Position numbers and translations under genes: made by a program. Below are positions 1-64,000 of a stretch of DNA of 64,000 nucleotides, in pieces (positions within the stretch are counted from its first letter, which is position 1; every line of letters starts with the position of its first letter). The notes under the pieces are model-generated. The model had not been told where the DNA came from, ran no database searches, and worked only from the letters and a program-made list of their open reading frames with translations. Source of the stretch: an uncultured Candidatus Saccharibacteria bacterium. Its GTDB lineage: Bacteria; Patescibacteriota; Minisyncoccia; Phycocordibacterales; PCTT01. The stretch spans positions 65,140-129,139 of the forward strand of contig CAZMIM010000001.1 in NCBI GenBank assembly GCA_964566505.1. The letters are read 5' to 3'.

Positions 1-1115
1 GAGCGCAAATCATTTGCATGATTTAACAGAACAAAGATGGGTGTGTTAATTGCAGCCCATGAATATGCACCTCCTCTCTTTCCTTTTCTTGGGAAAAAGT
101 CTATTTGTCCATTTTTTAAAAATTCTTCAAAAACATCCTTGTATACTCCCCCCATTTTCTCTAGTGCATTTGAGAAAATTTTGATTGAGTCTTCTGCAGA
201 AAATTTTCTCTTGATTTTCCCGACTGGCGCATGTCTATCAACATAATAAAAATCTTTCAAACCAGTCATTTTCTTTTTCAGGCGGAAAAACTTTTTACTT
301 GCCGAGTAGTTACCAGCCACAGCATCTCGCAAAGCAAATACAACATCTTTGTCCATTTCATCCCCCTTCATTCTTTCTTCCAGAAGATAAGTATAACCTC
401 GTAAATTATCTTCAATTTTTTTGTTTGTTATAAGTGCATTTATTTCACTTTCAGCAAAATCAGTGGTTTCTTCCAACAAATTATCAAGGAGCTCTCTAAT
501 CTTTCTTCTATCTTTTGTATTCAATTTTGTGAGTTTAGAAGACGCTTCTGTTAAAGAGAGCTTCTCCCCTTTAAAAGTTATAGTTTTTTTGTGTAGAGAT
601 TTTTCTCTTCCTTGTGTCCACATACTACTACTTACGCCAGACTTTAGATTGAGAATCTTTTCTTCATCTTCAGACAAAAGATATTTTGTGTTTTCAAAAA
701 AGTTCTCAAGTAGATATTTATACTCTTTTAGATTGGGGTCTTTTAAAAACTTTTTCTGATTTGCTTTTGTTACATCTTTAAAAGACACGTTATAAAAAGT
801 AATATTGTTATATGCCTTGCGAAGCCGCTCGGAAAACAAATTGATTTTTGATTTTATTTTTGTATTAGTGCTGTCCAAATCCTCACTAAAATGTAAATAC
901 ATCATTGGACGTGGAAGTTCAAAATGTTTTTCTCTCTCTTGCATTACCTTTTTTAGCTCTTTTGCGTCTGTAAGATACTTGCGATTGTTTTTATACTTTT
1001 TCGCAAAAGATGAATATGCACGTTCAATTTTTTGTACATCTTTTTCGAGTTGTGGGTCATCTATTGATTTATACAACCGCTTAAGATCCCATTCTGTTTT
1101 GTAACCTTTTTTCAT
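1..1115 (-). CDS. pepF: Oligoendopeptidase F (M3B family), N-terminal part. The gene continues past the window start, which is why it is absent from the ORF track.
   Basis: Manual minus-strand translation from ATG at 1115..1113 gives an uninterrupted frame to position 1: MKKGYKTEWDLKRLYKSIDDPQLEK...GKRGGAYSWAAINTPIFVLLNHANDL, a PepF-like N-terminus with the GKRxGAYS motif. The plus-strand ORFs listed in this region are low-complexity antisense. Confidence 0.8.
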   Translation of the reverse strand, partial: MKKGYKTEWDLKRLYKSIDDPQLEKDVQKIERAYSSFAKKYKNNRKYLTDAKELKKVMQEREKHFELPRPMMYLHFSEDLDSTNTKIKSKINLFSERLRKAYNNITFYNVSFKDVTKANQKKFLKDPNLKEYKYLLENFFENTKYLLSEDEEKILNLKSGVSSSMWTQGREKSLHKKTITFKGEKLSLTEASSKLTKLNTKDRRKIRELLDNLLEETTDFAESEINALITNKKIEDNLRGYTYLLEERMKGDEMDKDVVFALRDAVAGNYSASKKFFRLKKKMTGLKDFYYVDRHAPVGKIKRKFSAEDSIKIFSNALEKMGGVYKDVFEEFLKNGQIDFFPRKGKRGGAYSWAAINTPIFVLLNHANDLR

Positions 1116-1116
1116 C

Positions 1117-1722
1117 TTATTTTTTCTTATTTTTAAAACGTTTTAGTAATTCAAAATCTTTTTCTAATACTGGTAGTTGCTTGCGATTATATATCGCAAC
1201 TGCCGGATGGTACAGAGGTAGAATATACATATCACCCCAGGACTGCTCTGTCTTAAAGAGTCTTCCTCGTCCTTGGCTAATCGGTAGCACTTCATCTGAA
1301 AGTCCAAACTGCTCCATAATATACTCCATTGAGTACCTACCAAGTGTAGCGATAACTTTTGGTTGGATGATTTCTATTTGCCGGAGAAGAAATGGGGTAT
1401 AGAGAGCTATTTCTTCTTTGCTTGGATCACGATTGTCTTGTGGGCGGTCTTTTACAATATTTGTAATATAAACATCTTCTCTATCGAGCTTTATATGCGC
1501 AAGTAGCCCATCAAGTACTTTCCCTGAAGCCCCACAAAATGGCCTTCCTGTTTGTGCTTCGTTTTTACCTGGAGCCTCACCGATAAAAACAATATCTGCA
1601 TCTGTATTTCCCTCACCTACTACTGGCACATAATCGTTTGAAACACGATATTCATAAAGTGGCGACTCTTTGAGAGCCACCAATTCATCTTTTATTTTCT
1701 CCATTTTCTTATCCTTCGTCAT
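1117..1722 (-). CDS. Uracil-DNA glycosylase, family 4
   Basis: GEAPGKNEAQTGRPFCGASGKVLD and HPAV motifs typical of family 4 UDG; stop abuts the pepF start. Confidence 0.85.
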   Translation of the reverse strand: MTKDKKMEKIKDELVALKESPLYEYRVSNDYVPVVGEGNTDADIVFIGEAPGKNEAQTGRPFCGASGKVLDGLLAHIKLDREDVYITNIVKDRPQDNRDPSKEEIALYTPFLLRQIEIIQPKVIATLGRYSMEYIMEQFGLSDEVLPISQGRGRLFKTEQSWGDMYILPLYHPAVAIYNRKQLPVLEKDFELLKRFKNKKK

Positions 1723-2380
1723 TTTCTTCCTCTACAAGTGGAACAAATACAAACCCTGGAAACTCTTCTGTATCAAACTCGTCGTTTTCTTTCTTTGTAT
1801 ATTTCCAAATTGAGTTATCGACTGGTGCCACAAGCACTCCTCCAACTTTTAACTGTCGTAGAAGCTCTTCTGGAAGTTCGCTTGTCGCAGATGCTGATAC
1901 CAAAATCCTATCGTATGGTGCATGCTCGGCGTTACCGACAATATCCTCTGCTTCTGTAAGCGTAACATTTGGATATCCTGAAAGTCTTTCTTTTGCTATA
2001 TCTAATAGCTCTTTCACCCGCTCTACACCTACCACATCGCCACTATCGCCCACCATCACAGAAAGAAGGGCTGCAGTAAATCCAGAACCAGCACCCACAT
2101 CAAGAACATGGTGACCCTCTTCTACACCCAAAAGCTCTAACATAAATGCCACTGTCGTTGGCTGAGAAATAGTTTGCCCATGACCAATAGGAATAGCGTA
2201 GTCTTCGTATGCTTCAAATTTATAATCCTCTGTTAGAAAGTCTTTTCTGTCTACTTCTGTGAATGCTTTTTCTACAAGCGGATTTTTAAACACACCACTG
2301 TTGTTTTTCAGATGTGCGAGTAAATCCTCTCGTGTAGAGAGTGGTGTATTTAGAATGTCATTTAAATCTTTGTTTTCCAT
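1709..2380 (-). CDS. pcm: Protein-L-isoaspartate O-methyltransferase
   Basis: GQTISQPTTVAFMLELL and VLDVGAGSGF SAM-binding motifs. Confidence 0.9.
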   Translation of the reverse strand: MENKDLNDILNTPLSTREDLLAHLKNNSGVFKNPLVEKAFTEVDRKDFLTEDYKFEAYEDYAIPIGHGQTISQPTTVAFMLELLGVEEGHHVLDVGAGSGFTAALLSVMVGDSGDVVGVERVKELLDIAKERLSGYPNVTLTEAEDIVGNAEHAPYDRILVSASATSELPEELLRQLKVGGVLVAPVDNSIWKYTKKENDEFDTEEFPGFVFVPLVEEENDEG

Positions 2381-2384
2381 TTTT

Positions 2385-2639
2385 TTAAATAGTTACTCCT
2401 TCTTTTTGTAATAATTCCCGCTTCTTTCCTTTCAGTCCATTGTATCCGCCCACTTTGCCATCACTTCTAATAACCCTATGACATGGCACAGAGCCATCTT
2501 TGTTTTGCTTCATTATCATTCCCACTGCTCGCGCTGCCCCCGGAGAGCCTGCGCGCTTTGCAACTTCGCCATATGAAAGCGTTTCACCTTTTGGAATATT
2601 TTGTACAACGCTTATCACGCGCTCTTTAAATAGTGTCAT
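2385..2639 (-). CDS. ogt: Methylated-DNA-protein-cysteine methyltransferase, C-terminal DNA-binding/active-site domain only (84 aa)
   Basis: PCHRVIRSDG active-site motif. Start taken as ATG at 2639 (MTLFKERV...) because the 140-aa ORF extension overlaps the upstream nuclease gene, which stops at 2641. Confidence 0.8.
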   Translation of the reverse strand: MTLFKERVISVVQNIPKGETLSYGEVAKRAGSPGAARAVGMIMKQNKDGSVPCHRVIRSDGKVGGYNGLKGKKRELLQKEGVTI

Positions 2640-2640
2640 A

Positions 2641-3441
2641 TTAAAAAAGTGTGTCTGGGCTACTCTCTTTGCTCTCATTTGAAGAGTCTCCGTTTTCCTC
2701 AAGTACAACATCAACAGCCTTTCTGTATGTACAATACTCACAGTCCTCGCCTTGCTCTGGAGCACTTTCTTTATCAAGTGTCTCTTTTGCACGCAAAAGC
2801 GCGTCATCTACCCATGAGTCGTCTCCTTCATAAGGGATAACCTTCATACGAAACTCGAGCACTCCTGAAAATGTTTCTTTATCACGCCGTCCATTTGCAT
2901 ACACAAAATACCCTACCGGTGAGACTTTGAATCCGTTTTGTCGAAGTAGCCATTGGTACACCTCCATTTGTCTTTTATATCCATCCTGCCAATCTGCATC
3001 TAGTGTTACTTCCTCGTCTTTTGATGTTGCTTTGTAGTCCACAACGATAAGCTCTCCATCTGGGTTGACCCACACATCATCGACTGCACCTGAAACGGTA
3101 AGACCTGTTGGTTTGTGAAATGTATCAACGCCCTTGAAGTTGTCGCGCCAAATATCCATGTCCTTGTGGGCAAATGGCACTGCATCAATACCAAAGCGTG
3201 TCATAAGTGGATGCGGACTCTGTGCACGACGATGTGCATCAAACTCTTTTTTGAGAAGCTCATCAACTGCACTGTTGAGGTTGAATGGATACCCACGAGG
3301 TCGTGCAGTGCCTAGCTTGTTGTCGATATAAAAACAGCGCGGGCACTCGATAAAAAGATCGAGTTTTGAACGTGAAAGTCGCCAATTTGGGCCACCATAA
3401 TTCCACTTTTCATTTCGGTGCGGTTTATAAAACGAAGCCAT
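2641..3441 (-). CDS. PD-(D/E)XK nuclease with Fe-S cysteine cluster (Cas4-like / DUF83-type); no CRISPR nearby
   Basis: N-terminal CPRCFY, central VVDYKATS (D..K nuclease motif) and C-terminal CEYCTYRK cysteines match the Cas4/AddB 4Fe-4S nuclease architecture. Confidence 0.6.
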   Translation of the reverse strand: MASFYKPHRNEKWNYGGPNWRLSRSKLDLFIECPRCFYIDNKLGTARPRGYPFNLNSAVDELLKKEFDAHRRAQSPHPLMTRFGIDAVPFAHKDMDIWRDNFKGVDTFHKPTGLTVSGAVDDVWVNPDGELIVVDYKATSKDEEVTLDADWQDGYKRQMEVYQWLLRQNGFKVSPVGYFVYANGRRDKETFSGVLEFRMKVIPYEGDDSWVDDALLRAKETLDKESAPEQGEDCEYCTYRKAVDVVLEENGDSSNESKESSPDTLF

Positions 3442-3483
3442 AATACAGACATTGTACCACGCACCCTAATAACCCAAAACAAA

Positions 3484-3510
3484 GTTTGGGAAGGTCAGAC
3501 CTTCCCAAAC
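3484..3510. repeat. REP-like palindrome, family 1 (GTTTGGGA-N11-TCCCAAAC)
   Basis: gtttgggaaggtcagaccttcccaaac; perfect palindrome. Confidence 0.9.
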
Positions 3511-3511
3511 A

Positions 3512-3550
3512 AAAACCAACGGCTCATATTCAAAATGAGCCGTTGGTTTT
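3512..3550. terminator. Hairpin family 2 (AACGGCTCA-loop-TGAGCCGTT); bidirectional terminator-like
   Basis: aaaccaacggctcatattcaaaatgagccgttggtttt. Confidence 0.7.
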
Positions 3551-3588
3551 AACTAATCGCTAGTGGCTAGTGATTAAAACCTAGCAAA

Positions 3589-4242
3589 CTATCGAGGTGT
3601 TCCTGAGAATGTTTGGAATGTTGTCATTACCTCTACAGCATCTGCTGTTTGGTATGGTACATCTTGAGTAAAATCAAACTCTCGATCTCCGTTGTCTGAG
3701 TGAAGCTTTACATAGTAAAGACTATCAGCAACGGTTCCGCGAAGAAGCGGTACATCTACATCCGCAAATTCACCTGCGTCATAAATGCGTGCCCCAAGAA
3801 TGCTTCCTGGTACTCCCTCGTTATCTTCAAATACTACTACCCATGATGTTCTATCAAGTGATAGTGCTGAGACAGCTACTGTGTCTCCAAAATTTTGATC
3901 TTCTACAGCTAGAACTACTTCTGTTTCAAGTGTTACTGGCTCTGCAGGAGTATCTGAGTGAGTATCTGCCATGTACTCATCCTCCATCATTGTGTCTGCG
4001 TCTTCAAGCGCCTCATCATTTGAACCTGCGTTTCCTGTACCAAATACAAGAAATCCGATTCCAAATCCGATAAGAACACCTAAGATTGCAACAACAATCA
4101 TTTTCTTTGTGTCATTTTGTGTATTATTTTCCATATCTTCTTCAATATTTATATCAGCGAGAGATGGTTCGTGATTGTTGTTATACTCCTCCTGAAGTGA
4201 ATCAACATCCTCATCATTTCCATCAAATGGGATAATTTCCAT
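3589..4242 (-). CDS. Hypothetical single-pass membrane protein
   Basis: One hydrophobic helix (VVAILGVLIGFGIGFLVFG); acidic termini; no recognised domain. Confidence 0.5.
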   Translation of the reverse strand: MEIIPFDGNDEDVDSLQEEYNNNHEPSLADINIEEDMENNTQNDTKKMIVVAILGVLIGFGIGFLVFGTGNAGSNDEALEDADTMMEDEYMADTHSDTPAEPVTLETEVVLAVEDQNFGDTVAVSALSLDRTSWVVVFEDNEGVPGSILGARIYDAGEFADVDVPLLRGTVADSLYYVKLHSDNGDREFDFTQDVPYQTADAVEVMTTFQTFSGTPR

Positions 4243-4358
4243 ACAAAATCTGATAAAACTTATAATTTTCCTAACAATCTGCCCTTATTATAGACCAAAG
4301 TACAAAAAAAGTGCAGAAATGCACTGTAATGATGAAAATTTCAAGAAAAGTCAATAAA

Positions 4359-5210
4359 TTAAACCTCCTTTCCAGCTTTGTAGAGCTGTTCTATTTCTTT
4401 TATAACTTTTGCTTGGTCTTCGTCTGAGAGACCAATATGAGAAAGAACCTGAGGTTTTTCTTTTACAGTTTTACACAAAACAATATCCTTTCCTAAAAGC
4501 CTCTTTTTATTTTCTTGTGAAAGAGTAGTAAGACATGTAATAGGTTGAAGACCACTTTCTTCTATCATTTCTTGTAGATTACCTTTATCAGGATATGACC
4601 ACCCAATAAGTGTAATACCGGCACATTTACCATACGCAATGGCGTTGTGAGTAAATTTTGTATTAGTCATTAACCAAAATGAATGCTTCTTACCGCATGA
4701 CAATATATCCTCACATTTTCCAATCATAAGATCGTCATATCGTGCCTTTACATAAAGTGCCACTTTCATGTCAGACTTCACACCAGGCTTGTTATGAAAC
4801 TTTGCCTCAATGGTTATATAGTTTTCATCATCTTCTGCCAAAATATCTATCTCATGTGTCGCACACTTTCCTTTTAGAATTTTTCCAATCTGTGTTGTAT
4901 AGCCACGTTCAGTAAGAACCCTTTCCATAAACTGCTCAAAAGGGAAACCACTTGGCCCCAAATCCATGATAGCCCTTCTTAGTGAATAGCTAGCTGCAAC
5001 TCCTGCCCTTAGATTGCTTAATTGTGCAAAAGCGGCTTTATATATTTCTTGTGTAGTATCTCCGTCAGATATCTCTTGATTCACAAAAGAAAGCACATCT
5101 GCGACCTCTGTTTCATTCGCACCTGATCTTTTTAAAGAACGCATGAGCTTCTCTTCTCGAAATGGCTCCTGCGTTCCGTCTGCTTTTGTGATTATCACCT
5201 GACGAGACAT
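4359..5210 (-). CDS. ATP-cone domain protein fused to an Mrr-like (PD-(D/E)XK) restriction-endonuclease catalytic domain
   Basis: N-terminal ATP-cone-like segment (ITKADGTQEPFREEKLMRSLKRSG), followed by GY...HEIDILAEDDENYITIEAKFH, which resembles the Mrr_cat D/E-K core. Confidence 0.55.
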   Translation of the reverse strand: MSRQVIITKADGTQEPFREEKLMRSLKRSGANETEVADVLSFVNQEISDGDTTQEIYKAAFAQLSNLRAGVAASYSLRRAIMDLGPSGFPFEQFMERVLTERGYTTQIGKILKGKCATHEIDILAEDDENYITIEAKFHNKPGVKSDMKVALYVKARYDDLMIGKCEDILSCGKKHSFWLMTNTKFTHNAIAYGKCAGITLIGWSYPDKGNLQEMIEESGLQPITCLTTLSQENKKRLLGKDIVLCKTVKEKPQVLSHIGLSDEDQAKVIKEIEQLYKAGKEV

Positions 5211-5213
5211 GTG

Positions 5214-5711
5214 TTATTGATCGTTCTCTGTTTCTTCTACGACCATCTCATCAACGTCTGTATTTCCATCTGCCGGCATTCCCATTGATGCGTCTCCATT
5301 AGACTCTACAATAATCAAATTGATTTTCTTTCCGTTATAAGTCGCATCTACTGTAGCTTGCTCACTAGCACCTACAAGAATACGAAATTCCTTAGGAGTA
5401 ATCACTTGTGCACACATTACATCTTCTGCTGGAGGTGTTACCACAAACGAAAGAGTGATTTGCTCTGGATATGACTCACGAACAAGAGCTTCTGTATAAA
5501 GCTCGTAACATGGGTTTGGAAATTCAATAACCCCTGAATATTCGTGCAAATTATCAGTATATACAAAATCAGCAACAATCTCTGCTGGCATGTATGACAT
5601 TTTGTCGTGATCTTTTTCGGCTTTATCTTCAAAACTCGTATCTGCAACAAGCATTCCGAAAATCACAACCAATACAATTATTAAAACATTTGTGAGTAAA
5701 GATGTTTTCAT
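5214..5711 (-). CDS. Hypothetical exported protein
   Basis: Signal-peptide-like N-terminus when started at MKTSLLTNVLIIVLVVIFG; no domain recognised. Confidence 0.45.
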   Translation of the reverse strand: MKTSLLTNVLIIVLVVIFGMLVADTSFEDKAEKDHDKMSYMPAEIVADFVYTDNLHEYSGVIEFPNPCYELYTEALVRESYPEQITLSFVVTPPAEDVMCAQVITPKEFRILVGASEQATVDATYNGKKINLIIVESNGDASMGMPADGNTDVDEMVVEETENDQ

Positions 5712-5760
5712 ACGTCCTCTCTTAAATAATAAAACCATCTTTAGTATATCACAGGATATA

Positions 5761-6816
5761 TTATGGAAGTATTTCCTCTATAATTCCCCCACCTACACAC
5801 TCATTATCTCGATATAACACCAGAGATTGCCCTACAGCAACAGCTTTTTGAGGTTCATTGAAAGTCGCTGTATTGCCATCAAGCTTGCATGGGAAAAGTG
5901 TTTGTCTATATCGAAGACGCGCCTGATATCCACCATCAGCATTGTCTTTGCGCATAACCATATCGCAAAGCTTTACAGACGATGCGTTGAATACCGGGTT
6001 GTCCTTTCCCTCTTTGTCAGACACGGTGATGGTGTTTTGCTCTATATCTTTTGAAACCACAAAATACGGCTTGTCATTTGGTGTCTTTTTTGTAATTCGG
6101 AAACCTCTTCGCTCACCAATGGTAAAAAATAATGCGCCGTCATGCTCACCAATCACAACACCCTCTTCATTCAAAACATTACCTTTTTCCTCTTTTATAT
6201 AGTGCGTTAGAAAATCCTTCATAGAAATATCTCCAAGAAAACATATTCCCTGACTATCTTTTTTAGAAGCAGTAGAAAGTCCTTCTTTTTCTGCAATGGC
6301 TCTTACTTCGCTCTTTTGGAGATGACCTACTGGAAAGAGAACGTGTGAAAGCTGTTCTTTTGTGAGTGTCCAAAGAAAATACGACTGATCTTTTCCTTCA
6401 TCTGCCCCCGCAACAAGAGCGTCGCCTATATTTTTTGCATAGTGGCCTGTAGCAACATAGTCTGCGCCATTTAGAAGTGCCCACTTTAGAAAACCTCCAA
6501 ACTTTACATATCTATTACACATCACATCTGGATTTGGTGTTCTACCCTTTTTATACTCAGAAATCATATAGTCTGCGACTTCCTCTTTATACTCTTTACT
6601 CAAATCAAGCTCATGAAATGGAATATCTAGATGTGCACATACACGCATTGCATCACGACGCTCTTCTTTCCAGTTACACTCCAAAAACTCCGGGTACCAC
6701 ACCTTTATAAAAACTCCTTCTACGTCGTAGCCCGCTTCTTTTAGTAGATGTGCAGACACAGAAGAATCTACACCACCCGAGAGACCTACATATACTTTTT
6801 TATTCGTGTTACTCAT
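5761..6816 (-). CDS. mnmA: tRNA-specific 2-thiouridylase
   Basis: PP-loop SGGVDSSV, conserved Cys and overall MnmA length. Confidence 0.9.
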   Translation of the reverse strand: MSNTNKKVYVGLSGGVDSSVSAHLLKEAGYDVEGVFIKVWYPEFLECNWKEERRDAMRVCAHLDIPFHELDLSKEYKEEVADYMISEYKKGRTPNPDVMCNRYVKFGGFLKWALLNGADYVATGHYAKNIGDALVAGADEGKDQSYFLWTLTKEQLSHVLFPVGHLQKSEVRAIAEKEGLSTASKKDSQGICFLGDISMKDFLTHYIKEEKGNVLNEEGVVIGEHDGALFFTIGERRGFRITKKTPNDKPYFVVSKDIEQNTITVSDKEGKDNPVFNASSVKLCDMVMRKDNADGGYQARLRYRQTLFPCKLDGNTATFNEPQKAVAVGQSLVLYRDNECVGGGIIEEILP

Positions 6817-6879
6817 AAAAAATAAATTCTAAGCACTAATTTCTAATAACTAAACTGTTTAGAGTTTAGATATTAGCAT

Positions 6880-7554
6880 TTAGGATTTAAGAAAATCATT
6901 CTTTGATTTTCGTTTATTCCATTCTTCTATTTCTTTGTGGTTACCTGAAAGTAATACTTTTGGAACTCTGTATTTCTTTTTCTTATACTCAAATACTTCT
7001 GGTCTGGTATATAGCTCGCTTGATGCATTTCTTTTCTCTTCTTGAGAATCACTGTTTCCAAGAACGCCATCAACGTGTCGAGACACCGCATCAAGTACCA
7101 CCATTGCTGGAAGCTCGCCTCCAGTAAGCACATAAGGGCCGATAGACACCTCTTCTGCATTGGTGATTTTCTTTACTCGTGCATCGATACCTTCATATCG
7201 TCCTGAAATCATTACAATATGATCGTACTTCGAAGCAAGCTCTCGTGCATACGCATTACTAAACTGCTTACCGCTCGGTGAAAAAATGAGTGTTTTTACA
7301 TTCTTTTTCTTTCCAACTGCTTTTTGGAATGCCTTTACGATAGGTTCTACCTGCATCACCATTCCAGGCCCTCCACCATATGGCTTGTCATCGACCTGCT
7401 TGTGCTTGTCGATAGAGTAATCCCGTGGATTATAGAAATTTATAGAAATCTTTTTGTTCTTTATTGCGCGAGCAATAATAGAATCGCCCAAATACGAATC
7501 AAACATTTTGGGAAAGAGTGTGATGATATGAAATTGTTTTTTCTTGTTTTTCAT
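6880..7554 (-). CDS. trmD: tRNA (guanine37-N1)-methyltransferase
   Basis: GGGPGMVM, ISGRYEGIDARV and SIGPYVLTGGELPAMV motifs; start chosen at MKNKKKQFHIITLFP. Confidence 0.9.
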   Translation of the reverse strand: MKNKKKQFHIITLFPKMFDSYLGDSIIARAIKNKKISINFYNPRDYSIDKHKQVDDKPYGGGPGMVMQVEPIVKAFQKAVGKKKNVKTLIFSPSGKQFSNAYARELASKYDHIVMISGRYEGIDARVKKITNAEEVSIGPYVLTGGELPAMVVLDAVSRHVDGVLGNSDSQEEKRNASSELYTRPEVFEYKKKKYRVPKVLLSGNHKEIEEWNKRKSKNDFLKS

Positions 7555-7598
7555 ATGAAAAAGTCGTGGCAAAATAATACCACGACTTTTTGAATTTG

Positions 7599-7817
7599 TC
7601 ATCGAAAGAGATCCAGCGGATAGCCTGGTAAAGACAGTATCTCAAGGGCTATGCCCAGCAAAGCAATCCAAACCCCTCTTCTTTGAAGTTTTTGTTCGCG
7701 CAACTTGCTGATATACAACTTTTTTCTTTTTACGTTAGCATAAACCAACAAAGATACTCCACTGAATAAAACTAAGACAGAAAATACTGGTATAACAAAG
7801 GGAAGAAGTGTCTGCAT
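7599..7817 (-). CDS. Small hypothetical membrane protein (73 aa)
   Basis: Start at ATG 7817 (MQTLLPFVIPVF...) with AGGAG RBS; the longer ORF upstream would run through the 7861-7887 terminator hairpin. Confidence 0.4.
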   Translation of the reverse strand: MQTLLPFVIPVFSVLVLFSGVSLLVYANVKRKKLYISKLREQKLQRRGVWIALLGIALEILSLPGYPLDLFR

Positions 7818-7860
7818 TTGTATCTCCTTTTTAGTGAACGTTTTATTTAATATAGCACAA

Positions 7861-7887
7861 AAGCCACGACGCGCGCGTCGTGGCTTT
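7861..7887 (-). terminator. GC-rich perfect hairpin
   Basis: aagccacgacgcgcgcgtcgtggcttt. Confidence 0.7.
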
Positions 7888-7903
7888 GATTTTAGTGTGG
7901 ACT

Positions 7904-8149
7904 TCAGAAGAAAATATATAGCGAGCAAAGCATTGCAAAGCCAGTAATGGTTGCCCGACGTGAGAAGCGCAAAACCCTTGTTTCTCTTTGAAGCTCAGAC
8001 CGCAGCCTTGCAGCCTGTGCTCCTCGTACTTCCAAACGAATCGCTCCCTCGAGCTCTTTGCAATTTCCTGACCACGCAATCCACATTACACCTCCTGCCA
8101 CAAGACCTATGGGGCCAAAAATAACAAACAAAGTGCTGAGAAGTTCCAT
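7904..8149 (-). CDS. Small hypothetical membrane protein (81 aa)
   Basis: AGAGGTG RBS before ATG 8149; one TM helix; followed by the strong hairpin at 7861-7887. Confidence 0.4.
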   Translation of the reverse strand: MELLSTLFVIFGPIGLVAGGVMWIAWSGNCKELEGAIRLEVRGAQAARLRSELQRETRVLRFSRRATITGFAMLCSLYIFF

Positions 8150-8250
8150 GATTCACCTCTTTTTGTATTTGTACAATCAAAAACATATTACCACACAAAA
8201 ACCACCTCGTAAATAAAGGTGGTTTTTGTTTAAGTTGTTTAAGGTTGTGC

Positions 8251-8595
8251 TTACGCGTCTCCCTTTAGCTCTTCCATTGCTTCGTCTACTGCAGAAGCTG
8301 GATCTGCTGCCTCAACTGCTGGTGCAGATGGTCGCTCGCTTGAGCGATATCCTCCTGCTGGCTCGTTGATTTTAAGATTCACACGCGCTTGGTTTTTCAT
8401 ACCAACAACTCGAAGTAGTGTTCGAATTGCCTTTGCTGTATTACCATTTCGTCCAATAATCTTACCCATGTCTTCTTTGTTAACATCGAGGGTAATGAGT
8501 ACTCCCATTTCATCAACAGTACGATCAACCTTTACGTCTTCTGGGTGATCTACCAATGACTTCACAACATACTCAAGAAAATCTCTATCTTCCAT
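8251..8595 (-). CDS. KH-domain RNA-binding protein (YlqC/KhpA-like)
   Basis: GKIIGRNGNTAKAIRTLL KH motif; lies downstream of rpsP as in conserved rpsP operons. Confidence 0.8.
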   Translation of the reverse strand: MEDRDFLEYVVKSLVDHPEDVKVDRTVDEMGVLITLDVNKEDMGKIIGRNGNTAKAIRTLLRVVGMKNQARVNLKINEPAGGYRSSERPSAPAVEAADPASAVDEAMEELKGDA

Positions 8596-8761
8596 GTTGA
8601 ATCAAGTATTAGTTTCTAACGTACAAACACGAAAAACCCGTGCTAGTAATGGTGATTATACAACAGATACGGCGAATCTCAAGGCAGCCTCGTGGAAAAC
8701 AAAAAGAGTGGCAAAACTTAATTTTGTAATTTTTAAATAACAAAATAATTCATAATAATTT

Positions 8762-8789
8762 CTTATTGTACGATGTATCGTACAATAAG
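8762..8789. promoter_or_regulatory. Perfect 12-bp-arm inverted repeat in the rpsP-KH intergenic spacer
   Basis: cttattgtacgaTGTAtcgtacaataag. Confidence 0.3.
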
Positions 8790-8858
8790 AACAATTTATT
8801 ATTTTTGTGTATTTTATTATTTTTTAGCAATAAAAAACGACCCGAGTGGGTCGTTTGT

Positions 8859-9350
8859 TTATTCTGCTGATTCTTCAGTTGGAGTTTCTCCAGTAGCCTC
8901 TTCTACTGGCGCCTCCTCAGCTGGTGTTTCCTCTACAGGATCTTCTTCTGCTGGCGCTTCCTCGGCAGGAGTTTCTTCTGAAGGTGTTTCCTCAGCCAGA
9001 CTCTCGTCCTGAGTAGCCTCTGGAGCTTCTGCTGGAGTCTCTTCTGCCGGTGTTTCCTCTGGCTTCTCGCTTACAATAGGAGATTTCTTTGGTAGAACAT
9101 TCTTGGCCTTTCCTTCGATGATTCCCTCTTTTACCAAAAGGTTGTGAACTGTATCAGAAAGCTGTGCACCTACTGACATCCAGTGCTTTACTCTATCACC
9201 CTTAATCTCACGCGTATCTGTTCGCGCATCATATGAACCAAGGTTCTCAATATATTTACCGCTCTTAGGACCACGATGTTTTTCTGTAACCACCACTCGA
9301 TATGATGGATCGTGCTTTCGCCCTACTCGCTTTAATCTAATTTTTAACAT
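8859..9350 (-). CDS. rpsP: 30S ribosomal protein S16 with a long acidic Glu/Thr/Pro/Ala-rich repetitive C-terminal extension
   Basis: MLKIRLKRVGRKHDPSYRVVV is the canonical S16 N-terminus; the C-terminus carries EETPAEE-type repeats encoded by an imperfect tandem DNA repeat. Confidence 0.9.
   Translation of the reverse strand: MLKIRLKRVGRKHDPSYRVVVTEKHRGPKSGKYIENLGSYDARTDTREIKGDRVKHWMSVGAQLSDTVHNLLVKEGIIEGKAKNVLPKKSPIVSEKPEETPAEETPAEAPEATQDESLAEETPSEETPAEEAPAEEDPVEETPAEEAPVEEATGETPTEESAE
8870..9012. repeat. Imperfect tandem repeat (period ~45 bp) encoding the acidic tail of S16
   Basis: Repeating units ctggcgcctcctcagctggtgtttcctc... / ctggcgcttcctcggcaggagtttcttc... Confidence 0.6.
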
Positions 9351-9419
9351 GGCGCACATAATAACAGAATAAAGATTACTACGCAATAGCACTCTCTTCT
9401 GTTACAATAGACAAACTTT

Positions 9420-11354
9420 ATGAGAGAAACTCCACATACTGGAAGCACAATAGAAGGCAAGCTACAGACCACGTCACGAGGCGTGGGCTATCTTTCTTAT
9501 GACGAAGAGGCAAAAGATATAGAAATCCCAGAAGACAAGACGTACACAGCACTTCACGGAGACACTGTCGTGGTGCGTATTACACACAGTGACAGTGAGC
9601 GTGTGTATGGAGAAGTAATAAAAGTATTAGAGCGTGGTGCAAAACTTTTCTCTGGAACACTTGAGCAAGAGGCTGGGCACTTCTTTCTAATGACAGACAA
9701 CCATCGAATTCACCGGGATATTCTTGTGGCACCAGATGAGCGACTAAAAGAAGGATACAAAGCAGTGGTACGCTTCCTTTCTTGGAACACTACACACGAT
9801 GACCCTAAAGGAGAGCTTGTGTCTATTTTGGGTAGAAAGGGAGAACACGAAGCAGAAATGCAATCAATTATCGTGGGGCGTGGGATTGTTTACGACTTCC
9901 CTGTTGAAGTAGAAAAAGAAGCAAAAGAAATCAAAGCAAACGAAGCAAAAATCTTTCAAGATGCAGAAAACGACCCTCGCCGAAAAGATATCCGAGACAT
10001 TCCTACATTCACCATCGACCCAGACAGTGCAAAAGACTTTGATGATGCTCTTTCTATTCGAACACTACAAAATGGAAACCTGGAGATTGGTATTCATATT
10101 GCTGATGTATCTCACTATGTACAAGAAGGAAGTGCGCTAGACCAAGAAGCACAATCACGAGGATTTTCTACATACCTAGTGGATAGAACCATCCCGATGC
10201 TTCCTGAAGTACTTTCAAACGACCTTTGTAGTCTCAACCCGCATGTCGACCGACTCGCCTTTTCTGCAATATTTGAAATGACTCATAGTGGACAAGTAGA
10301 GAGCTCTTGGTATGGAAAAACAATCATTCACTCAGACAAACGGTTTACATACGAAAATGCACAAGAACAGATTGACGCTGGAGATGGTGAATACTCAGAG
10401 CCACTAATAACTCTAAATGGAATAGCAAAAACACTGCGAGCACGAAGATTTTCAAAAGGTGCAGTGGACTTCTCTGATGACGAAGTAAAGTTTGAGCTCA
10501 ATGACAAGGGCGAAGTAATGCGTGTGTATAAAAAAGAGCGGCTTGATACTCACAAACTTGTGGAAGAGTTTATGCTTCTTGCTAACCGCTCTGTAGCAGA
10601 GAAAATAGAAAAACTGTGTGAAAACTCAGGCCACGATCACCTTTTTGTATACAGAATCCACGACCTACCAGATAGAGAAAAACTTTCCGAGCTTGGCACA
10701 TTTCTTAAAGCTCTTGGATACCGATTTGAGGTGCCAAATGAAGTAAGCGGAACAGACCTAAACAAACTACTAGAGCAAGTGAAGGACAAACCAGAGGAAG
10801 GTTTGGTAAATACAGCGCTTATTCGCTCTATGGCAAAGGCTGTATACTCTACCGCTAACAATGGACACTTTGGGCTGGCATTTGAGCACTACACACACTT
10901 CACATCGCCTATCCGTAGATACCCTGACCTTATTGTGCACCGACTTCTATTTGCACATCTTCATAACGAGAATATTACTCAAAGAGAGATAGACCTCTAT
11001 GAAAGCATTATCTCTAAATCAACTGACAAAGAGATTAATATTATGCAAGCAGAGCGTGAGAGTATTAAATACAAGCAAGTAGAGTTCCTAAAAGATCGTG
11101 TGGGTGAGACATTTGATGTATTAGTAACAGGAGTTTCAGACTTTGGACTCTTTGTGGAAGAGAAAGAAACACGAGCACAGGGACTCATTGCTATTAGAAA
11201 TCTAGGAAATGATTTCTTTGAGCTTCGAGAGAAACAATTTGCAATAGTTGGTAAAAGCAGTGGTCAAAAGTTTACACTCGGGCAAACACTCAAAGCAAAG
11301 CTCACTGGAGCAGACCTAGACAAGCGTCAGCTCGACTTCCGTCTCCAAAACTAA
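9420..11354 (+). CDS. rnr: Ribonuclease R (RNase II/R family, with C-terminal S1 domain)
   Basis: RNB-domain motifs (DPDSAKDFDDALS, HFTSPIRRYPDL) and a C-terminal S1-like region. Confidence 0.9.
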   Translation: MRETPHTGSTIEGKLQTTSRGVGYLSYDEEAKDIEIPEDKTYTALHGDTVVVRITHSDSERVYGEVIKVLERGAKLFSGTLEQEAGHFFLMTDNHRIHRDILVAPDERLKEGYKAVVRFLSWNTTHDDPKGELVSILGRKGEHEAEMQSIIVGRGIVYDFPVEVEKEAKEIKANEAKIFQDAENDPRRKDIRDIPTFTIDPDSAKDFDDALSIRTLQNGNLEIGIHIADVSHYVQEGSALDQEAQSRGFSTYLVDRTIPMLPEVLSNDLCSLNPHVDRLAFSAIFEMTHSGQVESSWYGKTIIHSDKRFTYENAQEQIDAGDGEYSEPLITLNGIAKTLRARRFSKGAVDFSDDEVKFELNDKGEVMRVYKKERLDTHKLVEEFMLLANRSVAEKIEKLCENSGHDHLFVYRIHDLPDREKLSELGTFLKALGYRFEVPNEVSGTDLNKLLEQVKDKPEEGLVNTALIRSMAKAVYSTANNGHFGLAFEHYTHFTSPIRRYPDLIVHRLLFAHLHNENITQREIDLYESIISKSTDKEINIMQAERESIKYKQVEFLKDRVGETFDVLVTGVSDFGLFVEEKETRAQGLIAIRNLGNDFFELREKQFAIVGKSSGQKFTLGQTLKAKLTGADLDKRQLDFRLQN

Positions 11355-11381
11355 GTTTGGGAGAGTCAGACTCTCCCAAAC
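11355..11381. repeat. REP-like palindrome, family 1
   Basis: gtttgggagagtcagactctcccaaac, between convergent rnr and the LOG gene. Confidence 0.9.
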
Positions 11382-11382
11382 A

Positions 11383-11417
11383 AAAACCAACGGCTCAAGA
11401 GTGAGCCGTTGGTTTTT
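11383..11417. terminator. Hairpin family 2
   Basis: aaaaccaacggctcaagagtgagccgttggtttttt. Confidence 0.75.
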
Positions 11418-11423
11418 TATATA

Positions 11424-12146
11424 CTATTCTTCTCGAAGTGGTGCGTTTTTGATTATTTCAAGCGCCTCCTCGTCTGTGTCTATGATGGTGTATAGATCTA
11501 TATCAGACTCATCAATAGTTTTGTAATCTTTTGCGAGTGTCTCTCTTATAAACCCATCAAGCCGTCCCCAATACTCTTTTCCTACAAGAATAATAGGTAC
11601 GCGAGGAATCTTTCTAGTTTGAACAAGTGTGAGAATCTCAAAGAACTCGTCCATTGTTCCAAACCCTCCTGGGAAATAGACATATGCCTCTGCTGAAAAT
11701 GTGAGAGTTACTTTTCGTGAAAAGAAATAATAGAAAGACATAGAGTCCTCTACATATGGATTCACTACTTGTTCAAAAGGAAGCTCAATATTGAGTCCAA
11801 GTGAATTACCTGGCCCATCCGCCTCTTTTGCTCCCCTGTTTGCACCTTCCATAATTCCAGGCCCTCCTCCTGTGATAACTGTGTATCCGAGCTCATCTAC
11901 AATCTTATAAGCAAGGTCTCGTGCTCTTTGGTAGTGCTCGTTATCTTCAGGAAATCGTGCTGAACCAAAAATAGTTACTGAACGAGGATGGTTTTTAATA
12001 AACTCAAATCCATCATGAAATTCTCTTGTAATGCGCCCCACGCGCTCATCGATTTCTTTTTGAACATCATCACGCTTTAGCGGTTCTGTATGAAGCTTTA
12101 CTGAAGGAACATTTATTATTTTTTTGTTTGGATCGATTGGTGTCAT
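11424..12146 (-). CDS. LOG family protein (cytokinin riboside 5'-monophosphate phosphoribohydrolase-like, TIGR00730)
   Basis: ITGGGPGIMEGANRGA and PGGFGTMDE motifs. Confidence 0.85.
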   Translation of the reverse strand: MTPIDPNKKIINVPSVKLHTEPLKRDDVQKEIDERVGRITREFHDGFEFIKNHPRSVTIFGSARFPEDNEHYQRARDLAYKIVDELGYTVITGGGPGIMEGANRGAKEADGPGNSLGLNIELPFEQVVNPYVEDSMSFYYFFSRKVTLTFSAEAYVYFPGGFGTMDEFFEILTLVQTRKIPRVPIILVGKEYWGRLDGFIRETLAKDYKTIDESDIDLYTIIDTDEEALEIIKNAPLREE

Positions 12147-12208
12147 TATATTTCTCTTAGGAACATAGTGAGTTAGAGAAATATAACCCGCTACATTTTT
12201 TAAATATA

Positions 12209-12463
12209 TTATTTTTTAAGTGTATCTTTTAGATTTTTATATAAAAATCTTCTACCCCATCCTGATTTTAAATATTTTTCTCTTCGCATAGCGTTAGATT
12301 GGGAAAGATACATTTCTAAGTATACCAGCTTCCAAGGTCTATTGCCTTTAGTTGATAAAACCTTACCTTCATTATGCAGTCTTAATCTTTCCTTTATATC
12401 ACTAGAATAACCAATATATAACTTACTATCTTTTTTACTTTTTAATACATAGACGCTATGCAT
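12209..12463 (-). CDS. GIY-YIG nuclease family protein (UPF0213-like)
   Basis: VYVLKSKKDSKLYIGYSSDIKERLRLHNEG matches the GIY-YIG core. Confidence 0.8.
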   Translation of the reverse strand: MHSVYVLKSKKDSKLYIGYSSDIKERLRLHNEGKVLSTKGNRPWKLVYLEMYLSQSNAMRREKYLKSGWGRRFLYKNLKDTLKK

Positions 12464-12613
12464 ATGTTTAAAAAATGAGGAGGGTATTTAGAAAATCCGC
12501 ACAAACTTTTAGCATACAAACAATCTACCAAATTTGAGATAATTCGCACAAACTTTTACTACGTAAAACTTAGGCAGATAAATAAAATATAGTCGCCTTG
12601 CTCCTTATTTTAT

Positions 12614-14779
12614 TTACTTCGCTACTTTCACCGCCTCATCAAACTCAATAGAAAGCAATCGTGAAATACCGTCATGTTGCATAGTCACTCCATATAGTAG
12701 GCCTGCTCGTGACATAGTCTCTCTGTTGTGAGTAATGAGAATAAGTTGTGAGTACTCTGAAAGAGAGTTGATCATATCTCCATATCTCTTTGAGTTTGCT
12801 TCATCAAGAGCTGCGTCTGTCTCATCTAGGATAATAAATGGAGGTGGATTGATTTGTGAAAGCGCAAATAGAAGTGCAATAGATGTAAGGGCCCGCTCAC
12901 CACCAGAAAGCATCTCTAGTGAGCGAATCTTTTTCTTTGGAAGATTTACATCTATCTCCACGCCCTCTACCACATCGTCCTCTTCATCTTCTGATGTCTG
13001 CTTTTTCTTCTCAAGGAAAAGGCTTGCATTACCTCCTCCGAACATCAATGAGAAAAATGAATCAAACTGTCCATTAATACGCTCAAGCCCTTCTTTGAAT
13101 CGGGTATCGAGTGTGTTGTCTATCTCTTTTATAAGCTCCTCCAGAGACTGCTTTGTACTCTTTAGGTCGGCAAGCTCTTTTGAAAGAAACTCGTCACGCT
13201 CCTCTACCTCTTTGTGCTCTGTGCGCACCTCGTTGAAAGAGCCAATACCAAAATCTTCAAGTTTTACCAAAAGTCTGTCTATCTCCTTTGAGCGTCTTTG
13301 CTGATCTCCCTCATCACCTGCCGGGTCTACATCTACATACATAGTAATCTCTCGCCCATACTTCATGCCTGCCTCCATAAGATCCTGCTCAAACTGTTTA
13401 CCGCGCTCGCGAAGAAGTGCCTTCTTTTGCTCCAAATCAGCAAGTGTCGCTCGCAATTCTTTTTCTCGAGACATTACCTTTACCAAATCACGCTCAGCTC
13501 GGTAAAACTCGCTTCGCTCTTCCTCTGCTTTGTGTGATATGTCTGATTGCTTTTTAAGAAGCTCTTCTTTTTCCATATCTAACGCCTCTATCTCTCGCTC
13601 TATCGCCTTTCGCTTTTCATCTAGAAGCGAAGTGTCTACTTCTTCGGCTGGTGCCTCTGTCTTTAGCTCCGTTTTTACATCTGCAAATTCCTCTTTTATA
13701 AATGAAAGAAGTGTTTTTACAGCGGTGGCATCAGAAAGTGTTGTGTTTTGGATTTTCTCTTCTATTTTTGTAATAAGCTTGAGAACCTTTTGTCCTGAGA
13801 TGGCTTTTCCTTGTGTGAGCTGTGTGTGCTTCATAAGTCGCTCCTGTGCCTCTATTTCTCCCTCTACACGCCCCAAATCACGCGTGAGTATGTTTCGCTT
13901 GTGTGAGATATCTTTTAGCTCTCGCCCAATACGGTTGAGCTCTTTGTGATGCTCTGACTCGTCCTGTGTATCATCGAGAATCTTTTGAAGTTCTTTTACT
14001 TCATTCTCAATATTTTTAAGCTCTCCACGCGGAACCGCAATTTTCCCATCAAGTCTTGCTTGCTCTGTCTCAAGATATTTCTCTTCGTATGAGAAATACT
14101 CTTTATAAAGTGTAATAAGCTCATCACGAAAAGCCTGAGCTTTCTCTCCCTTTTCTACCTGTTTTTTAAGAAATGTTAGGTGTGGCTTTATCTCTCTTCG
14201 GAGCGATTCTACTTCTTTGATGTTTTGCTCGGTGCGTGAGAGCTTTGAAATACTGTCTTTTCGTTTCAAATGATATACACGAAGCCCTAGTGCGTCCTCT
14301 ATCATTGAACGTCGCTCTTTTGGAGATACATTAAGTATTCTGTCTGCCTCTCCTTGAGAAATAATATGATGTCCAGTAGAGCCAATGTTTGCACGAGCCA
14401 GAAGCTCTGCAATATCTTTCCTGCGCACCTTTGAGTCGTTTATACGATACTCGTGTGTTCCGTCTCGGTGCACTACACGCTCTATCACTACATCGTCATA
14501 ATCAATATCAAAAAGTTTATTTCTGTTATCAAGCACCACTCTTACGCTTGCTCTATTTGAGCGCTGTCCTCCACCTGAACCATTGAAAATAAGATCCTCA
14601 CTTCGCTTTCCTCGAAGTGATTTCATAGACTGCTCACCAAGCGCAAATCGAAATGCCTCTGCTACATTTGATTTTCCTGAACCATTTGGTCCTACGATTG
14701 CAGAAATGGGAGTTTTAAAGTCGAGTTTTGATTTTTTACCGAATGATTTGAATCCGGCAATCTCGATAGATTTAAGCAT
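12614..14779 (-). CDS. smc: SMC-family ATPase, short (721 aa) and apparently hinge-less
   Basis: SMC_N head (FKSFGKK...IVGPNGSGKSNVAEAFRFALGE); C-terminal signature LSGGERALTSIALLFAL and Walker B ILDETDAALD; ~500 aa of coiled coil between them with no glycine-rich hinge motif. Confidence 0.75.
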   Translation of the reverse strand: MLKSIEIAGFKSFGKKSKLDFKTPISAIVGPNGSGKSNVAEAFRFALGEQSMKSLRGKRSEDLIFNGSGGGQRSNRASVRVVLDNRNKLFDIDYDDVVIERVVHRDGTHEYRINDSKVRRKDIAELLARANIGSTGHHIISQGEADRILNVSPKERRSMIEDALGLRVYHLKRKDSISKLSRTEQNIKEVESLRREIKPHLTFLKKQVEKGEKAQAFRDELITLYKEYFSYEEKYLETEQARLDGKIAVPRGELKNIENEVKELQKILDDTQDESEHHKELNRIGRELKDISHKRNILTRDLGRVEGEIEAQERLMKHTQLTQGKAISGQKVLKLITKIEEKIQNTTLSDATAVKTLLSFIKEEFADVKTELKTEAPAEEVDTSLLDEKRKAIEREIEALDMEKEELLKKQSDISHKAEEERSEFYRAERDLVKVMSREKELRATLADLEQKKALLRERGKQFEQDLMEAGMKYGREITMYVDVDPAGDEGDQQRRSKEIDRLLVKLEDFGIGSFNEVRTEHKEVEERDEFLSKELADLKSTKQSLEELIKEIDNTLDTRFKEGLERINGQFDSFFSLMFGGGNASLFLEKKKQTSEDEEDDVVEGVEIDVNLPKKKIRSLEMLSGGERALTSIALLFALSQINPPPFIILDETDAALDEANSKRYGDMINSLSEYSQLILITHNRETMSRAGLLYGVTMQHDGISRLLSIEFDEAVKVAK

Positions 14780-14841
14780 TATAAAGATAGTATACAGTAT
14801 TTAGTATTTGGTATGTAGTATAAAATAAAGCCCGTGAGAAC

Positions 14842-15132
14842 ATGATCTCTAACAAAATGTTTGGGAGAACCCGGTTCTCCCAAACATTGACAAAGGAACA
14901 TCGAAGTAGTAGTTTTTGGAAAACTGTACAAACCAAACAAACGGTGAATCAAGTGGCTAAAAGAAAAGGGCCGGGTAAAAGAAAGGGTAAGTCTTCCCGA
15001 CACCCTCGCAATGTGTCCAAAAAAGTCGAAAGATGGAGAGTCAATGTTAGTTATTATGGGAGCAGATATGATCCGATAAAAATTCAGCACGGCCACAATC
15101 CAAGACCTTTCAAAAAGAAGAGGAAAATCTGA
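14842..15132 (+). CDS. Possible small Lys/Arg-rich protein (96 aa); doubtful
   Basis: ORF overlaps the REP-like palindrome at 14859-14885 and is very basic; its stop TGA overlaps the next ATG (ATGA). No recognisable family. Confidence 0.2.
   Translation: MISNKMFGRTRFSQTLTKEHRSSSFWKTVQTKQTVNQVAKRKGPGKRKGKSSRHPRNVSKKVERWRVNVSYYGSRYDPIKIQHGHNPRPFKKKRKI
14859..14885. repeat. REP-like palindrome, family 1 (variant centre)
   Basis: gtttgggagaacccggttctcccaaac. Confidence 0.9.
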
Positions 15133-15271
15133 TGCCATCTCGTAGGAATCGAAAGAAGTCCAAAGCCGTTCGCGAACGGAACAATCGCAAAAGGCGTTTG
15201 AAAATCCTCAGAGAAACAAAAAACGATTATCGTGAGCGACGTCGTCGTGGGAAAAAATTCAACATCTACTA
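15131..15271 (+). CDS. Possible small Arg/Lys-rich protein (46 aa), translationally coupled to the preceding ORF; doubtful
   Basis: MPSRRNRKKSKAVRERNNRKRRLKILRETKNDYRERRRRGKKFNIY, followed by the family-3 hairpin at 15297-15335. Confidence 0.2.
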
Positions 15272-15296
15272 GAGTTGAATTTACTTCCACTAAAAA

Positions 15297-15335
15297 GCCC
15301 GCCCAAATTTCACATAGTGAAACTTAGGCGGGCTT
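15297..15335. repeat. Hairpin family 3 (AGCCCGCCTAAnTTTCAC-N3-GTGAAAnTTAGGCGGGCT)
   Basis: agcccgcccaaatttcacatagtgaaacttaggcgggct. Confidence 0.75.
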
Positions 15336-15353
15336 TATTGTTTATTTGCAAAA

Positions 15354-15380
15354 GTTTGGGGAAGTCAGACTTCCCCAAAC
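15354..15380. repeat. REP-like palindrome, family 1 (variant)
   Basis: gtttggggaagtcagacttccccaaac. Confidence 0.9.
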
Positions 15381-15406
15381 AAAAACTAACTCCTATTGGC
15401 TAGTCA

Positions 15407-16117
15407 CTAGTTGCTAGCATCATTCCATCCTTGATGTTCAAGTGCTTTTCTTGCTGCCTCTTGTTCTGCTTCTTGCTTTGATTTTCCAGCTCCTTCTGCA
15501 ACTCGCTCATTTTCAAAATACACCGCCACAGTAAAGTGCTTGTCATGGTCTGGCCCACGCTCTTTTACAGTATCGTATCGTGGTGTTACTGAGAGCTCTT
15601 CTTGAGCTTTCTCTTGTAGAAAGCTCTTTGCGTCTTGCCATAGTCTGTTCTCTACAATCTCATCTGTCAGGTCAAATAGTGTGTTTGAGATAAACTTCTT
15701 AGCATTTTCATATCCGCTATCAAGATAAATAGCACCAATAATTGCCTCAAAAGCATTTGCAAGAATATATTGCCGTGCACGCCCTGTGTCTTTTGACTCT
15801 CCCTTTGAAAGAAGTAGATAATCATTTACACCAAGCTTCCGTGCTGCTTCTGAAATAGTCTGTGTATTTACAAGCGCTGCTCGTACTGCTGTCAGCTCTC
15901 CCTCTGGCTTGTCTGGATACTTTTCAAAAAGATACTCTGTTATTACAAGCTCCAAAACTGCATCTCCAAGAAACTCAAGACGCTCGTTGTGCTTTATATT
16001 TTTTTGTTTGTGCTCATTTACATATGAGCGGTGCGTAAACGCACGACGAATCAAGTCCTCATTAGCAAATGTAATACCAATGTGTTCCTGAAACGCTTTA
16101 AAATCTTTTTCAATCAT
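15407..16117 (-). CDS. rnc: Ribonuclease III
   Basis: ERLEFLGDAVLELVITEYLF signature and a C-terminal dsRBD. Confidence 0.92.
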   Translation of the reverse strand: MIEKDFKAFQEHIGITFANEDLIRRAFTHRSYVNEHKQKNIKHNERLEFLGDAVLELVITEYLFEKYPDKPEGELTAVRAALVNTQTISEAARKLGVNDYLLLSKGESKDTGRARQYILANAFEAIIGAIYLDSGYENAKKFISNTLFDLTDEIVENRLWQDAKSFLQEKAQEELSVTPRYDTVKERGPDHDKHFTVAVYFENERVAEGAGKSKQEAEQEAARKALEHQGWNDASN

Positions 16118-16124
16118 ATTTTTA

Positions 16125-17030
16125 TTATTCCTTTTCTGGATGCAGGAGTAAGTCAGCTGCCTTTGTCACAATTGGGAAGATATCTTCATAAAAATTAAGA
16201 TGCACAATCTCCTCGAGTGGGAACCATCGAGAATCATCGAGTCCCGATTTGTCCTCAGTACTCTTTAGCGGGCTATATGGTGCTTCTGCAAGGAAGTACC
16301 GCACCTGCTTTCTGATTTTTCCTTTCTCTGGATGAGAAGAAATATATTCATTGTCTCCAAGAAGTGGACCTATAGTAATAGGTAGACCCATCTCCTCATC
16401 TATCTCTCGGATAGCTGTCTCTTCGAAACTTTCGTTTCCTTCTACCTTTCCTTTTGATAGTGTCCAGTGGCCAAAAATGTCATGAACAAATGCCATGTAT
16501 ATATTTTCTTCGTGACGTGCATATACCACCGCACCTGCAAGTTTTACTATTTCCATCTCTTCGTATGGAATATCTTTTTTCTTTGCGCTTTTTTCATCTT
16601 TCCCCGGCTCTCCTATCTCTCGATATACAGAACCTAGCACTCCGTTTACAAACTTACCGCTTGATTCTCCTCCAAAATTCTTTGCGAGCTCTATGGCCTC
16701 GTTGATAGCCACCTTTGGTGGAACATCTTTTCTGTCACCATACAAAAGCTCATATAGACCTATTCTAAGAATATTTCGATCTACATTTGCAATTTTTTCT
16801 ATTGGCCAATCTGGTGCGGCCTTGGAGATTACCTCATCGAGTTTGTCTTTTTTATCTATCACTCCTGTAAGGAGGCTATTCATGTACGCATCATCAGCAG
16901 TACCAGGAGCAAATTCTTCCTGATTCCGCTTTAATATTTCTTCAAGTGGTTCGTGAGAATCATTTTCTCGCAAATCCCACTCAAAGAGTGTTTGCATTAT
17001 TATTGAACGTGATAAATGTCTTCCTGCCAT
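16125..17030 (-). CDS. nusB: NusB (N-utilisation substance B) N-terminal domain fused to a C-terminal NUDIX hydrolase domain
   Basis: NusB core (SRSIIMQTLFEWDL...NVDRNILRIGLYELLY...PPKVAINEAIELAKNFGGESSGKFVNGVLG), then a Nudix box GHWTLSKGKVEGNESFEETAIREIDEEMGL. Confidence 0.75.
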   Translation of the reverse strand: MAGRHLSRSIIMQTLFEWDLRENDSHEPLEEILKRNQEEFAPGTADDAYMNSLLTGVIDKKDKLDEVISKAAPDWPIEKIANVDRNILRIGLYELLYGDRKDVPPKVAINEAIELAKNFGGESSGKFVNGVLGSVYREIGEPGKDEKSAKKKDIPYEEMEIVKLAGAVVYARHEENIYMAFVHDIFGHWTLSKGKVEGNESFEETAIREIDEEMGLPITIGPLLGDNEYISSHPEKGKIRKQVRYFLAEAPYSPLKSTEDKSGLDDSRWFPLEEIVHLNFYEDIFPIVTKAADLLLHPEKE

Positions 17031-17119
17031 GGGAAATAAAAAGTACGTTGATATGAGTTATACATATCATACTAGCATATACATCGTACACATCTAGTAC
17101 GCTATCTACACATCACATC

Positions 17120-17404
17120 TTATGAAGATTTCTCTTCTTTATCTTGTGAAGGAGCAGGTTTCTTATCCTCGATACCTAGCTCTCGGTTTTTTCGCTTGGT
17201 TCGCTCAGCCTTTTTCTTGTTGAGCGCATCCATATCTATAACAGTACGTCCCTTGTATGACCCACATGTATCACATACACGGTGTCGAAGGTGAAGTGAA
17301 CCACACTCTGTGCACGCAGAAAGACGCGGGCTCTTCAATGCATGATGAGCTCGTCTGTTTCGTGTATGACCATGTGTGTGTCGCATTCGTACTGACATAG
17401 ACAA
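17120..17404 (-). CDS. rpmF: 50S ribosomal protein L32
   Basis: SVRMRHTHGHTRNRRAHHALK and the CxxC...CxxC zinc ribbon. Confidence 0.85.
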   Translation of the reverse strand: MSMSVRMRHTHGHTRNRRAHHALKSPRLSACTECGSLHLRHRVCDTCGSYKGRTVIDMDALNKKKAERTKRKNRELGIEDKKPAPSQDKEEKSS

Positions 17405-17440
17405 GCATTATATGATAAATCTTTGAAAACGCAAGAGAAA

Positions 17441-17479
17441 AGCCCGCCTAATTTTCACGCTGTGAAATTTAGGCGGGCT
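17441..17479. repeat. Hairpin family 3
   Basis: agcccgcctaattttcacgctgtgaaatttaggcgggct, between rpmF and the upstream gene. Confidence 0.8.
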
Positions 17480-17503
17480 CTAATGAATGTCTCGAGAATT
17501 GGG

Positions 17504-18451
17504 TCAGGATTTGCTCCTTTCCTCATCCTCACGAATGAGCTTGTCTACTGCGTACGCAAGATCTCTAGGGCCAACCGCAGTTGGCTCTGTAGCAGGGAAT
17601 TTTCGTGTTCCATGAGAGAACAGATATCCACCCGGATGAGGAAACCAGGAGTTTCCACCACCTTCTTCTCGAATCAGCTCTCCAGCACTTCGAACAACGT
17701 CGCGAATAACGTCCTCGTCCATTCTCAAATGAGAGATTGAGCGAGCGCGTCGTACACCAACGTTATTTCCATCAACATACACTACGGCATCACAGCCATA
17801 GCGTCTTATGACAGCACGATTGATGCCGATACGCTTCTTATTCCAAACAATTGCTACACGTCCACCTGGAAGCAATTCTGCTTCTTTGGCTTCTTCGTAG
17901 GCCTGCTGTTTGGCGTAATAATCGTTGATTCGAGCAGACAGATACGAGCGAATTTCGTTGATCACAGCAATATCGTCCCTTTGAGAACGGTAGCGTGCCA
18001 TGGAAAGAGTAACGTGAGGACCATCTTCTGCGATAACCTCATATGCCTCTTCCGGCAAATGTTCATATGATTTGTAATACCCATAGGTATCCCAATCATC
18101 AACTTTTGTAATCAAGCGAGTGAGGTGCTCTTGAATTTCTTCGCTCGCAAATATTTGCATAATGAGCTTGAAGCAAGAATGTCTCACCCCCGCTGAGTCC
18201 TTTTCTCCTTTTACTCCTCTTCCTCCAACTCGCGCATCAAGAATGATTGCATTTTGAGGAATATCAGAGCCGTCAGAGCCTGGCGGGATTGTAAAAAATT
18301 GTGCACGCATACGCTTCGGTCGAAGCGCAAGCAAGTCGAATGCTGCACCAGAGAAAGCTGCGTCCAAGTCCACATATGGGTGAACATAGACAGGTACTAC
18401 CCCGTCTTTGTACGCACTCCTTTCTGGCACAACGAGTGTTGTTGGTTCCAT
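17504..18451 (-). CDS. Hypothetical protein with a possible degenerate DHH-phosphoesterase-like N-terminus
   Basis: VHPYVDLDAAFSGAAFDLLAL resembles DHH motif I (H..D.D...S), but there is no clear DHH triad. Function unknown. Confidence 0.35.
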   Translation of the reverse strand: MEPTTLVVPERSAYKDGVVPVYVHPYVDLDAAFSGAAFDLLALRPKRMRAQFFTIPPGSDGSDIPQNAIILDARVGGRGVKGEKDSAGVRHSCFKLIMQIFASEEIQEHLTRLITKVDDWDTYGYYKSYEHLPEEAYEVIAEDGPHVTLSMARYRSQRDDIAVINEIRSYLSARINDYYAKQQAYEEAKEAELLPGGRVAIVWNKKRIGINRAVIRRYGCDAVVYVDGNNVGVRRARSISHLRMDEDVIRDVVRSAGELIREEGGGNSWFPHPGGYLFSHGTRKFPATEPTAVGPRDLAYAVDKLIREDEERSKS

Positions 18452-18559
18452 ACTAGGATGGTGTAAGGTTCATATTATTTTTCGGTATAATAATACACCA
18501 TATTGGCTATATTGTCAATATTTATACACAATATAAAAAAGGCTCAACAGAGCCCTAGT

Positions 18560-18588
18560 GAACGGCTCATTTTCAAAATGAGCCGTTC
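18560..18588. terminator. Hairpin family 2
   Basis: gaacggctcattttcaaaatgagccgttc, downstream of rnhB. Confidence 0.7.
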
Positions 18589-18591
18589 AAT

Positions 18592-19167
18592 TTATAGATT
18601 TTTCAGAAAGCTTTTTCGGTGAATAGCACACTTTCCATGCTTTTTGACTGCTTTGAGGTGAGCTTTCGTGCCGTAGCCCTTATGAGTTTCAAATCCATAC
18701 TTGGGATACTTCTCCCCCATTTTCTCCATATATCTATCCCTGTGAACCTTTGCAACCACAGAAGCAAGCGATATGACTGGCTTCTTCTCGTCTCCTTTTA
18801 TAATAGTTTCTTGTTTTTTGAATCGTGCTGGCGCAGAAAGTCGCCCATCTAAAAATACTCCTGCATCTTTATCTACTCGTGAGAGTGTGCCACGAATCGC
18901 TTTTTTAATAGCACGCTCTATACCGTTTTTATCTATCTCTTTTGCAGAGACACTTCGAATATAAAAATTAATCAATCCTGACTTTCTCCACCCAACAGCT
19001 CGCTCATACCACTGCTCCCTTTTAAACTCCGTCATCTTTTTTGAGTCTTTTACTCCGCGAAGCAAATACGGAGAAAATCCCTTAGGAAGAACCACTGCAC
19101 ACACCGTAACAGGCCCCGCCACAGGACCTCTCCCTACTTCATCAATACCTACAACATATTTCGCCAT
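18592..19167 (-). CDS. rnhB: Ribonuclease HII
   Basis: VGIDEVGRGPVAGPVTVCAVV N-terminal motif. Confidence 0.9.
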   Translation of the reverse strand: MAKYVVGIDEVGRGPVAGPVTVCAVVLPKGFSPYLLRGVKDSKKMTEFKREQWYERAVGWRKSGLINFYIRSVSAKEIDKNGIERAIKKAIRGTLSRVDKDAGVFLDGRLSAPARFKKQETIIKGDEKKPVISLASVVAKVHRDRYMEKMGEKYPKYGFETHKGYGTKAHLKAVKKHGKCAIHRKSFLKNL

Positions 19168-19281
19168 ACTATTTCTACTATAGCATTAATACATCTCTGA
19201 TGTGCTCATGTATAATAGGTTCATCATGAGTCCCGATAGTGCTTGTTCTAAAAGAACATCGGGCATAGTTTTTCAATCTAA

Positions 19282-22200
19282 ATGACTCAAAAAACTCCAG
19301 AGAACAAACAAATAGAAAAAGAAAGTGGTTCGAACACTATCGGGATGAGCGGTTTTACTCACTTACACACACACTCACACTACTCACTTCTAAATGCGCT
19401 TCCCAAAATTCCGGAACTTGTAGCACGAGCAAAAGAAGAAAACATGACCGCTCTTGCTCTCACTGATGATGGAAATCTATACGGAGCAATACAGTTTTAT
19501 ACCGAGTGTAGAAAAAATGACATAAAGCCTATTATCGGTGCCGATATGTATATGGCGCTTCGCACACGTCACGACAAGCAAGCTGGTGTCGACAACAAAC
19601 GCTTCCGGCTTGTTCTACTTGCTAAAAATAGTATCGGCTATAAAAACCTAAAAGAGCTTGTGACTCGTGGATACACAGAAGGCTTTTACTACAAGCCCCG
19701 TATCGACCACGAGCTACTTTCAAAATATGGAGAAGGGATTATATGTATCGTTCCTTCATTTTCTGGAGAAATAATCGACAGGCTTAAAGTAAATGATGAG
19801 CAGGGCGCACTTGAAAAGCTTGCTCAATACAGCAATGTTTTTAAAGAAGGTGACCTTTACCTAGAACTCACGCACCATCCAGAAATCCCAGGCCACGAAG
19901 AAAACCAACAAAAACTCATATCTTTCGCACGAAAACACAATGTGCCACTGGTAGCGGCCCATGATGTGTATTACTTAGACCAAGATGATCGTTCTGCACG
20001 CGAAACTCTTGTATCAGTACAGTCTATGGGAAGCTTTTCTCGCAGTTCTCGTATTACAGACGGAGAAGAAGACTTTTCGTTCATATCACAGAGTCGTGCA
20101 AAGGAGCTCTTCAAACACACACCTGATGCACTTGAAAATGTAGAGAAAATCACCACCATGTGCGACCTAGAAATCACACTTGGTGAATGGGTATTCCCTG
20201 CCATTGAAACACCTGAAGGAAAATCTTATGACGAAGCACTTCGAGAGCTCGCGTACAACGGCTTTGAAAAAAGAGGTCTAGAAAAGACAGAAGATGCAGT
20301 AAAGCGACTTGATTATGAGCTTGGGATTATTAAAACAAAAGGATACTCACCATACTTTCTTATCGTTGCCGACTTGCTTCGATTTGCAGCAGAAAACAAA
20401 ATCCTTACAAACATTCGAGGTTCGGTTTCTGGTTCTTTGGTGACATATCTCTCAGGTATTACAAACATAAACCCCCTTGAATATAGAATTCCTTTTGAGC
20501 GATTCCTCAACCCAGATCGACCTTCTCCTCCTGATATCGATATGGACTTTGCCGATGATAGACGCGACGAGGTGATTGAATATGCACGAGAAAAGTACGG
20601 TCGCGACAAAGTTGCACAGATTGGAACATTTGGAACCATGATGGCGCGTGGTTCTGTGCGAGACACCGCACGAGCGCTCGGATATCCATATGATGTTGGT
20701 GACAAAATAGCAAAGCTCATCCCAATGGGCTCTCAAGGATTCCCAATGACCATAGAGCGTGCTCTTGAAATGGAGAAAGACCTCGAAGATTTGTATAAAA
20801 AAGATGCGGATGTAAAACGCATTATAGACATGGCACAAAAAATAGAGGGGTGTGCACGACATATTAGTGTTCATGCCGCGGGTGTTGTTATATCTCCTAC
20901 AGATATTACTGACTTCACTCCCCTTCAGGTTGATCCAAAAGGAGGAAAACTTATCACTCAGTTTGATATGCACGCCGTTGAGGACGCGGGCCTTTTGAAA
21001 TTTGACTTCTTGGGTCTGAAAAACCTAGCGATTTTGGCGAATGCAATGCGACTTGTGAAAAAATGGCGAGGAGTTGAAGTCTCTCTCGATAGCATTCCTC
21101 TTGATGATGAGAAAACATATCAAATGCTCACACGAGGAGAAACCATGGGGGTTTTCCAACTCAATGGACAAGGAATGACAAAGTTTCTAAAAGAGCTAAA
21201 GCCAACACGAGTGCAAGACATTCATGCAATGGTGGCGCTCTATCGACCGGGACCTATTCAATTCATCCCTCTATATATTCAGCGAAAACACAATCCGCAA
21301 ACAGTGACATACATGACACCAGAGCTTGAGCCTATCCTAAAGCAGACATATGGAGTGCTTGTGTACCAAGACGACCTTTTGATTATGGCTCATGAGCTTG
21401 CTGGATATTCATGGCTAGAAGTAGACAAGTTCCGAAAGGCTGTAGGTAAAAAGATTCCAGAGCTTATGGCAGAGCAAAAGGAAAAGTTTATTAAAGGGTG
21501 TATGGAAACAAGCAAATGGAGTCGTGAGAAGTCTGAAGAGATTTGGGCTTGGATTGAGCCATTTGCGGCATATGGTTTCAACAAAGCGCACTCTGTGAGC
21601 TATGGGCATGTGGCATACCAAACCGCCTACATGAAGGCGAACTACCCAGTGGAGTACATGACAGCTATCCTCACAGCAGACTCCGGAGATGTAGATAAAA
21701 TCCATGAGGCCGTAGAGGAATGTAAACGACTTGATATTGAAGTACTGCCACCAAGTATCAATGATAGTTTTGGAGCTTTCACTATTGTTCAAGAAGATGG
21801 AAAAGACAAAATCCGCTTTGGACTCTACTCTATTAAAAACTTTGGACAAGGTATTGGAGACACGATTATAGAAGAGAGAAAGCGTGGCGGGCAATTTACA
21901 TCTATCGCAAACTTCCTTGAGCGCATCACAGACAGGAACCTAAACAAAAAATCACTTGAGTCACTTATCAAAGCAGGTGCGCTAGATGCATTTGGTACTC
22001 GTGGAGAACTTCTTCACAATCTTGAAGGACTCCTTTTGTACAAAAAAGAGCACGAAGGTGGCACAGGAGCAGACACATCTCTATTCGCTCTTATGGATGA
22101 TACGAGCACGGTACCAACACTTAAGCTTGAGGAGGCAGAACCCGCACCACAAGAAGAAATGCTCGGGTGGGAAAAAGAACTCCTTGGTATGTATGTATCA

Positions 22201-22527
22201 GGTCACCCACTTGATCGCATAAGAGACAAACTCGAAAAAAGAGAGTTCACTATCGAGCGTATAAAAACAAAGATGCACAATGGCATGACAGTGGTAGCGT
22301 GTGGACTGGTAGAAGATGTAAAAGAAATACTTACCAAAAAAGGAGACCACATGGCATTTGTAAAAATCTCTGACTTCACAGGTTCAATAGAGATTGTGGT
22401 ATTTCCTGACACATACCAAAAATTCAAAGACATGTGCCAAACAGAGAAATGTGTTGCGATACGAGGAAAACTCTCTCATAGAAACGATACAGAGTCTGTA
22501 ATTGCCGATAGCATCAAAGAGATATAG
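19282..22527 (+). CDS. dnaE: DNA polymerase III alpha subunit
   Basis: PHP domain (HLHTHSHYSLL), polymerase core and a C-terminal OB fold; 1081 aa. Confidence 0.95.
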   Translation: MTQKTPENKQIEKESGSNTIGMSGFTHLHTHSHYSLLNALPKIPELVARAKEENMTALALTDDGNLYGAIQFYTECRKNDIKPIIGADMYMALRTRHDKQAGVDNKRFRLVLLAKNSIGYKNLKELVTRGYTEGFYYKPRIDHELLSKYGEGIICIVPSFSGEIIDRLKVNDEQGALEKLAQYSNVFKEGDLYLELTHHPEIPGHEENQQKLISFARKHNVPLVAAHDVYYLDQDDRSARETLVSVQSMGSFSRSSRITDGEEDFSFISQSRAKELFKHTPDALENVEKITTMCDLEITLGEWVFPAIETPEGKSYDEALRELAYNGFEKRGLEKTEDAVKRLDYELGIIKTKGYSPYFLIVADLLRFAAENKILTNIRGSVSGSLVTYLSGITNINPLEYRIPFERFLNPDRPSPPDIDMDFADDRRDEVIEYAREKYGRDKVAQIGTFGTMMARGSVRDTARALGYPYDVGDKIAKLIPMGSQGFPMTIERALEMEKDLEDLYKKDADVKRIIDMAQKIEGCARHISVHAAGVVISPTDITDFTPLQVDPKGGKLITQFDMHAVEDAGLLKFDFLGLKNLAILANAMRLVKKWRGVEVSLDSIPLDDEKTYQMLTRGETMGVFQLNGQGMTKFLKELKPTRVQDIHAMVALYRPGPIQFIPLYIQRKHNPQTVTYMTPELEPILKQTYGVLVYQDDLLIMAHELAGYSWLEVDKFRKAVGKKIPELMAEQKEKFIKGCMETSKWSREKSEEIWAWIEPFAAYGFNKAHSVSYGHVAYQTAYMKANYPVEYMTAILTADSGDVDKIHEAVEECKRLDIEVLPPSINDSFGAFTIVQEDGKDKIRFGLYSIKNFGQGIGDTIIEERKRGGQFTSIANFLERITDRNLNKKSLESLIKAGALDAFGTRGELLHNLEGLLLYKKEHEGGTGADTSLFALMDDTSTVPTLKLEEAEPAPQEEMLGWEKELLGMYVSGHPLDRIRDKLEKREFTIERIKTKMHNGMTVVACGLVEDVKEILTKKGDHMAFVKISDFTGSIEIVVFPDTYQKFKDMCQTEKCVAIRGKLSHRNDTESVIADSIKEI

Positions 22528-22561
22528 TAGAAGCTTCTATACTCTGATATGATAATCCTAT

Positions 22562-24295
22562 ATGAAAAAGAACACCGAACTTGAATACAAAAGACACACA
22601 CTCGCTCACCTATTGGCTGCAGCGGTAAAAGAGATGCACCCAGATGCAAAACCAACTATTGGCCCAGCCGTTGATAATGGTTTTTATTATGATTTTGAGT
22701 TTAGTACTCCTATAAAAGAGGAAGACTTGAAGAAGCTCGAGAAGAAAATGAAAAAACTTCTTCCTTCATGGATAGAATTCACACACAAAGAAGTTTCAGC
22801 TGATGAAGCTCGAGAATATTTCAAAGACAATCCATACAAAATTGAGCTTATAGATGAGCTTGAAAAAGAAGGTTCTACCATCACGCTATATACTTCAGGA
22901 GAATTCACAGACCTATGTCGTGGAGGACACTCAGAAAATCCATCAAAAGATATAGATGCTAATGCATTTACACTCTCACACCTTGCGGGAGCATACTGGA
23001 GAGGAAATGAGGAGAATACAATGCTTACACGTATTTATGGTGTAGCTTTTGATACTAAAGGCGAGCTAGAGGAATACCAAGAGATGCAAGAGGAGGCAAA
23101 AAAGCGAGACCACCGAAAGCTTGGTAAAGAGCTAGACCTATTTACATTCTCAGACCTTGTAGGGCCAGGACTCCCACTGTGGACACCGAAGGGAACGCTC
23201 ATGACTGATTTGATTATGGAGAAAATCATGGACATCCATAAAGACTACGGATATGAAAAGGTACGAATCCCCCACCTTACAAAACCAGACCTGTACAAAA
23301 CATCAGGACACTGGGACAAATTTGGAGATGAGCTATTTCATGTAACAGGAAAAGCTGGTGGTGAGTTTGTGGTAAAGCCTATGAACTGCCCACATCACAC
23401 ACAGATTTTTGCCTCACAACCACGAAGCTATCGTGACCTACCACAAAGATATATGGAGCTTGGAGTTGTATATCGAGACGAGCAAGCAGGAGAATTACTT
23501 GGACTTTCACGAGTGCGTTCTATAACTATGGATGACGCTCATGTATTTTGTCGTCCAGATCAAATAGAAGATGAAATCAAAAATATCGTAAAGGCAATCA
23601 AAGACTTCTATGGTGCATTTGGAATGCTTGAAGAAGGAAAATATTGGGTTTCACTATCTGTTCGTGACCCAGAAACAAAAGATAAATACCTTGGAGATGA
23701 TGCTATTTGGGAGCAGTCAGAAAAAGCTCTTGAAAAAATAGCAAAAGAAGAAGGGCTTGAGTACGAGCGAGTAGAAGGAGAAGCAGCGTTTTATGGTCCT
23801 AAGCTTGATTTTATGTTCTATGACGCACTTGGACGCCAACGACAACTTGGTACAGCACAGTTAGACTTCAATATGCCTGCTCGATTTGAGCTTGAATATA
23901 CAGATAGTGACGGTTCAAAGAAAACACCTGTGATGATTCACCGAGCAATTGCTGGTTCTATGGAGCGTTTTATGTCTGTAATGATTGAACACTTTGCAGG
24001 TGCATTCCCATACTGGCTCTCACCTGTACAAGTACATATTCTTCCTATTGCAGAAGCACATGAAGAATATGCTCATGAAGTACTAAAGGAGCTTGAAGAG
24101 AAAGGAGTACGAGCAGAAATCTCTACTGGAGACAGTCTAGGTAAACGAATCCGAAACTGGAATGTATCAAAAGTGCCATATGCATTTGTGATTGGCGACG
24201 CAGAAGTAACAGACAAAGAAATAACTGTCGAGTCACGAGACGATGGCAAGATTGGGTCTATGGATATTGAAGACTTTCTTAGTAAAGTTAAGTAA
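22562..24295 (+). CDS. thrS: Threonyl-tRNA synthetase (577 aa, lacking the N-terminal TGS/editing region)
   Basis: Class II core motifs and a C-terminal anticodon-binding domain; begins at the second additional domain (TLAHLLAAAVKEMHP). Confidence 0.9.
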   Translation: MKKNTELEYKRHTLAHLLAAAVKEMHPDAKPTIGPAVDNGFYYDFEFSTPIKEEDLKKLEKKMKKLLPSWIEFTHKEVSADEAREYFKDNPYKIELIDELEKEGSTITLYTSGEFTDLCRGGHSENPSKDIDANAFTLSHLAGAYWRGNEENTMLTRIYGVAFDTKGELEEYQEMQEEAKKRDHRKLGKELDLFTFSDLVGPGLPLWTPKGTLMTDLIMEKIMDIHKDYGYEKVRIPHLTKPDLYKTSGHWDKFGDELFHVTGKAGGEFVVKPMNCPHHTQIFASQPRSYRDLPQRYMELGVVYRDEQAGELLGLSRVRSITMDDAHVFCRPDQIEDEIKNIVKAIKDFYGAFGMLEEGKYWVSLSVRDPETKDKYLGDDAIWEQSEKALEKIAKEEGLEYERVEGEAAFYGPKLDFMFYDALGRQRQLGTAQLDFNMPARFELEYTDSDGSKKTPVMIHRAIAGSMERFMSVMIEHFAGAFPYWLSPVQVHILPIAEAHEEYAHEVLKELEEKGVRAEISTGDSLGKRIRNWNVSKVPYAFVIGDAEVTDKEITVESRDDGKIGSMDIEDFLSKVK

Positions 24296-24330
24296 AAACG
24301 CGGTGATTGTTTAAAACAATCACCGCGTTT
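24296..24330. terminator. Bidirectional terminator shared by thrS and the convergent hypothetical gene
   Basis: aaacgcggtgattgtttaaaacaatcaccgcgttt. Confidence 0.8.
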
Positions 24331-24344
24331 AACAAGATTGAGGA

Positions 24345-25403
24345 TTAACCGTTGTCCGACTGAAGCTGCTCTAGAGCAAACTGAGCGATACTCAAATTTT
24401 TTCGAATATCTTTCAGGTTTAACTCCGTGCGCTTTAGATCAAGCTCAACTTCCTTGTAACGACTACTAGCATGCTTCTCTTCTGTTTCCAGATTCAGTAT
24501 GTATTGCTTCAAATCCGCAATACTTGCACTGGAAAAGAATGGAAAAGGTCTGCCAGCATCTTCTGTAACCCTTTCTTGATCTTCGGTCTTTCTCTGAAAA
24601 TCATCTGATGAATCAGGAACGTCTGCAGGTCTCCATTTTTCAGGAGCCATAACCCAAATTTTTTGTCCTGACGTTCTGCCAGACAAAGAAATTTGACCAC
24701 CGCCAGCAAGACGTTTTTTGCTTTTGGAAACAACGGCTCTCATTGAAGCTCGAACACCTGAGATTATTTTCTTTTTCTGCAAATGTTCCAAGGCTAATGG
24801 AGTGATGTTGTAGGAATTTCCTACAAACCAAAAATACTCATCGCCTTTACGTTTCCATCGTTTTGTATCATCTTCTGAAAAAGACTCACAGGCCTTATCC
24901 CTAAGAAAATCTAACAACTCAGAATCGAGAGTATTCAAATTTACTTTGTTGTTAGATCCTTCAGGCTTATTACGTCTAAAGACTTCAGCTTGTTCGGCGA
25001 TATACTCAAGCAAATCAAAAGATTCACCAAGAACTTTTGACATGTCTTCATTTATTGCTTGAGCAAATCTGTTCTCTGATGGATTCAGAAGAATAACAAG
25101 CTTAAGTTTACAGGCAAAATTGGAGACCTCCTTATACTGTGAATCATTTTGGTCGGCGAAACCTCTGTTGGCTGAAGTTCGTTCACCATACACATGGTAT
25201 TGCAAAAATGGCCAAAGATGTTTCAAGTTGCCCCAGGGAGACCCGCCTCTTCCGCGTTTTGGTATAAGAGTGCTAGAAAGCTTGTCACAAAGCTTTTTTC
25301 CAGCATTTTCCCAGCTACCTCGAACTCCCTTTGTTCCATACAGCTCATCAAGTAATTCCCGATGCTCTGCAAGCAAAGAAGGTTTTGTGGGTATAATAGA
25401 CAT
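24345..25403 (-). CDS. Hypothetical protein (352 aa), no recognised domain
   Basis: Convergent with thrS and shares its terminator at 24296-24330; charged, with coiled-coil C-terminus. Confidence 0.45.
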   Translation of the reverse strand: MSIIPTKPSLLAEHRELLDELYGTKGVRGSWENAGKKLCDKLSSTLIPKRGRGGSPWGNLKHLWPFLQYHVYGERTSANRGFADQNDSQYKEVSNFACKLKLVILLNPSENRFAQAINEDMSKVLGESFDLLEYIAEQAEVFRRNKPEGSNNKVNLNTLDSELLDFLRDKACESFSEDDTKRWKRKGDEYFWFVGNSYNITPLALEHLQKKKIISGVRASMRAVVSKSKKRLAGGGQISLSGRTSGQKIWVMAPEKWRPADVPDSSDDFQRKTEDQERVTEDAGRPFPFFSSASIADLKQYILNLETEEKHASSRYKEVELDLKRTELNLKDIRKNLSIAQFALEQLQSDNG

Positions 25404-25469
25404 TGCTAACCTCTCTTGTTTTATGAATGTTCCTGTCTATAAAGTTTATAGCTTAAAATATGAATTTTG

Positions 25470-26195
25470 TCAATAATTAAATTTTAGAGTAGAACGAGCT
25501 TCTACTAAACCATTCTCCACGAGTACTTTTCTAATCTCTCGATACCACAGACCATAGCCATGGTCAGAAAGATGCAGACCATCTTCTGCATAAATACTTA
25601 TCTCATCAGGACGCGCAAAGATTTCTTTGCGCGTTTGGAATAGATCTACATAGTAGACATTTTCTTGTTCTGCTACTTGTGCAAATATATCGCGAGCATT
25701 TTGCGAGCGAACCTCATAGTATCTACTAATAGGCCATGGGAAGAACTCTACCCCGCCAATATTGCCCGAGGTCACCCACACCACACTATCAGCTAGCTCT
25801 TTTGCTCTTTTTATAGCTGTCTCTGCATCTTCTTGGAGAATTTCATACGGAGTGTGATATAAAACATCATTTGCACCAAGTTGTAGAACGATAATGTCAT
25901 AGTCTGTATCTAAATCGACTGTAGTGCTTATAAACTCAAAAAGCCGTAGACCATTTTCTGAAATATTTTCTATTGAAAAATCTTGGAACTCTCTTGCAAG
26001 CCTACCTGCTGTTGTAAATTTTGGACTACTTGCACCCGTTCCATACGCAGTAGAATCACCAGCAAATAAAACTTTCTGTTTTGGATTTTCTATAACACGC
26101 TCAAACGGCACAGCCTCTTGGGCTAGCCTGCTTCCTATCACATAATAAGTGGCAATTTGTGCAAAAAGAGCAACAGCCAAAAGTACTTTGAGCAC
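25470..26195 (-). CDS. SGNH/GDSL-family hydrolase, membrane-anchored
   Basis: Blocks GDSTAYG, LGANDV and DGLHLSDHGY; N-terminal TM anchor. Confidence 0.8.
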   Translation of the reverse strand: MLKVLLAVALFAQIATYYVIGSRLAQEAVPFERVIENPKQKVLFAGDSTAYGTGASSPKFTTAGRLAREFQDFSIENISENGLRLFEFISTTVDLDTDYDIIVLQLGANDVLYHTPYEILQEDAETAIKRAKELADSVVWVTSGNIGGVEFFPWPISRYYEVRSQNARDIFAQVAEQENVYYVDLFQTRKEIFARPDEISIYAEDGLHLSDHGYGLWYREIRKVLVENGLVEARSTLKFNY

Positions 26196-26230
26196 AATTA
26201 TCGCAATGATGCCCTGCTTGAGAGTAATAA

Positions 26231-26695
26231 TTAGTTAAGTAGAAAGATAGAGAAGTTGAGCACACTCGCAAATGTAATCCACAATAGATAAGGTATCAAA
26301 AGATACATGCTTGGCTTGTAGATGCGCCAAATCTGCTCCATAAGAACCACAAGTGTTGCAATCATAAGAATGATTATCATGAATGCTCCAAGGATGTTGT
26401 GCATTCCAAAAAATACAATAGACCAGAGCGCATTTAAAACCATGTGGAAGATAAATAGGTTGCGTGTAGTTTTGTATCGTTTGAATCCCTTATTCCACAA
26501 GAAAAAGAATGAGAGCCCTATTAGGAAATAGAGAATATTCCAAACAGGTCCAAAGACCCAGTTTGGTGGAGAAAACCATGGACGCACCAGAGTTTCGTAC
26601 CAAGTATCTATGTTTGGAAATGTAGCAAGAGAACCTATGGCTCCTGCTACATATGCAAATACCAATGAAAATAAAAATTTGAGACCATTAGACAT
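26231..26695 (-). CDS. tspO: TspO/MBR family tryptophan-rich sensory protein
   Basis: Five-TM Trp-rich pattern (WYETLVRPWFSPPNWVFGPVWNILY); start uncertain (MSNGLKF used). Confidence 0.75.
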   Translation of the reverse strand: MSNGLKFLFSLVFAYVAGAIGSLATFPNIDTWYETLVRPWFSPPNWVFGPVWNILYFLIGLSFFFLWNKGFKRYKTTRNLFIFHMVLNALWSIVFFGMHNILGAFMIIILMIATLVVLMEQIWRIYKPSMYLLIPYLLWITFASVLNFSIFLLN

Positions 26696-26765
26696 ATTCT
26701 CTATTGTATCGACTCGCATACAAAAACACCACCGCAAAAGGTGGTGTTTTTGTGAATTATTATAA

Positions 26766-26933
26766 TTATTGATCTTCCTTAGGAAGAATTCGATACATTC
26801 CTGTATCGCACTCTGCGCATTTACCTTTAGCTGCTTTTCTTCCGTTCTTCATAGTAACAATTTCTACGTTTACCATGTCTCGCCCAGCTTTATCTCGGCA
26901 CTTTACGCAATATCCTCGATATTGTTTATCCAT
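26766..26933 (-). CDS. Small zinc-ribbon protein (DUF5679-like)
   Basis: CVKCRDK ... CAECDTGM: two CxxC pairs in ~55 aa. Confidence 0.55.
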   Translation of the reverse strand: MDKQYRGYCVKCRDKAGRDMVNVEIVTMKNGRKAAKGKCAECDTGMYRILPKEDQ

Positions 26934-27027
26934 ATCATTCTTATACCACATATTTTTTATTCAAACAAGATATCCACAGAGTAAAACCGCCTGGTTTCCA
27001 AAGAAACCAGGCGGCCTATTTTTGAGA

Positions 27028-27768
27028 TTAGTCGAAGCGCCGAACAAGCTCAAGCTCGTGAAGTGGCTTTGTTGCAGACTCCACCACAGCGTCAGCTATC
27101 AACGACATAGGCGTAAATGAGGCAAACATTGCCTCAATTTTGTCAGGACTATCAGAATACTTTTTCTCAAGCCACTTACGCATAGCGGGTGTTTGCATTG
27201 CTCCTGGTTGGAAATCAACTAAACGCATTTTTTCATCACCCTTACTTCGAAGTTCGAAATCAAGGTTTTTCATAAACGCGCTTGCGCCATGCTTTACAGG
27301 AGCATATAGCAAATTTCCTTCCAAAAGCTTGTACACCACATGCGACGAGAAGTGAATTAGGGTCCCTCCTTCATCTTGCTTTTGAATATAGTCTTTAGCA
27401 ACAAGAGCTACATTAAAAAGAGCGTCGAGAAAAACCTTTCGATAAACATTATATCGACCCAGGATCTCTTCAAGAGACAAGTTATCTTCAAGTTCACTCC
27501 ATTCACCAGCACAAACAACAACGAGTTTAATATCACCAAGTATCGATGAGTATTTAAAGAGGTTCTTTACATCTTCAATTTCGCTGGAGTCACCTGAGAA
27601 CACATAAGTGTTCCCATCTGTGTCACTTGAAAGTGCCTCGAGTTTGTCTTTGTTTCGTGCAGAAAGTACGACGTGCATACCTTCTAAAGCGAGTCGCCGA
27701 GCAATAGGTTCACCGACACCGCCGGTAGCACCCACCACTATTGCAACTCTGTCTTTGATAGTTCTCAT
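27028..27768 (-). CDS. SDR-family oxidoreductase
   Basis: Rossmann VVGATGGVG, SS and YxxxK (YAPVK) motifs. Confidence 0.85.
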   Translation of the reverse strand: MRTIKDRVAIVVGATGGVGEPIARRLALEGMHVVLSARNKDKLEALSSDTDGNTYVFSGDSSEIEDVKNLFKYSSILGDIKLVVVCAGEWSELEDNLSLEEILGRYNVYRKVFLDALFNVALVAKDYIQKQDEGGTLIHFSSHVVYKLLEGNLLYAPVKHGASAFMKNLDFELRSKGDEKMRLVDFQPGAMQTPAMRKWLEKKYSDSPDKIEAMFASFTPMSLIADAVVESATKPLHELELVRRFD

Positions 27769-27864
27769 AGTTTCTTAAGAAGGTTTTACATTTAACTTCG
27801 CGCTATTATACCATCGCTTTTCATCCACAAAAGAAAAAGCTTGGTATGTATTTCAACACCAAGC

Positions 27865-28305
27865 TTATTTAAATGGAAGAATGTCTTTAAACAAATCTGT
27901 ATTTCGTGAAAGTCGAGATACTCCACATGAATCAAGTCCTGAAGAATTTTCTAAAGTCGGGTCTGCACCGACAGACAGAAGAAATTTTACAACCTCTACT
28001 CTGCCTTCATAGATTGCAAACATTAAAGCTGTCCATCCATTATAGCCTTGAATATTTACATCGGCACCAAGAGACAATAACTCTTCTGCAACACTCTGGT
28101 GAATTGCCATGAGCCAAGCAATCCAACCAAAACGCTCAGCAAGCTCTATGTCCACATAGTAGTGATACATAAGTCCTTCATAAATTTCTTCAAGTGTTGC
28201 CTCTCTGTTTTTGAAATACTGTTTAAATTTTGATTGTCCACCCTTACAGGCAGAATAATCTTCCAAGAAATCGCCTGTTATTTTCATGATGGTTATAAGG
28301 TTCAA
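27865..28305 (-). CDS. Ankyrin-repeat protein
   Basis: GADVNIQGYNGWTALMFAIYEGRVEVVKFLLSVGADP ankyrin repeats. Confidence 0.7.
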   Translation of the reverse strand: MNLITIMKITGDFLEDYSACKGGQSKFKQYFKNREATLEEIYEGLMYHYYVDIELAERFGWIAWLMAIHQSVAEELLSLGADVNIQGYNGWTALMFAIYEGRVEVVKFLLSVGADPTLENSSGLDSCGVSRLSRNTDLFKDILPFK

Positions 28306-28353
28306 TTTTTGTTTCTACACAAACATAAACGCTGGTCTATTTAATGTCAACAT

Positions 28354-28386
28354 TCAACGGCTCATTTTGAAAATGAGCCGTTGCTT
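28354..28386. terminator. Hairpin family 2
   Basis: caacggctcattttgaaaatgagccgttgctttt. Confidence 0.7.
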
Positions 28387-28421
28387 TTATTCGGTTTTTT
28401 AGTAGAATGTTTTTTATTGCT

Positions 28422-28495
28422 GGGCCTGTAGCTCACTTGGCTAGAGCGCCTCACTTGCACTGAGGAGGTAGCAGGTTCGATTCCTGTCAGGTCCA
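28422..28495 (+). tRNA. tRNA-Ala (anticodon TGC); CCA not encoded
   Basis: Cloverleaf folded by eye: acceptor GGGCCTG/CAGGTCC, anticodon loop CTTGCAC, T-loop TTCGATT; terminator at 28508-28546. Confidence 0.9.
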
Positions 28496-28558
28496 CATAA
28501 AATGAAAAAGCACCCTACTTACAATGTAAGTGGGGTGCTTTTTTTGAGATTATTAGTC

Positions 28559-28828
28559 TCAAGAGGGGTCTTCAATCTTATTTTGATATTCTACACGAGC
28601 CAACCATCCAGCAAACCCCCCAAAAACCAGAGAGCCTCCAATCCATACAACCAACATTAATGATGGAGTCATGATGGGATTAATACCGATATGGTCTGAC
28701 ATCATTAAGTCAAAAAAATATGTGACAGCCAAAACTATTCCTGAAAGAAAAAAGCAAAAAACAAGACGTCCGGCAAAGACTAAGAGAACATCATAAAGAA
28801 TGTCCTTCTCGTACTGTGTTTTAGGCAT
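28559..28828 (-). CDS. Hypothetical small membrane protein
   Basis: Three hydrophobic helices; no domain. Confidence 0.4.
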   Translation of the reverse strand: MPKTQYEKDILYDVLLVFAGRLVFCFFLSGIVLAVTYFFDLMMSDHIGINPIMTPSLMLVVWIGGSLVFGGFAGWLARVEYQNKIEDPS

Positions 28829-28904
28829 GGTGTATACCGTTTTAGTTTACATTTCCGAAAATATAATACCATATTTATGCAAAAAAGCAATCCCCCACCC
28901 TGCG

Positions 28905-29255
28905 TCATGCAGAATGAGGGATTTTGTTTTTACGGCGTACCATATATATTCCCGTATTGTTGGGAGTCAGAGAAAGCATTGCCGCAAATGAGATGATAAA
29001 CGAAAAGAAGCTTGTACCAAGAGCGGTAACTAGCATCTTTTCAGTTAGTCCTAAAGAAAACAACCACTCGGCACCCCATGTTCCTAAAAACAAAATAATG
29101 CTTACAGATATCATAGATAAAGTAAGCGCAAGGGCTGTAAGGATTGTGGTCATTTGGAACAGAAATCTCAAAAACTTCTTAAGAGAGTTCATATTAACCT
29201 CCGTTTGAATGTTCGTACTGTAAACCACAGTACGCCAAAAGAGTCTTTTTAGCAA
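28905..29255 (-). CDS. Hypothetical membrane protein
   Basis: Hydrophobic helices; stop abuts the ddl start. Confidence 0.4.
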   Translation of the reverse strand: MLKRLFWRTVVYSTNIQTEVNMNSLKKFLRFLFQMTTILTALALTLSMISVSIILFLGTWGAEWLFSLGLTEKMLVTALGTSFFSFIISFAAMLSLTPNNTGIYMVRRKNKIPHSA

Positions 29256-30227
29256 TTAGTTTTCCAGAGCAAGACCCACTATATGATCTACAAATTCATC
29301 TGCATTTGAACCCACAGCCTCAAGCCCTGTCATAAAAATGGATTTATTTCCCAAGTGAGGAAGTGCATTTGTCTCCAAAAGGTACACTCCGCGCTTTGGA
29401 GATATGATAAAGTCTGATTGCGAATAGTGCCTAAGCCCAAGTGCAACATGTGCAAGAAGTGAAAACTCCTGCACCTTTTTCTTTTCTTCAAGTGTTATAG
29501 ATGCTGGAACATTGTATGTGAGCTCATTTCTCCTCTCATAATCGAGAAATGCTTCACCTTTTGGAAGCGGTATCTCTACTGGTATAAGCGCATATAGCTC
29601 TTGGTCACGAAAATGCTCTATCACCCCACAAGACACCACTGTTCCCTGAATATATTCTTCAAGTAAAAGTTTGTCAGACCACCTAAATGCGCGCGTAAGA
29701 GCAGCTTCCAGTTCTGGGAAATCAAAAACCACTTCCACACCATGAGAAGCCATACCTGAAAGAGGTTTTATAATCATCGGCAAAGGCATTGAATAGAATA
29801 GATTCATTGCAATATTTGCTGGTGTATCATTTTTCTCTACAACCCTTGAGAAAGGAGTCTTTATGCCGTGTGCTTTGAAAAACTTTTTTGCAGCATGTTT
29901 ATTGAGTGACATCTGGCATGAAAAAGCTTCAGAGCCAGTGTATGGCACATGGTGTGCCTCAAATATCTTTTGAACTTCTCCACCCTCTCCATACTCACCA
30001 TGAAGCGCATTAAAAGCCACATCTATATCCCACAGAGCTTGCTCTGGGCGTACTCCTTTTCCATTTCGTATCCATCTACCCTCTCGGTCTATTAAGATGT
30101 CCTCAGGAGCTTCTGTGTCCTCGAGCTGCATCTTTACATAAGAACCAGTATCAAGAGAGAGGTCATACTCTTGCCCTGGACCTCCTCGTATTACACAAAT
30201 CTTATAAGGCTTTTTGCTCATGAGCAT
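29256..30227 (-). CDS. ddl: D-alanine--D-alanine ligase
   Basis: ATP-grasp motifs (HGEYGEGG, ETNALPHLG). Confidence 0.9.
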   Translation of the reverse strand: MLMSKKPYKICVIRGGPGQEYDLSLDTGSYVKMQLEDTEAPEDILIDREGRWIRNGKGVRPEQALWDIDVAFNALHGEYGEGGEVQKIFEAHHVPYTGSEAFSCQMSLNKHAAKKFFKAHGIKTPFSRVVEKNDTPANIAMNLFYSMPLPMIIKPLSGMASHGVEVVFDFPELEAALTRAFRWSDKLLLEEYIQGTVVSCGVIEHFRDQELYALIPVEIPLPKGEAFLDYERRNELTYNVPASITLEEKKKVQEFSLLAHVALGLRHYSQSDFIISPKRGVYLLETNALPHLGNKSIFMTGLEAVGSNADEFVDHIVGLALEN

Positions 30228-30247
30228 ATTGTATCACTTGAAGAGAT

Positions 30248-31459
30248 TTATTTTCTAAGTGTTTGTGAGCGTTTTTGTTGATGAAATGAAAGAGCAAAAC
30301 GGTGCGCCTCGTTGTTTACCATGAGTATTTCTTTTTCATATTCTTTTGTATTTTCTTTTTTGCCAAGAAGCTCTCGTGGCTGGTGCTTCTCATTTTTAAC
30401 CACAGAAACAACAGGTATTTGATACCCAAAAGAATCAATAACTTTTTCTGCTATATTTATCTGAGCCTTTCCTCCGTCTACAACAATAAGCCTTGGAAGT
30501 TGCCACTCGTCGTGTTTTAGCCTTCTCTCAAGTACTTCTTTGAGTGCAGCTGTATCGTTTGATGAAGATACACTTTTAATATTAAACTTTCTGTAATCAC
30601 TCTTTTTTAGGAAACCTCCCTCAAGCACTACCATCACACCCACCATGTCAGACCCACTTATATGAGCAACATCATACCCCTCGATGCGAATTGCTGAGTT
30701 TTCGTCTCGGTCACTGATAAGGGCGACATCATTTATATGCTCAAGCGCAAATATCTGACGCTTTATTTCTTCTGCTTTTTCAAAATCCTGCTTTTTGGCA
30801 TACTCTTTCATTTCTTTTTGAAGTAGTGTGAGTATCTTTTTCTTTTTGCCCTCAAAGAAAAGTTTTATGTTTCTTATAGTATTTGAATATTCCTTTTTAG
30901 ACACTGATTCGAAGTCGGGTACAATCCCAATCTCAATATTAAGTCGAGATTGTTTTTTCTTTGTTTTGGTTGTATCTTTTTTACCTTTGAAAGGGAAAAT
31001 CTTTCGTATAATTTTGAGCGCTATTTTTAGCGAACCACCTGAAGGATATGGGCCAAAAAGATATTTAAAGTCATCGGGGTCGTATGTAGTCTGGAGCTCC
31101 CCACCTCGCACAGTGAATACTCTTGGATATTCTTCTTTTGTAACTGCAACATAGTTAAAACTTTTTCCGTCTTTGTCTTTGCTGTTGTACGTAGGCTGAT
31201 ACTGCTTGATAAGGTTAGACTCCAAGATAAAAGCCTCCAGAACAGAGTCTGTCTGCGTTACCTCTATATCATCAGACTCCTCCACCATTTTCTCTATTAA
31301 AGGACTTCTTTTGATTCTGATATCTGGTGTGAAATAGCTTTGTACACGAGAGCGAAGCGATGTAGCTTTTCCAATATATAGAATATCTTTTCCACTCTTA
31401 AAATAGTACACCCCTGGTGCATCTGGTAGATTTTTGACTTTTTCTTTCTTGTATTGCAT
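30248..31459 (-). CDS. uvrC: Excinuclease ABC subunit C, short form (403 aa; GIY-YIG plus RNase H-like endonuclease domain, no C-terminal HhH)
   Basis: GIY-YIG (PGVYYFKSGKDILYIGKATSLRSRV) and RLIVVDGGKAQI endonuclease-domain motif. Confidence 0.8.
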   Translation of the reverse strand: MQYKKEKVKNLPDAPGVYYFKSGKDILYIGKATSLRSRVQSYFTPDIRIKRSPLIEKMVEESDDIEVTQTDSVLEAFILESNLIKQYQPTYNSKDKDGKSFNYVAVTKEEYPRVFTVRGGELQTTYDPDDFKYLFGPYPSGGSLKIALKIIRKIFPFKGKKDTTKTKKKQSRLNIEIGIVPDFESVSKKEYSNTIRNIKLFFEGKKKKILTLLQKEMKEYAKKQDFEKAEEIKRQIFALEHINDVALISDRDENSAIRIEGYDVAHISGSDMVGVMVVLEGGFLKKSDYRKFNIKSVSSSNDTAALKEVLERRLKHDEWQLPRLIVVDGGKAQINIAEKVIDSFGYQIPVVSVVKNEKHQPRELLGKKENTKEYEKEILMVNNEAHRFALSFHQQKRSQTLRK

Positions 31460-31525
31460 ATATACCTATGATAGTATCCTACATTAGACCCTTGCTCCAG
31501 TTCAAATAACGAAAAAGAGGAAAAC

Positions 31526-31933
31526 ATGAGTACACCTTCTTCCTTCACGGCAGAATCTGGCGACGGCTCAACCCATGCCGCAACACTCGCATGTGTGTCG
31601 GAGCTCTCTGATGTCATCAAAAACATCAACAAGACCGAGCATTTGCGACTGTGTGGTGCCACAAAGGCATTCTTCCAGAAAGTCCGAATCGCTTCTTCTG
31701 AAAAAGCGACTCTCGAAGATGTTGCAACGACATGCAATCAGTTGATTGCATTTTGTCCACTCCCTCCGAAACTTTCCAGTCAGTTTACCACGCTCCATCA
31801 AAGAGCTGCGGACAACCTTTTCAGAAAGGTCGGAGCGACCATGAGAGAAGAGAGTCCTGAAGAATCGGTTCGTGAAAACTGTCGCAAACTCATCGGGTTC
31901 GTGAAGGATCATTTCGTCAGGCAGGTAGCCTGA
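31526..31933 (+). CDS. Hypothetical protein (135 aa); lone plus-strand gene, GC ~50%
   Basis: Good AGAGGA RBS 6 nt upstream; followed by the bidirectional terminator at 31954-31986. No domain. Confidence 0.5.
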   Translation: MSTPSSFTAESGDGSTHAATLACVSELSDVIKNINKTEHLRLCGATKAFFQKVRIASSEKATLEDVATTCNQLIAFCPLPPKLSSQFTTLHQRAADNLFRKVGATMREESPEESVRENCRKLIGFVKDHFVRQVA

Positions 31934-31953
31934 CATCCACCCTCTCTTTCCTT

Positions 31954-31986
31954 GGCGGTGCGTATTTTTATACGCACCGCCTTTTT
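31954..31986. terminator. Bidirectional terminator between the 31526 gene and uvrA
   Basis: ggcggtgcgtatttttatacgcaccgcc + TTTTT. Confidence 0.8.
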
Positions 31987-31987
31987 G

Positions 31988-34591
31988 TTACTTCTTTTTC
32001 TTTCGAGACTTCGAAAGAATCTTTTTAAGATACGGCGCTGTAAACGAATCTTTAAAAGCTCCCGTCTTTGAAACCTCTTCTGGCGTACCTTTCGCCACCA
32101 CACGACCGCCATGCTCTCCACCTTCTGGCCCCATATCAATGATATAGTCTGCACACTTTATCAAATCAAGGTTGTGCTCAATCACCAAAACAGTGTTTCC
32201 CTGCTCAACAAGCTTTTGAAGAATCTCGATAAGCTTTTGTACATCTTCATAGTGAAGCCCTACAGTAGGCTCATCCAAAAGATAGATTGTCTTTTGTGTA
32301 TGTCTTCGGTATAGCTCTGATGAAATCTTTACACGCTGAGCCTCTCCACCCGATAGAGTCGTGGCAGACTGCCCAAGCTCTAGGTATCCAAGTCCCACAT
32401 CGTTGAGCGTCTGAAGTCTGTCGGCAATAGCTGGGATATCTCCAAAAAACTCAAGCGCTTCTTCTACTGTCATTTCAAGAACCTCAAAAATATTCTTCCC
32501 TTTGTATTTCACTTCAAGTGTTTCTTTAGTAAACCGCTTTCCATCACATACATCACAAGGCACATACACTGTTGGCAAAAAGTGCATCTCTACAGCCACC
32601 TCTCCTTTTCCTTGGCAGGCTTCGCATCGTCCTCCTTTTAGATTGAAACTAAATCGCCCCGGCTTCCATCCACGCACTTTTGCTTCTCCTGTCTCTGCAA
32701 ACAAGTCACGAATGTGGTTCCAAGCCCCTGTATATGTTGCTGGATTTGAGCGCGATGTACGACCAATAGGAGATTGGTCTATCAAAACTGAGCGTGAAAG
32801 ATATTCTGTTCCTGCAAATGATTTGCAATTAAACACCTTAGCGGAGCGGTATTTTCGGTCAAAACGTGCACGAAGGTTGTTGTATATAATCTCATATAGA
32901 AGTGAAGATTTTCCTGAGCCAGACACGCCAGTAATCACATTAAATCGCCCAAGAGGAATATCAAGATTAAGATTTTTGATATTGAAAGCTTTTCCTCCTC
33001 GAATCTTGAGCTCGCCTTTCTTTCTCTCTCGCCTGCTTGTCGGGGTCTCAATCTCTTTATTACCTCGAAGATAATCAAGCGTTACAGAACCTGATGGGTT
33101 TGTCTTTTGATCAAGAAGTTTTTGCAAATCATCAGCCACCACTATCTCTCCACCATGTACTCCAGCACCTGGCCCAATATCAATAATATAGTCTGCTGCA
33201 AAAATAGTGTCCTCGTCATGCTCTACCACTACAATAGTATTTCCCATATCACGAAGTGATGTGAGTGTTTTGATAAGTCTGTCGTTGTCTCTTTGGTGAA
33301 GACCAATAGTTGGCTCATCCAAAACATAAAGAGCACCCACAAGCTTAGATCCAAGCTGTGAAGCCAGACGAATACGCTGTGCCTCTCCTCCTGAAAGTGT
33401 ATTCGCGCGTCTATCGAGTGTGAGGTACTCAATACCCACATCCACCATAAACTTCAAACGATCTTCTATCTCTCGTAATATCACTTTTGCAATATCTTGC
33501 TGTTGCTCTGTAAGCTCTAGACTTCCTATTAGCTCATATGCATCAGATATTGAAAGCGCTGTGAAATCTACGATATTGTAGCGCTTGTTTTTATCACAAA
33601 GATATACAGAAAGCGCCTCTGGACGAAGCCTTTGTCCATTACACTCTGGACATGAATCATTTCCAAAGAAATGTTTTGTGCCAAGTCCATTACACTCTGG
33701 GCATGCTCCGTATGGTGAGTTGAATGAGAAAAGTCGTGGCTCTATTTCAGGAAAAGAGTACCCATCGTTTGGACATGTAAACTTTGAAGAAATAAGTGTT
33801 CCTATATCGTTTATCTTTTTCTCTGTCTTTCGCTTTTCATCTGAAAAGACATATCGCACAAGCCCATCAGCTTCATCTAGTGCTCGCTCTACTGCTTCTG
33901 AGAGTCGTTCCAAAGCAGACTGCTCGTCAGAGCGAAACTCTCCAAGATCAATACGATCTACCACTATATCTATTTCATGCTTTTTGGTTTTAGCAAGAAC
34001 AATCTGCTCTCGAAGCTTTTTGCGCTCACCATCAATCAATACCTCTGAGAATCCCTTTCCTAAAAGATCATATAGATATTGATAATACTCACCTTTTCGC
34101 CCGCGCACTACTGGCGCCATGATTTCAATATGCACAGCTGTTTTATGCTTTTTGGCTACTTCATCTAGGATAATATTCTTTATCTCATCGTGTGAAAGTC
34201 TGTGAATTGGAGTATCACATGTCAGACAATGTGGAGTACCCACTCGGGCATATAGAATACGCAAATAGTCATATATCTCTGTAATAGTCGCCACAGTAGA
34301 GCGGGGGTTGTTTGAGCGTGATTTTTGGTCAATAGAAATAGCAGGAGAAAGACCTATAATCTCATCTACATCAGGCTTTTGCATTTGATTTAAGAACTGT
34401 CGTGCATATGCAGAAAGTGACTCTACATACCGACGCTGTCCTTCTGCAAAAATAGTATCAAATGCCAAAGAAGACTTTCCAGACCCAGATAGTCCTGTAA
34501 ATACAATCATCTTATTTCGAGGCATTTCTACAGTTACATTTTTTAGGTTATGTGTTCGTGCCCCTTTTACTATAATCTTGTCTTCTGCCAT
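31988..34591 (-). CDS. uvrA: Excinuclease ABC subunit A
   Basis: Two ABC ATPase modules with zinc fingers; start taken at [16 protein letters not shown] (ATG 34591). Confidence 0.95.
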
Positions 34592-34592
34592 A

Positions 34593-34790
34593 TTATTTTT
34601 CTTTTTTGAACTCCTGATACTTTGAGCACCACGGACAATAAAAGCCACAATTTCTTGAGCTGTCGCCTGGTTTATCTTTGTCTTTTCCCTTTTCAGGATC
34701 ACCAATAGACCACCATCGTTTGCAGAAATAGCATTGATAATGGTGTAGCTGTTCTATGTATTCTTTTCCTTTTCGGTGATCTTCTTTCAT
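34593..34790 (-). CDS. Small Cys-rich zinc-ribbon protein (65 aa), translationally coupled to uvrA
   Basis: CYFCKRWW ... CGFYCPWC; its stop TAA (34595..34593) sits 1 nt before the uvrA ATG. Confidence 0.45.
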
Positions 34791-34806
34791 CCCGTTAGTA
34801 AAAAAT

Positions 34807-34830
34807 TAGTTTGATTAATTAAACAAACTA
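34807..34830. promoter_or_regulatory. Palindromic candidate operator upstream of the zinc-ribbon-ORF/uvrA operon
   Basis: TAGTTTG-attaattaaa-CAAACTA, 17 bp upstream of the small ORF start. Confidence 0.3.
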
Positions 34831-34888
34831 GTTTTAACACAATAAAATCTCTATATTCTGAATCTTTGAATAGGTGTAATTAATCTAT

Positions 34889-34914
34889 GTTGAAGTAGTA
34901 AGCACTACTTCAAC
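34889..34914 (-). terminator. Hairpin downstream of uvrB
   Basis: gttgaagtagtaagcactacttcaac. Confidence 0.6.
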
Positions 34915-35000
34915 GAACTAATTTATACTACGGGATTCATCATATATACACAAAGCCCCTGCGTGGTGGCAGAGGTGTATTGTATTGTTTGTCTATACTA

Positions 35001-37034
35001 CTACGCGTCTTTCTCCTTGTCCATTCTAGACTGAAGCTCCTTTATTTCATCACGAATAATGGCAGCAGTCTCAAAATCAAGCTCTTTTACAGCCTCATTC
35101 ATTTGCTTTTCCTTTTCTTTGATAAACTTCTTTGGATTCTTTTGATACAACTCCATATCAACATTAAGAAGTGTATTTACTGCTTTGTCGTGGTCTGTAT
35201 GAAGTTGATCAGTAATATCTTTGATTTGTTTTTTGATGGTTTGTGGAGTAATCCCGTGCTTTTCATTGTATGCAAGCTGAATCTCACGCCTACGATTTGT
35301 CTCTTCTATAGCGCGAGTCATTGAGCCGGTCATATTGTCGGCATATAGAATTACTCGCCCGTTCACATTTCGTGCCGCACGCCCAATGGTCTGGATAAGA
35401 GATGTCTCGCTTCTCAAAAATCCTTCCTTGTCAGCATCCAAAATACCAATAAGCTCCACCTCTGGCATATCAAGACCTTCACGCAAAAGGTTCACACCCA
35501 CCAACACATCAAACTCACCTCTGCGGAAGTTTGTAATAATCTCAATACGCTCAATAGTTTTAATCTCTGAGTGAAGATACTCTGTTTTAAGCCCCTTTTC
35601 CTTTAGATAGTCAGTGAGGTCTTCTGCCATTCGTTTTGTAAGCGTTGTCGCAATCACACGACCGCCCCTGTCTACTACTTTTTGTGTCTCATCAATAAAG
35701 TCATGTACTTGGCTCTTGTTATCATCATCTTCTTTAATAGGTCGCACATCAATCTCTGGGTCCACCAAACCTGTTGGGCGAATAATCTGCTCTACAATAT
35801 TTTCTTTTGTACTCACCTCAAGCTCATAGTCTCCTGGTGTAGCAGATGTAAATAGAAGCTGTCCTACTCTCTCATCAAACTCTTCAAAACGAAGAGGCCT
35901 ATTGTCTTTTGCAGATGGAAGGCGAAAACCATGTTCTACTAAAGTTTCCTTTCTTGAAGCATCACCTGCATGCATACCACGAAGCTGTGGTAGTGTTACG
36001 TGCGACTCATCTACAACTGTGAGAAAGGCTGGGCTTCCATCTGGGTTGTGTGGAAAATATGAAAGAAGAGTGTCGGGAGCCTCACCAGGAGCCTTGCCTG
36101 AGAAATGTCTTGAGTAGTTTTCGATACCGTTTGTATATCCAACTTCTCGAATAAGAGCCATGTCGTATTGTGTACGCCGTCTTAGTCGCTCTGCCTCAAG
36201 CATTTTCCCTTCTGACTCAAGAACCTTTAGTCTCTCATCAAGTTCGTCTTTTATTGTGGTAAGTGCTCGCTCTATATCTTCTTTTGCGGTAACAAAGTGC
36301 TTTGCAGGGAAAAGAAAGAATACATCCACATCAGATAGCTTCGCCTGACTCACTGCGTCCACTTTTGTAATATGCTCTATAACACCACCCTCAATGTCTA
36401 TACGGTAAATAACTTTTTCGTTTACGGGCATTATCTCAACACTGTTCCCAATAGCACGAAATGTTCCTGGTGTAAGGTCTGTGGTAGTGCGAGCAAAATA
36501 CATCCCTACTAACAAACGCAAAAAATCTCCTCTGGATATTTTTTGCCCCACCTCAATACGCATATTTTTCTTTTCATACTCATCTGGTGAACCAAGTCCA
36601 TAAATACATGACACAGACGCAACAATAATCACATCATCGCGCGTTAAGAGTGCTTGTGTCGATGCGTGCCGTAGCCTATCGATCTCTGCATTGATTTGTG
36701 CCTCTTTTTCAATATATGTATCAGTTACAGGTTTGTATGCTTCTGGTTGATAGTAGTCATAGTAAGAAACAAAGTAGTGTACAGCGTTGTCTGGGAAAAA
36801 TTCTCTATACTCTTGTGCAAGCTGTGCCGCGAGTGTTTTGTTGTGTGCAATCACAAGCGTTGGCTTACCAGTCTTTTCAATTACATTTGCAACTGTAAAA
36901 GTCTTTCCTGACCCTGTTACACCCAAAAGAGTCTGGTGTCTGTTGCCAGATTCTATTCTCTCTACCAGCTCCTTGATAGCCTTCGGTTGGTCACCTGCTG
37001 GTTTGAATTCACTGTTGAGTTTAAACTTCGCCAT
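35001..37034 (-). CDS. uvrB: Excinuclease ABC subunit B
   Basis: Helicase motifs and a C-terminal UVR domain; overlaps tgt by 14 nt. Confidence 0.95.
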   Translation of the reverse strand: MAKFKLNSEFKPAGDQPKAIKELVERIESGNRHQTLLGVTGSGKTFTVANVIEKTGKPTLVIAHNKTLAAQLAQEYREFFPDNAVHYFVSYYDYYQPEAYKPVTDTYIEKEAQINAEIDRLRHASTQALLTRDDVIIVASVSCIYGLGSPDEYEKKNMRIEVGQKISRGDFLRLLVGMYFARTTTDLTPGTFRAIGNSVEIMPVNEKVIYRIDIEGGVIEHITKVDAVSQAKLSDVDVFFLFPAKHFVTAKEDIERALTTIKDELDERLKVLESEGKMLEAERLRRRTQYDMALIREVGYTNGIENYSRHFSGKAPGEAPDTLLSYFPHNPDGSPAFLTVVDESHVTLPQLRGMHAGDASRKETLVEHGFRLPSAKDNRPLRFEEFDERVGQLLFTSATPGDYELEVSTKENIVEQIIRPTGLVDPEIDVRPIKEDDDNKSQVHDFIDETQKVVDRGGRVIATTLTKRMAEDLTDYLKEKGLKTEYLHSEIKTIERIEIITNFRRGEFDVLVGVNLLREGLDMPEVELIGILDADKEGFLRSETSLIQTIGRAARNVNGRVILYADNMTGSMTRAIEETNRRREIQLAYNEKHGITPQTIKKQIKDITDQLHTDHDKAVNTLLNVDMELYQKNPKKFIKEKEKQMNEAVKELDFETAAIIRDEIKELQSRMDKEKDA

Positions 37035-38220
37035 AATATGCTTTTAGAGTTTTTTCTTTGAACTCTTCGTATGTATCAGAAATAATAGCTTCTCTGATAT
37101 CTTTTACCAAATTAACTGCAAAAGAAAGATTGTTTTGTGTAGCAAGTGTTGATGCAAGTATCTCTTTTGCTTTAAAGAGGTGATGTAGGTACGCCCTTGT
37201 GTATGTGGTGCCCTCAAAAACTTTATTCCACTGTGAAAGTGGCGTGAAATCATCTCGATATTGTGCATTTAAAATATTTATACGACCCTCTGGTGTATAG
37301 AGTGTCCCATTTCGTGCCATTCTGGTAGGTGCAACACAATCAAATGTATCGCATCCATTCTCTACACCCACAAAGAAGTCAATTGGCTCACTCCCAATAC
37401 CAAGAAGATGTCTAGGTTTTTCTTCTGGTAAAAGAGTATTTACACTCACAAGTGCTTGATCAAGATCCTCTTTTGTAAATGAGCCCCCAATCCCAAAGCC
37501 ATCAAAATCCAACTCAGCAATAGTGCGAGCAGACTCTTCACGCATTTCTTTGCTATTGCCACCTTGTACTACACCAAAAAGTGCTTGTTTTGGACTTTCT
37601 CCACGTAGCGCTTTGTGTGCATCAAGACTTCGAACAGCCCAGCAGTGTGTGCGCTCCATAGCTTCATGAATATATTCAGGTGAATCATTTGGAGATGTAC
37701 ACTCATCAAATGCAAAAATAATATCTGCACCAAGATTGTACTGAATACGCATTGAATCCTCGGGTGTAATAAGGTGCATGCTCCCGTCTATGTACGACTT
37801 GAACTCTGCACCCTCTTCTGTGATTTTTGCGCGTTGTGATTCATCGGTTTCTGGTAGCTCACTCTCGGCTATTTTCCCAAACTTACTAATTCCCTTTCCT
37901 AGACCTGAGCCAAGAGAAAACACCTGAAATCCTCCTGAGTCTGTAAATATAGGCCCGTCCCAATTCATAAATGTATGCAGACCACCCGCTTTCTTTACCA
38001 TTTCATCACCCGGCTGAAGATAAAGATGATATGTGTTTGCAAGTACTGCTTCTGCCCCAAGTGCCTCCACACTCTCTGGAAGCAAGGCTTTAACGGTTGC
38101 TTTTGTTCCCACAGGAATAAAAGCCGGAGTATGAATCTCTCCGTGTGCTGTTTTCAAAACACCAGCTCGTCCGAGCTGGTGTTTCATCTTTTTTTCTATC
38201 GTAAAATCGATAGCGCTCAT
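37021..38220 (-). CDS. tgt: Queuine tRNA-ribosyltransferase
   Basis: DSGGFQV and zinc-site motifs. Confidence 0.9.
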   Translation of the reverse strand: MSAIDFTIEKKMKHQLGRAGVLKTAHGEIHTPAFIPVGTKATVKALLPESVEALGAEAVLANTYHLYLQPGDEMVKKAGGLHTFMNWDGPIFTDSGGFQVFSLGSGLGKGISKFGKIAESELPETDESQRAKITEEGAEFKSYIDGSMHLITPEDSMRIQYNLGADIIFAFDECTSPNDSPEYIHEAMERTHCWAVRSLDAHKALRGESPKQALFGVVQGGNSKEMREESARTIAELDFDGFGIGGSFTKEDLDQALVSVNTLLPEEKPRHLLGIGSEPIDFFVGVENGCDTFDCVAPTRMARNGTLYTPEGRINILNAQYRDDFTPLSQWNKVFEGTTYTRAYLHHLFKAKEILASTLATQNNLSFAVNLVKDIREAIISDTYEEFKEKTLKAYYGEV

Positions 38221-38257
38221 AGCCTTGAGAGTACCAAATCTGAGTGGTAATACAAGA

Positions 38258-38800
38258 TTATGCTTCGTCTTCTTCGTCGGTTGCGTCGCCCCCCTCTACT
38301 GCTGGTTGCTCAACTGAGATAAGCTCTACTTGGAATGTAAGTGTTGCGTTTGGTGGGATTGGCCCAATACCGTTCTCTCCATATGCAAACTCTGGAGCAA
38401 GTACAAGTGTTCGCTCTCCTCCCGCCTTCATTCCTCGAAGACCAAGATCGAATCCGTCTATTACTTCTCCTGAACCTACTGTAAATGAGAATTCTGCTCC
38501 TCGAGCTCGTGATTCATCAAATACTGTTCCGTCCTCTAGCATTCCAACGTAGTGAAGTGATACTACAGATCCTTCTGTAACCTCATCTCCCTCGCCTTCT
38601 ACTGTGTCAGACATCATTATTCCTCCATCAAAAAGCTCTTGCATTTCCATGTTTGTATCAAAATCAAGTGCTGACGCACCTTGTGATATTCCTAGTTGTG
38701 CAAAGAAACCACCAAATGCACCACCTGAAGCAAGCAATACACCTACAACAACAAACGCTGCAGCAACGGCAATTCCTTGATGTAATTTCTCTCGTTCCAT
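38258..38800 (-). CDS. FKBP-type peptidyl-prolyl cis-trans isomerase with an N-terminal TM anchor
   Basis: FKBP_C motifs (HYVGMLEDGTVFDSS, GSGEVIDGFD, LVLAPEFAYG); start at MEREKLHQ. Confidence 0.85.
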   Translation of the reverse strand: MEREKLHQGIAVAAAFVVVGVLLASGGAFGGFFAQLGISQGASALDFDTNMEMQELFDGGIMMSDTVEGEGDEVTEGSVVSLHYVGMLEDGTVFDESRARGAEFSFTVGSGEVIDGFDLGLRGMKAGGERTLVLAPEFAYGENGIGPIPPNATLTFQVELISVEQPAVEGGDATDEEDEA

Positions 38801-39136
38801 AATAAAAGTGTTTAATTTATAACTAATGTTATTGTACAACGCAAAAGCATATAAGCAAAAACCCTCTGGGGAAAAGAAAAAGACCGCCGAAGCGGTCCTT
38901 TTCAAGTGTACCTCTCAGATGTCCGGGGACATCAAGTTGTACAAGGGTTAGTATATAGATACTTAAAATAATGTCAAACCCTTATTTTCAAAAGACAACA
39001 TTCTTTATAAAAAGTCAAAATTTCTTCAGAAAATGAAAAACGCCACGAAAGTGACGTTTTTCAGTGTATTCCCCAGATGTCCGAAGACAACAAGGAATAC
39101 ACTGACAATTTATCAAAAGCCTATTCCCCTGTCAAG

Positions 39137-39449
39137 CAAAATATAAAAAACGCACCACGAGGACTTACAGGGCCCAAGTGGTGCGCGATTCCGTTACGCA
39201 CGTCGGCACCGGCTCGAAAGCCACTGCTGTCGTATGCGCCACGGGGTTTGCGCTCGGAGCTCCTTACGAAGCTGGCGCATATCCGTCGCACGCTGGTCAT
39301 GAAGAGTCTTCAAACGACTCGGCGTAGTTTGAAGAACTCCGGTTACTCCCTCAGCACCGTGACTAGAGCGAGACGGACGGTCGGTTTGGATTACGGCCTT
39401 CATTATCTTAGGTTTGTTACCTTAAAGAAAAACGAAGGCGATTTGTCCA
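39137..39449 (-). ncRNA. Candidate structured non-coding RNA (~310 nt) of unknown class
   Basis: Minus-strand consensus promoter TTGACA(39484..39479)-17-TATTAT(39461..39456); GC-rich (~52%) stem-rich body (UUCG tetraloop ggcTTTCGagcc, hairpin gaagaCtcttc); intrinsic terminator gcaccacN19gtggtgc plus T-run ending near 39137. The overlapping ORFs are low-complexity. Confidence 0.45.
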
Positions 39450-39455
39450 ATATTA

Positions 39456-39484
39456 ATAATATCATGTTTACTTGATTTTGTCAA
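39456..39484 (-). promoter_or_regulatory. Sigma70-like promoter for the candidate ncRNA
   Basis: TTGACA-17 nt-TATTAT on the minus strand. Confidence 0.45.
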
Positions 39485-39563
39485 TTTATAAAAATACAAA
39501 AAAGGCCCTCCAAGTAGTGTTGTAAACACTGCCTGGAGGGCCAAATGAAAAAGAACAATGAGA

Positions 39564-40556
39564 TCAAAGACGTGGGAACAAATCGAACTCGATATAGTCC
39601 GCCATTTCTTTAAACTCTGGTGTAAGGTGCACATCAGGAACCCATGCAATCCCCTTGTCGATGAGGTTTATTTCCTCAACAACTCGAGCGCCGGGAATGA
39701 GTGATCCATCTTCTGAATCACGCTCATGCCCCATAATGAGCAGTATGTCACACAGCCTAAGCATTGGTGACACGTCATGAGATATAACGAATATCGTATT
39801 ATGTGTATCGAGATTCGAAACCTCCCTGATGATTTCTACAGCCTTCGTGCGCGACAATGGATCAAGGTTGGCAAATGGTTCATCCATCACCATTACAAGA
39901 TCTTCACCGTGCGCAAGAATTTGCTGAAGAATTGCGGCTCTCTGTCTCTGTCCACCTGACAATTCTGCAGGATACATCTGAGTTGTGGAGCCGATTCCAA
40001 ATCGATCCATATAACTCAAAGCATCATTTTTTACAGCTGCACGAGCTCTTTTGTTGAATGATGCACGCTTAAACGGATTATATAATCCGGATACACGACT
40101 TCTCATTCGTTTTGCTCTTTGCATACCTGCGACAACTAAGTTGTCCAGAACTGTTCTGTGGTCAAACATCGGATATTGCTGTAAAACGAAACCTACTCGG
40201 CCTCGCTTGAGTGGAACATGGTCTGGACCATACGTTATGGAGCCAGAGTCATACCCAGTCAGACCAGCAACACGACGCATCATTTGAGTCTTACCTACAC
40301 CCGAAGGAGCAAGTATTCCTACAATCTGACCCTCTATCCGATTGTGACGTTCGATGTTTCTCACTTGGAAACTAGCGTCTCGCAAAACACTCTCGCCTCT
40401 ATAGCTGACATTGAGCCCTTCTACAGTGATGACAGGTTCTGCAAAGCGATATTTCCTCCCCTCATTTCCAAGGGGATATTGATTGACGTTCATAGTCATT
40501 ACCCCTTGAGCTTGAGAGTTGACCATCTGAAGCCTTTGGTTCGAATCTTTCCCCAT
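39564..40556 (-). CDS. ABC transporter ATP-binding protein (NitT/TauT family-like)
   Basis: Walker A GILAPSGVGKT, signature LSGGQRQR, Walker B LVMVMDEPFANLD. Confidence 0.85.
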   Translation of the reverse strand: MGKDSNQRLQMVNSQAQGVMTMNVNQYPLGNEGRKYRFAEPVITVEGLNVSYRGESVLRDASFQVRNIERHNRIEGQIVGILAPSGVGKTQMMRRVAGLTGYDSGSITYGPDHVPLKRGRVGFVLQQYPMFDHRTVLDNLVVAGMQRAKRMRSRVSGLYNPFKRASFNKRARAAVKNDALSYMDRFGIGSTTQMYPAELSGGQRQRAAILQQILAHGEDLVMVMDEPFANLDPLSRTKAVEIIREVSNLDTHNTIFVISHDVSPMLRLCDILLIMGHERDSEDGSLIPGARVVEEINLIDKGIAWVPDVHLTPEFKEMADYIEFDLFPRL

Positions 40557-41395
40557 AGATAATCAAAAAGAAGTCCTGCAAACAAAAGCAAAAACATGAT
40601 GGCAAACAAATTTGAAAGCTTCATGAACTTGTCTTCGATTGAGACAAGAACCCCTACTCCACCGCCACTGAGAACCAGTTTTTCTACTGATGTGAGCATT
40701 GCCCAACCAAATCCAAATACGGCACCAAAATTGGTAAGCGCAAGAGGAAATGTACCCAGAATAACGACTTCATAGAGAACTCTCCATTCACTCATTCCTA
40801 GAGTGTATGCGTGTTCATACAAATACTGAAACTGCTCGTCCACAACTCCATTCATTCCGTGTATGAAAAATACACTCAAAATGAAAGTCATGATAGAGAT
40901 TTTCAGTGACTCACTCCCCCCAAATTCAGTCATGAATATGAGGAGAAGAATTGCTATTGGTATGAAACGAAGAAGTGCGACAATCCTGCTTATAGGCCTG
41001 AATGCCGCAAGTCCTCTCAAGTACACAATGGAGAGCGAAAGGATGAAAGATATCACTGAAGATATGAACATGAGCTTGAAACTTTTTAAAAGATCCCATG
41101 CGAGACCTTTTTGAGTCCACAACTCAATTAGTCCATACCAAACGTCCAAAGGACGTGGGATTATTTGTGCCGCACCAAATACCCACCACAAACCAATCGC
41201 AAGAGCATACGAGAATGTAATACTCCATTCAACAGGTTTGGGTAAATCTTGGTTTGGAACAAACAACATCTTCAGAAGAGATATCACCCGATCAACAATC
41301 ACGGTTTTTTGCGGTTTTTTCATAACCACTCTCTCCTTTGAATAAGGGCCCGACTCGACTAATGTCTGAGTCGGGCCCTTGGTTAAAAAGAACAA
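40499..41395 (-). CDS. ABC transporter permease (BPD_transp_1; NitT/TauT-type)
   Basis: Six TM helices and an EAA-like loop; overlaps the ATPase gene start. Confidence 0.8.
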   Translation of the reverse strand: MFFLTKGPTQTLVESGPYSKERVVMKKPQKTVIVDRVISLLKMLFVPNQDLPKPVEWSITFSYALAIGLWWVFGAAQIIPRPLDVWYGLIELWTQKGLAWDLLKSFKLMFISSVISFILSLSIVYLRGLAAFRPISRIVALLRFIPIAILLLIFMTEFGGSESLKISIMTFILSVFFIHGMNGVVDEQFQYLYEHAYTLGMSEWRVLYEVVILGTFPLALTNFGAVFGFGWAMLTSVEKLVLSGGGVGVLVSIEDKFMKLSNLFAIMFLLLFAGLLFDYLWGKIRTKGFRWSTLKLKG

Positions 41396-41407
41396 ACGAC
41401 AGACAGG

Positions 41408-43345
41408 CTAGTTACCAATCCTGATTTCCACCCGACGATTCTTCGCCCGATTTTCAGCAGTGTTGTTATTGGCATTCGGATCAACCGGTTGCCTTTGGCC
41501 CATACCCGCAACACGAGTACGAGTAGTGTTGAAGTTCACTGGATCCTTGGTGTAGAACCACGCTTGGATAGTCTGCGCACGGCGCAGTGCCAAGCCGTCG
41601 TTAAATGCGGGATCACCAGTGTTGTCGGTATGTCCGACAAACTCAATCAAGTAACTCTGGTTCAAGCTCGTGAGCTGCTGATACAACCCATCGAGAACCG
41701 GAATCGATTCGGGCGCGAGCTCAGCGCTCCCAGACCGAAATTTGATTGAATCAAAATCACCACTCGCGCGAACGTTGGTAATGGCGGCATTCGGGTCATA
41801 ACTGCGCGACAACTTGACCGCAAGGTCAGGTCGTCGGTTTGCTACAGCTTCCAAATATCGTGTATTAACAGCTTCACTGTAAGGCACGTATTCTCCGTAT
41901 TCATTCGGATAGTTAAGTGCCAACACGTCACCATAACGTTCGTATGTGTTTTTATACAAACTCACGTTGTATCCAACACCAAAGAGCTCAAGCGTATGTG
42001 CAAGCGAGTGAACCTGTGATCCACCAACCGACACATTTTGACTCAATCGAGAATCAAAGATTTCTGTGCCTGTGTGCATTTCTGCCCAATAAGCACCGTC
42101 CTTCTGCTTGAGAACTTTTGCAGTAACTTCACTTGCCTCGAGCAAAGCTTCGCTGTTTGTTAGAACCTGATCGTTTGCTTCCGAAGAAGCTTCAATAATA
42201 GCTTCAATAACACCTGGGTTATCTCTCGCCCATCCACGATGCACAAGCAAAATGCTCGGCATCTGACCAGGATTGTCTCTTGTAGACCACATAGTCACCA
42301 CACCTCCACGCTGTTCAACAACGTTACGGTCTTCCGGTGTCCATACGGATACAGAGTCAACACAAACAGTCCGACGTTCTCCCGTCAACTCTGCTTCACC
42401 GGCAGAATTAACAGTTACAATCGGGCGCTCTTCGCAACGCTCCGAGACATAAGCCTTCGTAGCGTCAGAGTTTGAAGTTGTGGCATAGAAGTTGATACAA
42501 TCCGGATTGTATGTTTCAGGATCCGGGTTGATACAAACCCCATTGAGACTTGCCCAATCTACAACAATATTCTGATCATCGTCCATGATCACAGTTGCGG
42601 TGAGGAGGCCTCGCGCATTCCGTGAATCACGTAATACTTCAGGAGGAGCCATGAACTGATCTTCGCCATAGCTCCGTCCAAAAGAATGGACAATATCAAA
42701 ATTGTTTTCTTCAGGAAGTCTCTCAACTCCACCTGCGATTGCGGTTGTGTAGAAGGTTCCTCCTCCACCCATCACAACAATCGCAGCCGCTCCTTCGGTT
42801 GGATACATATCACCTTCGGCATAACGCTGAGCAAACAATACTGCGTTCTTGATCATCTGCGGTACATCATCAAGTACCTTGACTTCAAGACGAATATTGT
42901 CAGCACGGTTACGGCGAAGTGCCTGCTCCATCAAACTTCCACGAGCGGTAATAGCACCGCCATCACGTGATTCCTGGGCAGCACCATTGGCTGCAAAGAA
43001 GCCCTTCTGAGCCCCCCACGGAATCACCTCGATAGGCATTGTGTAATCTGCGCTCATGGGAGTAGTGCCTGTCCACAAAGAACGAGGTTCTACGGTATAA
43101 GGCACCGTGCTCACATCCTGGTTAATAACCTGGACTTCTTCATGAACACGGGAAGCCGCACGATTCTTCTCAGGCAACATCGACTTGGCAAAGCCAAGAA
43201 TGCTGTCACCAAAGAAAAAAGTGACGGCGACCAAAACCAGCAGTCCAAGGACTACTTTGGTTTTGGTAGGAATATCAACAGTGGTAGACATGTGAGTGTC
43301 CTCTTGTTTCGTGTGTGTTTCGTGTGTGCGACGTATATCAGTCAA
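41408..43345 (-). CDS. Membrane-anchored putative substrate-binding protein (~450 aa) fused to a C-terminal OmpA/MotB-like peptidoglycan-binding domain
   Basis: N-terminal TM segment; C-terminal ~110 aa FRSGSAELAPESIPVLDGL...IEFVGHTDNTGDPAFNDGLALRRAQTIQAWF...RRVEIRI is a canonical OmpA_C domain; sits directly upstream of the permease/ATPase. Confidence 0.55.
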   Translation of the reverse strand: MTDIRRTHETHTKQEDTHMSTTVDIPTKTKVVLGLLVLVAVTFFFGDSILGFAKSMLPEKNRAASRVHEEVQVINQDVSTVPYTVEPRSLWTGTTPMSADYTMPIEVIPWGAQKGFFAANGAAQESRDGGAITARGSLMEQALRRNRADNIRLEVKVLDDVPQMIKNAVLFAQRYAEGDMYPTEGAAAIVVMGGGGTFYTTAIAGGVERLPEENNFDIVHSFGRSYGEDQFMAPPEVLRDSRNARGLLTATVIMDDDQNIVVDWASLNGVCINPDPETYNPDCINFYATTSNSDATKAYVSERCEERPIVTVNSAGEAELTGERRTVCVDSVSVWTPEDRNVVEQRGGVVTMWSTRDNPGQMPSILLVHRGWARDNPGVIEAIIEASSEANDQVLTNSEALLEASEVTAKVLKQKDGAYWAEMHTGTEIFDSRLSQNVSVGGSQVHSLAHTLELFGVGYNVSLYKNTYERYGDVLALNYPNEYGEYVPYSEAVNTRYLEAVANRRPDLAVKLSRSYDPNAAITNVRASGDFDSIKFRSGSAELAPESIPVLDGLYQQLTSLNQSYLIEFVGHTDNTGDPAFNDGLALRRAQTIQAWFYTKDPVNFNTTRTRVAGMGQRQPVDPNANNNTAENRAKNRRVEIRIGN

Positions 43346-44432
43346 GGTGCTTTAGGTATTTACTACCCCCTTGACGATTACGCCCCTTGTTTTGGGTTTT
43401 CTGTTCATCAACATCATCAGGAAGAGGGATTTCAATCACTCCTCTAGAGGATTTGTCGATGGATATTGCTTTTTTCCCTTCTCCTCTTGCGATATCTGGA
43501 ATTTCCAGACCTGAATCCATCAGCATAGCAATCAAGGACGGGTCATCGTATGACATTGGGTTTTCAGCATTACCGAACCCTACGATAACCTTTTCTTGAA
43601 TACCAATGAGAGCTTCGATTTTTGCCGCATCAGCTTTAAATTGCTGAAACGCCATGTCCTCGGTAGCCATCAAAGACTGATTTTCACCCAGAGTATCAAG
43701 ATCGGGGTCTAATGATAATTCCCCAACGATGTCTTGAATTACGTCTTGTACCTCACCAGTGGTTTTTAAGCCACTAGCAGTTACCTTAAGTCCTTCAAGA
43801 GATACTTCTGTGTGAGTTTCGAGATGCTTGAGAAGGAGAAGCATATTTTCAATCTCCTCTTTTTTCTCCTCAAACCCACGAATAGATTCAACACGCGGCT
43901 GAAGTCGCCTTTTCAGGCTTTTGAGAACACTAGGATTAGCTTTTTCTTGCTTCTCCATTTCAGTCTTCAGTTCAAGGTATACCTCGTCCCGAACACTAAT
44001 GTCCTCCTTCAGCCTTGTGTTTACTTTTGTGAGAGCAACCTCCTCCAAACGACGAATACCTGAAGTGATTTTACGAAGTCGCTTTTCGTGCGCCTCAATA
44101 ATTTCATCAGGTGTTCTATTTGGTGTTGGTTTTTCTACAACTTCTTCCTCAGTAAGACCAGCGATTTTGCGAACAAACTGTAGATACAGCATCGCAAAAT
44201 GAGTCAGTGCATCTTGTGCACTGCCATGTTGTTCGCTTGTTCTCTGAAAGAAGTAGGTTGCAAGTGCAACAAGTAGGGTCAAAACTCCAGCGATCTGAAA
44301 CCCGGAAAGGCTCGCAACAAGAACCCAGAGTATCTGGATCATTACGAGCGGGAAAAGAATAGCAACACTGATCCCAACGTTTCGCTCCCGCTTATCACGA
44401 AAGACCCGCCGACGATCTTTTTTGCTACTCAT
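43338..44432 (-). CDS. Hypothetical membrane protein: basic N-terminus, two TM helices, long cytoplasmic coiled-coil domain
   Basis: ATG 44432 with GGAGG RBS, 1 nt after the stop of the upstream gene (translational coupling). Confidence 0.5.
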   Translation of the reverse strand: MSSKKDRRRVFRDKRERNVGISVAILFPLVMIQILWVLVASLSGFQIAGVLTLLVALATYFFQRTSEQHGSAQDALTHFAMLYLQFVRKIAGLTEEEVVEKPTPNRTPDEIIEAHEKRLRKITSGIRRLEEVALTKVNTRLKEDISVRDEVYLELKTEMEKQEKANPSVLKSLKRRLQPRVESIRGFEEKKEEIENMLLLLKHLETHTEVSLEGLKVTASGLKTTGEVQDVIQDIVGELSLDPDLDTLGENQSLMATEDMAFQQFKADAAKIEALIGIQEKVIVGFGNAENPMSYDDPSLIAMLMDSGLEIPDIARGEGKKAISIDKSSRGVIEIPLPDDVDEQKTQNKGRNRQGGSKYLKHLD

Positions 44433-44433
44433 A

Positions 44434-45270
44434 TTATTCCTCCGAATTTCCGAGGTTGAAGTCCGACTCAATCTCGTTTATACGAGCAGCCATGAGCTTT
44501 GCAGCTGCTTGGAATTGCATGCTCGTATTTACGGTATCAGCCTGGCGTAAAGAAAGTTCATCTTCGAGCTCAGGTAGCCCAGCGTCAATTTGTGACGCTT
44601 CAGCAACCAACTTTTCGGATGTTTTTTTCGCCTCATCAATCAAGCGCTTGGCTTCAGCTTCTGCCTCTGCCACAACCTCTTGCGCCCTGAGGCGCTTCGA
44701 TGACGCGTCTTCCTTTGCTCTTGCAATAGCTCGTTCCGCTTCTGCTTCACGTTTTGCAAGCGCTTTCAGTGCCTCATCACCAAAAAGAGACTTTTCTTGA
44801 TCCAAGCGCGCACGATGTGCGCCAAGATCTTCTGCAAGCTCCTTTTTGCCAATGTTTCGTTTTGCAAGCATCTTCATTACCAAGGCAACGAGTGCTTCTG
44901 GTCCAGCAGCAAGCTCTGCGAACTCCTTTTGCACATCAAGCAGTTGCTCGACAGGCGTTGGTGGAGTAGCGGGGTCAGATTCAAAAACAGTCTCCGCCAG
45001 ACTAACCAGCAAAGGATTGTTTTCGAGAACATTCCCCGCACCTTCAGCAAGCTCTGCATGTGTCTGTGTCAAAACTTCATCAGAAGAAGACGAGTCCACA
45101 CTCGGTGCTTTGTGCTGAAGATCTCGCAGTATCTGCTCAACCTCATCAGCTGCCGAAGAGGACTCTCCTCCAGCGGCATCTGGCTCCAGATTAGAACTTT
45201 CGTTCTCTCTGATAATAGTCGGTCCCCATCCTTCAGTGAGGAAAGAGACAAACTTGCTTTTTGGTGCCAT
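44434..45270 (-). CDS. Hypothetical acidic coiled-coil protein (278 aa) with EA-repeat region
   Basis: AEAERAIARAKEDA ... VVAEAEAEAKRLIDEAKK coiled-coil/EA repeats; GC about 55-60%. Confidence 0.5.
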   Translation of the reverse strand: MAPKSKFVSFLTEGWGPTIIRENESSNLEPDAAGGESSSAADEVEQILRDLQHKAPSVDSSSSDEVLTQTHAELAEGAGNVLENNPLLVSLAETVFESDPATPPTPVEQLLDVQKEFAELAAGPEALVALVMKMLAKRNIGKKELAEDLGAHRARLDQEKSLFGDEALKALAKREAEAERAIARAKEDASSKRLRAQEVVAEAEAEAKRLIDEAKKTSEKLVAEASQIDAGLPELEDELSLRQADTVNTSMQFQAAAKLMAARINEIESDFNLGNSEE

Positions 45271-45364
45271 TTCGATTTTGCGTTTGTGTTAAGTATTGCA
45301 CGAAAAAGTTTTCCGTAAGGTACTTAACTGTTTCGTGTGTGCTCAGTTCTCAATATTTAGAAGA

Positions 45365-45682
45365 CTAATCTTCATCAAATCTGAGATTTCTAGCACGATG
45401 TGCAGTCCAACCCTCCTTTCTTCTTTCAAATTGGGAGAGTACAACGAAACTTTTCTTTTCAGGCAACGGGGTTTTTTCATCATCAGGAAACCATTCCGAC
45501 GAAAGAAACGTGAGAGAACCGAGATGATTTAGGCTTGAATCTTCAGGCCAACAAACAAATCGTTTCTGTTCACCATCTTTTCCGTGAGGAAAAATATCTC
45601 CAATAACTGCTATTACCTCGTTACACGGAATTTCGTTGCTCTGCACATCATTAGCAGTACTTCTGCTAGCTTTATGCATCAC
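45365..45682 (-). CDS. Hypothetical protein (105 aa)
   Basis: ORF only; no domain recognised. Confidence 0.3.
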   Translation of the reverse strand: MMHKASRSTANDVQSNEIPCNEVIAVIGDIFPHGKDGEQKRFVCWPEDSSLNHLGSLTFLSSEWFPDDEKTPLPEKKSFVVLSQFERRKEGWTAHRARNLRFDED

Positions 45683-45852
45683 ATTAGTCCGTGGATTTTA
45701 GTGAAAAGTTTTGTGAAAGATTTTTTTAGGTTCAATATCCTCCTTTTTGTCAATAAACAAAAAACTAGTTATGTGATTGTCAATGAGCATCTTGATTTCT
45801 GAGTTTACAAGAACACAGAAAAAGATATTCGCGACAGTCTAACATAATAAAG

Positions 45853-45881
45853 TTGATATGTCAATATATGTGTGCTATAAT
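45853..45881 (+). promoter_or_regulatory. Near-consensus sigma70 promoter TTGATA-17-TATAAT
   Basis: TTGATA (45853-45858), 17-nt spacer, TATAAT (45876-45881), ~20 nt upstream of the ORF at 45902. Three TGTCAAT motifs lie between 45746 and 45865. Confidence 0.5.
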
Positions 45882-45901
45882 ACAGATAGAACAAAACAAC
45901 G

Positions 45902-46144
45902 GTGCTCCTTATGGAAATCATCTTCGGATTTGCAGTTCAGATACTCACCCTATGGCTTGCGATTTTTGCTATCTTTCTGTCGTTTCGCAAACATCAGTGG
46001 TTTCTGAATCAACACAAAAGATTCTTCAGATACCTCATGAGACGCTTTGGCACTTTCTTCAGAAAGCACCGAGCCATCATTCTAGCCTTCATTGCAGGAA
46101 TCATTTTTACCCTCTGGGTAATCCAAAACACCAACGTGCTTTAG
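45902..46144 (+). CDS. Small hypothetical membrane protein (80 aa, 2 TM)
   Basis: Promoter upstream; terminator hairpin 46123-46155 (aacaccaacgtgc...gtacgttggtgtt) immediately after. Confidence 0.45.
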   Translation: MLLMEIIFGFAVQILTLWLAIFAIFLSFRKHQWFLNQHKRFFRYLMRRFGTFFRKHRAIILAFIAGIIFTLWVIQNTNVL

Positions 46145-46164
46145 TACGTTGGTGTTTTCTCTTA

Positions 46165-46191
46165 GTTTGGGAGAGTCAGACTCTCCCAAAC
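46165..46191. repeat. REP-like palindrome, family 1
   Basis: gtttgggagagtcagactctcccaaac upstream of tonB. Confidence 0.9.
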
Positions 46192-46274
46192 TACTTCCCT
46201 TTTTAATATAAATAGGTGTATTCTATATATAGACGCACTCGCACAATCCATTCACTAAATACGTGAGGTATCTT

Positions 46275-46934
46275 ATGGCACTCAAGAAGTCGCCAAAAGC
46301 CGACCTTAAAAAACGTTATCCGCTTTTTCTGGAAATCGGCATAGTGTTCACTCTCGGTATCCTTATTGTTGCGTTTCGACTCGACATGAGTGCTGAGAAC
46401 GATTTCAACATCGACCTTCCTGATCAGGAAGTGGTTCAGATGGAAGAAATCACCCAAACAGAACAGGTACAGAAGCCACCGCCCCCGCCACGTCCGCCAG
46501 TACCTGTAGAGGTTCCCAATGACGAGGTGCTCGATGAAATCGAGATTGACCTGGGTGATATCTTTGACCTTGATGAAGAACTACCGCTTCCGCCCCCTCC
46601 TCCACCCGCAGTGGAAGAAGAGGAAGAAGAGCCGGAAATCTTTGTCATCGTCGAGCAAATGCCCGAACTGATTGGAGGTCTTGCAGAACTCCAAAAAAAG
46701 ATTACCTATCCAGAAATCGCCAAAAAAGCTGGCGTGGAAGGTCGGGTATATCTTCAGTTTGTGGTAGATGAACAAGGCAATGTCCAAGACCCTGTGGTTA
46801 CTCGTGGCATCGGTGCAGGATGTGATGAAGAAGCAATCAAGGCAATCCTGACTGCAAAGTTCAAACCGGGCATACAGAGAGGAAAGGCCGTTAAGGTCAA
46901 ATACAGCCTTCCTATCACCTTCAAGCTCAAGTAG
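46275..46934 (+). CDS. tonB: Energy transducer TonB (N-terminal TM anchor, Pro-rich spacer, TonB_C domain of the FCB/Bacteroidota type)
   Basis: IFVIVEQMPELIGGLAELQKKITYPEIAKKAGVEGRVYLQFVVDEQGNVQDPVVTRGIGAGCDEEAIKAILTAKFKPGIQRGKAVKVKYSLPITFKL; PPPPPRPPVPVEVP linker; AGGT RBS before ATG 46275. Confidence 0.85.
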   Translation: MALKKSPKADLKKRYPLFLEIGIVFTLGILIVAFRLDMSAENDFNIDLPDQEVVQMEEITQTEQVQKPPPPPRPPVPVEVPNDEVLDEIEIDLGDIFDLDEELPLPPPPPPAVEEEEEEPEIFVIVEQMPELIGGLAELQKKITYPEIAKKAGVEGRVYLQFVVDEQGNVQDPVVTRGIGAGCDEEAIKAILTAKFKPGIQRGKAVKVKYSLPITFKLK

Positions 46935-46959
46935 CAGGAGCTACTCCACTCTCACAATC

Positions 46960-46998
46960 AAACGGCTCAGGAGTTCAAAACCTGAGCCGTTTTTTGTT
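46960..46998 (+). terminator. Hairpin family 2; tonB terminator
   Basis: aaacggctcaggagttcaaaacctgagccgttttttgttttt. Confidence 0.8.
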
Positions 46999-47019
46999 TT
47001 TCTAATTTTAAACCCTAGA

Positions 47020-47076
47020 GTTTGGGAAGGTCTGACCTTCCCAAACTAAGAGTGTGAGAGTCAGACTCTCCCAACC
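47020..47076. repeat. REP-like palindrome, family 1: one full copy plus an adjacent half copy
   Basis: gtttgggaaggtctgaccttcccaaac, then gagagtcagactctcccaac. Confidence 0.85.
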
Positions 47077-47077
47077 T

Positions 47078-47482
47078 TTATTTGTTTCGGATTGAGGAGA
47101 TTGTAATGATTATCAAGCTGATGATTACATAAAGACCAAAAAGCCAATGAGTGAAGTGATATCTGTCTGGACCAAAGAATGCACCGCTCCATGAGTCTCC
47201 CCAACCAAGTATAAAAATATATACAAGAGGCACATGCCAAAGCGCAAATCGTGCCCAAGCTTTAAGAACAGCTAATTTTCGGGTGTATAAAATTAGTGAG
47301 ATAAATATTAAATATAAGGAAGAGTAAAATAAAACCCAACCAGGTTCATTCCACAATTTTAAACAATCTCTATTGTCTATACTGCAAATACCAAAAGAAA
47401 CTGAGTTGGATAATAAATATCCAATAATCAAAATTGCAAAAGAAAATATAAAAATATTTCTCCTTAAGGTTTGTACATTCAT
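47078..47482 (-). CDS. Hypothetical membrane protein (AT-rich gene)
   Basis: Multiple TM helices; GC ~30%. Confidence 0.4.
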   Translation of the reverse strand: MNVQTLRRNIFIFSFAILIIGYLLSNSVSFGICSIDNRDCLKLWNEPGWVLFYSSLYLIFISLILYTRKLAVLKAWARFALWHVPLVYIFILGWGDSWSGAFFGPDRYHFTHWLFGLYVIISLIIITISSIRNK

Positions 47483-57526: not shown

Positions 57527-59719
57527 ATGAGCAAACTTTTAATCGTTGAGTCGCCAGCAAAGGCGAAGACAATTTCAAAATACCTAGATGATGAATACAC
57601 CGTAAAAGCGAGTGTAGGACACATTAGAGATCTCCCAAAGAGCAACAAAAACGCTATCGATATCGATGGTGGTTTTATTCCGCAATATGAAGTTTCTCCC
57701 GGAAAGGAGAAAGTTATAAAAGAGCTAAAGAAGCTGTCAAAAGACGCAGAAGAAATTGTACTCGCATCTGACCCCGACCGAGAAGGAGAAGCTATTGCGT
57801 GGCACTTGGTAGAGGCACTCAAACTAAAAGACGACCCACGCGTAAAGCGAATTACATTTAATGAGATTACAAAAGACGCGGTAAAAGAGGCAATGAACCA
57901 CCCTCGTTCTATTGATGACGACCTAAGACGCGCACAAGAAGCACGGAGAATACTTGATAGGCTCGTAGGATACGACCTTTCAGGACTTATTTGGAAAAAG
58001 GTTCGATACGGACTATCTGCAGGACGGGTGCAATCACCTGCACTTCGAATCATTATGGAAAGAGAGCGAGAGATTCGCGCATTTGTACCTGAAGATTATT
58101 TTGTACTAAAGGCAGAGCTTTCACACAAAAATGGAGAATTTCTAACAACATGTGTAGAAGAGCCAAATGATAAAGCTGTTGCAGAAAATATTGTCTCACT
58201 TGGAGAAAAGGGAGAATGGATTGTATCTGACATAAAAGAAACAAATGCTACAAGAAAGGCATATGCACCATTTAAAACTTCAACACTACAAGCTACTGCC
58301 AGCACACGACTAGGATACTCTCCATCACGAACAATGCGTGCAGCGCAAAGACTATATGAGGCTGGACTTATCACATACATGCGAACAGACAGCCCATCAC
58401 TCTCACCTACTGTACTAGGGCCTATCGCCTCTTTGATTGAAAAAGAATATGGAAAAGAGTATGTACAAACAACTGTATACAAAACAAAAAGCAAAGGTGC
58501 TCAAGAAGCACATGAAGCGATCCGACCAACAGATGTTACAAAAATAGATGCTGGTACAACAGACGAGCAAAAGCGTCTTTATAACCTCATTTGGACACGA
58601 ACAATTGCGAGCCAAATGGCACCTGCAAAAATATTGCGAACAAAATACATCACAAACATAAAAGACACCGATACTCCAGCCTTTACTGTAAATGGTTCAC
58701 GAACACTGTTTGATGGATGGCTAAAGGCAGACCCAGCGGCTCGAGGTGAGGATGTGGAGCTTCCAGAAGTTTCTGTAAATGACTCACTTACACTCAAGAA
58801 AATGGATATGGAGGAGAAGCAGACGCAACCGCCAAACCGATATACAGAAGCGGGACTTATTAAAGAGCTTGAAAAAAGAGGTATTGGTCGTCCGAGTACA
58901 TACGCAAGTATTATGAATACACTTGCGCAACGACATTATGTAGAAAAAGAAGGAAAAACACTTATTCCTACAGACACAGGTGATGTTGTGAGTACATTTA
59001 TTGAAGACAACTTCTCTCAATACATTAGCGACACATTTACTGCTGAGATGGAGCGAGAACTCGATGAGATTGCACAAGGAGAGCGAGACTACGCAAAGAC
59101 TCTTAAAGATTTCTACAGTGAGTTCCAAAAAGCAGTTGAATCAAAGGCAGACATTCCAAAAATTACAAACCTAGGAAAAGCAGACGACAAACACAAATGC
59201 CCTACATGTAATAGCGGTATGGTGATAAAACTTGGCAAAGGAGGAAAGTTCCTTTCATGCGATCGGTTCCCTGACTGTGAAGGTGCACGAACAATTGACG
59301 GAGAAGAGATTACACCTGATGAGCCAATCGGTGTAGACCCTGAAAGCGGAGAGGATGTGTATGTACTCAATGGACGATACGGTCCGTATGTGCAACTAGG
59401 TGAAAAGACCAAAGAAAATAAGAAGCCAAGACGAGCAAGTATTCCAAAAGATATAAACCCTGACGATGTTACTCTCGAGTTTGCACTAAAACTGCTATCA
59501 CTTCCCCGACTTCTTGGAACACACCCAGAAACAGGAAACGACATTATGGCAAACATTGGACGATTTGGTCCATACATCGCACACAACACATCTCCAAAGC
59601 CAGATTTTCGTTCTATTAAAGAAGACGACCCATACACCATTACATTTGAGCGAGCTCTTGAAATCCTAAAAGAAGAAAAGAAAACACGCCGAGGACGAGC
59701 CAAAACAAAGAAAGTGTAA
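57527..59719 (+). CDS. topA: DNA topoisomerase I
   Basis: TOPRIM LLIVESPAKAKTI and a C-terminal zinc ribbon CPTCNSGMVIKLGKGGKFLSCDRFPDCEG; start at MSKLL. Confidence 0.93.
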   Translation: MSKLLIVESPAKAKTISKYLDDEYTVKASVGHIRDLPKSNKNAIDIDGGFIPQYEVSPGKEKVIKELKKLSKDAEEIVLASDPDREGEAIAWHLVEALKLKDDPRVKRITFNEITKDAVKEAMNHPRSIDDDLRRAQEARRILDRLVGYDLSGLIWKKVRYGLSAGRVQSPALRIIMEREREIRAFVPEDYFVLKAELSHKNGEFLTTCVEEPNDKAVAENIVSLGEKGEWIVSDIKETNATRKAYAPFKTSTLQATASTRLGYSPSRTMRAAQRLYEAGLITYMRTDSPSLSPTVLGPIASLIEKEYGKEYVQTTVYKTKSKGAQEAHEAIRPTDVTKIDAGTTDEQKRLYNLIWTRTIASQMAPAKILRTKYITNIKDTDTPAFTVNGSRTLFDGWLKADPAARGEDVELPEVSVNDSLTLKKMDMEEKQTQPPNRYTEAGLIKELEKRGIGRPSTYASIMNTLAQRHYVEKEGKTLIPTDTGDVVSTFIEDNFSQYISDTFTAEMERELDEIAQGERDYAKTLKDFYSEFQKAVESKADIPKITNLGKADDKHKCPTCNSGMVIKLGKGGKFLSCDRFPDCEGARTIDGEEITPDEPIGVDPESGEDVYVLNGRYGPYVQLGEKTKENKKPRRASIPKDINPDDVTLEFALKLLSLPRLLGTHPETGNDIMANIGRFGPYIAHNTSPKPDFRSIKEDDPYTITFERALEILKEEKKTRRGRAKTKKV

Positions 59720-59732
59720 TACTATATCTACT

Positions 59733-61223
59733 ATGAAAGGGCTTGCGGAACTCACAAAAAAAATACAACCACTTTCAAAAAAAGATGAAAAGCGTTTGGC
59801 GCAGAGCTATAGCTTTGCAAAGCAAGCCCACAAAGGACAAACACGATATTCAGGAGAACCATATTTCAATCATGTATATGAGACGGCTTCACTTCTTGCA
59901 GACATGGGAATGTCTGTAGAGACAGTGATAGCTGGACTTTTGCACGACACAATAGAAGACGCAGAAGTAACAGATGAAAGTATCTCATCACTCTTTGGAG
60001 AGGAGGTGCTTTTTTTGGTTAAGGGTGTAACAAAGCTTGGAAAGATTCGCTATCACGGTGTAGAACGACACGTAGGAAGCCTTCGTAAACTATTTCTTGC
60101 TACATCTTCTGACCTTCGTGTTCTCATAATTAAACTTGCCGATAGGCTCCACAACATGCGCACACTCGAGCATGTTCCAGAAGAAAAACAAAGAAGAATC
60201 GCTCTTGAAACAATGGAGGTGTACGCACCTATTGCCCACCGACTCGGTATGGGAAAGCTTATGGGAGAGCTACAAGACCTTTCATTTCCATATGTATATC
60301 CAGAAGACTATGTGAAAGTAAAAGAGCTTGCTGAGCAAAAGAGAAAAGAAAAGACAGCAAAGCTCAAAGAGCTATATAAAGAACTTGAGAAATCGCTTAA
60401 AAAAGAGAAAGTGTCTGACATCACTATCGACTACCGACTCAAGCATATGTACAGCATTTATGAAAAGCTGAAAAGAAAAGACTGGGACATTAACAGGGTG
60501 TATGACATTTCTGCGCTTCGTATTATTGTTCCTACTGTTAGTGACTGCTACAAAGTACTTGGTGTGGTTCATGGAATATGGCGACCACTTCCTGGGCGCA
60601 TAAAAGACTATATTGCATTTCCAAAACCAAACGGATACCAAAGCATCCACACTACTATTTTTACAGGAGACGGAGACATTGCAGAGATACAAATACGAAC
60701 CGCAAAAATGCACCAAGAGGCAGAATACGGAGTGGCATCTCATGCAAACTATAAAAAAGATGGTGGTGGTTTGATGTCGCTAGAATGGTTTGGAACACTT
60801 CTAGGTCAAAAGCCAACTCAGCATGATGAAGAAGAAAAAGAGGCGCCAGAGTGGATTAAAGAACTTGCAAACACACAAGAATACACCGATGAGCCAGATG
60901 AGTTCCTAAACAATCTAAAGACAGACTTCTTTAGTGATAGGCTTTTTGTATTTACACCACTTGGAGATGTTATCGACCTTCCACAGGGTTCTACTCCAAT
61001 TGATTTTGCTTATCATGTTCACACACATATTGGAAACCATACTTTTGGTGCAAAAGTTAATGGGAAGTTTACCTCACTTGAGAGTGAACTTAAAAACGGT
61101 GACATTGTAGAGATTATCACCAAAGAAAAAAGCCACCCGACAACCAAGTGGCTCGACGCTGCAAAGACAACTCTTGCACGACGACATATTAAAAGTTATT
61201 TGCAGTCACAAAAATCTAAATAG
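59733..61223 (+). CDS. rel: (p)ppGpp synthetase/hydrolase RelA/SpoT family (short: HD, synthetase and TGS domains)
   Basis: HD motif (LLHDTIEDAEV), RelA_SpoT synthetase motifs and a C-terminal TGS; 496 aa. Confidence 0.88.
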   Translation: MKGLAELTKKIQPLSKKDEKRLAQSYSFAKQAHKGQTRYSGEPYFNHVYETASLLADMGMSVETVIAGLLHDTIEDAEVTDESISSLFGEEVLFLVKGVTKLGKIRYHGVERHVGSLRKLFLATSSDLRVLIIKLADRLHNMRTLEHVPEEKQRRIALETMEVYAPIAHRLGMGKLMGELQDLSFPYVYPEDYVKVKELAEQKRKEKTAKLKELYKELEKSLKKEKVSDITIDYRLKHMYSIYEKLKRKDWDINRVYDISALRIIVPTVSDCYKVLGVVHGIWRPLPGRIKDYIAFPKPNGYQSIHTTIFTGDGDIAEIQIRTAKMHQEAEYGVASHANYKKDGGGLMSLEWFGTLLGQKPTQHDEEEKEAPEWIKELANTQEYTDEPDEFLNNLKTDFFSDRLFVFTPLGDVIDLPQGSTPIDFAYHVHTHIGNHTFGAKVNGKFTSLESELKNGDIVEIITKEKSHPTTKWLDAAKTTLARRHIKSYLQSQKSK

Positions 61224-62265
61224 AGAAATTGCTGATTGAGTATAGATCCTCTTCCCCGCTCTCTTCCTCTTTTTGCTCTTCTTTGGCTGGCAAATCACCG
61301 AGCGCATCAGATGCAGAGAGAACTGTTTTTTGCTCTGACACATAGTAGAGCTTTGGCTCATACATTCCTACTTTATCTGGTGTAGTGCCAGACTCTTCTA
61401 TAAATCTATCCATCATTGCTGATGTAGATTTTTTCTCGTCAGTACTTTTTACCAAATCCAAAATACTCTCAAGGTCTTGTGGTGAGAAGAAGTCGATAAC
61501 AATACGCCCACCAATATCTTTTTGTTCAATCTGTACTCGAGTACCAAGAGACTCTGCGAGCTTCTCCTCCATCTTTATTATAGTTGGATCAACTGTTCGC
61601 TCTTTCTTTCGCACCTTGTCATAGGCAATACGGCGCGCAATAGACTCTGCCTGGCGAACTGTTAGCTTTTTGTATACAAGCTCTTTAAAGAGTGTTTTTT
61701 GCTGTTCTGGACGGTCATCAAGCATGAGTAGTGGTCGTGCATGACCTTCTTTTATGCGTCCTTGGATAATGGCATCCAAAACATCTTCAGGCAAAATAAG
61801 AAGCCTGATAGAGTTTGAAACATACTCTCGTGAACGACCCACCTTTTCTCCGATTTGTGCATGTGTGAAGTTAAACTCTTCTGCAAGTTGTTTGAATGCT
61901 CGGGCGCGGTCTATTGGGTTTAGGTCTTCTCGTTGGAGGTTCTCGATAATAGCAAGCTCGAGCTTTTCACGAGCGCTTTGTTGTCCGCTTCTGATGATTA
62001 CCGGCACTTGAGAAAGGCCTGCGATTTGTGATGCTCGGTGTCGTCTCTCTCCTGCAATAAGCTCATATTCAACACTAATACCACCGTCTTCATTTACGAT
62101 TTCATTTCGTGTTACCACAAGAGGTTGAAGCACTCCATACTGACGAATGGAATCTGCCAAATCATTGAGTCGCGCCTCGTCAAACTCTTTTCGTGGCTGA
62201 TATGGGTTGGGAACTATCTTTGTTACTTCCACCCAAAAAATTGCATTTTCGTGAAAATTTGCCAT
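61216..62265 (-). CDS. parB: ParB/Spo0J-family partition protein (no adjacent parA)
   Basis: ParB box GERRHRAS and an HTH; 3' end overlaps rel by 8 nt. Confidence 0.85.
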   Translation of the reverse strand: MANFHENAIFWVEVTKIVPNPYQPRKEFDEARLNDLADSIRQYGVLQPLVVTRNEIVNEDGGISVEYELIAGERRHRASQIAGLSQVPVIIRSGQQSAREKLELAIIENLQREDLNPIDRARAFKQLAEEFNFTHAQIGEKVGRSREYVSNSIRLLILPEDVLDAIIQGRIKEGHARPLLMLDDRPEQQKTLFKELVYKKLTVRQAESIARRIAYDKVRKKERTVDPTIIKMEEKLAESLGTRVQIEQKDIGGRIVIDFFSPQDLESILDLVKSTDEKKSTSAMMDRFIEESGTTPDKVGMYEPKLYYVSEQKTVLSASDALGDLPAKEEQKEEESGEEDLYSISNFSI

Positions 62266-64000
62266 ATACACCTATACTTATAGTGATATTGTAGCACAGA
62301 TGAAAATTGGGAGTGTATGTGCATATTGCACAAAAGTGCGAGTTGCAGTACGCTTCTTGTATGTGCATGCCGCGGTGGCGGAATTGGTAGACGCGCACGA
62401 CTCAAAATCGTGTTCCTTACGGAGTGAGAGTTCGATTCTCTCCCGCGGCACAAGGAAGGAATGATTAGAGCAAAATCAGTGTTCTGTATCGAGCAGTCCT
62501 CAACATCCTGAGGTTCGACCCTGGAGTTTTTCTTTCGGGCTCTGGCCAGCATCTCAGTGAATGCCTGGATGGGTTTCGTGTTGTAAACACGAAGTGATTG
62601 GCCATCCAGAACCAGGTTCGACCCCCAAGCGGTCAACGATCCCCGCTTATCGCGAGGCGTCCCCTTAGCGATCACCTTGGATAGGTCGTGGGCCAGGTTT
62701 GCTAATTCTGCAGCTTTGTCGTACCACACCCCTTTCTTTTGATTTGAGCGTAGCGAGCGCTCCCGTTGGTCTAGCTCGGCTGTCATTTCGTTGAACTCAG
62801 TGTCATCAATCATCGCTTTTGAACGCATGATGACGACCTCCTTGCGCTGGCTTTTTAGATCAGCGATGGCATTAAGACGACAGTTGTCAACAGATCGGCT
62901 AGCCTCGATTTCTTCATCTCGTAGGTGAGTAAGATGCTTGAGGATCCAGTCTCTTAGGGCGGTAGAAATCGCCAGGTTCTGCCTGATATAGTCCAAGAGG
63001 AATGCCTCGACCTTTCTTTCCTCTATTGCAGGCGCCCTCACCCCAATCATCTTCCTTGCTCGGCTGCTACGATAGTACACGTAGTGCCTGAATGTTGGGC
63101 TCTTCATGTGACTTATCGCCAGGCTACACTTAGGACAGTGCTCTCTAGTAGCGTATGAAAACTTGTGCCTGCAGCCCGAACACACAACGTGGTCTTTGAA
63201 GTCGGCTACCACCCCGCAATCATATTGAGCGCAGCGAATAAACCCTGTGTATACGGCTCTGGGCCTTGCGTTGTGTCTCCTTCGACCGAGTCTACCCAGC
63301 ATCTTCTGAATGCGCCAGTATTCATCCTCAGAGATCGCTCGTGGAAGTGCTTGATCCATTTCATATCTCTTTCCCTCATAAAAGAAGAAGCCTGCGTAGT
63401 ACGTGTTGGCAAGAAGCTTGTAGAAGTTGGTCAGCGTGACTGGTTTGCCTCCAGATCTTTTTCTTATCGGCGTCCTTAGACCCAGCTCATTGCATGCATG
63501 CTCCCACACCTCTCGAACCGAAAACCTTCCACAAAGAATCCGACGAAACACCTCCTCGATGATGGGGAATCGCTCTTCGTCGACTTGCCACCTTTTTGCT
63601 CCTTTTTCCCCGGATTTGTCATTCTTATAGCCAATAGGCGCTAGTCCGTGTGGGATGCCAAGTGACGCTTTTCGCCGTTGTCCCCGCCTTACGTTCGAGG
63701 AAAGGTCGCGAATAAATTGGTTGGCCATCCCAAATTCAACAGCAAGAACGATGACGTTGGTCTCTGGGGTATAGCGAGATGTTGGCGTTCTGATTTCCTG
63801 GAGTACTCCTCGTTGAAGAAGGTCCATTATCCGACCGCCATCAATTGGGTTTCTGGCAAGCCGGTCTAGCTTCCAGCATATAATGGCGTTTGCATCCCCT
63901 CGTTCGACTCGTTCGAGCATTGCATTGAATGCCGGACGACCAACAGCTTTCGCAGATCGCTCCTCAGTGAATGGGGCGCCTGCGACAAAGAGTCCCCGCG
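62223..64000 (-). CDS. Large serine recombinase (integrase), partial: the N-terminal catalytic region runs past the window end. The C-terminal ~80 codons read through antisense tRNA-Leu and into parB, so the true stop is uncertain.
   Basis: The frame stays open to 64000 (…LFVAGAPFTEERSAKAVGRPAFNAMLERVERGDANAIICWKLDRLARN is a resolvase-domain motif); zinc ribbon CSGCRHKFSYATREHCPKCS and a coiled coil follow; GC ~55%. Confidence 0.75.
   Translation of the reverse strand, partial: RGLFVAGAPFTEERSAKAVGRPAFNAMLERVERGDANAIICWKLDRLARNPIDGGRIMDLLQRGVLQEIRTPTSRYTPETNVIVLAVEFGMANQFIRDLSSNVRRGQRRKASLGIPHGLAPIGYKNDKSGEKGAKRWQVDEERFPIIEEVFRRILCGRFSVREVWEHACNELGLRTPIRKRSGGKPVTLTNFYKLLANTYYAGFFFYEGKRYEMDQALPRAISEDEYWRIQKMLGRLGRRRHNARPRAVYTGFIRCAQYDCGVVADFKDHVVCSGCRHKFSYATREHCPKCSLAISHMKSPTFRHYVYYRSSRARKMIGVRAPAIEERKVEAFLLDYIRQNLAISTALRDWILKHLTHLRDEEIEASRSVDNCRLNAIADLKSQRKEVVIMRSKAMIDDTEFNEMTAELDQRERSLRSNQKKGVWYDKAAELANLAHDLSKVIAKGTPRDKRGSLTAWGSNLVLDGQSLRVYNTKPIQAFTEMLARARKKNSRVEPQDVEDCSIQNTDFALIIPSLCRGRESNSHSVRNTILSRARLPIPPPRHAHTRSVLQLALLCNMHIHSQFSSVLQYHYKYRCIWQIFTKMQFFGWK
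62370..62451 (+). tRNA. tRNA-Leu (anticodon CAA), type II with long variable arm
   Basis: Acceptor GCCGCGG/CCGCGGC, anticodon loop CUCAAAA, 13-nt variable arm, T-loop TTCGATT. Confidence 0.88.
62452..64000. mobile_element. Edge of an integrated element (prophage/ICE/genomic island) inserted at the 3' end of tRNA-Leu(CAA)
   Basis: Abrupt GC rise to ~55% exactly after the tRNA 3' end; serine integrase gene oriented with its 3' end toward the tRNA. Confidence 0.6.

What the first reader, a model, noticed from the sequence alone, without database searches (positions are those of the whole stretch)
1117..5210. Compact DNA-repair/nuclease cluster: UDG4, Pcm, MGMT C-domain, Cas4-like Fe-S nuclease, ATP-cone-Mrr nuclease
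Six co-directional genes with near-zero spacing combine a family-4 uracil-DNA glycosylase, an 84-aa stand-alone MGMT active-site domain (PCHRV present), and a Cas4/AddB-type PD-(D/E)XK nuclease with N- and C-terminal cysteines but no CRISPR array or cas genes. After a membrane protein comes an unusual ATP-cone (allosteric nucleotide sensor) fused to an Mrr-type restriction endonuclease domain. An ATP-cone-gated nuclease would be a nucleotide-pool-sensing DNA-cleaving enzyme. The ensemble could be a damage-response or anti-phage module.
Basis: partly seen in the sequence, partly recalled or inferred. Interest (0 to 1): 0.65.

Follow-up and report, generated by a model that had tools for sequence, protein, structure and literature searches.

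The report
Repair gene block with ATP-sensing nuclease
This is ordinary chromosome backbone of a small-genome Patescibacteria bacterium carrying housekeeping DNA-repair genes, plus one copy of a very widespread but never-studied enzyme in which a DNA-cutting domain is fused to the ATP/dATP sensor known from ribonucleotide reductase.

Summary
All six genes lie on the minus strand at the stated coordinates, and every domain call passes profile searches.

- **One operon?** No. Terminator-like hairpins split the region into three predicted units: ...mnmA–membrane protein–ATP-cone nuclease; a DUF7282 membrane protein; and a tight Cas4-like–MGMT–Pcm–UDG4 operon.
- **Setting.** The surroundings are housekeeping genes (trmD, rpsP, uvrABC, dnaE). 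I found no DNA methyltransferase domain, cas gene or CRISPR-like repeat array in the window.
- **The "unusual" fusion.** The ATP-cone nuclease is one uniform ~280-aa family with thousands of members in Patescibacteria and Bacteroidota, plus one Chlamydiota plasmid. Its nuclease residues D122, E135 and K137 are invariant in 388 sequences, and the adenine-pocket lysines K9 and K21 are near-invariant.
- **Mobility and defence.** It has no match in phage records, matches only two plasmids, and has no hit in the defence-system models.
- **Gene neighbours.** In Paceibacteria it follows mnmA (57/80 loci), and repair genes lie downstream in 31/43. In other phyla it heads an operon with a beta-CASP nuclease, an AMP-phosphorylase-like enzyme and a PRPP synthetase.

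Best reading: a housekeeping block whose ATP-cone protein is a nucleotide-gated nuclease of unknown substrate, not a restriction enzyme.

The parts
1117..1722 (-). Family-4 uracil-DNA glycosylase lacking all four Fe-S cysteines
   Evidence: TIGR00758 177.6 bits > 125.3. PDB 4zbx matches at E 8.8e-47. The four cluster cysteines are L/F, S, D, Y here and in 24 relatives.
1709..2380 (-). Protein-L-isoaspartate O-methyltransferase (Pcm). Overlaps the UDG4 gene by 14 nt.
   Evidence: PF01135 189.6 bits; TIGR00080 174.7 > 159. Spacing.
2385..2639 (-). Stand-alone 84-aa MGMT/Ogt C-terminal domain with the PCHRV active site
   Evidence: PF01035 100 bits; TIGR00589 80.8 > 46.4. Aligns to M. tuberculosis Ogt 4wxd residues 74-153. 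It starts 1 nt after the Cas4-like stop codon.
2641..3441 (-). Solo Cas4-like / RecB-type PD-(D/E)XK nuclease. It has CxxC + CxxC cysteines and a C-terminal ...TLF tail.
3484..3550 (-). Two tandem terminator-like hairpins between the DUF7282 gene and the Cas4-like operon
   Evidence: The spacer folds at -55.9 kcal/mol, z -6.95, with 0/200 shuffles as stable. The scan lists 3510-3484.
3589..4242 (-). Predicted membrane protein with a hydrophobic segment (about residues 48-68, by eye) and a DUF7282 domain. Probably an unrelated passenger gene.
   Evidence: PF23951 47.2 bits. Found at this position in 14/80 relatives.
4310..4325 (-). Terminator-like hairpin plus T7 run just after the ATP-cone nuclease gene
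   Evidence: This is the weaker site: the whole spacer has z -0.55.
4359..5210 (-). ATP-cone + AF1548-type PD-(D/E)XK nuclease + helix-hairpin-helix-like C-domain, 283 aa
4947..5198 (-). ATP-cone domain, residues ~5-88
4596..4943 (-). PD-(D/E)XK nuclease core, residues ~90-205, with catalytic D122, E135, K137
4368..4583 (-). AF1548-like C-terminal helical domain, residues ~210-281
5214..5738 (-). 174-aa predicted membrane protein with no family. Its stop codon lies 3 nt upstream of the ATP-cone start.
   Evidence: Homologues at this position in only 2/80 loci.
5761..6816 (-). mnmA (tRNA 2-thiouridine synthase), the conserved upstream neighbour
   Evidence: NF001138 400 bits. Directly upstream on the same strand in 57/80 loci, often overlapping or within 50 nt.

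Best explanation
**What the region is.** It is conserved chromosome backbone of a Paceibacteria-type (Patescibacteria/CPR) bacterium. It is not a mobile or defence island. It holds three predicted transcription units on the minus strand.

1. **Cas4-like nuclease, MGMT, Pcm, UDG4.** This is a tightly packed damage-repair operon.
   - UDG4 removes uracil from DNA.
   - The 84-aa MGMT takes alkyl groups from O6-guanine onto its PCHRV cysteine.
   - The Cas4/Dna2/Exo5-like nuclease trims 5' single-stranded ends or flaps. It may be tethered to the sliding clamp through its C-terminal ...(S/T)LF tail.
   - Pcm repairs isoaspartyl damage in proteins.
2. **A DUF7282 membrane protein.** It sits between terminators and is probably a passenger gene.
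3. **mnmA, a small membrane protein, and the ATP-cone nuclease.**

**How the ATP-cone protein most likely works.** It belongs to a large, uniform, uncharacterised family built from an ATP-cone, an AF1548-type PD-(D/E)XK core and a helical nucleic-acid-binding domain. I infer a metal-dependent endonuclease. Its assembly into an active oligomer would be set by ATP or dATP bound in the cone, as in NrdR and ribonucleotide reductase. Nucleic-acid cutting would then depend on nucleotide or energy status.

It seems to work with a 5'-3' exonuclease encoded next to it. That partner is the Cas4-like enzyme in Paceibacteria and a beta-CASP enzyme in Bacteroidota and Chlamydiota. The purpose would be repair processing or controlled nucleic-acid turnover and salvage.

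**Shown versus inferred.** Shown: the domains, the conserved residues, the distribution and the gene neighbourhoods. Inferred: nuclease activity, nucleotide gating, the partner, and whether the substrate is DNA or RNA.
For: **Domains and fold**
- Domains confirmed.
- AF2 model: pLDDT 91.3, pTM 0.84.

**Conserved residues**
- D122, E135 and K137 are invariant in 388/388 diverse members. K9 is kept in 386, K21 in 377, F17 in 372.
- The cone residues are in register with the NrdR residues that line the adenine.

**Size and uniformity of the family**
- 2,874 hits with the window protein and 7,522 with a Bacteroidota member.
- At least 593 species genomes.
- 605 clusters at 50% identity with E <= 1e-30. 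The 150 best listed are almost all 270-300 aa (five are longer, up to 403 aa) and match over nearly the whole profile.

**Housekeeping behaviour**
- 42-56% identity among the listed hits, which include Patescibacteria and Bacteroidota.
- No phage match; 2 plasmid matches. No PADLOC hit.
- Window flanks are trmD, rpsP, RNase R, uvrABC and dnaE; no DNA methyltransferase domain, cas gene or CRISPR-like repeat array was found in the ORFs that gave Pfam hits.

**Neighbourhood**
- mnmA directly upstream in 57/80 loci. A repair gene downstream in 31/43.
- Loci found from the Cas4-like protein show ATP-cone followed by Cas4-like after 21 nt in 3/3, then MGMT. One has ExoIII after MGMT. A UDG-superfamily gene lies nearby in all three, adjacent and on the same strand in only one.
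- Cross-phylum operon of ATP-cone, beta-CASP, AMP-phosphorylase-like and PRPP synthetase genes, with 1-4-nt overlaps in Criblamydia.
- A YfbR-like 5'-deoxynucleotidase sits just downstream of the ATP-cone gene in 6 Paceibacteria loci; the cluster has 8 members.

**Operon structure:** terminator hairpins.
Against: - No biochemical or genetic data exist for any member, AF1548 included.
- Gene order in Patescibacteria is strongly conserved by descent, so adjacency to repair genes may say nothing about function. The slot after the ATP-cone gene also holds peptidases, MgtC and UMP kinase.
- Only 1 of 43 relatives has the full set seen here.
- In Bacteroidota the neighbours are often metal-efflux, Usp, PPK2 or unrelated genes. 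None of 4 look-ups showed the beta-CASP operon.
- Cone residue E15 is V or A in about 40% of members, so nucleotide binding may differ between lineages.
- The beta-CASP partner is of the RNA-specific type, with an RMMBL domain and aCPSF1-like. The substrate could therefore be RNA rather than DNA.
- The terminator after the ATP-cone gene is weak.
Confidence: 0.5

Rival explanations
1. **Nucleic-acid salvage or catabolism nuclease (a narrower version of the main reading).** When ATP or dNTPs are low, the protein cuts RNA or imported/damaged DNA. A 5'-3' exonuclease then reduces the fragments to mononucleotides. These are recycled by an AMP-phosphorylase-like enzyme plus PRPP synthetase, or by a 5'-deoxynucleotidase. 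The repair genes nearby in Paceibacteria would be neighbours by descent only.
For: - The four-gene operon with 1-4-nt overlaps occurs in Chlamydiota and Bacteroidota.
- The phosphorylase scores 589 bits on the archaeal-type model and 480 bits on AMP phosphorylase.
- The beta-CASP, PRPP synthetase and phosphorylase trio is induced by low oxygen in Bradyrhizobium (PMC6515984).
- A YfbR-like 5'-deoxynucleotidase follows the gene in 6 Paceibacteria loci; the cluster has 8 members.
- The window also encodes DprA.
- From general knowledge: Patescibacteria mostly lack de novo nucleotide synthesis.
Against: - The operon is seen in only about half of the Bacteroidota loci sampled, and in 0 of 4 further look-ups.
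- The Bradyrhizobium trio is not shown to include an ATP-cone gene.
- In Paceibacteria the closest recurrent partners are repair enzymes.
Confidence: 0.25
2. **Damage- or structure-specific repair endonuclease.** It would be comparable to NucS/EndoMS, Vsr or Hjc. It would act in the same pathway as UDG4, MGMT, an ExoIII-type enzyme and the Cas4-like exonuclease. The ATP-cone would allow incision only when dNTPs are available for resynthesis.
For: - Some JGI records name homologues 'Holliday junction resolvase'.
- The gene lies 21 nt from the Cas4-like gene, followed by MGMT, with ExoIII in one locus and a UDG-superfamily gene nearby.
- A repair gene lies downstream in 31/43 loci.
Against: - There is no repair context at all in Bacteroidota or Chlamydiota.
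- Similarity to NucS and Hjc is at the level of the shared fold (12-19% identity).
- The window genome already has UvrABC and RNase HII.
Confidence: 0.15
3. **Type IV (Mrr-like) restriction or another anti-phage nuclease.** It would be triggered by the nucleotide-pool changes that occur during infection.
For: - Mrr_cat hit of 23.3 bits against a cutoff of 21.
- Structural neighbours include AspBHI, MspJI, Can2/Card1 and NucC.
- NCBI names some members 'restriction endonuclease'.
- From general knowledge: nucleotide-sensing defence nucleases exist.
Against: - No PADLOC hit. Absent from 50,697 phage records and present on 2 of 72,556 plasmids.
- Uniform architecture and 42-56% identity among the listed hits, including Bacteroidota.
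- Overlapping or within about 50 nt of mnmA in most Paceibacteria loci.
- Housekeeping flanks. No Mrr_N or other modified-DNA reader domain; the N-terminus is the cone.
Confidence: 0.06
4. **NrdR-like transcription regulator.** The nuclease fold would serve only to bind DNA, and the ATP-cone would set DNA binding.
For: The ATP-cone plus DNA-binding-domain logic is that of NrdR. The cone matches NrdR best among cones.
Against: - The catalytic D-ExK triad and further acidic and basic residues are invariant in 388/388 sequences. That is what one expects of an active enzyme.
- No nrd genes were recognised among the recurrent neighbour clusters; this was not searched systematically.
Confidence: 0.04

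Closest known systems
AF1548 of Archaeoglobus fulgidus (PDB 1Y88), a structural-genomics protein of unknown function; Pfam Mrr_cat plus AF1548-like_C
   Same: - The D-ExK residues are the same as the D38, E51, K53 predicted for AF1548.
   Different: - AF1548 (199 aa) has no ATP-cone.
- C226 of the window protein corresponds to isoleucine in AF1548.
- Neither protein has a tested function.
NrdR and the ATP-cones of class I/III ribonucleotide reductases
   Same: - Same adenine-pocket pattern V/I-x-K...E-P-F...K-L.
- Known logic: ATP or dATP binding changes the oligomeric state and so switches activity.
   Different: - The output domain is a PD-(D/E)XK nuclease, not a zinc ribbon or a reductase.
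- Sequence similarity is weak (E 0.09).
- E15 varies in many members.
- Nucleotide binding has not been tested.
Mrr / Type IV modification-dependent restriction endonucleases
   Same: Marginal Mrr_cat profile match and the same catalytic fold.
   Different: - No Mrr_N winged-helix reader domain.
- Conserved and vertically inherited rather than sporadic.
- Not found in defence contexts.
Solo-Cas4 of CPR bacteria and DPANN archaea (Hudaiberdiev et al. 2017, PMC5704561)
   Same: - RecB-type PD-(D/E)XK nuclease with four cysteines, encoded without CRISPR-cas.
- Already reported as over-represented in Parcubacteria and other small genomes, inherited vertically, with an unknown repair or defence role.
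   Different: - The Cas4 models score below their cutoffs.
- The cysteines are arranged 2+2 (CxxC...CxxC), not 1+3.
- It has a conserved basic tail ending in ...(S/T)LF.
- It is conserved in an operon with MGMT in 16/21 loci.
Family-4 uracil-DNA glycosylases (S. tokodaii, T. thermophilus, T. maritima)
   Same: TIGR00758 scores above its cutoff. PDB 4zbx matches at E 8.8e-47. The GEAPG and HPA motifs are present.
   Different: All four [4Fe-4S] cysteines are replaced by L/F, S, D, Y, both here and in 24 relatives.
Ogt/MGMT O6-alkylguanine-DNA alkyltransferases
   Same: The C-terminal domain carries PCHRV and aligns to M. tuberculosis Ogt residues 74-153.
   Different: There is no N-terminal domain; the protein is only 84 aa. 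It differs from the alkyltransferase-like (Atl) proteins in keeping the cysteine.

Membership tests
ATP-cone domain (PF03477) | Profile match above the curated cutoff | tested here: met
   27.9 bits against 25.8, residues 7-81. Many homologues carry a precomputed PF03477 call.
ATP-cone domain (PF03477) | Four-helix cone with a beta-hairpin lid | tested here: met
   [not shown]
ATP-cone domain (PF03477) | Residues that line the adenine nucleotide (NrdR V51, K53, E59, P60, F61, K65, L66) | tested here: met
   The window protein has I7, K9, E15, P16, F17, K21, L22 in register. Across the family K9 is kept in 386/388, K21 in 377, F17 in 372, but E15 in only 228.
ATP-cone domain (PF03477) | Binds ATP or dATP and changes oligomeric state | not testable with these tools
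   Needs protein biochemistry.
AF1548-like PD-(D/E)XK nucleases | Sequence and fold match to 1Y88 over both domains | tested here: met
   [not shown]
AF1548-like PD-(D/E)XK nucleases | D...ExK catalytic motif | tested here: met
   D122, E135 and K137 are invariant in 388/388 sequences.
Mrr / Type IV restriction endonuclease | Mrr_cat catalytic domain | tested here: inconclusive
   23.3 bits against a cutoff of 21, E 7.2e-05. The call is 'weak' or 'faint' in many homologues.
Mrr / Type IV restriction endonuclease | N-terminal winged-helix (Mrr_N) or other reader of modified DNA | tested here: not met
   The N-terminus is an ATP-cone. There is no Mrr_N hit.
Mrr / Type IV restriction endonuclease | Sporadic, mobile, defence-island distribution | tested here: not met
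   No PADLOC hit; no phage match; 2 plasmids; housekeeping synteny.
Cas4 (CRISPR adaptation nuclease) | Cas4 profile above the curated cutoff | tested here: not met
   PF01930 20.3 < 22.7; TIGR00372 33.4 < 65. PDDEXK_1 passes at 62.6 bits.
Cas4 (CRISPR adaptation nuclease) | RecB-type motifs (D, D/ExK, QxxxY) and the Cas4/Dna2/Exo5 fold | tested here: met
   [not shown]
Cas4 (CRISPR adaptation nuclease) | Four Fe-S cysteines in the pattern C...CxxC...C (1+3; pattern recalled from general knowledge) | tested here: not met
   Four invariant cysteines exist, but as C33-x2-C36 and C234-x2-C237. Metal content is not testable here.
Cas4 (CRISPR adaptation nuclease) | Encoded with cas1/cas2 beside a CRISPR array | tested here: not met
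   No cas genes or repeat arrays in the 64 kb. Neighbours in relatives are the ATP-cone gene, MGMT and UDG.
Family-4 UDG | Family profile above cutoff, with the GEAPG and HP(A/S) motifs | tested here: met
   TIGR00758 177.6 > 125.3. Alignment to 4zbx.
Family-4 UDG | [4Fe-4S] cluster held by four cysteines | tested here: not met
   The four positions are L, S, D, Y. The same holds in 24/24 relatives.
MGMT/Ogt | Active-site PCHRV within the DNA_binding_1 domain | tested here: met
   PF01035 100 bits; TIGR00589 80.8 > 46.4; PCHRV aligned to Ogt.
MGMT/Ogt | N-terminal domain | tested here: not met
   The gene must start at or after 2639, because the upstream gene ends at 2641. The longer 140-aa ORF overlaps the Cas4-like gene. 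Relatives are 83-100 aa.
Pcm | Equivalog profile above cutoff | tested here: met
   TIGR00080 174.7 > 159.05; PF01135 189.6 bits.

The most novel reading that the evidence does not exclude
The ATP-cone/AF1548 family is a third class of ATP-cone-controlled protein, after ribonucleotide reductase and NrdR. It would be a housekeeping endonuclease switched by the ATP/dATP balance.

Together with a neighbouring 5'-3' exonuclease it would meter the breakdown of DNA or RNA into nucleotides. The partner is Cas4-like in CPR bacteria and beta-CASP in Bacteroidota and Chlamydiota.

In CPR bacteria, which are thought to be unable to make nucleotides de novo (general knowledge, not tested here), it would be a central valve between scavenged or damaged nucleic acid and the dNTP pool.
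Probability: 0.3. Interest if true: 0.7.

Novelty: new variant of a known kind. Interest (0 to 1): 0.45.

Why it matters
The repair genes themselves are ordinary. Three points give the region some value.

1. **An unstudied ATP-cone enzyme.** ATP-cones are known to control only nucleotide synthesis: ribonucleotide reductase, and its repressor NrdR. A conserved nuclease with an intact cone would extend that allosteric logic to nucleic-acid cleavage. It occurs in thousands of genomes and in cultivable Bacteroidota such as Pontibacter, Cyclobacterium and Sporocytophaga. No paper was found on it in the held library. The question is directly testable because orthologues exist in organisms that can be grown.
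2. **A genomic context for solo-Cas4.** The CPR solo-Cas4, whose role has been open since 2017, is here placed in a conserved operon with MGMT and UDG. It carries a possible clamp-binding tail. Both observations point to repair rather than defence.
3. **A cluster-free UDG clade.** A family-4 UDG without the Fe-S cluster bears on what that cluster is for.

Tried and rejected
- **Exact-sequence look-up of the window protein** for its source contig found nothing on record. The organism is inferred only from its relatives.
- **Defence-system models (PADLOC)** gave nothing for the ATP-cone protein. They gave weak Cas4 hits for the Cas4-like protein, and a methyltransferase-fold hit (mad2) for Pcm that I regard as uninformative.
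- **Phage records** gave no match. PHROGs returned only generic hits: RNR cones, exonucleases and methyltransferases.
- **Rfam** on 1-10000 gave only sub-threshold chance hits. I did not pursue a regulatory RNA in the spacers.
- **Literature searches** found no functional study. Terms were AF1548, ATP-cone with nuclease, restriction endonuclease, defence or thymidine phosphorylase, and Patescibacteria with UDG. A P. aeruginosa metalloproteome paper that matched three searches turned out to be irrelevant.
- **Four-cysteine metal site in the ATP-cone protein.** I considered C116, C196, C226 and C246 as a site. C226 and C246 vary (291/388 and 339/388), and the position of C226 is isoleucine in AF1548. 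I dropped the idea.
- **Counting Cas4-like/MGMT adjacency from ORF ends** (9/21) was distorted by over-long ORF starts. The start-to-start offsets give 16/21.
- **A functional link to mnmA** was considered. I set it aside as lineage-specific gene order, because it is absent outside Patescibacteria.

Full report
**1. What is in the sequence**

Profile searches confirm every domain.

| Gene | Coordinates | Key scores |
|---|---|---|
| Family-4 UDG | 1117-1722 | TIGR00758 177.6 bits, cutoff 125.3 |
| Pcm | 1709-2380 | TIGR00080 174.7, cutoff 159 |
| MGMT C-domain, 84 aa, PCHRV | 2385-2639 | PF01035 100 bits |
| Cas4-like PD-(D/E)XK nuclease | 2641-3441 | PDDEXK_1 62.6 bits; Cas4 models below cutoff |
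| DUF7282 membrane protein | 3589-4242 | PF23951 47.2 bits |
| ATP-cone nuclease, 283 aa | 4359-5210 | ATP-cone 27.9 > 25.8; Mrr_cat 23.3 > 21; AF1548-like_C 18.3, below cutoff |

The co-directional run continues upstream. It holds a 174-aa membrane protein, mnmA, trmD, a KH-domain gene and rpsP. Downstream, an M3 oligoendopeptidase gene runs off the window start.

**2. It is not one operon**

- Gaps among Cas4-like, MGMT, Pcm and UDG4 are 1, 4 and -14 nt. That is a tight operon.
- The DUF7282 gene is separated by 147 and 116 nt.
- The 147-nt spacer folds into two strong tandem hairpins followed by T runs: -55.9 kcal/mol, z -6.95, with 0/200 shuffles as stable.
- A weaker hairpin plus a T7 run follows the ATP-cone gene.

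I therefore predict three transcription units: ...mnmA–membrane protein–ATP-cone nuclease; DUF7282; and Cas4-like–MGMT–Pcm–UDG4.

**3. Setting**

Pfam annotation of most of the remaining window ORFs gives a plain small-genome chromosome. It includes:

- RNase R, an SMC_N/RecN-like protein, RNase III, a NusB-NUDIX fusion and RNase HII;
- dnaE, tRNA synthetases and uvrC, uvrA, uvrB;
- tgt, dnaX, Dus, DprA and TopA.

I found no DNA methyltransferase domain and no cas gene. Four ORFs of 290-591 aa (24345-25403, 59733-61223, 61216-62271, 62223-63998) and most ORFs under about 150 aa were either not scanned or gave no Pfam hit at the strict cutoff used (E <= 1e-5). There is no CRISPR-like repeat array. 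Closest homologues are from Campbellbacteria and Paceibacteria genome bins.

**4. The ATP-cone nuclease family**

*Size and uniformity.* The fusion is not rare.
- The window protein finds 2,874 homologues, with the 120 best at 45-56% identity.
- A Bacteroidota member finds 7,522.
- An exhaustive profile search finds 605 clusters at 50% identity with E <= 1e-30. The 150 best listed are almost all 270-300 aa (five are longer, up to 403 aa) and match over nearly the whole profile.
- Members occur in Patescibacteria and Bacteroidota (Cyclobacterium, Pontibacter, Sporocytophaga, Chitinophaga, Flavobacterium), and on a plasmid of Criblamydia, a Chlamydiota.
- Sources name them 'ATP cone domain-containing protein', 'restriction endonuclease', 'ATPase' or 'Holliday junction resolvase'.

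*Closest solved structure.* The only solved relative is AF1548 (1Y88): E 2.7e-28 over residues 94-275. It is a structural-genomics protein that was predicted to be a nuclease with D38, E51 and K53 (PMC1821046). These correspond to D122, E135 and K137 here.

- Pol X and RAD51-paralogue chains with 60-80 aligned residues, which I assign to the C-terminal domain by inference.

*Conserved residues.* I aligned 388 diverse members.
- D122, E135, K137, R157 and D160 are invariant.
- K9 is kept in 386, K21 in 377 and F17 in 372.
- The profile aligns positions 7-75 to E. coli NrdR residues 51-127. In that register, I7, K9, E15, P16, F17, K21 and L22 match NrdR V51, K53, E59, P60, F61, K65 and L66. Those NrdR residues cover and hold the adenine (10.1101/2025.03.28.645925).
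- E15 is V or A in about 40% of members.

The invariant catalytic set argues for an active enzyme. The conserved pocket argues for a working nucleotide sensor.

**5. Defence or housekeeping?**

- The ATP-cone protein has no hit in the defence models.
- It has no match in 50,697 phage records and only two among 72,556 plasmids.
- Its architecture is uniform and its sequence well conserved, including between Patescibacteria and Bacteroidota hits.
- In Paceibacteria it sits directly after mnmA, often overlapping it.

These traits fit a vertically inherited cellular gene. They do not fit a restriction or anti-phage gene. A defining Mrr feature, the N-terminal reader of modified DNA, is absent.

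**6. Gene neighbourhoods**

*Paceibacteria-type loci.* I analysed 80 loci from species genomes.
- mnmA is directly upstream on the same strand in 57.
- The backbone runs: sigma-like gene, DUF8128, YceG, mnmA, ATP-cone gene, a variable slot, then alaS ... infA, rpsM, rpsK, rpsD, rpoA.
- The variable slot holds UDG4 (26 loci), the Cas4-like gene (21), MGMT (18), DUF7282 (14) and Pcm (5).
- It also holds MgtC, a YfbR-like 5'-deoxynucleotidase, M3 and M16 peptidases, UMP kinase and a second UDG-superfamily gene.
- Of 43 loci with at least 4 kb of downstream flank, 31 have at least one of Cas4-like, MGMT or UDG4. Only one (L037) has the full set seen in the window.
- Cas4-like is followed at once by MGMT in 16/21 loci (start offsets).

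*Loci found from the Cas4-like protein.* Starting from three Cas4-like homologues on long contigs, all three loci show mnmA, the ATP-cone gene (overlapping mnmA), then Cas4-like after a 21-nt gap. MGMT comes next, directly in two loci and after one intervening opposite-strand gene in the third. One locus has an ExoIII-type endonuclease after MGMT. A UDG-superfamily gene lies nearby in all three, but only one is adjacent and on the same strand.

*Outside Patescibacteria.* The picture changes.
- On the Pontibacter and Criblamydia plasmids, and in three chromosomal Bacteroidota loci, the gene heads a four-gene operon: ATP-cone nuclease, beta-CASP metallo-hydrolase, 'thymidine phosphorylase family' protein, ribose-phosphate pyrophosphokinase. 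The genes overlap by 1-4 nt in Criblamydia.
- The beta-CASP enzyme carries the RNA-specificity domain and resembles aCPSF1. The phosphorylase fits the archaeal type (589 bits) and comes close to AMP phosphorylase (480 bits against a cutoff of 535).
- In Bradyrhizobium the beta-CASP, PRPP synthetase and phosphorylase trio is induced under low oxygen (PMC6515984).
- Other Bacteroidota loci place the gene among P-type ATPases, metal efflux systems, Usp, PPK2 and AAA_28 kinases.

**7. The Cas4-like nuclease**

- It is even better conserved: 8,000 or more hits, with the 120 best at 61-73% identity.
- The RecB motifs and four cysteines are invariant. The cysteines are arranged CxxC...CxxC rather than Cas4's 1+3.
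- About 93 of 120 homologues end in a basic linker plus (Q/E/D)(S/T)LF, with or without one more residue. This resembles the sliding-clamp-binding motif QL[SD]LF. That comparison is my inference from general knowledge and was not tested.
- Solo-Cas4 in CPR genomes without CRISPR was already reported, with its function left open (PMC5704561).

**8. Explanation**

*Shown:* a conserved housekeeping block; a damage-repair operon; and a uniform family of ATP-cone nucleases with an intact catalytic site and adenine pocket.

*Inferred:* the ATP-cone protein is an endonuclease whose active assembly depends on bound ATP or dATP, by analogy with NrdR and ribonucleotide reductase. It would act with the adjacent 5'-3' exonuclease, which is Cas4-like in Paceibacteria and beta-CASP elsewhere.

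Three things remain unresolved: whether the purpose is repair incision or metered nucleic-acid turnover and salvage; whether the substrate is DNA or RNA; and what any member actually does in vitro. My weights are:

| Reading | Weight |
|---|---|
| General reading: nucleotide-gated housekeeping nuclease | about 0.5 |
| Salvage-specific version | 0.25 |
| Lesion- or structure-specific repair version | 0.15 |
| Restriction or defence | 0.06 |
| NrdR-like regulator | 0.04 |

**9. Verdict**

The individual repair genes are ordinary. The ATP-cone nuclease is a real, widespread and uncharacterised enzyme class, and orthologues in cultivable bacteria make it directly testable.

Interest is moderate at 0.45. 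Novelty class: a new variant of known kinds, combining ATP-cone allostery with a PD-(D/E)XK nuclease.

Noticed in passing
window 1117-1722 (-); also L001, L002, L020, L037 and others: The family-4 UDG lacks all four [4Fe-4S] cysteines, which are L/F, S, D, Y instead. The same holds in all 24 Paceibacteria homologues examined, so this is a cluster-free clade of family-4 UDG.
   Followed up: partly
window 2641-2700 (-), the C-terminal ~20 residues of the Cas4-like protein: A low-confidence basic tail ends in ...PDTLF. About 93/120 homologues end in (Q/E/D)(S/T)LF with or without one more residue. This resembles the beta-clamp-binding motif.
   Followed up: partly
L081 1972-6597 (Pontibacter plasmid); L082 8995-13602 (Criblamydia plasmid); L026, L068, L070: A conserved four-gene operon: ATP-cone nuclease, beta-CASP hydrolase with an RNA-specificity domain, AMP-phosphorylase-like 'thymidine phosphorylase family' protein, and PRPP synthetase. 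It occurs in two phyla. The last three genes are induced by low oxygen in Bradyrhizobium.
   Followed up: partly
window 3484-3550 (-): Two back-to-back, very stable terminator-like hairpins lie after the DUF7282 gene (z -6.95). This is an unusually strong insulation between neighbouring co-directional genes.
   Followed up: yes
window 16125-17030 (-): NusB domain fused to a NUDIX hydrolase domain in one 301-aa ORF.
   Followed up: no
window 30248-37034 (-): uvrC, uvrA and uvrB lie close together, followed by tgt. The uvrC product is only 403 aa and shows the UVR and RNase H-like endonuclease domains at E <= 1e-5, with no N-terminal GIY-YIG hit at that cutoff.
   Followed up: no
window 47509-50220 (-): A 903-aa protein with an LCAT-like lipase/esterase domain and a lamin-tail domain. 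The local GC content is low, 0.357-0.360.
   Followed up: no
window 27865-28305 (-) and 26231-26737 (-): An ankyrin-repeat protein and a TspO/MBR family protein, both uncommon in small-genome bacteria.
   Followed up: no
window 11424-12146 (-): A LOG/SLOG-type 'lysine decarboxylase-like' protein. By general knowledge this family includes nucleotide N-ribohydrolases, so it is another nucleotide-salvage candidate near the cluster.
   Followed up: no
window 12487-12558: Two copies of a 25-nt direct repeat (88% identical, 47 nt apart) in the intergenic region upstream of the SMC_N/RecN-like gene. This may be an operator.
   Followed up: no
L084 7105-7866: In one Paceibacteria relative, an ExoIII-type (Exo_endo_phos) endonuclease sits between MGMT and the next genes. 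That locus then holds UDG-superfamily, endonuclease and exonuclease genes near each other.
   Followed up: no

Follow-up and report, generated by a model that had tools for sequence, protein, structure and literature searches.

A dispersed palindrome with invariant 9-bp arms in Patescibacteria, linked to a small winged-helix gene and probably doubling as a transcription stop

A 64-kb stretch of DNA from a Patescibacteria (CPR) metagenome-assembled genome (MAG), analysed here as a whole and called the window, contains five hairpins built on the same 9-bp stem. Are these terminators that happen to look alike, copies of a mobile repeat, or sites at which the stem sequence itself is read? An exact search of the window for AACGGCTCA-N(2-20)-TGAGCCGTT gave five matches, starting at 3518, 11389, 18561, 28356 and 46961 (cores 3518-3544, 11389-11410, 18561-18587, 28356-28382 and 46961-46991), and none of 100 dinucleotide-preserving shuffles of the window contained any match. 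The first-pass annotation had described five hairpins with this shared stem; the matches bear this out, the loops are as it listed them, and its coordinates are correct to within 1-6 nt, the offset arising because its spans include the extended stems. We refer to these hairpins as family 2, and to a different set of palindromes in the same window as family 1. All ten exact occurrences of the 9-mer in the window are arms of the five hairpins. Allowing up to one mismatch gives 23 occurrences against 11.6 expected, 10 of them the arms; the lone one-mismatch words are at chance level in the window, with no lone half-sites. A scan of the window at up to two mismatches per arm gave no further credible copy and no decayed ones.

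The simplest explanation would be five independent, ordinary terminators whose stem is common by chance or through convergent composition, with AA...TT ends favoured by A/T tracts. Non-CPR and viral matches indeed show the stem arising sporadically in generic AAAA-stem-TTTT terminators. However, five identical 18-nt arm sets occur here within 64 kb, the window's other terminators have unrelated stems, and copies 3 and 4 terminate no gene. Together, the shuffle and mismatch statistics effectively refute this explanation, which we regard as extremely improbable.

Across the five copies there is not one substitution in 90 arm positions, while the flanks and loops differ; the proposal that the hairpins form one dispersed sequence family rather than independent terminators therefore stands. 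The loops between the 9-bp arms measure 4, 9, 9, 9 and 13 nt. Outward extensions of the stem are specific to each locus. With the locus-specific extensions included, full stems reach 12-16 bp and fold at -18.4 to -25.2 kcal/mol, leaving unpaired centres of 3, 3, 4, 7 and 9 nt. That 18 arm positions stay constant in drifting surroundings means that the constraint acts on the stem sequence itself. The window's family-1 palindromes behave otherwise and tolerate compensatory changes in their arms.

Four of the five copies lie 4-44 nt past a stop codon. Copy 1 (3512-3550; loop TATTCAAAA, 16-bp stem AAAACCAACGGCTCAT / ATGAGCCGTTGGTTTT, -25 kcal/mol) sits 44 nt past the stop of a minus-strand DUF7282 gene (3589-4242) and upstream of a PD-(D/E)XK gene (2641-3441), and on the minus strand 8 of the 12 nt that follow its core are T. 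Copy 2 (11382-11417; loop AGAG, 16-bp stem) lies between the convergent genes for RNase R (9420-11354, plus strand) and a LOG-family protein (11424-12146, minus strand); it is T-rich on both sides and looks like a bidirectional terminator. In syntenic relatives, the same RNase R 3' end carries ordinary bidirectional terminators with stems of their own. Copy 3 (18559-18589; 14-bp stem, 3-nt loop) lies 4 nt past the stop of the minus-strand RNase HII gene (18592-19167) and is followed by no T-tract on that strand. Directly downstream is a separate canonical terminator (18539-18556; AGGGCTC-TGTT-GAGCCTT then TTTTTT), beyond which lies a near-consensus promoter (18518-18490). Copy 3 is thus placed within the RNase HII 3' UTR and is not itself the terminator. 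Copy 4 (28355-28383) has the loop TTTTGAAAA, whose reverse complement is the loop of copy 3, and is therefore inverted; it lies between the start of a minus-strand ankyrin-repeat gene (27865-28305) and tRNA-Ala (28422-28496, plus strand), upstream of the latter and at no gene's 3' end. Finally, copy 5 (46960-46992; 12-bp stem, loop AGTTCAAAA, then TTTTGTTTTT) is found 26 nt past the stop of a TonB-C gene (46263-46934, plus strand), which is convergent with a gene at 47078-47482 (minus strand).

Do these hairpins act as terminators, as the first-pass annotation proposed? Three of the four copies at gene 3' ends have T-rich tails on the strand of the preceding gene. These are copies 1, 2 and 5, which look like intrinsic terminators, having T at 8-10 of the first 12 nt beyond the core on the relevant strand; at a threshold of at least 6 T in 12 nt on one strand, four of the five copies qualify. 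The proposal is thus only partly right: it fits copies 1, 2 and 5 but neither copy 3, which has its separate terminator, nor copy 4. Among CPR copies elsewhere, leaving aside the class with a 12-nt arm spacing, only 42% have T-rich tails. On this figure, termination is not the function conserved in family 2, and in the window copies 3 and 4 do not fit it either.

As the first-pass annotation described, a family-1 palindrome directly adjoins each of copies 1 and 2, at 3484-3510 (GTTTGGGAAGGTC-A-GACCTTCCCAAAC) and 11355-11381 (GTTTGGGAGAGTC-A-GACTCTCCCAAAC). Both pairs have an identical 23-nt junction (CCCAAACAAAAACCAACGGCTCA). A further one (47020-47046, with a degenerate second at about 47050-47076) starts 28 nt after copy 5. 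Although the suggested pairing of the two families therefore applies to three of the five hairpins, it is not a module specific to family 2, as family 1 also adjoins other kinds of hairpin (15289-15341 and 46126-46158). The composite instead reflects family 1 settling at terminator hairpins generally, together with a single composite that has been duplicated (copies 1 and 2). Family 1 is lineage-specific, whereas the family-2 arms recur in many CPR lineages and are linked to a winged-helix (wHTH) gene; these points, like the identity of the host as a Patescibacterium, were not visible to the first-pass annotation.

We scanned for the arms in one genome per species, and the figures given here are among the 120 matched loci listed. 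These include 54 from named CPR lineages and 8 more from unclassified MAGs or WS2; CPR genomes are rich in perfect hairpins, and some of the single CPR matches listed may be due to chance. Multi-copy families, of 2-4 exact copies each, are present in at least 11 other CPR genomes. The non-CPR matches listed are single, orthologous, generic terminators (Collinsella 7, enterobacteria 4, Domibacillus 2), and 2.9 million viral contigs, scanned in full, yielded only 28 matches, again single and generic. Extra 9-mers occur in the matched loci at 0.050 per kb in CPR vs 0.0069 per kb in other taxa, with 0.0076 per kb expected by chance. The half-site spacing of dispersed copies varies, from 4-13 nt in the window to 3-19 nt elsewhere. 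Neither 59 kb of syntenic CPR loci nor, outside the wHTH locus itself, the 562 kb around wHTH genes contain the motif. Dispersal is thus sporadic, which a selfish element would also fit.

The linked gene was found in 13 of 62 CPR loci selected solely by the hairpin. In 80 metagenome loci selected solely by wHTH-domain peptides, AACGGCTCA-N12-TGAGCCGTT lies in frame within the wHTH gene in 79. Within the motif, the codons are nearly frozen (Thr ACG, Ala GCT, Gln CAA and Glu GAG in 71/71 each, Pro CCG in 67/71), whereas synonymous codons vary freely at the invariant peptide LHVSDATATRYL of the conserved domain in the same genes, and GCT is the rarest Ala codon there. This difference shows nucleotide-level selection on the arms inside the gene. 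The in-gene site keeps its position across wHTH homologs of only ~40-60% identity, and only there is the spacing fixed, at 12 nt. At six further loci (L009, L021, L050, L053, L100, L102), the hairpin instead follows the wHTH stop codon by 3-34 nt, with loops of 6-15 nt.

The encoded protein is a DeoR/Lrp/ArsR-like winged helix of ~75 residues without a catalytic domain, and the winged helix is a double-stranded-DNA-binding fold. Its relatives number at least 2,136, and those with a name all belong to CPR. Short forms begin with an N-terminal transmembrane helix followed by RRRGRRK, which by the positive-inside rule would place the protein in the cytoplasm and argues that it is not a surface receptor.

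The location of this protein bears on whether the 9-mer could be a DNA-uptake word that biases competent CPR towards self-DNA, in the manner of Neisseria DUS and Pasteurellaceae USS. Like those words of 9-12 nt, the 9-mer forms inverted pairs that make terminator-like hairpins at gene ends in a competent lineage. CPR lineages share conserved com genes, and Saccharibacteria have been shown to undergo natural transformation (PMC10633639). The window also encodes DprA, and no CPR uptake sequence has been described in the literature. Nevertheless, we consider this role very improbable. Known uptake words are abundant as single words, coding DNA included, at a density of roughly 1 per kb. Here the density is far lower, at one word per 6.4 kb, every word in the window is an arm, and the window's coding sequence has no copies; lone words are not enriched in the window and only weakly so in other CPR loci. 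The candidate reader also appears to be cytoplasmic rather than a surface receptor.

At about 30 loci, the palindrome occurs on both sides of the wHTH gene, with site 2 lying 620-1160 nt downstream, mostly inverted. Such inverted pairs, 0.6-1.2 kb apart and often bracketing the 3' half of the gene, bring to mind Xer-, Cre- or invertase-like recombination sites, in which inverted 9-12 bp arms surround a short asymmetric centre (11-6-11 in dif, 13-8-13 in loxP). A 30-nt class in other CPR genomes does combine conserved arms with a variable 6-nt centre, large serine recombinases lie within a few kb in 8/80 loci, and contigs often end in this region. Yet the centres in the window have no constant length that could serve as a crossover region, and at paired sites the two centres often do not match, a difference that would prevent recombination. 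The linkage to recombinases is inconsistent, and a separate inverted repeat, with its two copies ~275 nt apart between the gene and site 2, accounts better for the contig breaks. A recombinase site thus seems improbable.

Alternatively, the arms may be read in RNA, with the hairpin being a processing, stability or regulatory site recognised by an RNase (RNase III, for instance) or by an RNA-binding protein. Copies do lie in 3' UTRs, with copy 3 past the stop codon but ahead of the true terminator, and stems are often extended inward and outward by locus-specific pairing, as selection on structure predicts. At three of the paired loci (L144, L167, L190), the loops of sites 1 and 2 are reverse complements, making 30-nt pairing possible in one transcript; genes for RNase III and KhpA are also present in the window. 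However, selection on structure alone would permit compensatory changes, as in family 1, and the family-2 arms never vary. Sequence-specific reading of a perfect A-form stem would be unusual, there is no match to an Rfam family, and copy 4 lies outside known transcripts. On balance, we find an RNA-level role unlikely.

A selfish origin deserves more space, although it too seems doubtful. Here, family 2 would be a REP- or MITE-like mobile palindrome, copied in trans and tolerated at gene 3' ends, with incidental terminator activity; the arms would be conserved through recognition by the mobilising enzyme, and wHTH would be the element's own gene, like a REP-flanked RAYT. This fits the sporadic presence among CPR genomes, with multi-copy bursts in a minority, and the wHTH genes flanked by palindromes on both sides. 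One MAG has two dispersed copies whose extended sequence is shared with the copy that follows its wHTH gene (L102, L116), and copy 4 sits at a site without obvious function. Family 2 also prefers convergent or 3' intergenic sites, as do the pneumococcal SPRITE, RUP and BOX repeats (PMC3049150). SPRITE is similar in several further respects: it is a short dispersed repeat with a stem and T-rich tract, is strongly enriched near the 3' ends of coding sequences and in the gaps between convergent genes, and coexists with other small repeat families; for both, co-option as terminators has been proposed and no transposase or target-site duplication identified. SPRITE differs in being restricted to pneumococcus and S. 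mitis and in being AT-rich; its 18-bp duplex and long U-tract are conserved as one unit. In family 2, conservation is confined to the 9-bp GC-rich arm, with variable loops and tails, and the arms span a phylum-level radiation and are linked to one protein gene; the two share no sequence similarity.

The REP/REPIN-RAYT systems of Enterobacteria and Pseudomonas are likewise made of many short intergenic palindromes, often at gene 3' ends, with stems conserved within a genome and a dedicated protein gene flanked by the repeat. RAYT, however, is an IS200/IS605-type Y1 transposase, whereas a ~75-residue winged helix without a catalytic domain is linked to family 2, which also lacks a conserved 5' GTAG-like tetranucleotide and REPIN doublets. 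REP stems co-diverge with their enzyme, while the family-2 arms are identical across distant lineages. None of the five copies has a transposase, Y1/RAYT or other recombinase nearby (the 60 ORFs of the window include a single recombinase, of the serine type, at 62-64 kb), and the copies lack target-site duplications, being flanked by inverted rather than direct repeats. Recently made copies would be expected to have loops in common, yet the loops differ in length and sequence with zero change in the arms. Finally, the in-gene site kept across distant homologs indicates a long-term host function.

We instead favour, with a probability of about one half, the reading that family 2 is a dispersed palindromic signal across Patescibacteria, whose probable reader is the CPR-specific small wHTH protein, and which was here co-opted as 3'-end hairpins. 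ParB-parS, Noc-NBS, MatP-matS, B. subtilis RTP-Ter and HrcA-CIRCE likewise combine invariant palindromic arms scattered over the chromosome with a site inside or beside the gene for a small DNA-binding protein. Three copies in the window have the 9-N9-9 layout of CIRCE, and some short wHTH forms are membrane-anchored, recalling the membrane association of Noc. Those sites differ in having fixed spacing and in not being 3'-end hairpins, the family-2 arm sequence is unrelated to theirs, and the wHTH protein has no homology to ParB, Noc, MatP, RTP or HrcA. A dimeric wHTH protein usually requires fixed half-site spacing, and the variable spacing of the dispersed copies counts against this reader, as does the lack of a wHTH homolog among the genes of the window; genomic linkage, moreover, is not the same as binding.

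What would family 2 then mean for these bacteria? The 9-bp arms may act as a sequence-specific recognition signal common to Patescibacteria, most likely bound by the wHTH protein, whose own gene carries the palindrome or precedes a copy. In this genome, the element would have multiplied into intergenic sites, mostly right after stop codons. Once transcribed, it is predicted to fold into a 12-16 bp hairpin that should cause intrinsic termination where a T-tract follows, at copies 1, 2 and 5 and on the plus strand of copy 4, with copy 2 working in both directions. Family 2 is thus probably read as a sequence signal and, in this genome, serves as a transcription stop as well.

An exact pattern search of the window for AACGGCTCA-N(2-20)-TGAGCCGTT returned exactly five matches, with cores at 3518-3544 (copy 1, loop TATTCAAAA), 11389-11410 (copy 2, loop AGAG), 18561-18587 (copy 3, loop TTTTCAAAA), 28356-28382 (copy 4, loop TTTTGAAAA) and 46961-46991 (copy 5, loop GG-AGTTCAAAA-CC). 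We refer to these hairpins as family 2. The first-pass annotation, which had described five hairpins with an identical 9-bp stem and variable loops, was correct in this and in its coordinates. The 9-mer occurs ten times in the window in its exact form, and 10/10 occurrences are arms of family-2 hairpins; none lies in coding sequence. One-mismatch variants of the 9-mer occur in the window at chance level, and allowing two mismatches per arm gave no credible extra copy there. The feature is real and highly non-random. Chance sharing of the stem by unrelated hairpins can practically be dismissed, as the pattern was found in 0 of 100 dinucleotide-preserving shuffles; together with invariant arms amid varying loops and flanks, this upholds the earlier claim that these are copies of a dispersed element rather than independent terminators.

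The 18 arm positions carry zero substitutions across the five copies, and the window holds no decayed copies. Loop length, loop sequence and the outward stem extensions vary from copy to copy, the bases bordering the arms differ, and every copy is a single hairpin. Counting these locus-specific extensions, the stems are 12-16 bp long, and their folding energies on the two strands are -18.4 to -25.2 kcal/mol, giving all five copies the stable GC-containing stem-loop of an intrinsic (Rho-independent) terminator. The half-sites are spaced 4, 9, 9, 9 and 13 nt apart, and the centres left unpaired after stem extension are of unequal length (3-9 nt). The copy 4 loop is the reverse complement of that of copy 3, and hence copy 4 is inverted. 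Selection on structure alone would allow compensatory changes, so arms that stay invariant while the loops vary suggest that the arms are recognised in a sequence-specific manner. The differing loops point the same way, since recent copying would have left them identical.

Copies 1, 2, 3 and 5 lie 4-44 nt past stop codons. Copy 1 is terminator-like, 44 nt past the stop of a DUF7282 gene on the minus strand, with T at 8/12 positions on that strand, as is copy 5, 26 nt past the stop of a gene for a TonB C-terminal domain protein, with T at 10/12 positions on the plus strand and TTTTGTTTTT following. Copy 2 fills the gap between the convergent RNase R and LOG-family genes and resembles a bidirectional terminator (T at 8/12 on both strands). 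Copy 3 lies in the 3' UTR of RNase HII, 4 nt past the stop, with T at only 3/12 positions on the upstream gene's strand; it is followed by a separate canonical terminator at 18539-18556 with T6 and then by a near-consensus promoter at 18518-18490. Given this separate terminator downstream, copy 3 is not the terminator of RNase HII. Copy 4, between the start of an ankyrin-repeat protein gene and tRNA-Ala, has T at 6/12 positions on the plus strand and is downstream of no gene. An automated terminator scan of the window left copies 1-3 uncalled because the extended stems take up their T runs. Judged from sequence, family 2 plausibly ends transcription at three or four of its five sites here. The reuse as terminators proposed in the first-pass annotation thus fits copies 1, 2 and 5, with their T-tracts at gene ends, but termination leaves copies 3 and 4 unexplained.

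We compared this region with three CPR (Patescibacteria) loci that share the gene order S16, RNase R, SMC, RNase III, NusB, RNase HII, DnaE. There was no family-2 hairpin in the 59 kb of these loci. In 2/3 of them, the RNase R 3' end carries ordinary bidirectional terminators with their own stems, indicating that copy 2 occupies a terminator position. The named close relatives of this RNase R (9420-11354) all belong to Paceibacterota, Taylorbacteria or the "Patescibacteria group", and the next-best relative after a 100%-identical entry is only 60% identical, which marks the window as part of a Patescibacteria MAG without a close sequenced relative. A Streptococcus-like host, suggested by GC content and strand bias, was rejected on the strength of these relatives and of the TonB C-terminal and ankyrin domains encoded in the window. 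Between the LOG-family gene and SMC lies an ORF of 84 aa with a GIY-YIG domain (12209-12463, minus strand). One syntenic relative (L121) has its LOG and SMC genes side by side, and in another (L122) a different gene lies directly beside SMC, so the ORF resembles an insertion of a homing-endonuclease-like gene. Rfam contained no family matching the family-2 hairpins or the winged-helix gene loci described below; its matches, away from the hairpins, were tRNAs, RNase P RNA, LOOT RNA and a SAM riboswitch. That the hairpins serve at the RNA level, as a site of processing or stability, we consider rather unlikely.

The window holds a second palindrome family, family 1 (GTTTGGGRRRGTC-N-GACYYYCCCAAAC), in seven full copies (3484-3510, 11355-11381, 14859-14885, 15354-15380, 46165-46191, 47020-47046 and 50287-50313) and a degenerate one at ~47050-47076. 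Unlike those of family 2, its arms change jointly (AAGGTC, AGAGTC, AGAACC and GAAGTC, each with a matching partner), and compensation of this kind (GGGAAGGTC, GGGAGAGTC, GGGAGAACC and GGGGAAGTC, likewise matched) keeps the hairpin. On the minus strand, terminator-like scores were obtained for the family-1 copies at 3484 and 11355. These copies join family-2 copies 1 and 2 through an identical junction, and these two pairs are one duplicated composite; at copy 5 the order is the same, on the minus strand, but the spacer is longer. Family 1 also lies beside other hairpins (15289-15341, next to 15354-15380, and 46126-46158, next to 46165-46191), and has no partner hairpin at all at 14859-14885 and 50287-50313. 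It therefore settles near terminator hairpins generally, and of the REP-plus-terminator composite suggested earlier, the adjacency at copies 1 and 2 stands but the specific module does not. Family 1 was not enriched in other CPR loci matching the family-2 arms, and hence is lineage-specific.

Two of these neighbouring hairpins deserve brief description. The one at 15289-15341, with a family-1 copy starting 13 nt after it, belongs to a third family (stem AGCCCGCC[CT]AA[AT]TTTCAC / GTGAAA..GGCGGGCT) found at two intergenic sites, the other being 17441-17479. In the hairpin at 46126-46158 (AAAACACCAACGTGCT / AGTACGTTGGTGTTTT), which is followed by a family-1 copy, the outer part is similar to the extended stem of family 2 (AAAACCAACGGCTCA); this hairpin is perhaps a diverged relative of family 2, perhaps an unrelated terminator.

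Among known repeats, family 2 works most like SPRITE and REP elements, although it is a member of neither. SPRITE is a terminator-like dispersed repeat of pneumococcus, enriched at the 3' ends of coding sequences and between convergent genes (PMC3049150), but has no sequence similarity to family 2. The likeness to REP/REPIN-RAYT systems is that of a short palindromic intergenic repeat in multiple copies (five in 64 kb, all of them intergenic). However, family 2 lacks the paired REPIN arrangement and a conserved GTAG-like 5' tetranucleotide, and no Y1 (IS200/IS605-like) RAYT transposase was found among the window's 60 non-overlapping ORFs in Pfam and NCBIfam scans. The gene flanked by the family-2 palindrome in other CPR genomes instead encodes a small winged-helix protein (wHTH). 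Family 2 also differs from MITEs, which measure about 50-500 bp and have terminal inverted repeats and a target-site duplication: its elements are 22-39 bp long and are flanked by inverted repeats (the stem extensions) or unrelated sequence, never by direct repeats. A purely selfish REP-like element, with the wHTH gene as its own gene, is an unlikely explanation, given the lack of a Y1 transposase and of target-site duplications at the window copies. Seen from the window alone, family 2 adds a new member to the terminator-like repeats of the REP/SPRITE kind.

To place the arms in other genomes, we scanned one genome per species with the bare 18-nt pattern, which gave at least 120 listed loci. 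Named CPR lineages account for 54/120 of these matches (Saccharibacteria, Paceibacterota, Nomura-, Yanofsky-, Wolfe-, Taylor-, Kaiser-, Staskawicz-, Zambryski-, Jackson- and Berkelbacteria), and unclassified MAGs or WS2 for 8 further loci. Exact copies number 2-4 in each of at least 11 different CPR genomes. Outside CPR, the matches listed are lone AAAA-stem-TTTT terminators in orthologous positions (Collinsella 7, enterobacteria 4, Domibacillus 2). All of 2.9 million viral contigs were scanned as well, with 28 matches, each single and generic. In the fetched 8-kb blocks, extra 9-mers occur at 0.050 per kb in CPR, compared to 0.0069 in other taxa and a chance expectation of 0.0076; distant lone 9-mers in other CPR loci number ~8 vs ~3 expected. 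Among the matches listed, the CPR copies are mostly intergenic, 0-70 nt past a stop codon, with half-sites 3-19 nt apart, and 42% of them have a T-rich tail, compared to 75% of the non-CPR matches. Because CPR genomes are rich in perfect hairpins, some of the single CPR matches may be due to chance; the multi-copy families are the robust part of this recurrence.

One subclass of the CPR copies has a fixed 12-nt centre (AACGGCTCA-AAT(ACC|GGG)NNNAAA-TGAGCCGTT), and part of this subclass is read in frame as TAQ[IM][PG]xNEP, in the disordered N-terminal region of a protein with a C-terminal winged helix. We picked 80 metagenome loci (L125-L204) solely with two peptides from the wHTH domain, and found the palindrome, with 0-2 mismatches, inside the wHTH gene in 79/80. 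Only at this in-gene site is the spacing fixed (12 nt). The codons of the motif are nearly frozen (Thr ACG, Ala GCT, Gln CAA and Glu GAG each in 71/71, Pro CCG in 67/71). In the invariant peptide LHVSDATATRYL of these genes, by contrast, the choice among synonymous codons is free, and GCT is the Ala codon used least. This indicates a constraint on the nucleotides, and we accordingly rejected TAQIPxNEP as a peptide motif. In the converse test, a wHTH gene was present in 13/62 of the listed CPR loci picked by the hairpin alone. In six of these 13 (L009, L021, L050, L053, L100 and L102), the hairpin, with a loop of 6-15 nt, lies 3-34 nt past the wHTH stop codon.

The wHTH family has at least 2,136 members, and the named ones are all from CPR. 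They are annotated as hypothetical proteins or as "winged helix-turn-helix regulator", and the domain resembles DNA-binding winged helices of the DeoR/Lrp/ArsR type. The long forms carry a disordered tail, which is replaced in the short forms (92-116 aa; L050 1313-1591, L053 5574-5906, L102 1599-1922 and L021 2605-2955) by an N-terminal transmembrane helix with a basic stretch after it. This suggests that the short form is a membrane-tethered DNA-binding protein, on the cytoplasmic side by the positive-inside rule. No wHTH homolog is encoded in the 64-kb window.

Further palindromes surround the wHTH gene. In CPR wHTH loci, a second 30-nt palindrome (site 2), usually inverted and non-coding, follows the in-gene one (site 1) at a distance of 620-1160 nt, for example at 10273-10302 and 10950-10979 in L167, 10144 and 11301 in L144, and 9769 and 10710 in L138. 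In some loci the centres of sites 1 and 2 are exact reverse complements. This arrangement is reminiscent of paired recombinase core sites or of long-range RNA pairing. Core sites of tyrosine or serine recombinases (dif/lox/hix-like) have inverted arms around a constant asymmetric crossover region of 2-8 bp. However, although the arm-centre-arm layout of the 30-nt class in other CPR genomes suits recombinase core sites, the centres of paired sites often differ, those in the window are of 3-9 nt and unequal, and no recombinase adjoins any window copy; such a role is improbable. Large serine recombinases were seen near the wHTH gene in 8/80 CPR loci. One is also encoded in the window (62223-63920, minus strand; 565 aa, with a resolvase N-terminal domain), adjoining tRNA-Leu (62369-62451, plus strand). 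The GC content jumps there, to 0.50 at 62-64 kb vs ~0.41 in the rest of the window, and an integrated element may have its border here.

Hairpin variants with symmetrically changed arms (AATGGCTCA-N6-TGAGCCATT and AACACCTCA-acgcgt-TGAGGTGTT) are found ~230 nt upstream of the in-gene site (L127 2308, L130 2396, L131 1411, L135 10207, L152 8431, L187 3530, L138 1869; L134 3555, L179 482), one of which, in L138, directly follows a tRNA gene. The interval between the wHTH gene and site 2 contains a conserved non-coding element (CCTCGGGGCTGTTTCCGCTA...) as two inverted copies ~275 nt apart (L125, L127, L132, L135, L138-L140, L143, L146, L152, L158, L161, L165, L174, L092; L129, L147). Many metagenome contigs end 300-700 nt past the wHTH gene; L129 and L147 end 86 nt beyond the first element copy, and both ends of the 693-kb contig Ga0265296_1000007 finish in the same arm, each beside an outward-facing wHTH paralog. 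We found no Rfam family, rRNA or GC-skew switch in the region of these breaks. An rRNA operon was rejected as their cause, as there is no rRNA or 16S 5'-end-like sequence and the long inverted repeat explains them. Hairpin telomeres were also rejected, since contigs that pass the inverted repeat run on into different genes, and GC skew gave no signal for an origin or terminus at the wHTH locus.

DNA uptake words (DUS/USS) are single words in excess on both strands, coding DNA included, at about 1 per kb. Family 2 is similar in form to the terminator pairs of such words but lacks the single-word excess and is absent from coding sequence. Although the window encodes DprA (56602-57474, plus strand), an uptake-sequence-like word is a very improbable reading, as the linked wHTH protein is also predicted to be cytoplasmic by the positive-inside rule. 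We know of no receptor for an uptake word. Competence itself is known in Saccharibacteria (PMC10633639). The linkage of a protein to its site is shared with ParB-parS, Noc-NBS and RTP-Ter, but wHTH is not homologous to these proteins and the spacing of family 2 is not fixed. The window encodes a ParB (61216-62271, minus strand), and a parS-like site reads TGTTTCACGTGAAACA. Integron attC sites, CRISPR remnants, parS and LexA boxes fit neither the sequence nor the layout of family 2. Of the features of an operator or organising site of the parS/NBS/matS/Ter/CIRCE type, invariant half-sites under nucleotide-level selection are present in the window arms and the wHTH codons, but a fixed half-site spacing is not.

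Overall, we give a probability of about one half to family 2 being a dispersed palindromic signal, with arms read sequence-specifically, most plausibly by wHTH, and acting in this genome as a 3'-end or terminator hairpin. Proteins of the wHTH family would recognise AACGGCTCA / TGAGCCGTT, the element would have multiplied at gene ends in the window genome, and the gene-end copies would double as 3'-end or terminator hairpins. More tentatively, the arms could be the cognate chromosomal site of a Patescibacteria-specific wHTH family, an undescribed phylum-wide protein-site pair akin to ParB-parS, Noc-NBS or RTP-Ter. The gene-end copies, multiplied in some genomes and in this one, would double as terminators, and an in-gene master site would be kept by selection on the DNA and not on the peptide. 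The signal reading is weakened mainly by half-site spacing that varies, by a sporadic distribution and by the lack of a wHTH gene in the window.

In the literature searched, we found neither the 9-mer motif nor any account of an uptake sequence or palindromic repeat families in CPR. Should family 2 be nothing more than a selfish REP-like repeat, it would count as an ordinary new repeat family. The phylum-wide invariant arms and the wHTH linkage set it apart and deserve experimental follow-up. For annotation, the motif offers a recognisable 3'-end or terminator signal in some CPR genomes, and the wHTH locus can be flagged as a repeated breaker of metagenome assemblies. It also provides a defined DNA probe and a protein for work in cultivable, transformable Saccharibacteria. 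Much of bacterial diversity belongs to the Patescibacteria, yet to our knowledge almost nothing is known of their cis-regulatory or chromosome-organising signals. With an invariant arm, nucleotide selection in the wHTH gene and dispersal at gene ends in some genomes, family 2 and wHTH are a candidate for the first signal-reader pair in this group.

Follow-up and report, generated by a model that had tools for sequence, protein, structure and literature searches.

The REPs of Proteobacteria are imperfect extragenic palindromes of ~20-40 nt. They carry a conserved 5' GTAG-like tetranucleotide head, which is recognised by RAYT, a Y1/IS200-like transposase whose gene typically has REPs on its flanks. 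The ribosomal proteins eL41, bS22 and bTHX are very small, very basic single helices, and arginine-rich-motif (ARM) peptides, e.g. the N-terminal ARM of lambdoid N proteins, bind RNA. We analysed a stretch of 64,000 nucleotides from a Patescibacteria genome (hereafter the window), in which the spacer between rnc and smc holds both REP-like palindromes and a short ORF for a very basic peptide (ORF B). The best overall explanation of this spacer, to which we give a probability of about 55%, is a plus-strand transcription unit with a genuine ORF B gene, lying among ordinary REP-like palindromes.

The RNase III gene rnc (15407-16117, minus strand) and smc (12614-14779, minus strand, start ATG at 14777-14779) are separated here by 627 bp, ~11% of the ~5.8 kb of intergenic DNA in the window (our own arithmetic from the gene map). 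GC content of the gap is gene-like (~0.41), and its plus strand is purine-rich, with an AT skew of about +0.3 that mirrors the coding strands of the neighbouring genes. The same junction measures at most 60 bp in 45/67 relatives and 189-1897 bp, with unrelated ORFs, in 17/67. Each relative with 70-75% RNase III identity and a contig spanning the junction has a different content, be it Ocnus/PF05005-like genes, a 93-aa convergent orphan, an EamA transporter or other genes, except one (L172) in which rnc abuts smc with no filling, and a search of genome, metagenome and protein collections for a relative above 75% RNase III identity found none. The gap would thus be filled in a lineage-specific way, at a junction with wide variation across the clade. 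On its smc side, 9 nt upstream of the smc start, lies a TG-extended -10-like box (TGTATACT, 14789-14796, minus strand), which was read as a motif only, from the sequence and from the upstream regions of 37 genes, and which implies that smc would have its own promoter and a leaderless or near-leaderless start.

Two 27-nt palindromes bracket most of the gap. Both had been listed by the first-pass annotation and are real, and both are perfect: the left one (14859-14885) reads GTTTGGGAGAACC-C-GGTTCTCCCAAAC, with a 15-bp stem when its flanks are counted and an RNA dG of -22 kcal/mol, and the right one (15354-15380), 27 nt downstream of the rnc stop codon, reads GTTTGGGGAAGTC-A-GACTTCCCCAAAC, with a dG of -19 kcal/mol. 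The window contains 7 matches to the pattern TTTGGG-N13-CCCAAA where 0.11 would be expected, and a degenerate sequence at 47051 brings the family to eight copies. All copies fall outside confident genes; they sit at the 3' ends of genes or separate convergent genes, often by terminators, and a second terminator hairpin directly adjoins five of the eight. Aligned, the eight copies have 97.1% of cells paired over a stem of 13 pairs (28-56% in slid controls), and 5/13 pairs show compensatory changes on both sides, a number reached in 0/500 shuffles. The elements are therefore short extragenic palindromes present in many copies (8 in 64 kb), with hairpin potential kept across copies, as in REPs. 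We conclude that both flanking palindromes simply belong to a REP-like hairpin family which is genome-wide and accumulates beside terminators; the family was found in none of 160 related loci and looks specific to this genome.

This bears directly on the proposal that the region is a MITE-like or REP-bounded cassette that moved as a unit by means of its terminal palindromes. The proposal draws on the palindromes at both ends, 495 bp apart, on the lack of the unit at the syntenic site of nearly all relatives and on the junction being an insertion hot spot, and a length of ~520 bp, inverted or palindromic ends and the lack of a transposase are indeed shared with MITEs. However, the same palindrome stands single, without the interior, at six other sites, the two flanking copies differ from each other at 7/27 positions, and the presence of two of the eight copies in this gap has a p of ~0.2 (own arithmetic from the gene map). 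The ends are thus not specific to an element, as they would be in a MITE. No target-site duplication was found either: the flanks (...CTCTAACAAAAT and AAAAACTAACTCC...) hold no direct repeat. The mobility check suggested with the proposal, a search for the 500-bp unit elsewhere, turned up no copy at another locus in the DNA covered: the interior (14890-15290) occurs once in the 64-kb window and is absent from 175 related loci, and the sole further copy is that of an identical Logan contig (L001) from the same organism. Moreover, a tblastn search of the window with the Y1_Tnp-like protein of a relative (L173) found no RAYT- or IS200-like gene, and the homologue of ORF B described below has no family-1 palindromes around it. 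We consider a mobile cassette very improbable, and the MITE reading found no support.

Between the palindromes, sequence signals outline what would be a plus-strand transcription unit of small size that converges on rnc: a promoter, then an upstream segment of ~210 nt (ORF A), then ORF B (15132-15272) and finally a terminator. The candidate promoter is sigma-70-like (TTGACA-17 nt-TAGTTT, 14887-14915, plus strand), matches the consensus and begins 2 nt past the left palindrome. Its -10 box is weak. With 10 occurrences in the window where 3.0 are expected, the pattern TTGACA-N16-18-TANNNT is enriched, and six or seven of these sites lie upstream of genes in the right orientation, as read from the gene map. 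At the other end, the family-3 hairpin that had been reported for the right end was found at 15294-15336, with a second copy at 17439-17481. It is GC-rich, with an A-tract before it and a T-tract after it, and can fold on both strands: on the plus strand with a dG of -24.4 kcal/mol, followed by UUUAUUGUUUAUUU, and on the minus strand with a dG of -32.8, followed by UUUUU. A GC-rich hairpin directly before a U-tract is the hallmark of intrinsic (Rho-independent) termination, and 15294-15336 is a predicted bidirectional intrinsic terminator common to the plus-strand unit and to the convergent rnc; a simple terminator scanner did not report it, owing to the limits that the scanner sets on loop and stem.

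Promoter-like and terminator signals that bracket ~420 nt would also suit a non-coding RNA of ~400 nt, and a decayed pseudogene could be imagined at a site where relatives carry Ocnus-like or EamA genes. Neither fits the searches. At the gathering threshold Rfam recognised only three tRNAs in the window and no family in the gap, where its E-value mode gave sub-threshold hairpin noise only, and fold z-scores went no lower than -1.5 (plus strand) and -1.2 (minus strand). Likewise, no frame significantly matched the Ocnus-like proteins, a profile made from these or EamA (tblastn, custom HMM), and Pfam was blank in all six frames of the region; PHROGs and NCBIfam, run with Pfam on every six-frame stop-to-stop segment, also found nothing. 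As the conservation with the relative described next is protein-like rather than RNA-like, we hold out little hope for either a non-coding RNA or a pseudogene.

The first-pass annotation had read two plus-strand ORFs of 96 and 46 aa in the gap, both Lys/Arg-rich, and so they are: pI is 11.9 and 12.0, and K+R 29% and 48%, for ORF A at its full length (14842-15132) and for ORF B, respectively. The accompanying statement that the gap holds no conserved gene stood for ORF A, which has no homologue, and failed for ORF B, which has one. This is a 44-aa ORF in the relative L170 (4371 to 4240, minus strand), whose RNase III is 72% identical to that of the window. It lies in the rnc-smc junction on the strand opposite to rnc, so that the relative strand within the junction is the same as for ORF B, and a GGCCCCG/CGGGGCC hairpin stands downstream of it. 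Identity is 43% over the full length, with 11/13 positions matching in a core KRRLKxLRETxND. The Smith-Waterman score of the pair was 88 (shuffles 35.9 ± 5.7; 0/20000 reached it), and a scan of 1.66 million residues of six-frame translation returned L170 as its sole match. Across all fetched DNA the score was 85, against 55.4 ± 3.6 (maximum 66) for shuffled queries. ORF B was thus seen at 2 of ~175 related loci, and its family counts two members.

How the two sequences diverged points to a protein-coding sequence. The DNA of ORF B is 48% identical to that of its homologue and dS is saturated, with identities of 0.46/0.64/0.33 by codon position. In the ORF B frame 19/39 residues are identical, 13 of these 19 being encoded by different codons, as opposed to only 8/38 and 6/38 in the other two frames, so that conservation is specific to the frame and accompanied by synonymous divergence. 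A purine block resembling a Shine-Dalgarno sequence (GAAGAGGAAA, 15117-15126, plus strand) precedes the ATG of ORF B by 5 nt, and the same 10-mer precedes the GTG of the L170 homologue by 6 nt. In codon usage ORF B scored +0.11, the best of the six frames and at the very bottom of the range of real genes (0.10-0.74 in 39 genes), with a synonymous log-ratio of +4.8 bits; the L170 homologue scored -0.23, on a small local training set. A homology of 5'UTR and promoter between the unit of the window and the EamA operon of L170 was also considered and was rejected (p = 0.22).

Database searches saw none of this. ORF B is not called as a gene, exact look-ups being negative although rnc of the same genome is in the collection, and its L170 homologue is likewise uncalled in exact look-ups. 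Neither has a family match at E <= 10 in Pfam, NCBIfam or PHROGs. A PDB search gave no significant match to ORF B (best profile match E = 0.13, to the RRLKELRE helix of eL19), and viral and metagenome contigs and GenBank phages contained nothing matching ORF B, its alignment or the back-translated motif. A word-indexed search of 5.8 billion proteins also returned nothing for ORF B; in hindsight it was too insensitive, since the two homologues share only one 5-residue word.

Could both ORFs be chance products of an A-rich, non-coding spacer? ORFs of such lengths arise in 4-6% of dinucleotide shuffles of the A-rich plus strand, so that length alone is weak evidence, and weak codon statistics, the silence of gene callers and the lack of family or structure matches all fit. 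The antisense ORF in the same gap (14779-15138, minus strand, 119 aa, containing the hairpin at 14859-14885) scores -0.17 to -0.18 per codon, which is non-coding, and has no match in Pfam, PHROGs or NCBIfam, in keeping with its first description as junk. Chance does not, however, account for a significant, frame-specific homologue of ORF B at the same junction with saturated synonymous sites, as neutral DNA would keep no similarity at a divergence that leaves RNase III 72% identical. We therefore regard the idea that the whole spacer is non-coding as improbable. Since the homologue is frame-specific and significant across all fetched DNA, ORF B is probably a genuine protein-coding gene missed by annotation pipelines.

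The case of ORF A is different. The first 37 codons of its 96-aa version (from ATG 14842) cross the left palindrome and the promoter-like site, which makes GTG 14953 (59 aa, 14953-15132) or GTG 14944 (62 aa) the realistic start. Its stop and the start of ORF B do not overlap as ATGA, as had been written, but as TGATG: the stop TGA (15130-15132) shares one base with the ATG of ORF B (15132-15134). With ORF B kept fixed, only 0.4% of shuffles (p = 0.004) produced such a UGAUG together with an upstream ORF that spans 59 codons or more. This geometry, a GGTGA 5 nt before GTG 14953, the promoter-like site 38 nt upstream of that GTG and the pI of ~12 of both peptides speak for a two-gene operon, in which two real, translationally coupled ORFs would encode small basic nucleic-acid-binding proteins.

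Against a two-gene operon, ORF A has neither a homologue nor genome-typical codon usage, either of which would mark it as coding. It scores -0.18 per codon, below the 0.10-0.74 range spanned by the 39 real genes, with a synonymous log-ratio of -10.4 bits, its Arg codons (AGR 7, CGN 2) differ from those of ORF B (AGR 3, CGN 11; Fisher p = 0.013), and single-sequence AF2 gave an uninformative pLDDT of 65. An exhaustive HMMER search of 1.84 billion representatives found no homologue. Its sole match, a 566-aa translated tandem repeat reached by summing ten weak repeat matches, was set aside as spurious. At related loci ORF A scored 59, and its shuffles 54.1 ± 4.6. Pfam, PHROGs and NCBIfam had no match to it; among 5.8 billion proteins the word-indexed search returned nothing for it, PDB sequences nothing significant, and viral and metagenome contigs and GenBank phages nothing for it or for the palindrome. 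In L170, moreover, the ORF B homologue is preceded not by a relative of ORF A but by an EamA transporter gene, within whose 3' end it starts (23-nt overlap). The evidence on ORF A thus conflicts, the lack of a homologue and non-coding-like codons standing against a stop-on-start geometry, and a two-gene operon seems to us possible and, on the whole, unlikely. The suggestion of small nucleic-acid-binding proteins is supported for ORF B only, and there for the protein itself.

Under the preferred reading of a single genuine gene, ORF A, which is not conserved, may act as an upstream ORF supplying ORF B with ribosomes; if translated, it would most likely bring them to the ORF B start by termination-reinitiation at the UGAUG. 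In the upstream regions of 37 genes, most genes of the window have no Shine-Dalgarno sequence, and among Parcubacteria no more than 48% had a detected anti-SD motif (PMC9297842). The product of ORF B would be an extremely basic 46-residue peptide, most likely one long helix: single-sequence AF2 predicted a single alpha-helix over residues 4-43 (pLDDT 86), and there is no hydrophobic core. Going by composition only, such a peptide would bind nucleic acid, most likely RNA.

More speculatively, ORF B and its L170 relative could found an unrecognised family of Paceibacteria (Patescibacteria), made of Arg/Lys-rich single helices of ~45 residues that are invisible to gene callers and word-indexed searches and that serve as RNA-binding or ribosome-associated accessories in organisms whose ribosomes are reduced. 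To be translated they would rely on reinitiation behind any upstream ORF, as Shine-Dalgarno initiation is little used in these genomes. We put this forward as a long shot. Neither ORF B nor the palindrome family changes current understanding. If ORF B is real, though, conserved small proteins are hidden even in the gene-dense, reduced genomes of Patescibacteria, where standard annotation and word-indexed homology searches miss them, and such genes can be recovered by setting the syntenic hypervariable junctions of different genomes side by side. The practical value lies in small-ORF annotation and in the choice of Ribo-seq and proteomics targets in CPR co-cultures. The palindromes, for their part, add a REP-like repeat to a phylum in which, within the literature we searched, such elements are barely described.

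Compared with the REPs and REPINs of Proteobacteria, these palindromes are similarly short, multi-copy, extragenic and terminator-adjacent, with compensatory changes, but no RAYT was found in the window, the consensus starts with GTTTGGG and has no GTAG-type head, the stems are perfect around a 1-3-nt centre, and the 495-bp spacing of the doublet is far larger than in REPINs. The junction of the two ORFs resembles UGAUG/AUGA coupled pairs in the one base shared by the stop of ORF A and the start of ORF B, and the L170 homologue also overlaps the gene upstream of it; it departs from them in that the upstream partner differs between the two genomes and ORF A is non-coding-like. ORF B itself, small, helical and with a pI of ~12, is reminiscent of basic single-helix ribosomal proteins (eL41, bS22, bTHX, bL34) and of the C-terminal helix of eL19, although it significantly matches no Pfam or NCBIfam ribosomal model and sits in a variable junction, at so few of the loci, instead of a ribosomal operon. 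With ARM peptides, by a general-knowledge analogy and without homology, it shares an Arg/Lys-rich helical segment with few hydrophobic positions, which in ORF B would make up a free-standing protein.

Two REP-like hairpins of 27 nt, the family-1 palindromes, bracket the region as the first-pass annotation described, with a left copy at 14859-14885 (GTTTGGGAGAACC-C-GGTTCTCCCAAAC) and a right copy at 15354-15380 (GTTTGGGGAAGTC-A-GACTTCCCCAAAC). The pattern occurred seven times in the window against 0.11 expected (at 3485, 11356, 14860, 15355, 46166, 47021 and 50288), with an eighth, degenerate copy at 47051. When the eight copies were aligned, 97.1% of the cells of the 13-pair stem were paired (slid controls, 28-56%) and five pairs had changed on both sides, a result reached by none of 500 shuffles; the RNA hairpins had folding energies of -19 to -22 kcal/mol. 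All copies were extragenic, located past the ends of genes or between convergent ones, and five of the eight adjoined a second GC-rich hairpin of canonical terminator type. Hairpins of a second family (AACGGCTCA...TGAGCCGTT plus A- and T-tracts; 3518-3548, 11388-11415, 18561-18586, 28356-28381 and 46955-46985) have the look of bidirectional terminators, and a 53-nt composite of a family-1 palindrome and a second-family hairpin was 91% identical between 3474-3526 and 11345-11397. The palindrome was absent from 160 loci of other organisms and from the viral collection, and was present only in L001, the identical Logan contig of the same organism. No RAYT-like gene was detected within the window. 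An IS200/RAYT-like Y1_Tnp protein (HUH motif GNHYHLL) was observed near the rnc locus of the Paceibacteria contig L173 (992-1672, minus strand), with no counterpart found in the window. Rather than marking the ends of a cassette, the family-1 palindromes belong to a REP-like family spread through this genome. A further repeat, six direct copies with a 15-nt period (CTTCTGCTGG.G.TTCCTC-like), was seen at 8885-9060 within the minus-strand ORF 8859-9392.

The palindrome pair had led to the proposal of a mobile, MITE-like cassette. The rnc-smc gap that holds it makes up 11% of the window's intergenic DNA (approximately 5.8 kb), and the presence of two of the eight copies within it has p ~0.2 by arithmetic from the gene map. 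The interior (14890-15290) had no second copy, either in the window or among the related loci, and there was no target-site duplication around the palindrome-bounded unit. "REP-bounded" is literally true, yet it is no evidence of mobility. The first-pass observation largely holds up, and the cassette framing is unsupported; the hairpins in the gap are unremarkable examples of this genome's REP-like and terminator elements. Elsewhere, at 61216-63920 near the window end, one ORF is ParB-like and another has an N-terminus resembling serine recombinases (…WKLDRLAR…); they overlap or adjoin tRNA-Leu (62369-62451) and may represent an integrated element, with provisional ORF extents, taken from a mechanical list, that overlap the tRNA.

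The gap (627 bp, 14780-15406) separates two minus-strand genes, rnc (15407-16117, Ribonuclease_3 and dsrm domains) and smc (12614-14779, SMC_N domain), of a patescibacterial genome of Parcubacteria/Paceibacteria type. An identical RNase III was found in an NCBI contig (283,212 bp) and in the 1.4-kb L001, which also has the gap region at 100% identity; the closest relatives were at most 75% identical, in MAGs labelled Parcubacteria, Paceibacteria, Campbellbacteria and others. The order rnc then smc is conserved throughout the clade, with a gap of at most 60 bp in 45 of 67 relatives and of 189-1897 bp in 17, the latter containing mutually unrelated ORFs (ORFans). Relatives whose RNase III is 70-75% identical have a wider synteny in common (DNA polymerase III alpha, then RNase HII, NUDIX, L32, NusB-NUDIX and rnc, then smc and a LOG-like gene), and junction content differs in nearly all of those whose contig reaches the junction, the 3.9-kb contig of L175 leaving it unresolved. 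It consists of Ocnus/PF05005-like genes in L165, L168, L166 and L170 (the last with an EamA transporter besides), a 93-aa orphan convergent with rnc plus a bidirectional terminator in L162 and L169, a 131-aa gene in L171, no insert in L172, and L9, L27 and other genes in L173 and L174. The junction is therefore hypervariable, a hot spot of lineage-specific small genes across Paceibacteria. Neither the relatives' junction proteins nor a profile made from the Ocnus-like set matched any frame of the window's gap. Immediately upstream of rnc, a 301-aa NusB-NUDIX fusion (16125-17030) is kept in the closest relatives L162, L165, L166, L170 and L171. Downstream of smc, a 467-bp gap (12147-12613) has a very low GC content (0.26-0.30) compared with the gene-like value of about 0.41 in the rnc-smc gap.

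Both basic plus-strand ORFs reported between the palindromes were present: ORF A, 96 aa in its longest form (14842-15132, pI 11.9), and ORF B, 46 aa (15132-15272, pI 12.0). Their stop and start do overlap, but as TGATG with one base in common, not as ATGA. Codons 1-37 of the 96-aa form span the left palindrome and a promoter-like site, so ORF A more realistically starts at GTG 14953 (59 aa) or GTG 14944 (62 aa). ORFs of this size arose in 4-6% of shuffles. No profile library gave a family match for either ORF or any frame of the gap, a word-indexed search of 5.8 billion proteins matched neither, and the sole match of an exhaustive HMMER search with ORF A was a translated tandem repeat, an artefact. 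A 15-billion-protein collection contained rnc of the same genome and no start variant of ORF A or ORF B, indicating that annotation pipelines passed over the gap. A codon-likelihood test was trained on the window (leave-one-out, 39 confident genes): all 39 had in-frame scores between +0.10 and +0.74 per codon, and wrong frames reached at most -0.17; ORF A scored -0.18 and ORF B +0.11, borderline and the best among its six frames. When synonymous choices alone were considered, with the genome's codon preference weighed against local base composition, ORF A had a log-ratio of -10.4 bits and ORF B one of +4.8 bits, and arginine codons were AGR 7 and CGN 2 in ORF A versus AGR 3 and CGN 11 in ORF B (p = 0.013). 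This first-line evidence for translation in the gap was weak. The antisense 119-aa ORF, earlier dismissed as junk, indeed scored non-coding, contains a stable hairpin and was absent from the 15-billion-protein collection.

When the loci of the closest relatives were searched with ORF B by tblastn, a match appeared in L170 (JGI Ga0136261_1000165; RNase III 72% identical), a 44-codon ORF uncalled in the JGI record that runs from GTG 4371 to 4240 on the minus strand of the locus (extent also given as 4237-4371) and reads MSKRQRGKRPKCTRVRKHKKRRLKELRETSNDRKGRGRYSYGRW. Like ORF B, it lies in the rnc-smc junction on the strand opposite to rnc; it is followed by a GGCCCCG/CGGGGCC hairpin. The two align colinearly over their full length with 43% identity, and 11 of 13 positions match in the core KRRLKxLRETxND. 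Their Smith-Waterman score was 88 against 35.9 ± 5.7 for shuffles (0/20000 reaching 88), and the homologue was the only profile match in about 1.6 million residues of six-frame translation of all fetched loci. Over all fetched DNA, ORF B scored 85 against a best of 55.4 ± 3.6 (maximum 66) for 120 shuffled queries, and ORF A scored 59 against 54.1 ± 4.6, no match; the small-protein reading gains support for ORF B but not for ORF A. Composition does not explain the ORF B match. DNA identity was only 48% (0.46/0.64/0.33 by codon position), dS was saturated, 13 of the 19 identical residues used different codons (including AGG/CGC, TTG/CTC and AGA/CGC), and the two other frames gave 8/38 and 6/38 identities, a protein-like pattern. 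A purine block, GAAGAGGAAA, is identical in both genomes, 5 nt upstream of the ORF B start and 6 nt upstream of the L170 start. This frame-specific, significant match is good, single-instance evidence that ORF B is maintained as a protein, with the caveat that the codon score of the homologue was poor (-0.23, computed from few local training genes). Judged from sequence comparison, ORF B is probably a genuine, unannotated, fast-evolving gene for a small basic protein in a hypervariable junction.

How ORF B would be translated bears on ORF A. Most confident window genes lack a Shine-Dalgarno sequence and have a -10-like TAnnnT box, often TG-extended, approximately 9-12 nt before the start codon (e.g., 3441-3466, 5738-5763, 9395-9419, 14780-14804 and 56557-56582), which suggests leaderless or near-leaderless mRNAs for them; smc has its own TG-extended box 9 nt ahead of its ATG. 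This scarcity is consistent with the reported detection of the anti-SD motif in just 48% of Parcubacteria (PMC9297842). In shuffles that kept ORF B fixed, 0.4% had an upstream ORF of 59 codons or more ending on its ATG, and in L170 the homologue likewise starts inside the gene that precedes it, overlapping the last 23 nt of EamA in a different frame. Together with the scarcity of Shine-Dalgarno sequences, these overlaps suggest that ORF B may depend on ribosomes supplied by whatever ORF precedes it, a plausible arrangement in which ORF A could be translated without need of a conserved product. The stop of the non-coding antisense ORF and the start codon of smc overlap as TAATG (14779-14781 / 14777-14779); this mimics translational coupling and shows that chance can produce overlaps of this kind here. 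We consider translation of ORF A possible but somewhat doubtful, and a functional ORF A protein unlikely.

Candidate signals for a plus-strand transcription unit were also present. In the gap, the plus strand is rich in purines (AT skew ~+0.3), a mirror image of the coding strands of rnc and smc. A promoter-like site, TTGACA-17 nt-TAGTTT (14887-14915, plus strand), starts two nt past the left palindrome; its class, TTGACA-N16-18-TANNNT, occurred 10 times in the window against 3.0 expected (10 reached by 0/100 shuffles), mostly upstream of genes. The region ends, as first noted, in a GC-rich family-3 hairpin (15294-15336), 22 nt past the ORF B stop, that recurs at 17439-17481. Its folding energy is -24.4 kcal/mol on the plus strand, followed by UUUAUUGUUUAUUU, and -32.8 kcal/mol on the minus strand, followed by UUUUU; with T-tracts downstream on both strands, this candidate terminator can serve both the plus-strand unit and the convergent rnc.

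The ORF B product is 48% Lys+Arg, with a net charge of about +17, just two aliphatic positions that are conserved and aromatic residues close to its C-terminal end, and its single-sequence AF2 model is one helix (residues 4-43, pLDDT 86). The most economical prediction is that it binds nucleic acid, probably RNA. Among known structures, its best PDB profile match, non-significant at E = 0.13, was the basic RRLKELRE helix of the ribosomal protein eL19.

Follow-up and report, generated by a model that had tools for sequence, protein, structure and literature searches.

A 64-kb stretch of DNA (64,000 nucleotides; hereafter, the window) from the Parcubacteria/Paceibacteria group of the Patescibacteria (CPR) carries a conserved family of small RNAs, represented by the neighboring genes RNA2 and RNA3, and beside it a longer predicted transcript, RNA1, which is a plausible candidate for a new, unverified stand-alone bacterial ncRNA gene of no known class. 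The better-supported RNA discovery of the stretch is the conserved RNA2/RNA3 family, not RNA1. For RNA1, we put at about an even chance the reading that it is a genuine, independently transcribed, lineage-specific and highly structured ncRNA gene in this Paceibacteria/Parcubacteria (CPR) genome. All three units lie on the minus strand, where the order is ABC-transporter ATPase, RNA1, RNA2, RNA3, FKBP-type isomerase, Tgt, and UvrB, so that a small group of RNA genes, RNA1 and the two copies of the RNA2 family, precedes FKBP-tgt-uvrB. Genomes of CPR/Patescibacteria are small and densely packed with genes, and beyond the universal RNAs, next to nothing is known of the regulatory or structural RNAs that they encode. 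A full-text search of the literature on structured RNAs of CPR/Parcubacteria found nothing relevant. The positions of all features are collected in Table 1.

Table 1 Features of the RNA gene cluster and its surroundings (window coordinates).
Feature	Coordinates	Strand	Description
TonB_C gene	46263..46934		About 7 kb from RNA1
ABC-transporter ATPase gene	40556..39564	minus	Upstream of RNA1
ATPase gene terminator	39498..39542	minus	Stem 39542..39504, then U-run
RNA1 sigma-70-type promoter	39456..39484	minus	−35 TTGACA 39484..39479, 17-nt spacer, −10 TATTAT 39461..39456
RNA1, predicted ~305-nt transcript	39145..39449	minus	54% GC overall; zero Rfam matches
RNA1 domain 1	39386..39450	minus	65-nt AU-rich irregular hairpin; MFE positions 1-65; 37.5% GC
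RNA1 domain 2	39281..39378	minus	Three-way junction, 98 nt, 37 base pairs, predicted fold
RNA1 domain 3	39249..39279	minus	Hairpin with GNRA tetraloop cap (GUAA), predicted fold
RNA1 domain 4	39191..39244	minus	Hairpin with UUCG tetraloop cap (GGCU-UUCG-AGCC), predicted fold
RNA1 intrinsic terminator	39145..39186	minus	8-9 bp GC-rich stem, internal loop, 4-bp inner helix, U6
69-aa ORF over RNA1	39403..39194	minus	Arginine-rich
RNA2 promoter	39107..39135	minus	TTGACA-17-TAAATT with TG, 10/12 matches
RNA2	39030..39103	minus	~74-nt two-hairpin sRNA; terminator 39063..39034
RNA3 unit	38870..38977	minus	Promoter TTGACA-16-TATACT 38977..38950; ~75-nt RNA 38944..38870, own terminator

Putative transcription signals delimit RNA1 at both ends. 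The promoter named in the original prediction, TTGACA-17-TATTAT, is present; it matches the consensus at 11 of 12 positions, carries a TG ahead of the −10 (TG-extended), and is equaled in score by only two sites in a 20-kb control stretch. The presumed transcription start lies about 7 nt beyond the −10. At the 3′ end, the arms GCGCACCAC and GUGGUGCG, the latter running into the U-run, form a terminator stem (39186..39150) interrupted by the 4-bp inner helix, and six U residues occupy 39150..39145. The original prediction had rightly called this hairpin and its U-run, but placed the latter at ~39137, about 10 nt off; a pattern scan overlooked the hairpin solely because its loop is longer than 8 nt. 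The second terminator-like hairpin that it described is also real, but it ends RNA2, a separate unit with its own promoter, rather than RNA1. Likewise, the single ~310-nt unit it proposed is borne out by RNA1, whereas the interval it flagged also takes in part of RNA2. On the other side, the terminator of the ATPase gene is built on an inverted repeat with 18-nt arms, 89% complementary, followed by TTTTTT. With a dedicated terminator closing the upstream operon and a separate promoter for the next gene, RNA1 is insulated on both sides. Its own promoter, its own intrinsic terminator, and this insulation are the generic marks of a stand-alone ncRNA gene, and RNA1 has all three. In the mechanism that we propose, the near-consensus, TG-extended sigma-70 promoter would drive RNA1, and the GC-rich hairpin followed by U6 would end the transcript.

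The sequence between these signals stands out in composition. The 235-nt core of RNA1 (39151-39385) is 60.4% GC, the highest value among 12,753 overlapping segments of this length across the 64 kb (mean 41.3%, sd 5.1), and every segment of at least 56% GC falls inside the core. Measured over 150 nt, the GC fraction is 0.57-0.63 in the RNA1 region versus 0.32-0.35 in the flanks. Both the GC-rich segment amid AT-rich surroundings and the local hairpins, including one with a UUCG tetraloop, had been noticed beforehand, and both are found here: the core is the GC maximum of the window, and the folding energy departs from that of shuffled sequence with z-scores of −5.7 to −6.0. Specifically, a 316-nt stretch covering RNA1 folds at −127.6 kcal/mol, compared to −97.1 ± 5.3 kcal/mol for dinucleotide shuffles (z = −5.7), and a second shuffle run on the transcript gave z = −6.0 for the minus strand and −3.7 for the plus strand. 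The signal is thus stronger on the minus strand. Ten coding controls, size-matched to RNA1, gave z-scores between +2.7 and −3.8. Since some of these controls reach −3.8, the fold signal is in part shared with coding sequence, though a value of −6 is not.

Both the MFE and the centroid prediction divide RNA1 into five domains in series and leave its ends unpaired. Domain 2, the three-way junction, includes the GGUGCUGAGGGAGUAACC hairpin and a long helix formed by GAGUUCUUCAAAC and GUUUGAAGACUC. Of the six hairpin loops, two are tetraloops of the GNRA or UNCG type. In the MFE structure, base pairs take up roughly two thirds of the nucleotides, and the internal single-stranded runs reach 7 nt at most. 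We saw no extended complementarity between RNA1 and any gene start within the window, and found within it no second copy of RNA1, no DGR template, and no other internal repeat. A shape-dependent role is favored over an antisense one because of this heavy pairing, the single-stranded runs of at most 7 nt, and the lack of notable complementarity to gene starts. Our guess is that RNA1 would work in trans by virtue of its folded shape, binding proteins or serving as a scaffold, instead of by antisense base-pairing, and that it would be stable and abundant.

The Tgt protein of the window is 69% identical to that of a Candidatus Paceibacteria MAG (L001) and 65% identical to that of a Candidatus Campbellbacteria MAG (L002); the best non-self Tgt in a collection of 5.8 billion proteins is only 71% identical, indicating that the lineage is poorly sampled. 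The closest metagenomic relatives (L081-L085) carry, in this order, TonB_C (on the opposite strand), small RNA, FKBP, Tgt, and UvrB, with a TonB_C-FKBP gap of 150-400 nt and no RNA1. L001 and L002 keep the small RNA, FKBP, and Tgt and also lack RNA1, and no TonB_C was identified upstream in either. In the window, TonB_C is so distant that the locus must have gained ~6-7 kb between this gene and the small RNAs. The extra segment encodes two proteins of unknown kind, an OmpA-domain protein of 645 aa, a permease, and the ATPase, along with RNA1. It is an ABC-transporter island that the closest relatives do not have, and RNA1 sits at its edge. No att-like direct repeats were found flanking the island. 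Apart from its own copy, the OmpA-domain protein has no more than 25 homologues, which are encoded in similarly ordered operons. What follows the ATPase in such operons is a 152-153-aa beta-barrel-like protein (L087, L090) or a 257-aa protein (L086); most of the contigs with a homologous operon have the beta-barrel-like protein, and no RNA1-like sequence, in this place. A tblastn search of the window with the post-ATPase proteins of L086, L087, and L090 was negative.

Relatives of RNA1 were sought at several levels of sensitivity. Neither nhmmer nor sensitive blastn identified a homologue in 91 loci, which comprised 80 Parcubacteria loci anchored on Tgt, the metagenomic relatives L081-L085, and the island homologue loci. 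A single-sequence covariance model of the three-way junction recovered only itself in 1.06 Mb of related loci, and distant blastn against plasmid and phage collections gave no DNA match. Two exact-word scans of viral contigs returned nothing, nor did the first such scan of metagenome contigs; the second metagenome scan, with a 20-mer, hit nine loci, none extending past ~26 nt. Judged by these sequence comparisons, RNA1 is specific to the window's lineage, at least at this position. A housekeeping role is unlikely, since RNA1 is absent at the syntenic position in the closest relatives. RNA1 may have come with the transporter island or arisen at its border, and its origin may be neutral or recent.

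The main rival explanation builds on this distribution. It takes the GC core for a remnant, without function, of foreign DNA richer in GC, such as a piece of a gene imported with the island, that lies by chance between an AT-rich promoter-like site and a hairpin followed by a T-run. The location exactly at the edge of an island lacking in the closest relatives agrees with such an origin, as do the merely distant homologues of the island proteins (41-42% identity for the ATPase, 30-37% for the OmpA-domain protein) and the lack of an RNA1 homologue in any set searched. One minus-strand frame of RNA1 also spells GFRAGAD, and the ninth of the 20-mer loci (L096) uses the same word to encode this receiver-domain motif. 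The other eight matches, however, are out-of-frame chance matches in GC-rich contigs, no minus-strand frame gives a family signal in Pfam at E ≤ 10, and HMMER and tblastn yielded no usable similarity. A response-regulator pseudogene, which GFRAGAD might have indicated, was rejected on the same grounds, as Response_reg appears in no frame at this threshold. The genes of the island are also 41-50% GC, not 60%, and the homologous operons reside in contigs of 29-36% GC, where the ATPase is mostly followed by the beta-barrel-like protein and not by RNA1 sequence. Finally, a z-score of −6, GNRA and UUCG caps, an 11/12 promoter, and a clean terminator at the exact borders would be unexpected in unselected DNA. 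We regard the relic as an unlikely, though serious, contender.

At the opposite end of the spectrum, RNA1 could be the first representative, from an under-sampled Paceibacteria lineage, of a new class of structured multi-domain RNAs of ~300 nt, for instance protein-scaffolding or catalytic RNAs tied to the island, with relatives too diverged or too poorly sampled for exact-word and synteny-limited searches. We consider this a long shot.

Could the segment instead encode a small protein? The original prediction listed two ORFs across it, the 69-aa ORF and a 132-aa ORF on the plus strand; both exist, and neither has a convincing homologue. Its argument that they lack ribosome-binding sites is weak here, because most of the real genes in the window have no obvious Shine-Dalgarno sequence, and a missing site is thus no bar to translation of either ORF. 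The homology searches, on the other hand, speak against a coding gene. Among 1.84 billion representatives, HMMER found two weak matches to the 69-aa ORF, the only one covered by this large protein library search, and each match is broken into four short stretches. Pfam gave no significant match for the ORFs or for any minus-strand frame of RNA1, the one exception being a sub-threshold similarity of the 132-aa ORF to DUF2990 (E = 0.11). A tblastn search of the ORFs against the plasmid collection produced nothing usable (sole match, E = 0.6), and the exact ORF sequences looked up in the protein collection are absent from it, whereas three neighboring proteins, apparently encoded on the same source contig, are present. 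Furthermore, the predicted stem of domain 1 encloses the AUG of the 69-aa ORF, and the 132-aa ORF lies antisense to RNA2 and to the promoters of both RNA2 and RNA1. A protein product of either ORF is, in our judgment, highly improbable.

The small RNAs downstream of RNA1 are supported by conservation. RNA3 lies directly upstream of the FKBP gene and is a paralogue of RNA2 (blastn, 79% identity over 38 nt); it matches the family HMM with E = 5.5e-13 and has the same fold. Homologues of the RNA2 type are found upstream of FKBP in L081, L082-L085, L002, and L001, the last with two tandem copies, with family-HMM E-values of 1e-13 to 1e-21. A covariance model built from L081 alone finds both copies in L001, those in L082-L085 and L002, and window RNA2, at scores of 45-67 bits; window RNA2 accounts for the 45-bit score (E about 1e-7). 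Across six distinct sequences of the family, 11 of 27 base pairs show compensatory double changes and almost no pairs are broken, in an alignment that is model-fitted and so leans towards structure. RNAfold, applied to each copy separately, returned the same two-hairpin shape. The family is absent from Rfam and was detected only in the closest relatives. RNA1 is not an expanded RNA2 paralogue, as it has no alignable similarity to RNA2 or RNA3.

The promoters of this family bear on RNA1. All copies have TTGACA at the same upstream position, except for TTGACG in L082, and a matching −10 was scored for the two window copies, RNA2 and RNA3. Given the retention of TTGACA across the family and the −10 in the window copies, the clade appears to use promoters of this type. 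This suggests that the promoter type and the tandem sRNA genes are native to the locus, which indirectly supports a promoter function for the signal upstream of RNA1.

The same arrangement raises the question of whether RNA1 is a cis-acting leader or attenuator, with its terminator gating read-through into the sRNAs, FKBP, tgt, or uvrB. RNA1 is oriented like these downstream genes, its terminator could serve as an expression platform, and GUGCG and CGCAC, upstream of the terminator, could form an alternative 5-bp pairing. However, RNA2, RNA3, and FKBP each have their own promoter; a TGTACAAT element precedes FKBP in the window, L081, L082, and L002, with no exact copy in L001. The closest relatives possess the same downstream genes without RNA1, and no riboswitch family matches. 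A riboswitch or T-box leader was discarded on similar evidence, namely the absence of an Rfam match and of the T-box motif and the presence of a separate promoter for the next unit. We find a leader function more improbable still than a small protein.

RNA1 was also compared with known RNA families, down to permissive thresholds. At gathering thresholds, Rfam 15 recognizes only three tRNAs in the 64-kb window, and ARAGORN found the same number of tRNAs and no tmRNA. At E ≤ 10 over 901 nt (38800-39700), nothing credible was obtained for RNA1; the low-scoring matches there (rimP leader, BSnc120, MicC, rsmX, and others) fall only on the terminators of RNA2 and RNA3. RNA1 alone (321 nt), searched at E ≤ 10 with the laxest filters, gave zero matches. 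We also scanned, with up to 2 mismatches, for hallmark motifs of RNase P, tmRNA, SRP, and T-box. The P4 helix of RNase P RNA contains the conserved sequences CR-I (GAGGAAAGUCC) and CR-V (ACAGAAnnnGGCUUA). Both are absent from RNA1 at this tolerance, and neither RNaseP_bact_a nor RNaseP_bact_b matches at E ≤ 10, which rejects a type A or B RNase P RNA. A tmRNA, which would combine a tRNA-like domain (acceptor stem, T-arm, 3′ CCA context) with a tag reading frame, is rejected by the ARAGORN result, the absence of the T-loop and 5′ GGGG motifs from RNA1, and the lack of a match to the Rfam tmRNA clan. For SRP RNA, whether small or of the large Bacillus type, there was no Rfam match, and the domain IV (helix 8) sequences GGAAGCAGCC and CAGGUC(A/C)GG are absent from RNA1 at ≤2 mismatches. 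A 6S RNA, for which Rfam gave no match either, would be a rod of ~180-200 nt with paired ends and a large central bubble, unlike the five serial domains of RNA1, whose unpaired ends leave no closing helix of the 6S or SRP kind.

The original prediction had already set aside RNase P, tmRNA, and SRP domain IV, a judgment that agrees with the zero Rfam matches at E ≤ 10, the negative ARAGORN run, and the missing hallmark motifs; the scan with RNase P, tmRNA, 6S, and SRP models that it proposed likewise returned zero matches. Its one hint of a class, a weak resemblance of GUCACGGUGCUGAG to type-B RNase P, finds no backing in these searches. Its overall reading, a structured stand-alone non-coding transcript of no recognizable class, fits all tests made, and we retain it as a candidate. 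Least probable of all is a divergent universal RNA (RNase P, tmRNA, SRP, or 6S) missed by the models in a deep CPR lineage: RNA1 does have the size, GC excess, and strong promoter that typify a housekeeping RNA gene of an AT-rich genome, and no RNase P, tmRNA, SRP, or 6S RNA was found elsewhere in the window, but beyond the negative searches and the unpaired ends, such an RNA should align with relatives at 65-71% Tgt identity, and nothing similar is present in the fetched loci.

As the strongest outlier of the 64 kb in both GC content and folding, RNA1 would give metatranscriptomic or co-culture studies a specific target at low cost. For now, it is a single-genome orphan, and larger questions are neither opened nor closed by it yet.

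Among known systems, RNase P RNA resembles RNA1 in size range, GC-richness, possession of its own promoter, and the short GUCACGGUGCUGAG similarity, but it has a closing P1 and long-range helices, and the predicted fold of RNA1 contains neither. Typical base-pairing sRNAs are shorter than RNA1 and less completely paired than its predicted structure. The raiA motif, ROOL, GOLLD, OLE, and HEARO RNAs are closer in architecture: like RNA1, they measure a few hundred nucleotides, consist of several domains with GNRA- or UNCG-capped helices, and have no known function. They differ in being Rfam families with wide conservation and covariation, none of which RNA1 matches at E ≤ 10, and in having relatives, whereas RNA1 is without a detectable one. 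RNA1 also shares with the orphan ncRNA genes that form GC islands in AT-rich genomes an intergenic position, a sigma-70-type promoter and an intrinsic terminator, a GC content far over background, strong predicted structure, and the lack of a conserved ORF; those orphans rest on expression data or covariation, whereas RNA1 is predicted from its sequence and fold. A last comparison lies within the locus itself. The RNA2/RNA3 RNAs are ~75 nt long, form two hairpins, and are conserved with compensatory changes, whereas RNA1 spans ~305 nt and is absent from relatives. Nevertheless, they are transcribed, by prediction, from the same strand as RNA1, share with it a TTGACA −35, a −10 about 16-17 nt further on, an intrinsic terminator, and a UUCG-capped hairpin, and stand with it in tandem upstream of FKBP.

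RNA2 and RNA3, the paralogous genes lying between RNA1 and the FKBP gene, belong to a family of two-hairpin sRNAs of ~75 nt. The fold begins with a P1 stem around a UUCG-capped hairpin, continues through an ACACUGRAA linker, and ends in a terminator. Compensatory double changes occur at 11 of the 27 pairs among six distinct sequences, in an alignment that was fitted to the covariance model and therefore leans towards structure. Every copy is preceded by TTGACA, replaced by TTGACG in the metagenomic relative L082, and the FKBP-tgt-uvrB genes follow directly downstream in all cases. The window and L001, a locus from a Candidatus Paceibacteria MAG, each carry the sRNA as a tandem pair. The family has no match in Rfam and was seen only in the closest relatives, whose Tgt is at least 65% identical.

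The FKBP gene seems to have its own promoter, distinct from those of the sRNA genes, because an extended -10-like element, TGTACAAT, precedes its start codon in the window and three relatives, and because the terminator of the sRNA is followed by a CTTTTCCCCA box in the window, L081, and L001. No exact copy of TGTACAAT was found in L001.

Locations of the sRNA genes, island, repeats, and other sequence elements
Feature	Location	Strand	Remarks
RNA2 with promoter	window 39030-39135	minus	~75-nt sRNA family
RNA3 with promoter	window 38870-38977	minus	~75-nt sRNA family
RNA2/RNA3-family copy	L081:9250-9333
RNA2/RNA3-family copy	L082:8980-9062
RNA2/RNA3-family copy	L002:5187-5271
RNA2/RNA3-family copies	L001:348-454, L001:572-678		n = 2
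TGTACAAT ahead of FKBP start codon	window ~38815-38860; L081 ~9430-9450; L082 ~9200-9215; L002 ~5320-5335
RNA1 UUCG hairpin, GTGGCTTTCGAGCCGGTGCC	window 39195-39214	minus	identical stretch at L096:8826-8849
ABC-transporter island	window ~39564-45900		~6-7 kb; missing from closest relatives
27-nt perfect palindrome	window 3484-3510, 11355-11381, 15354-15380, 46165-46191, 47020-47046, 50287-50313		six copies
Gene starts examined for Shine-Dalgarno (examples)	window 37034, 38220, 40526, 45270, 50220

The UUCG hairpin of RNA1, the predicted ~305-nt structured transcript, shares 24 identical nucleotides with an unrelated metagenome contig (L096), at the point where a response-regulator gene encodes its conserved receiver-domain motif, and one frame of the hairpin reads GFRAGA(D). 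We judged this identity a coincidence, since no RNA1 frame carries a Response_reg signal. In the 25 nt ahead of their start codons, most real genes in the window lack a recognizable Shine-Dalgarno sequence; a missing ribosome-binding site is therefore no evidence against translation in this genome.

The island is a five-gene operon encoding 278- and 377-aa proteins with no assigned function, a 645-aa OmpA-domain protein, an ABC permease, and an ABC ATPase. Its own copy aside, only 25 homologues of the OmpA-domain protein were found (30–37% identity). They occur in an operon of similar order on contigs of 29–36% GC (L086-L091), which suggests horizontal acquisition.

The 27-nt palindrome, of the form GTTTGGG-NNN-GTCTGAC-NNN-CCCAAAC, has mutually compensating stem variants (GAG/CTC, AAG/CTT, GAA/TTC). 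Chance would produce no copies, as 100 shuffles gave 0. The six copies all sit in gaps between long ORFs; two of them flank the TonB_C gene, and two (3484 and 11355) scored as terminator-like in a terminator scan. The palindrome is a REP-like or shared-terminator element.
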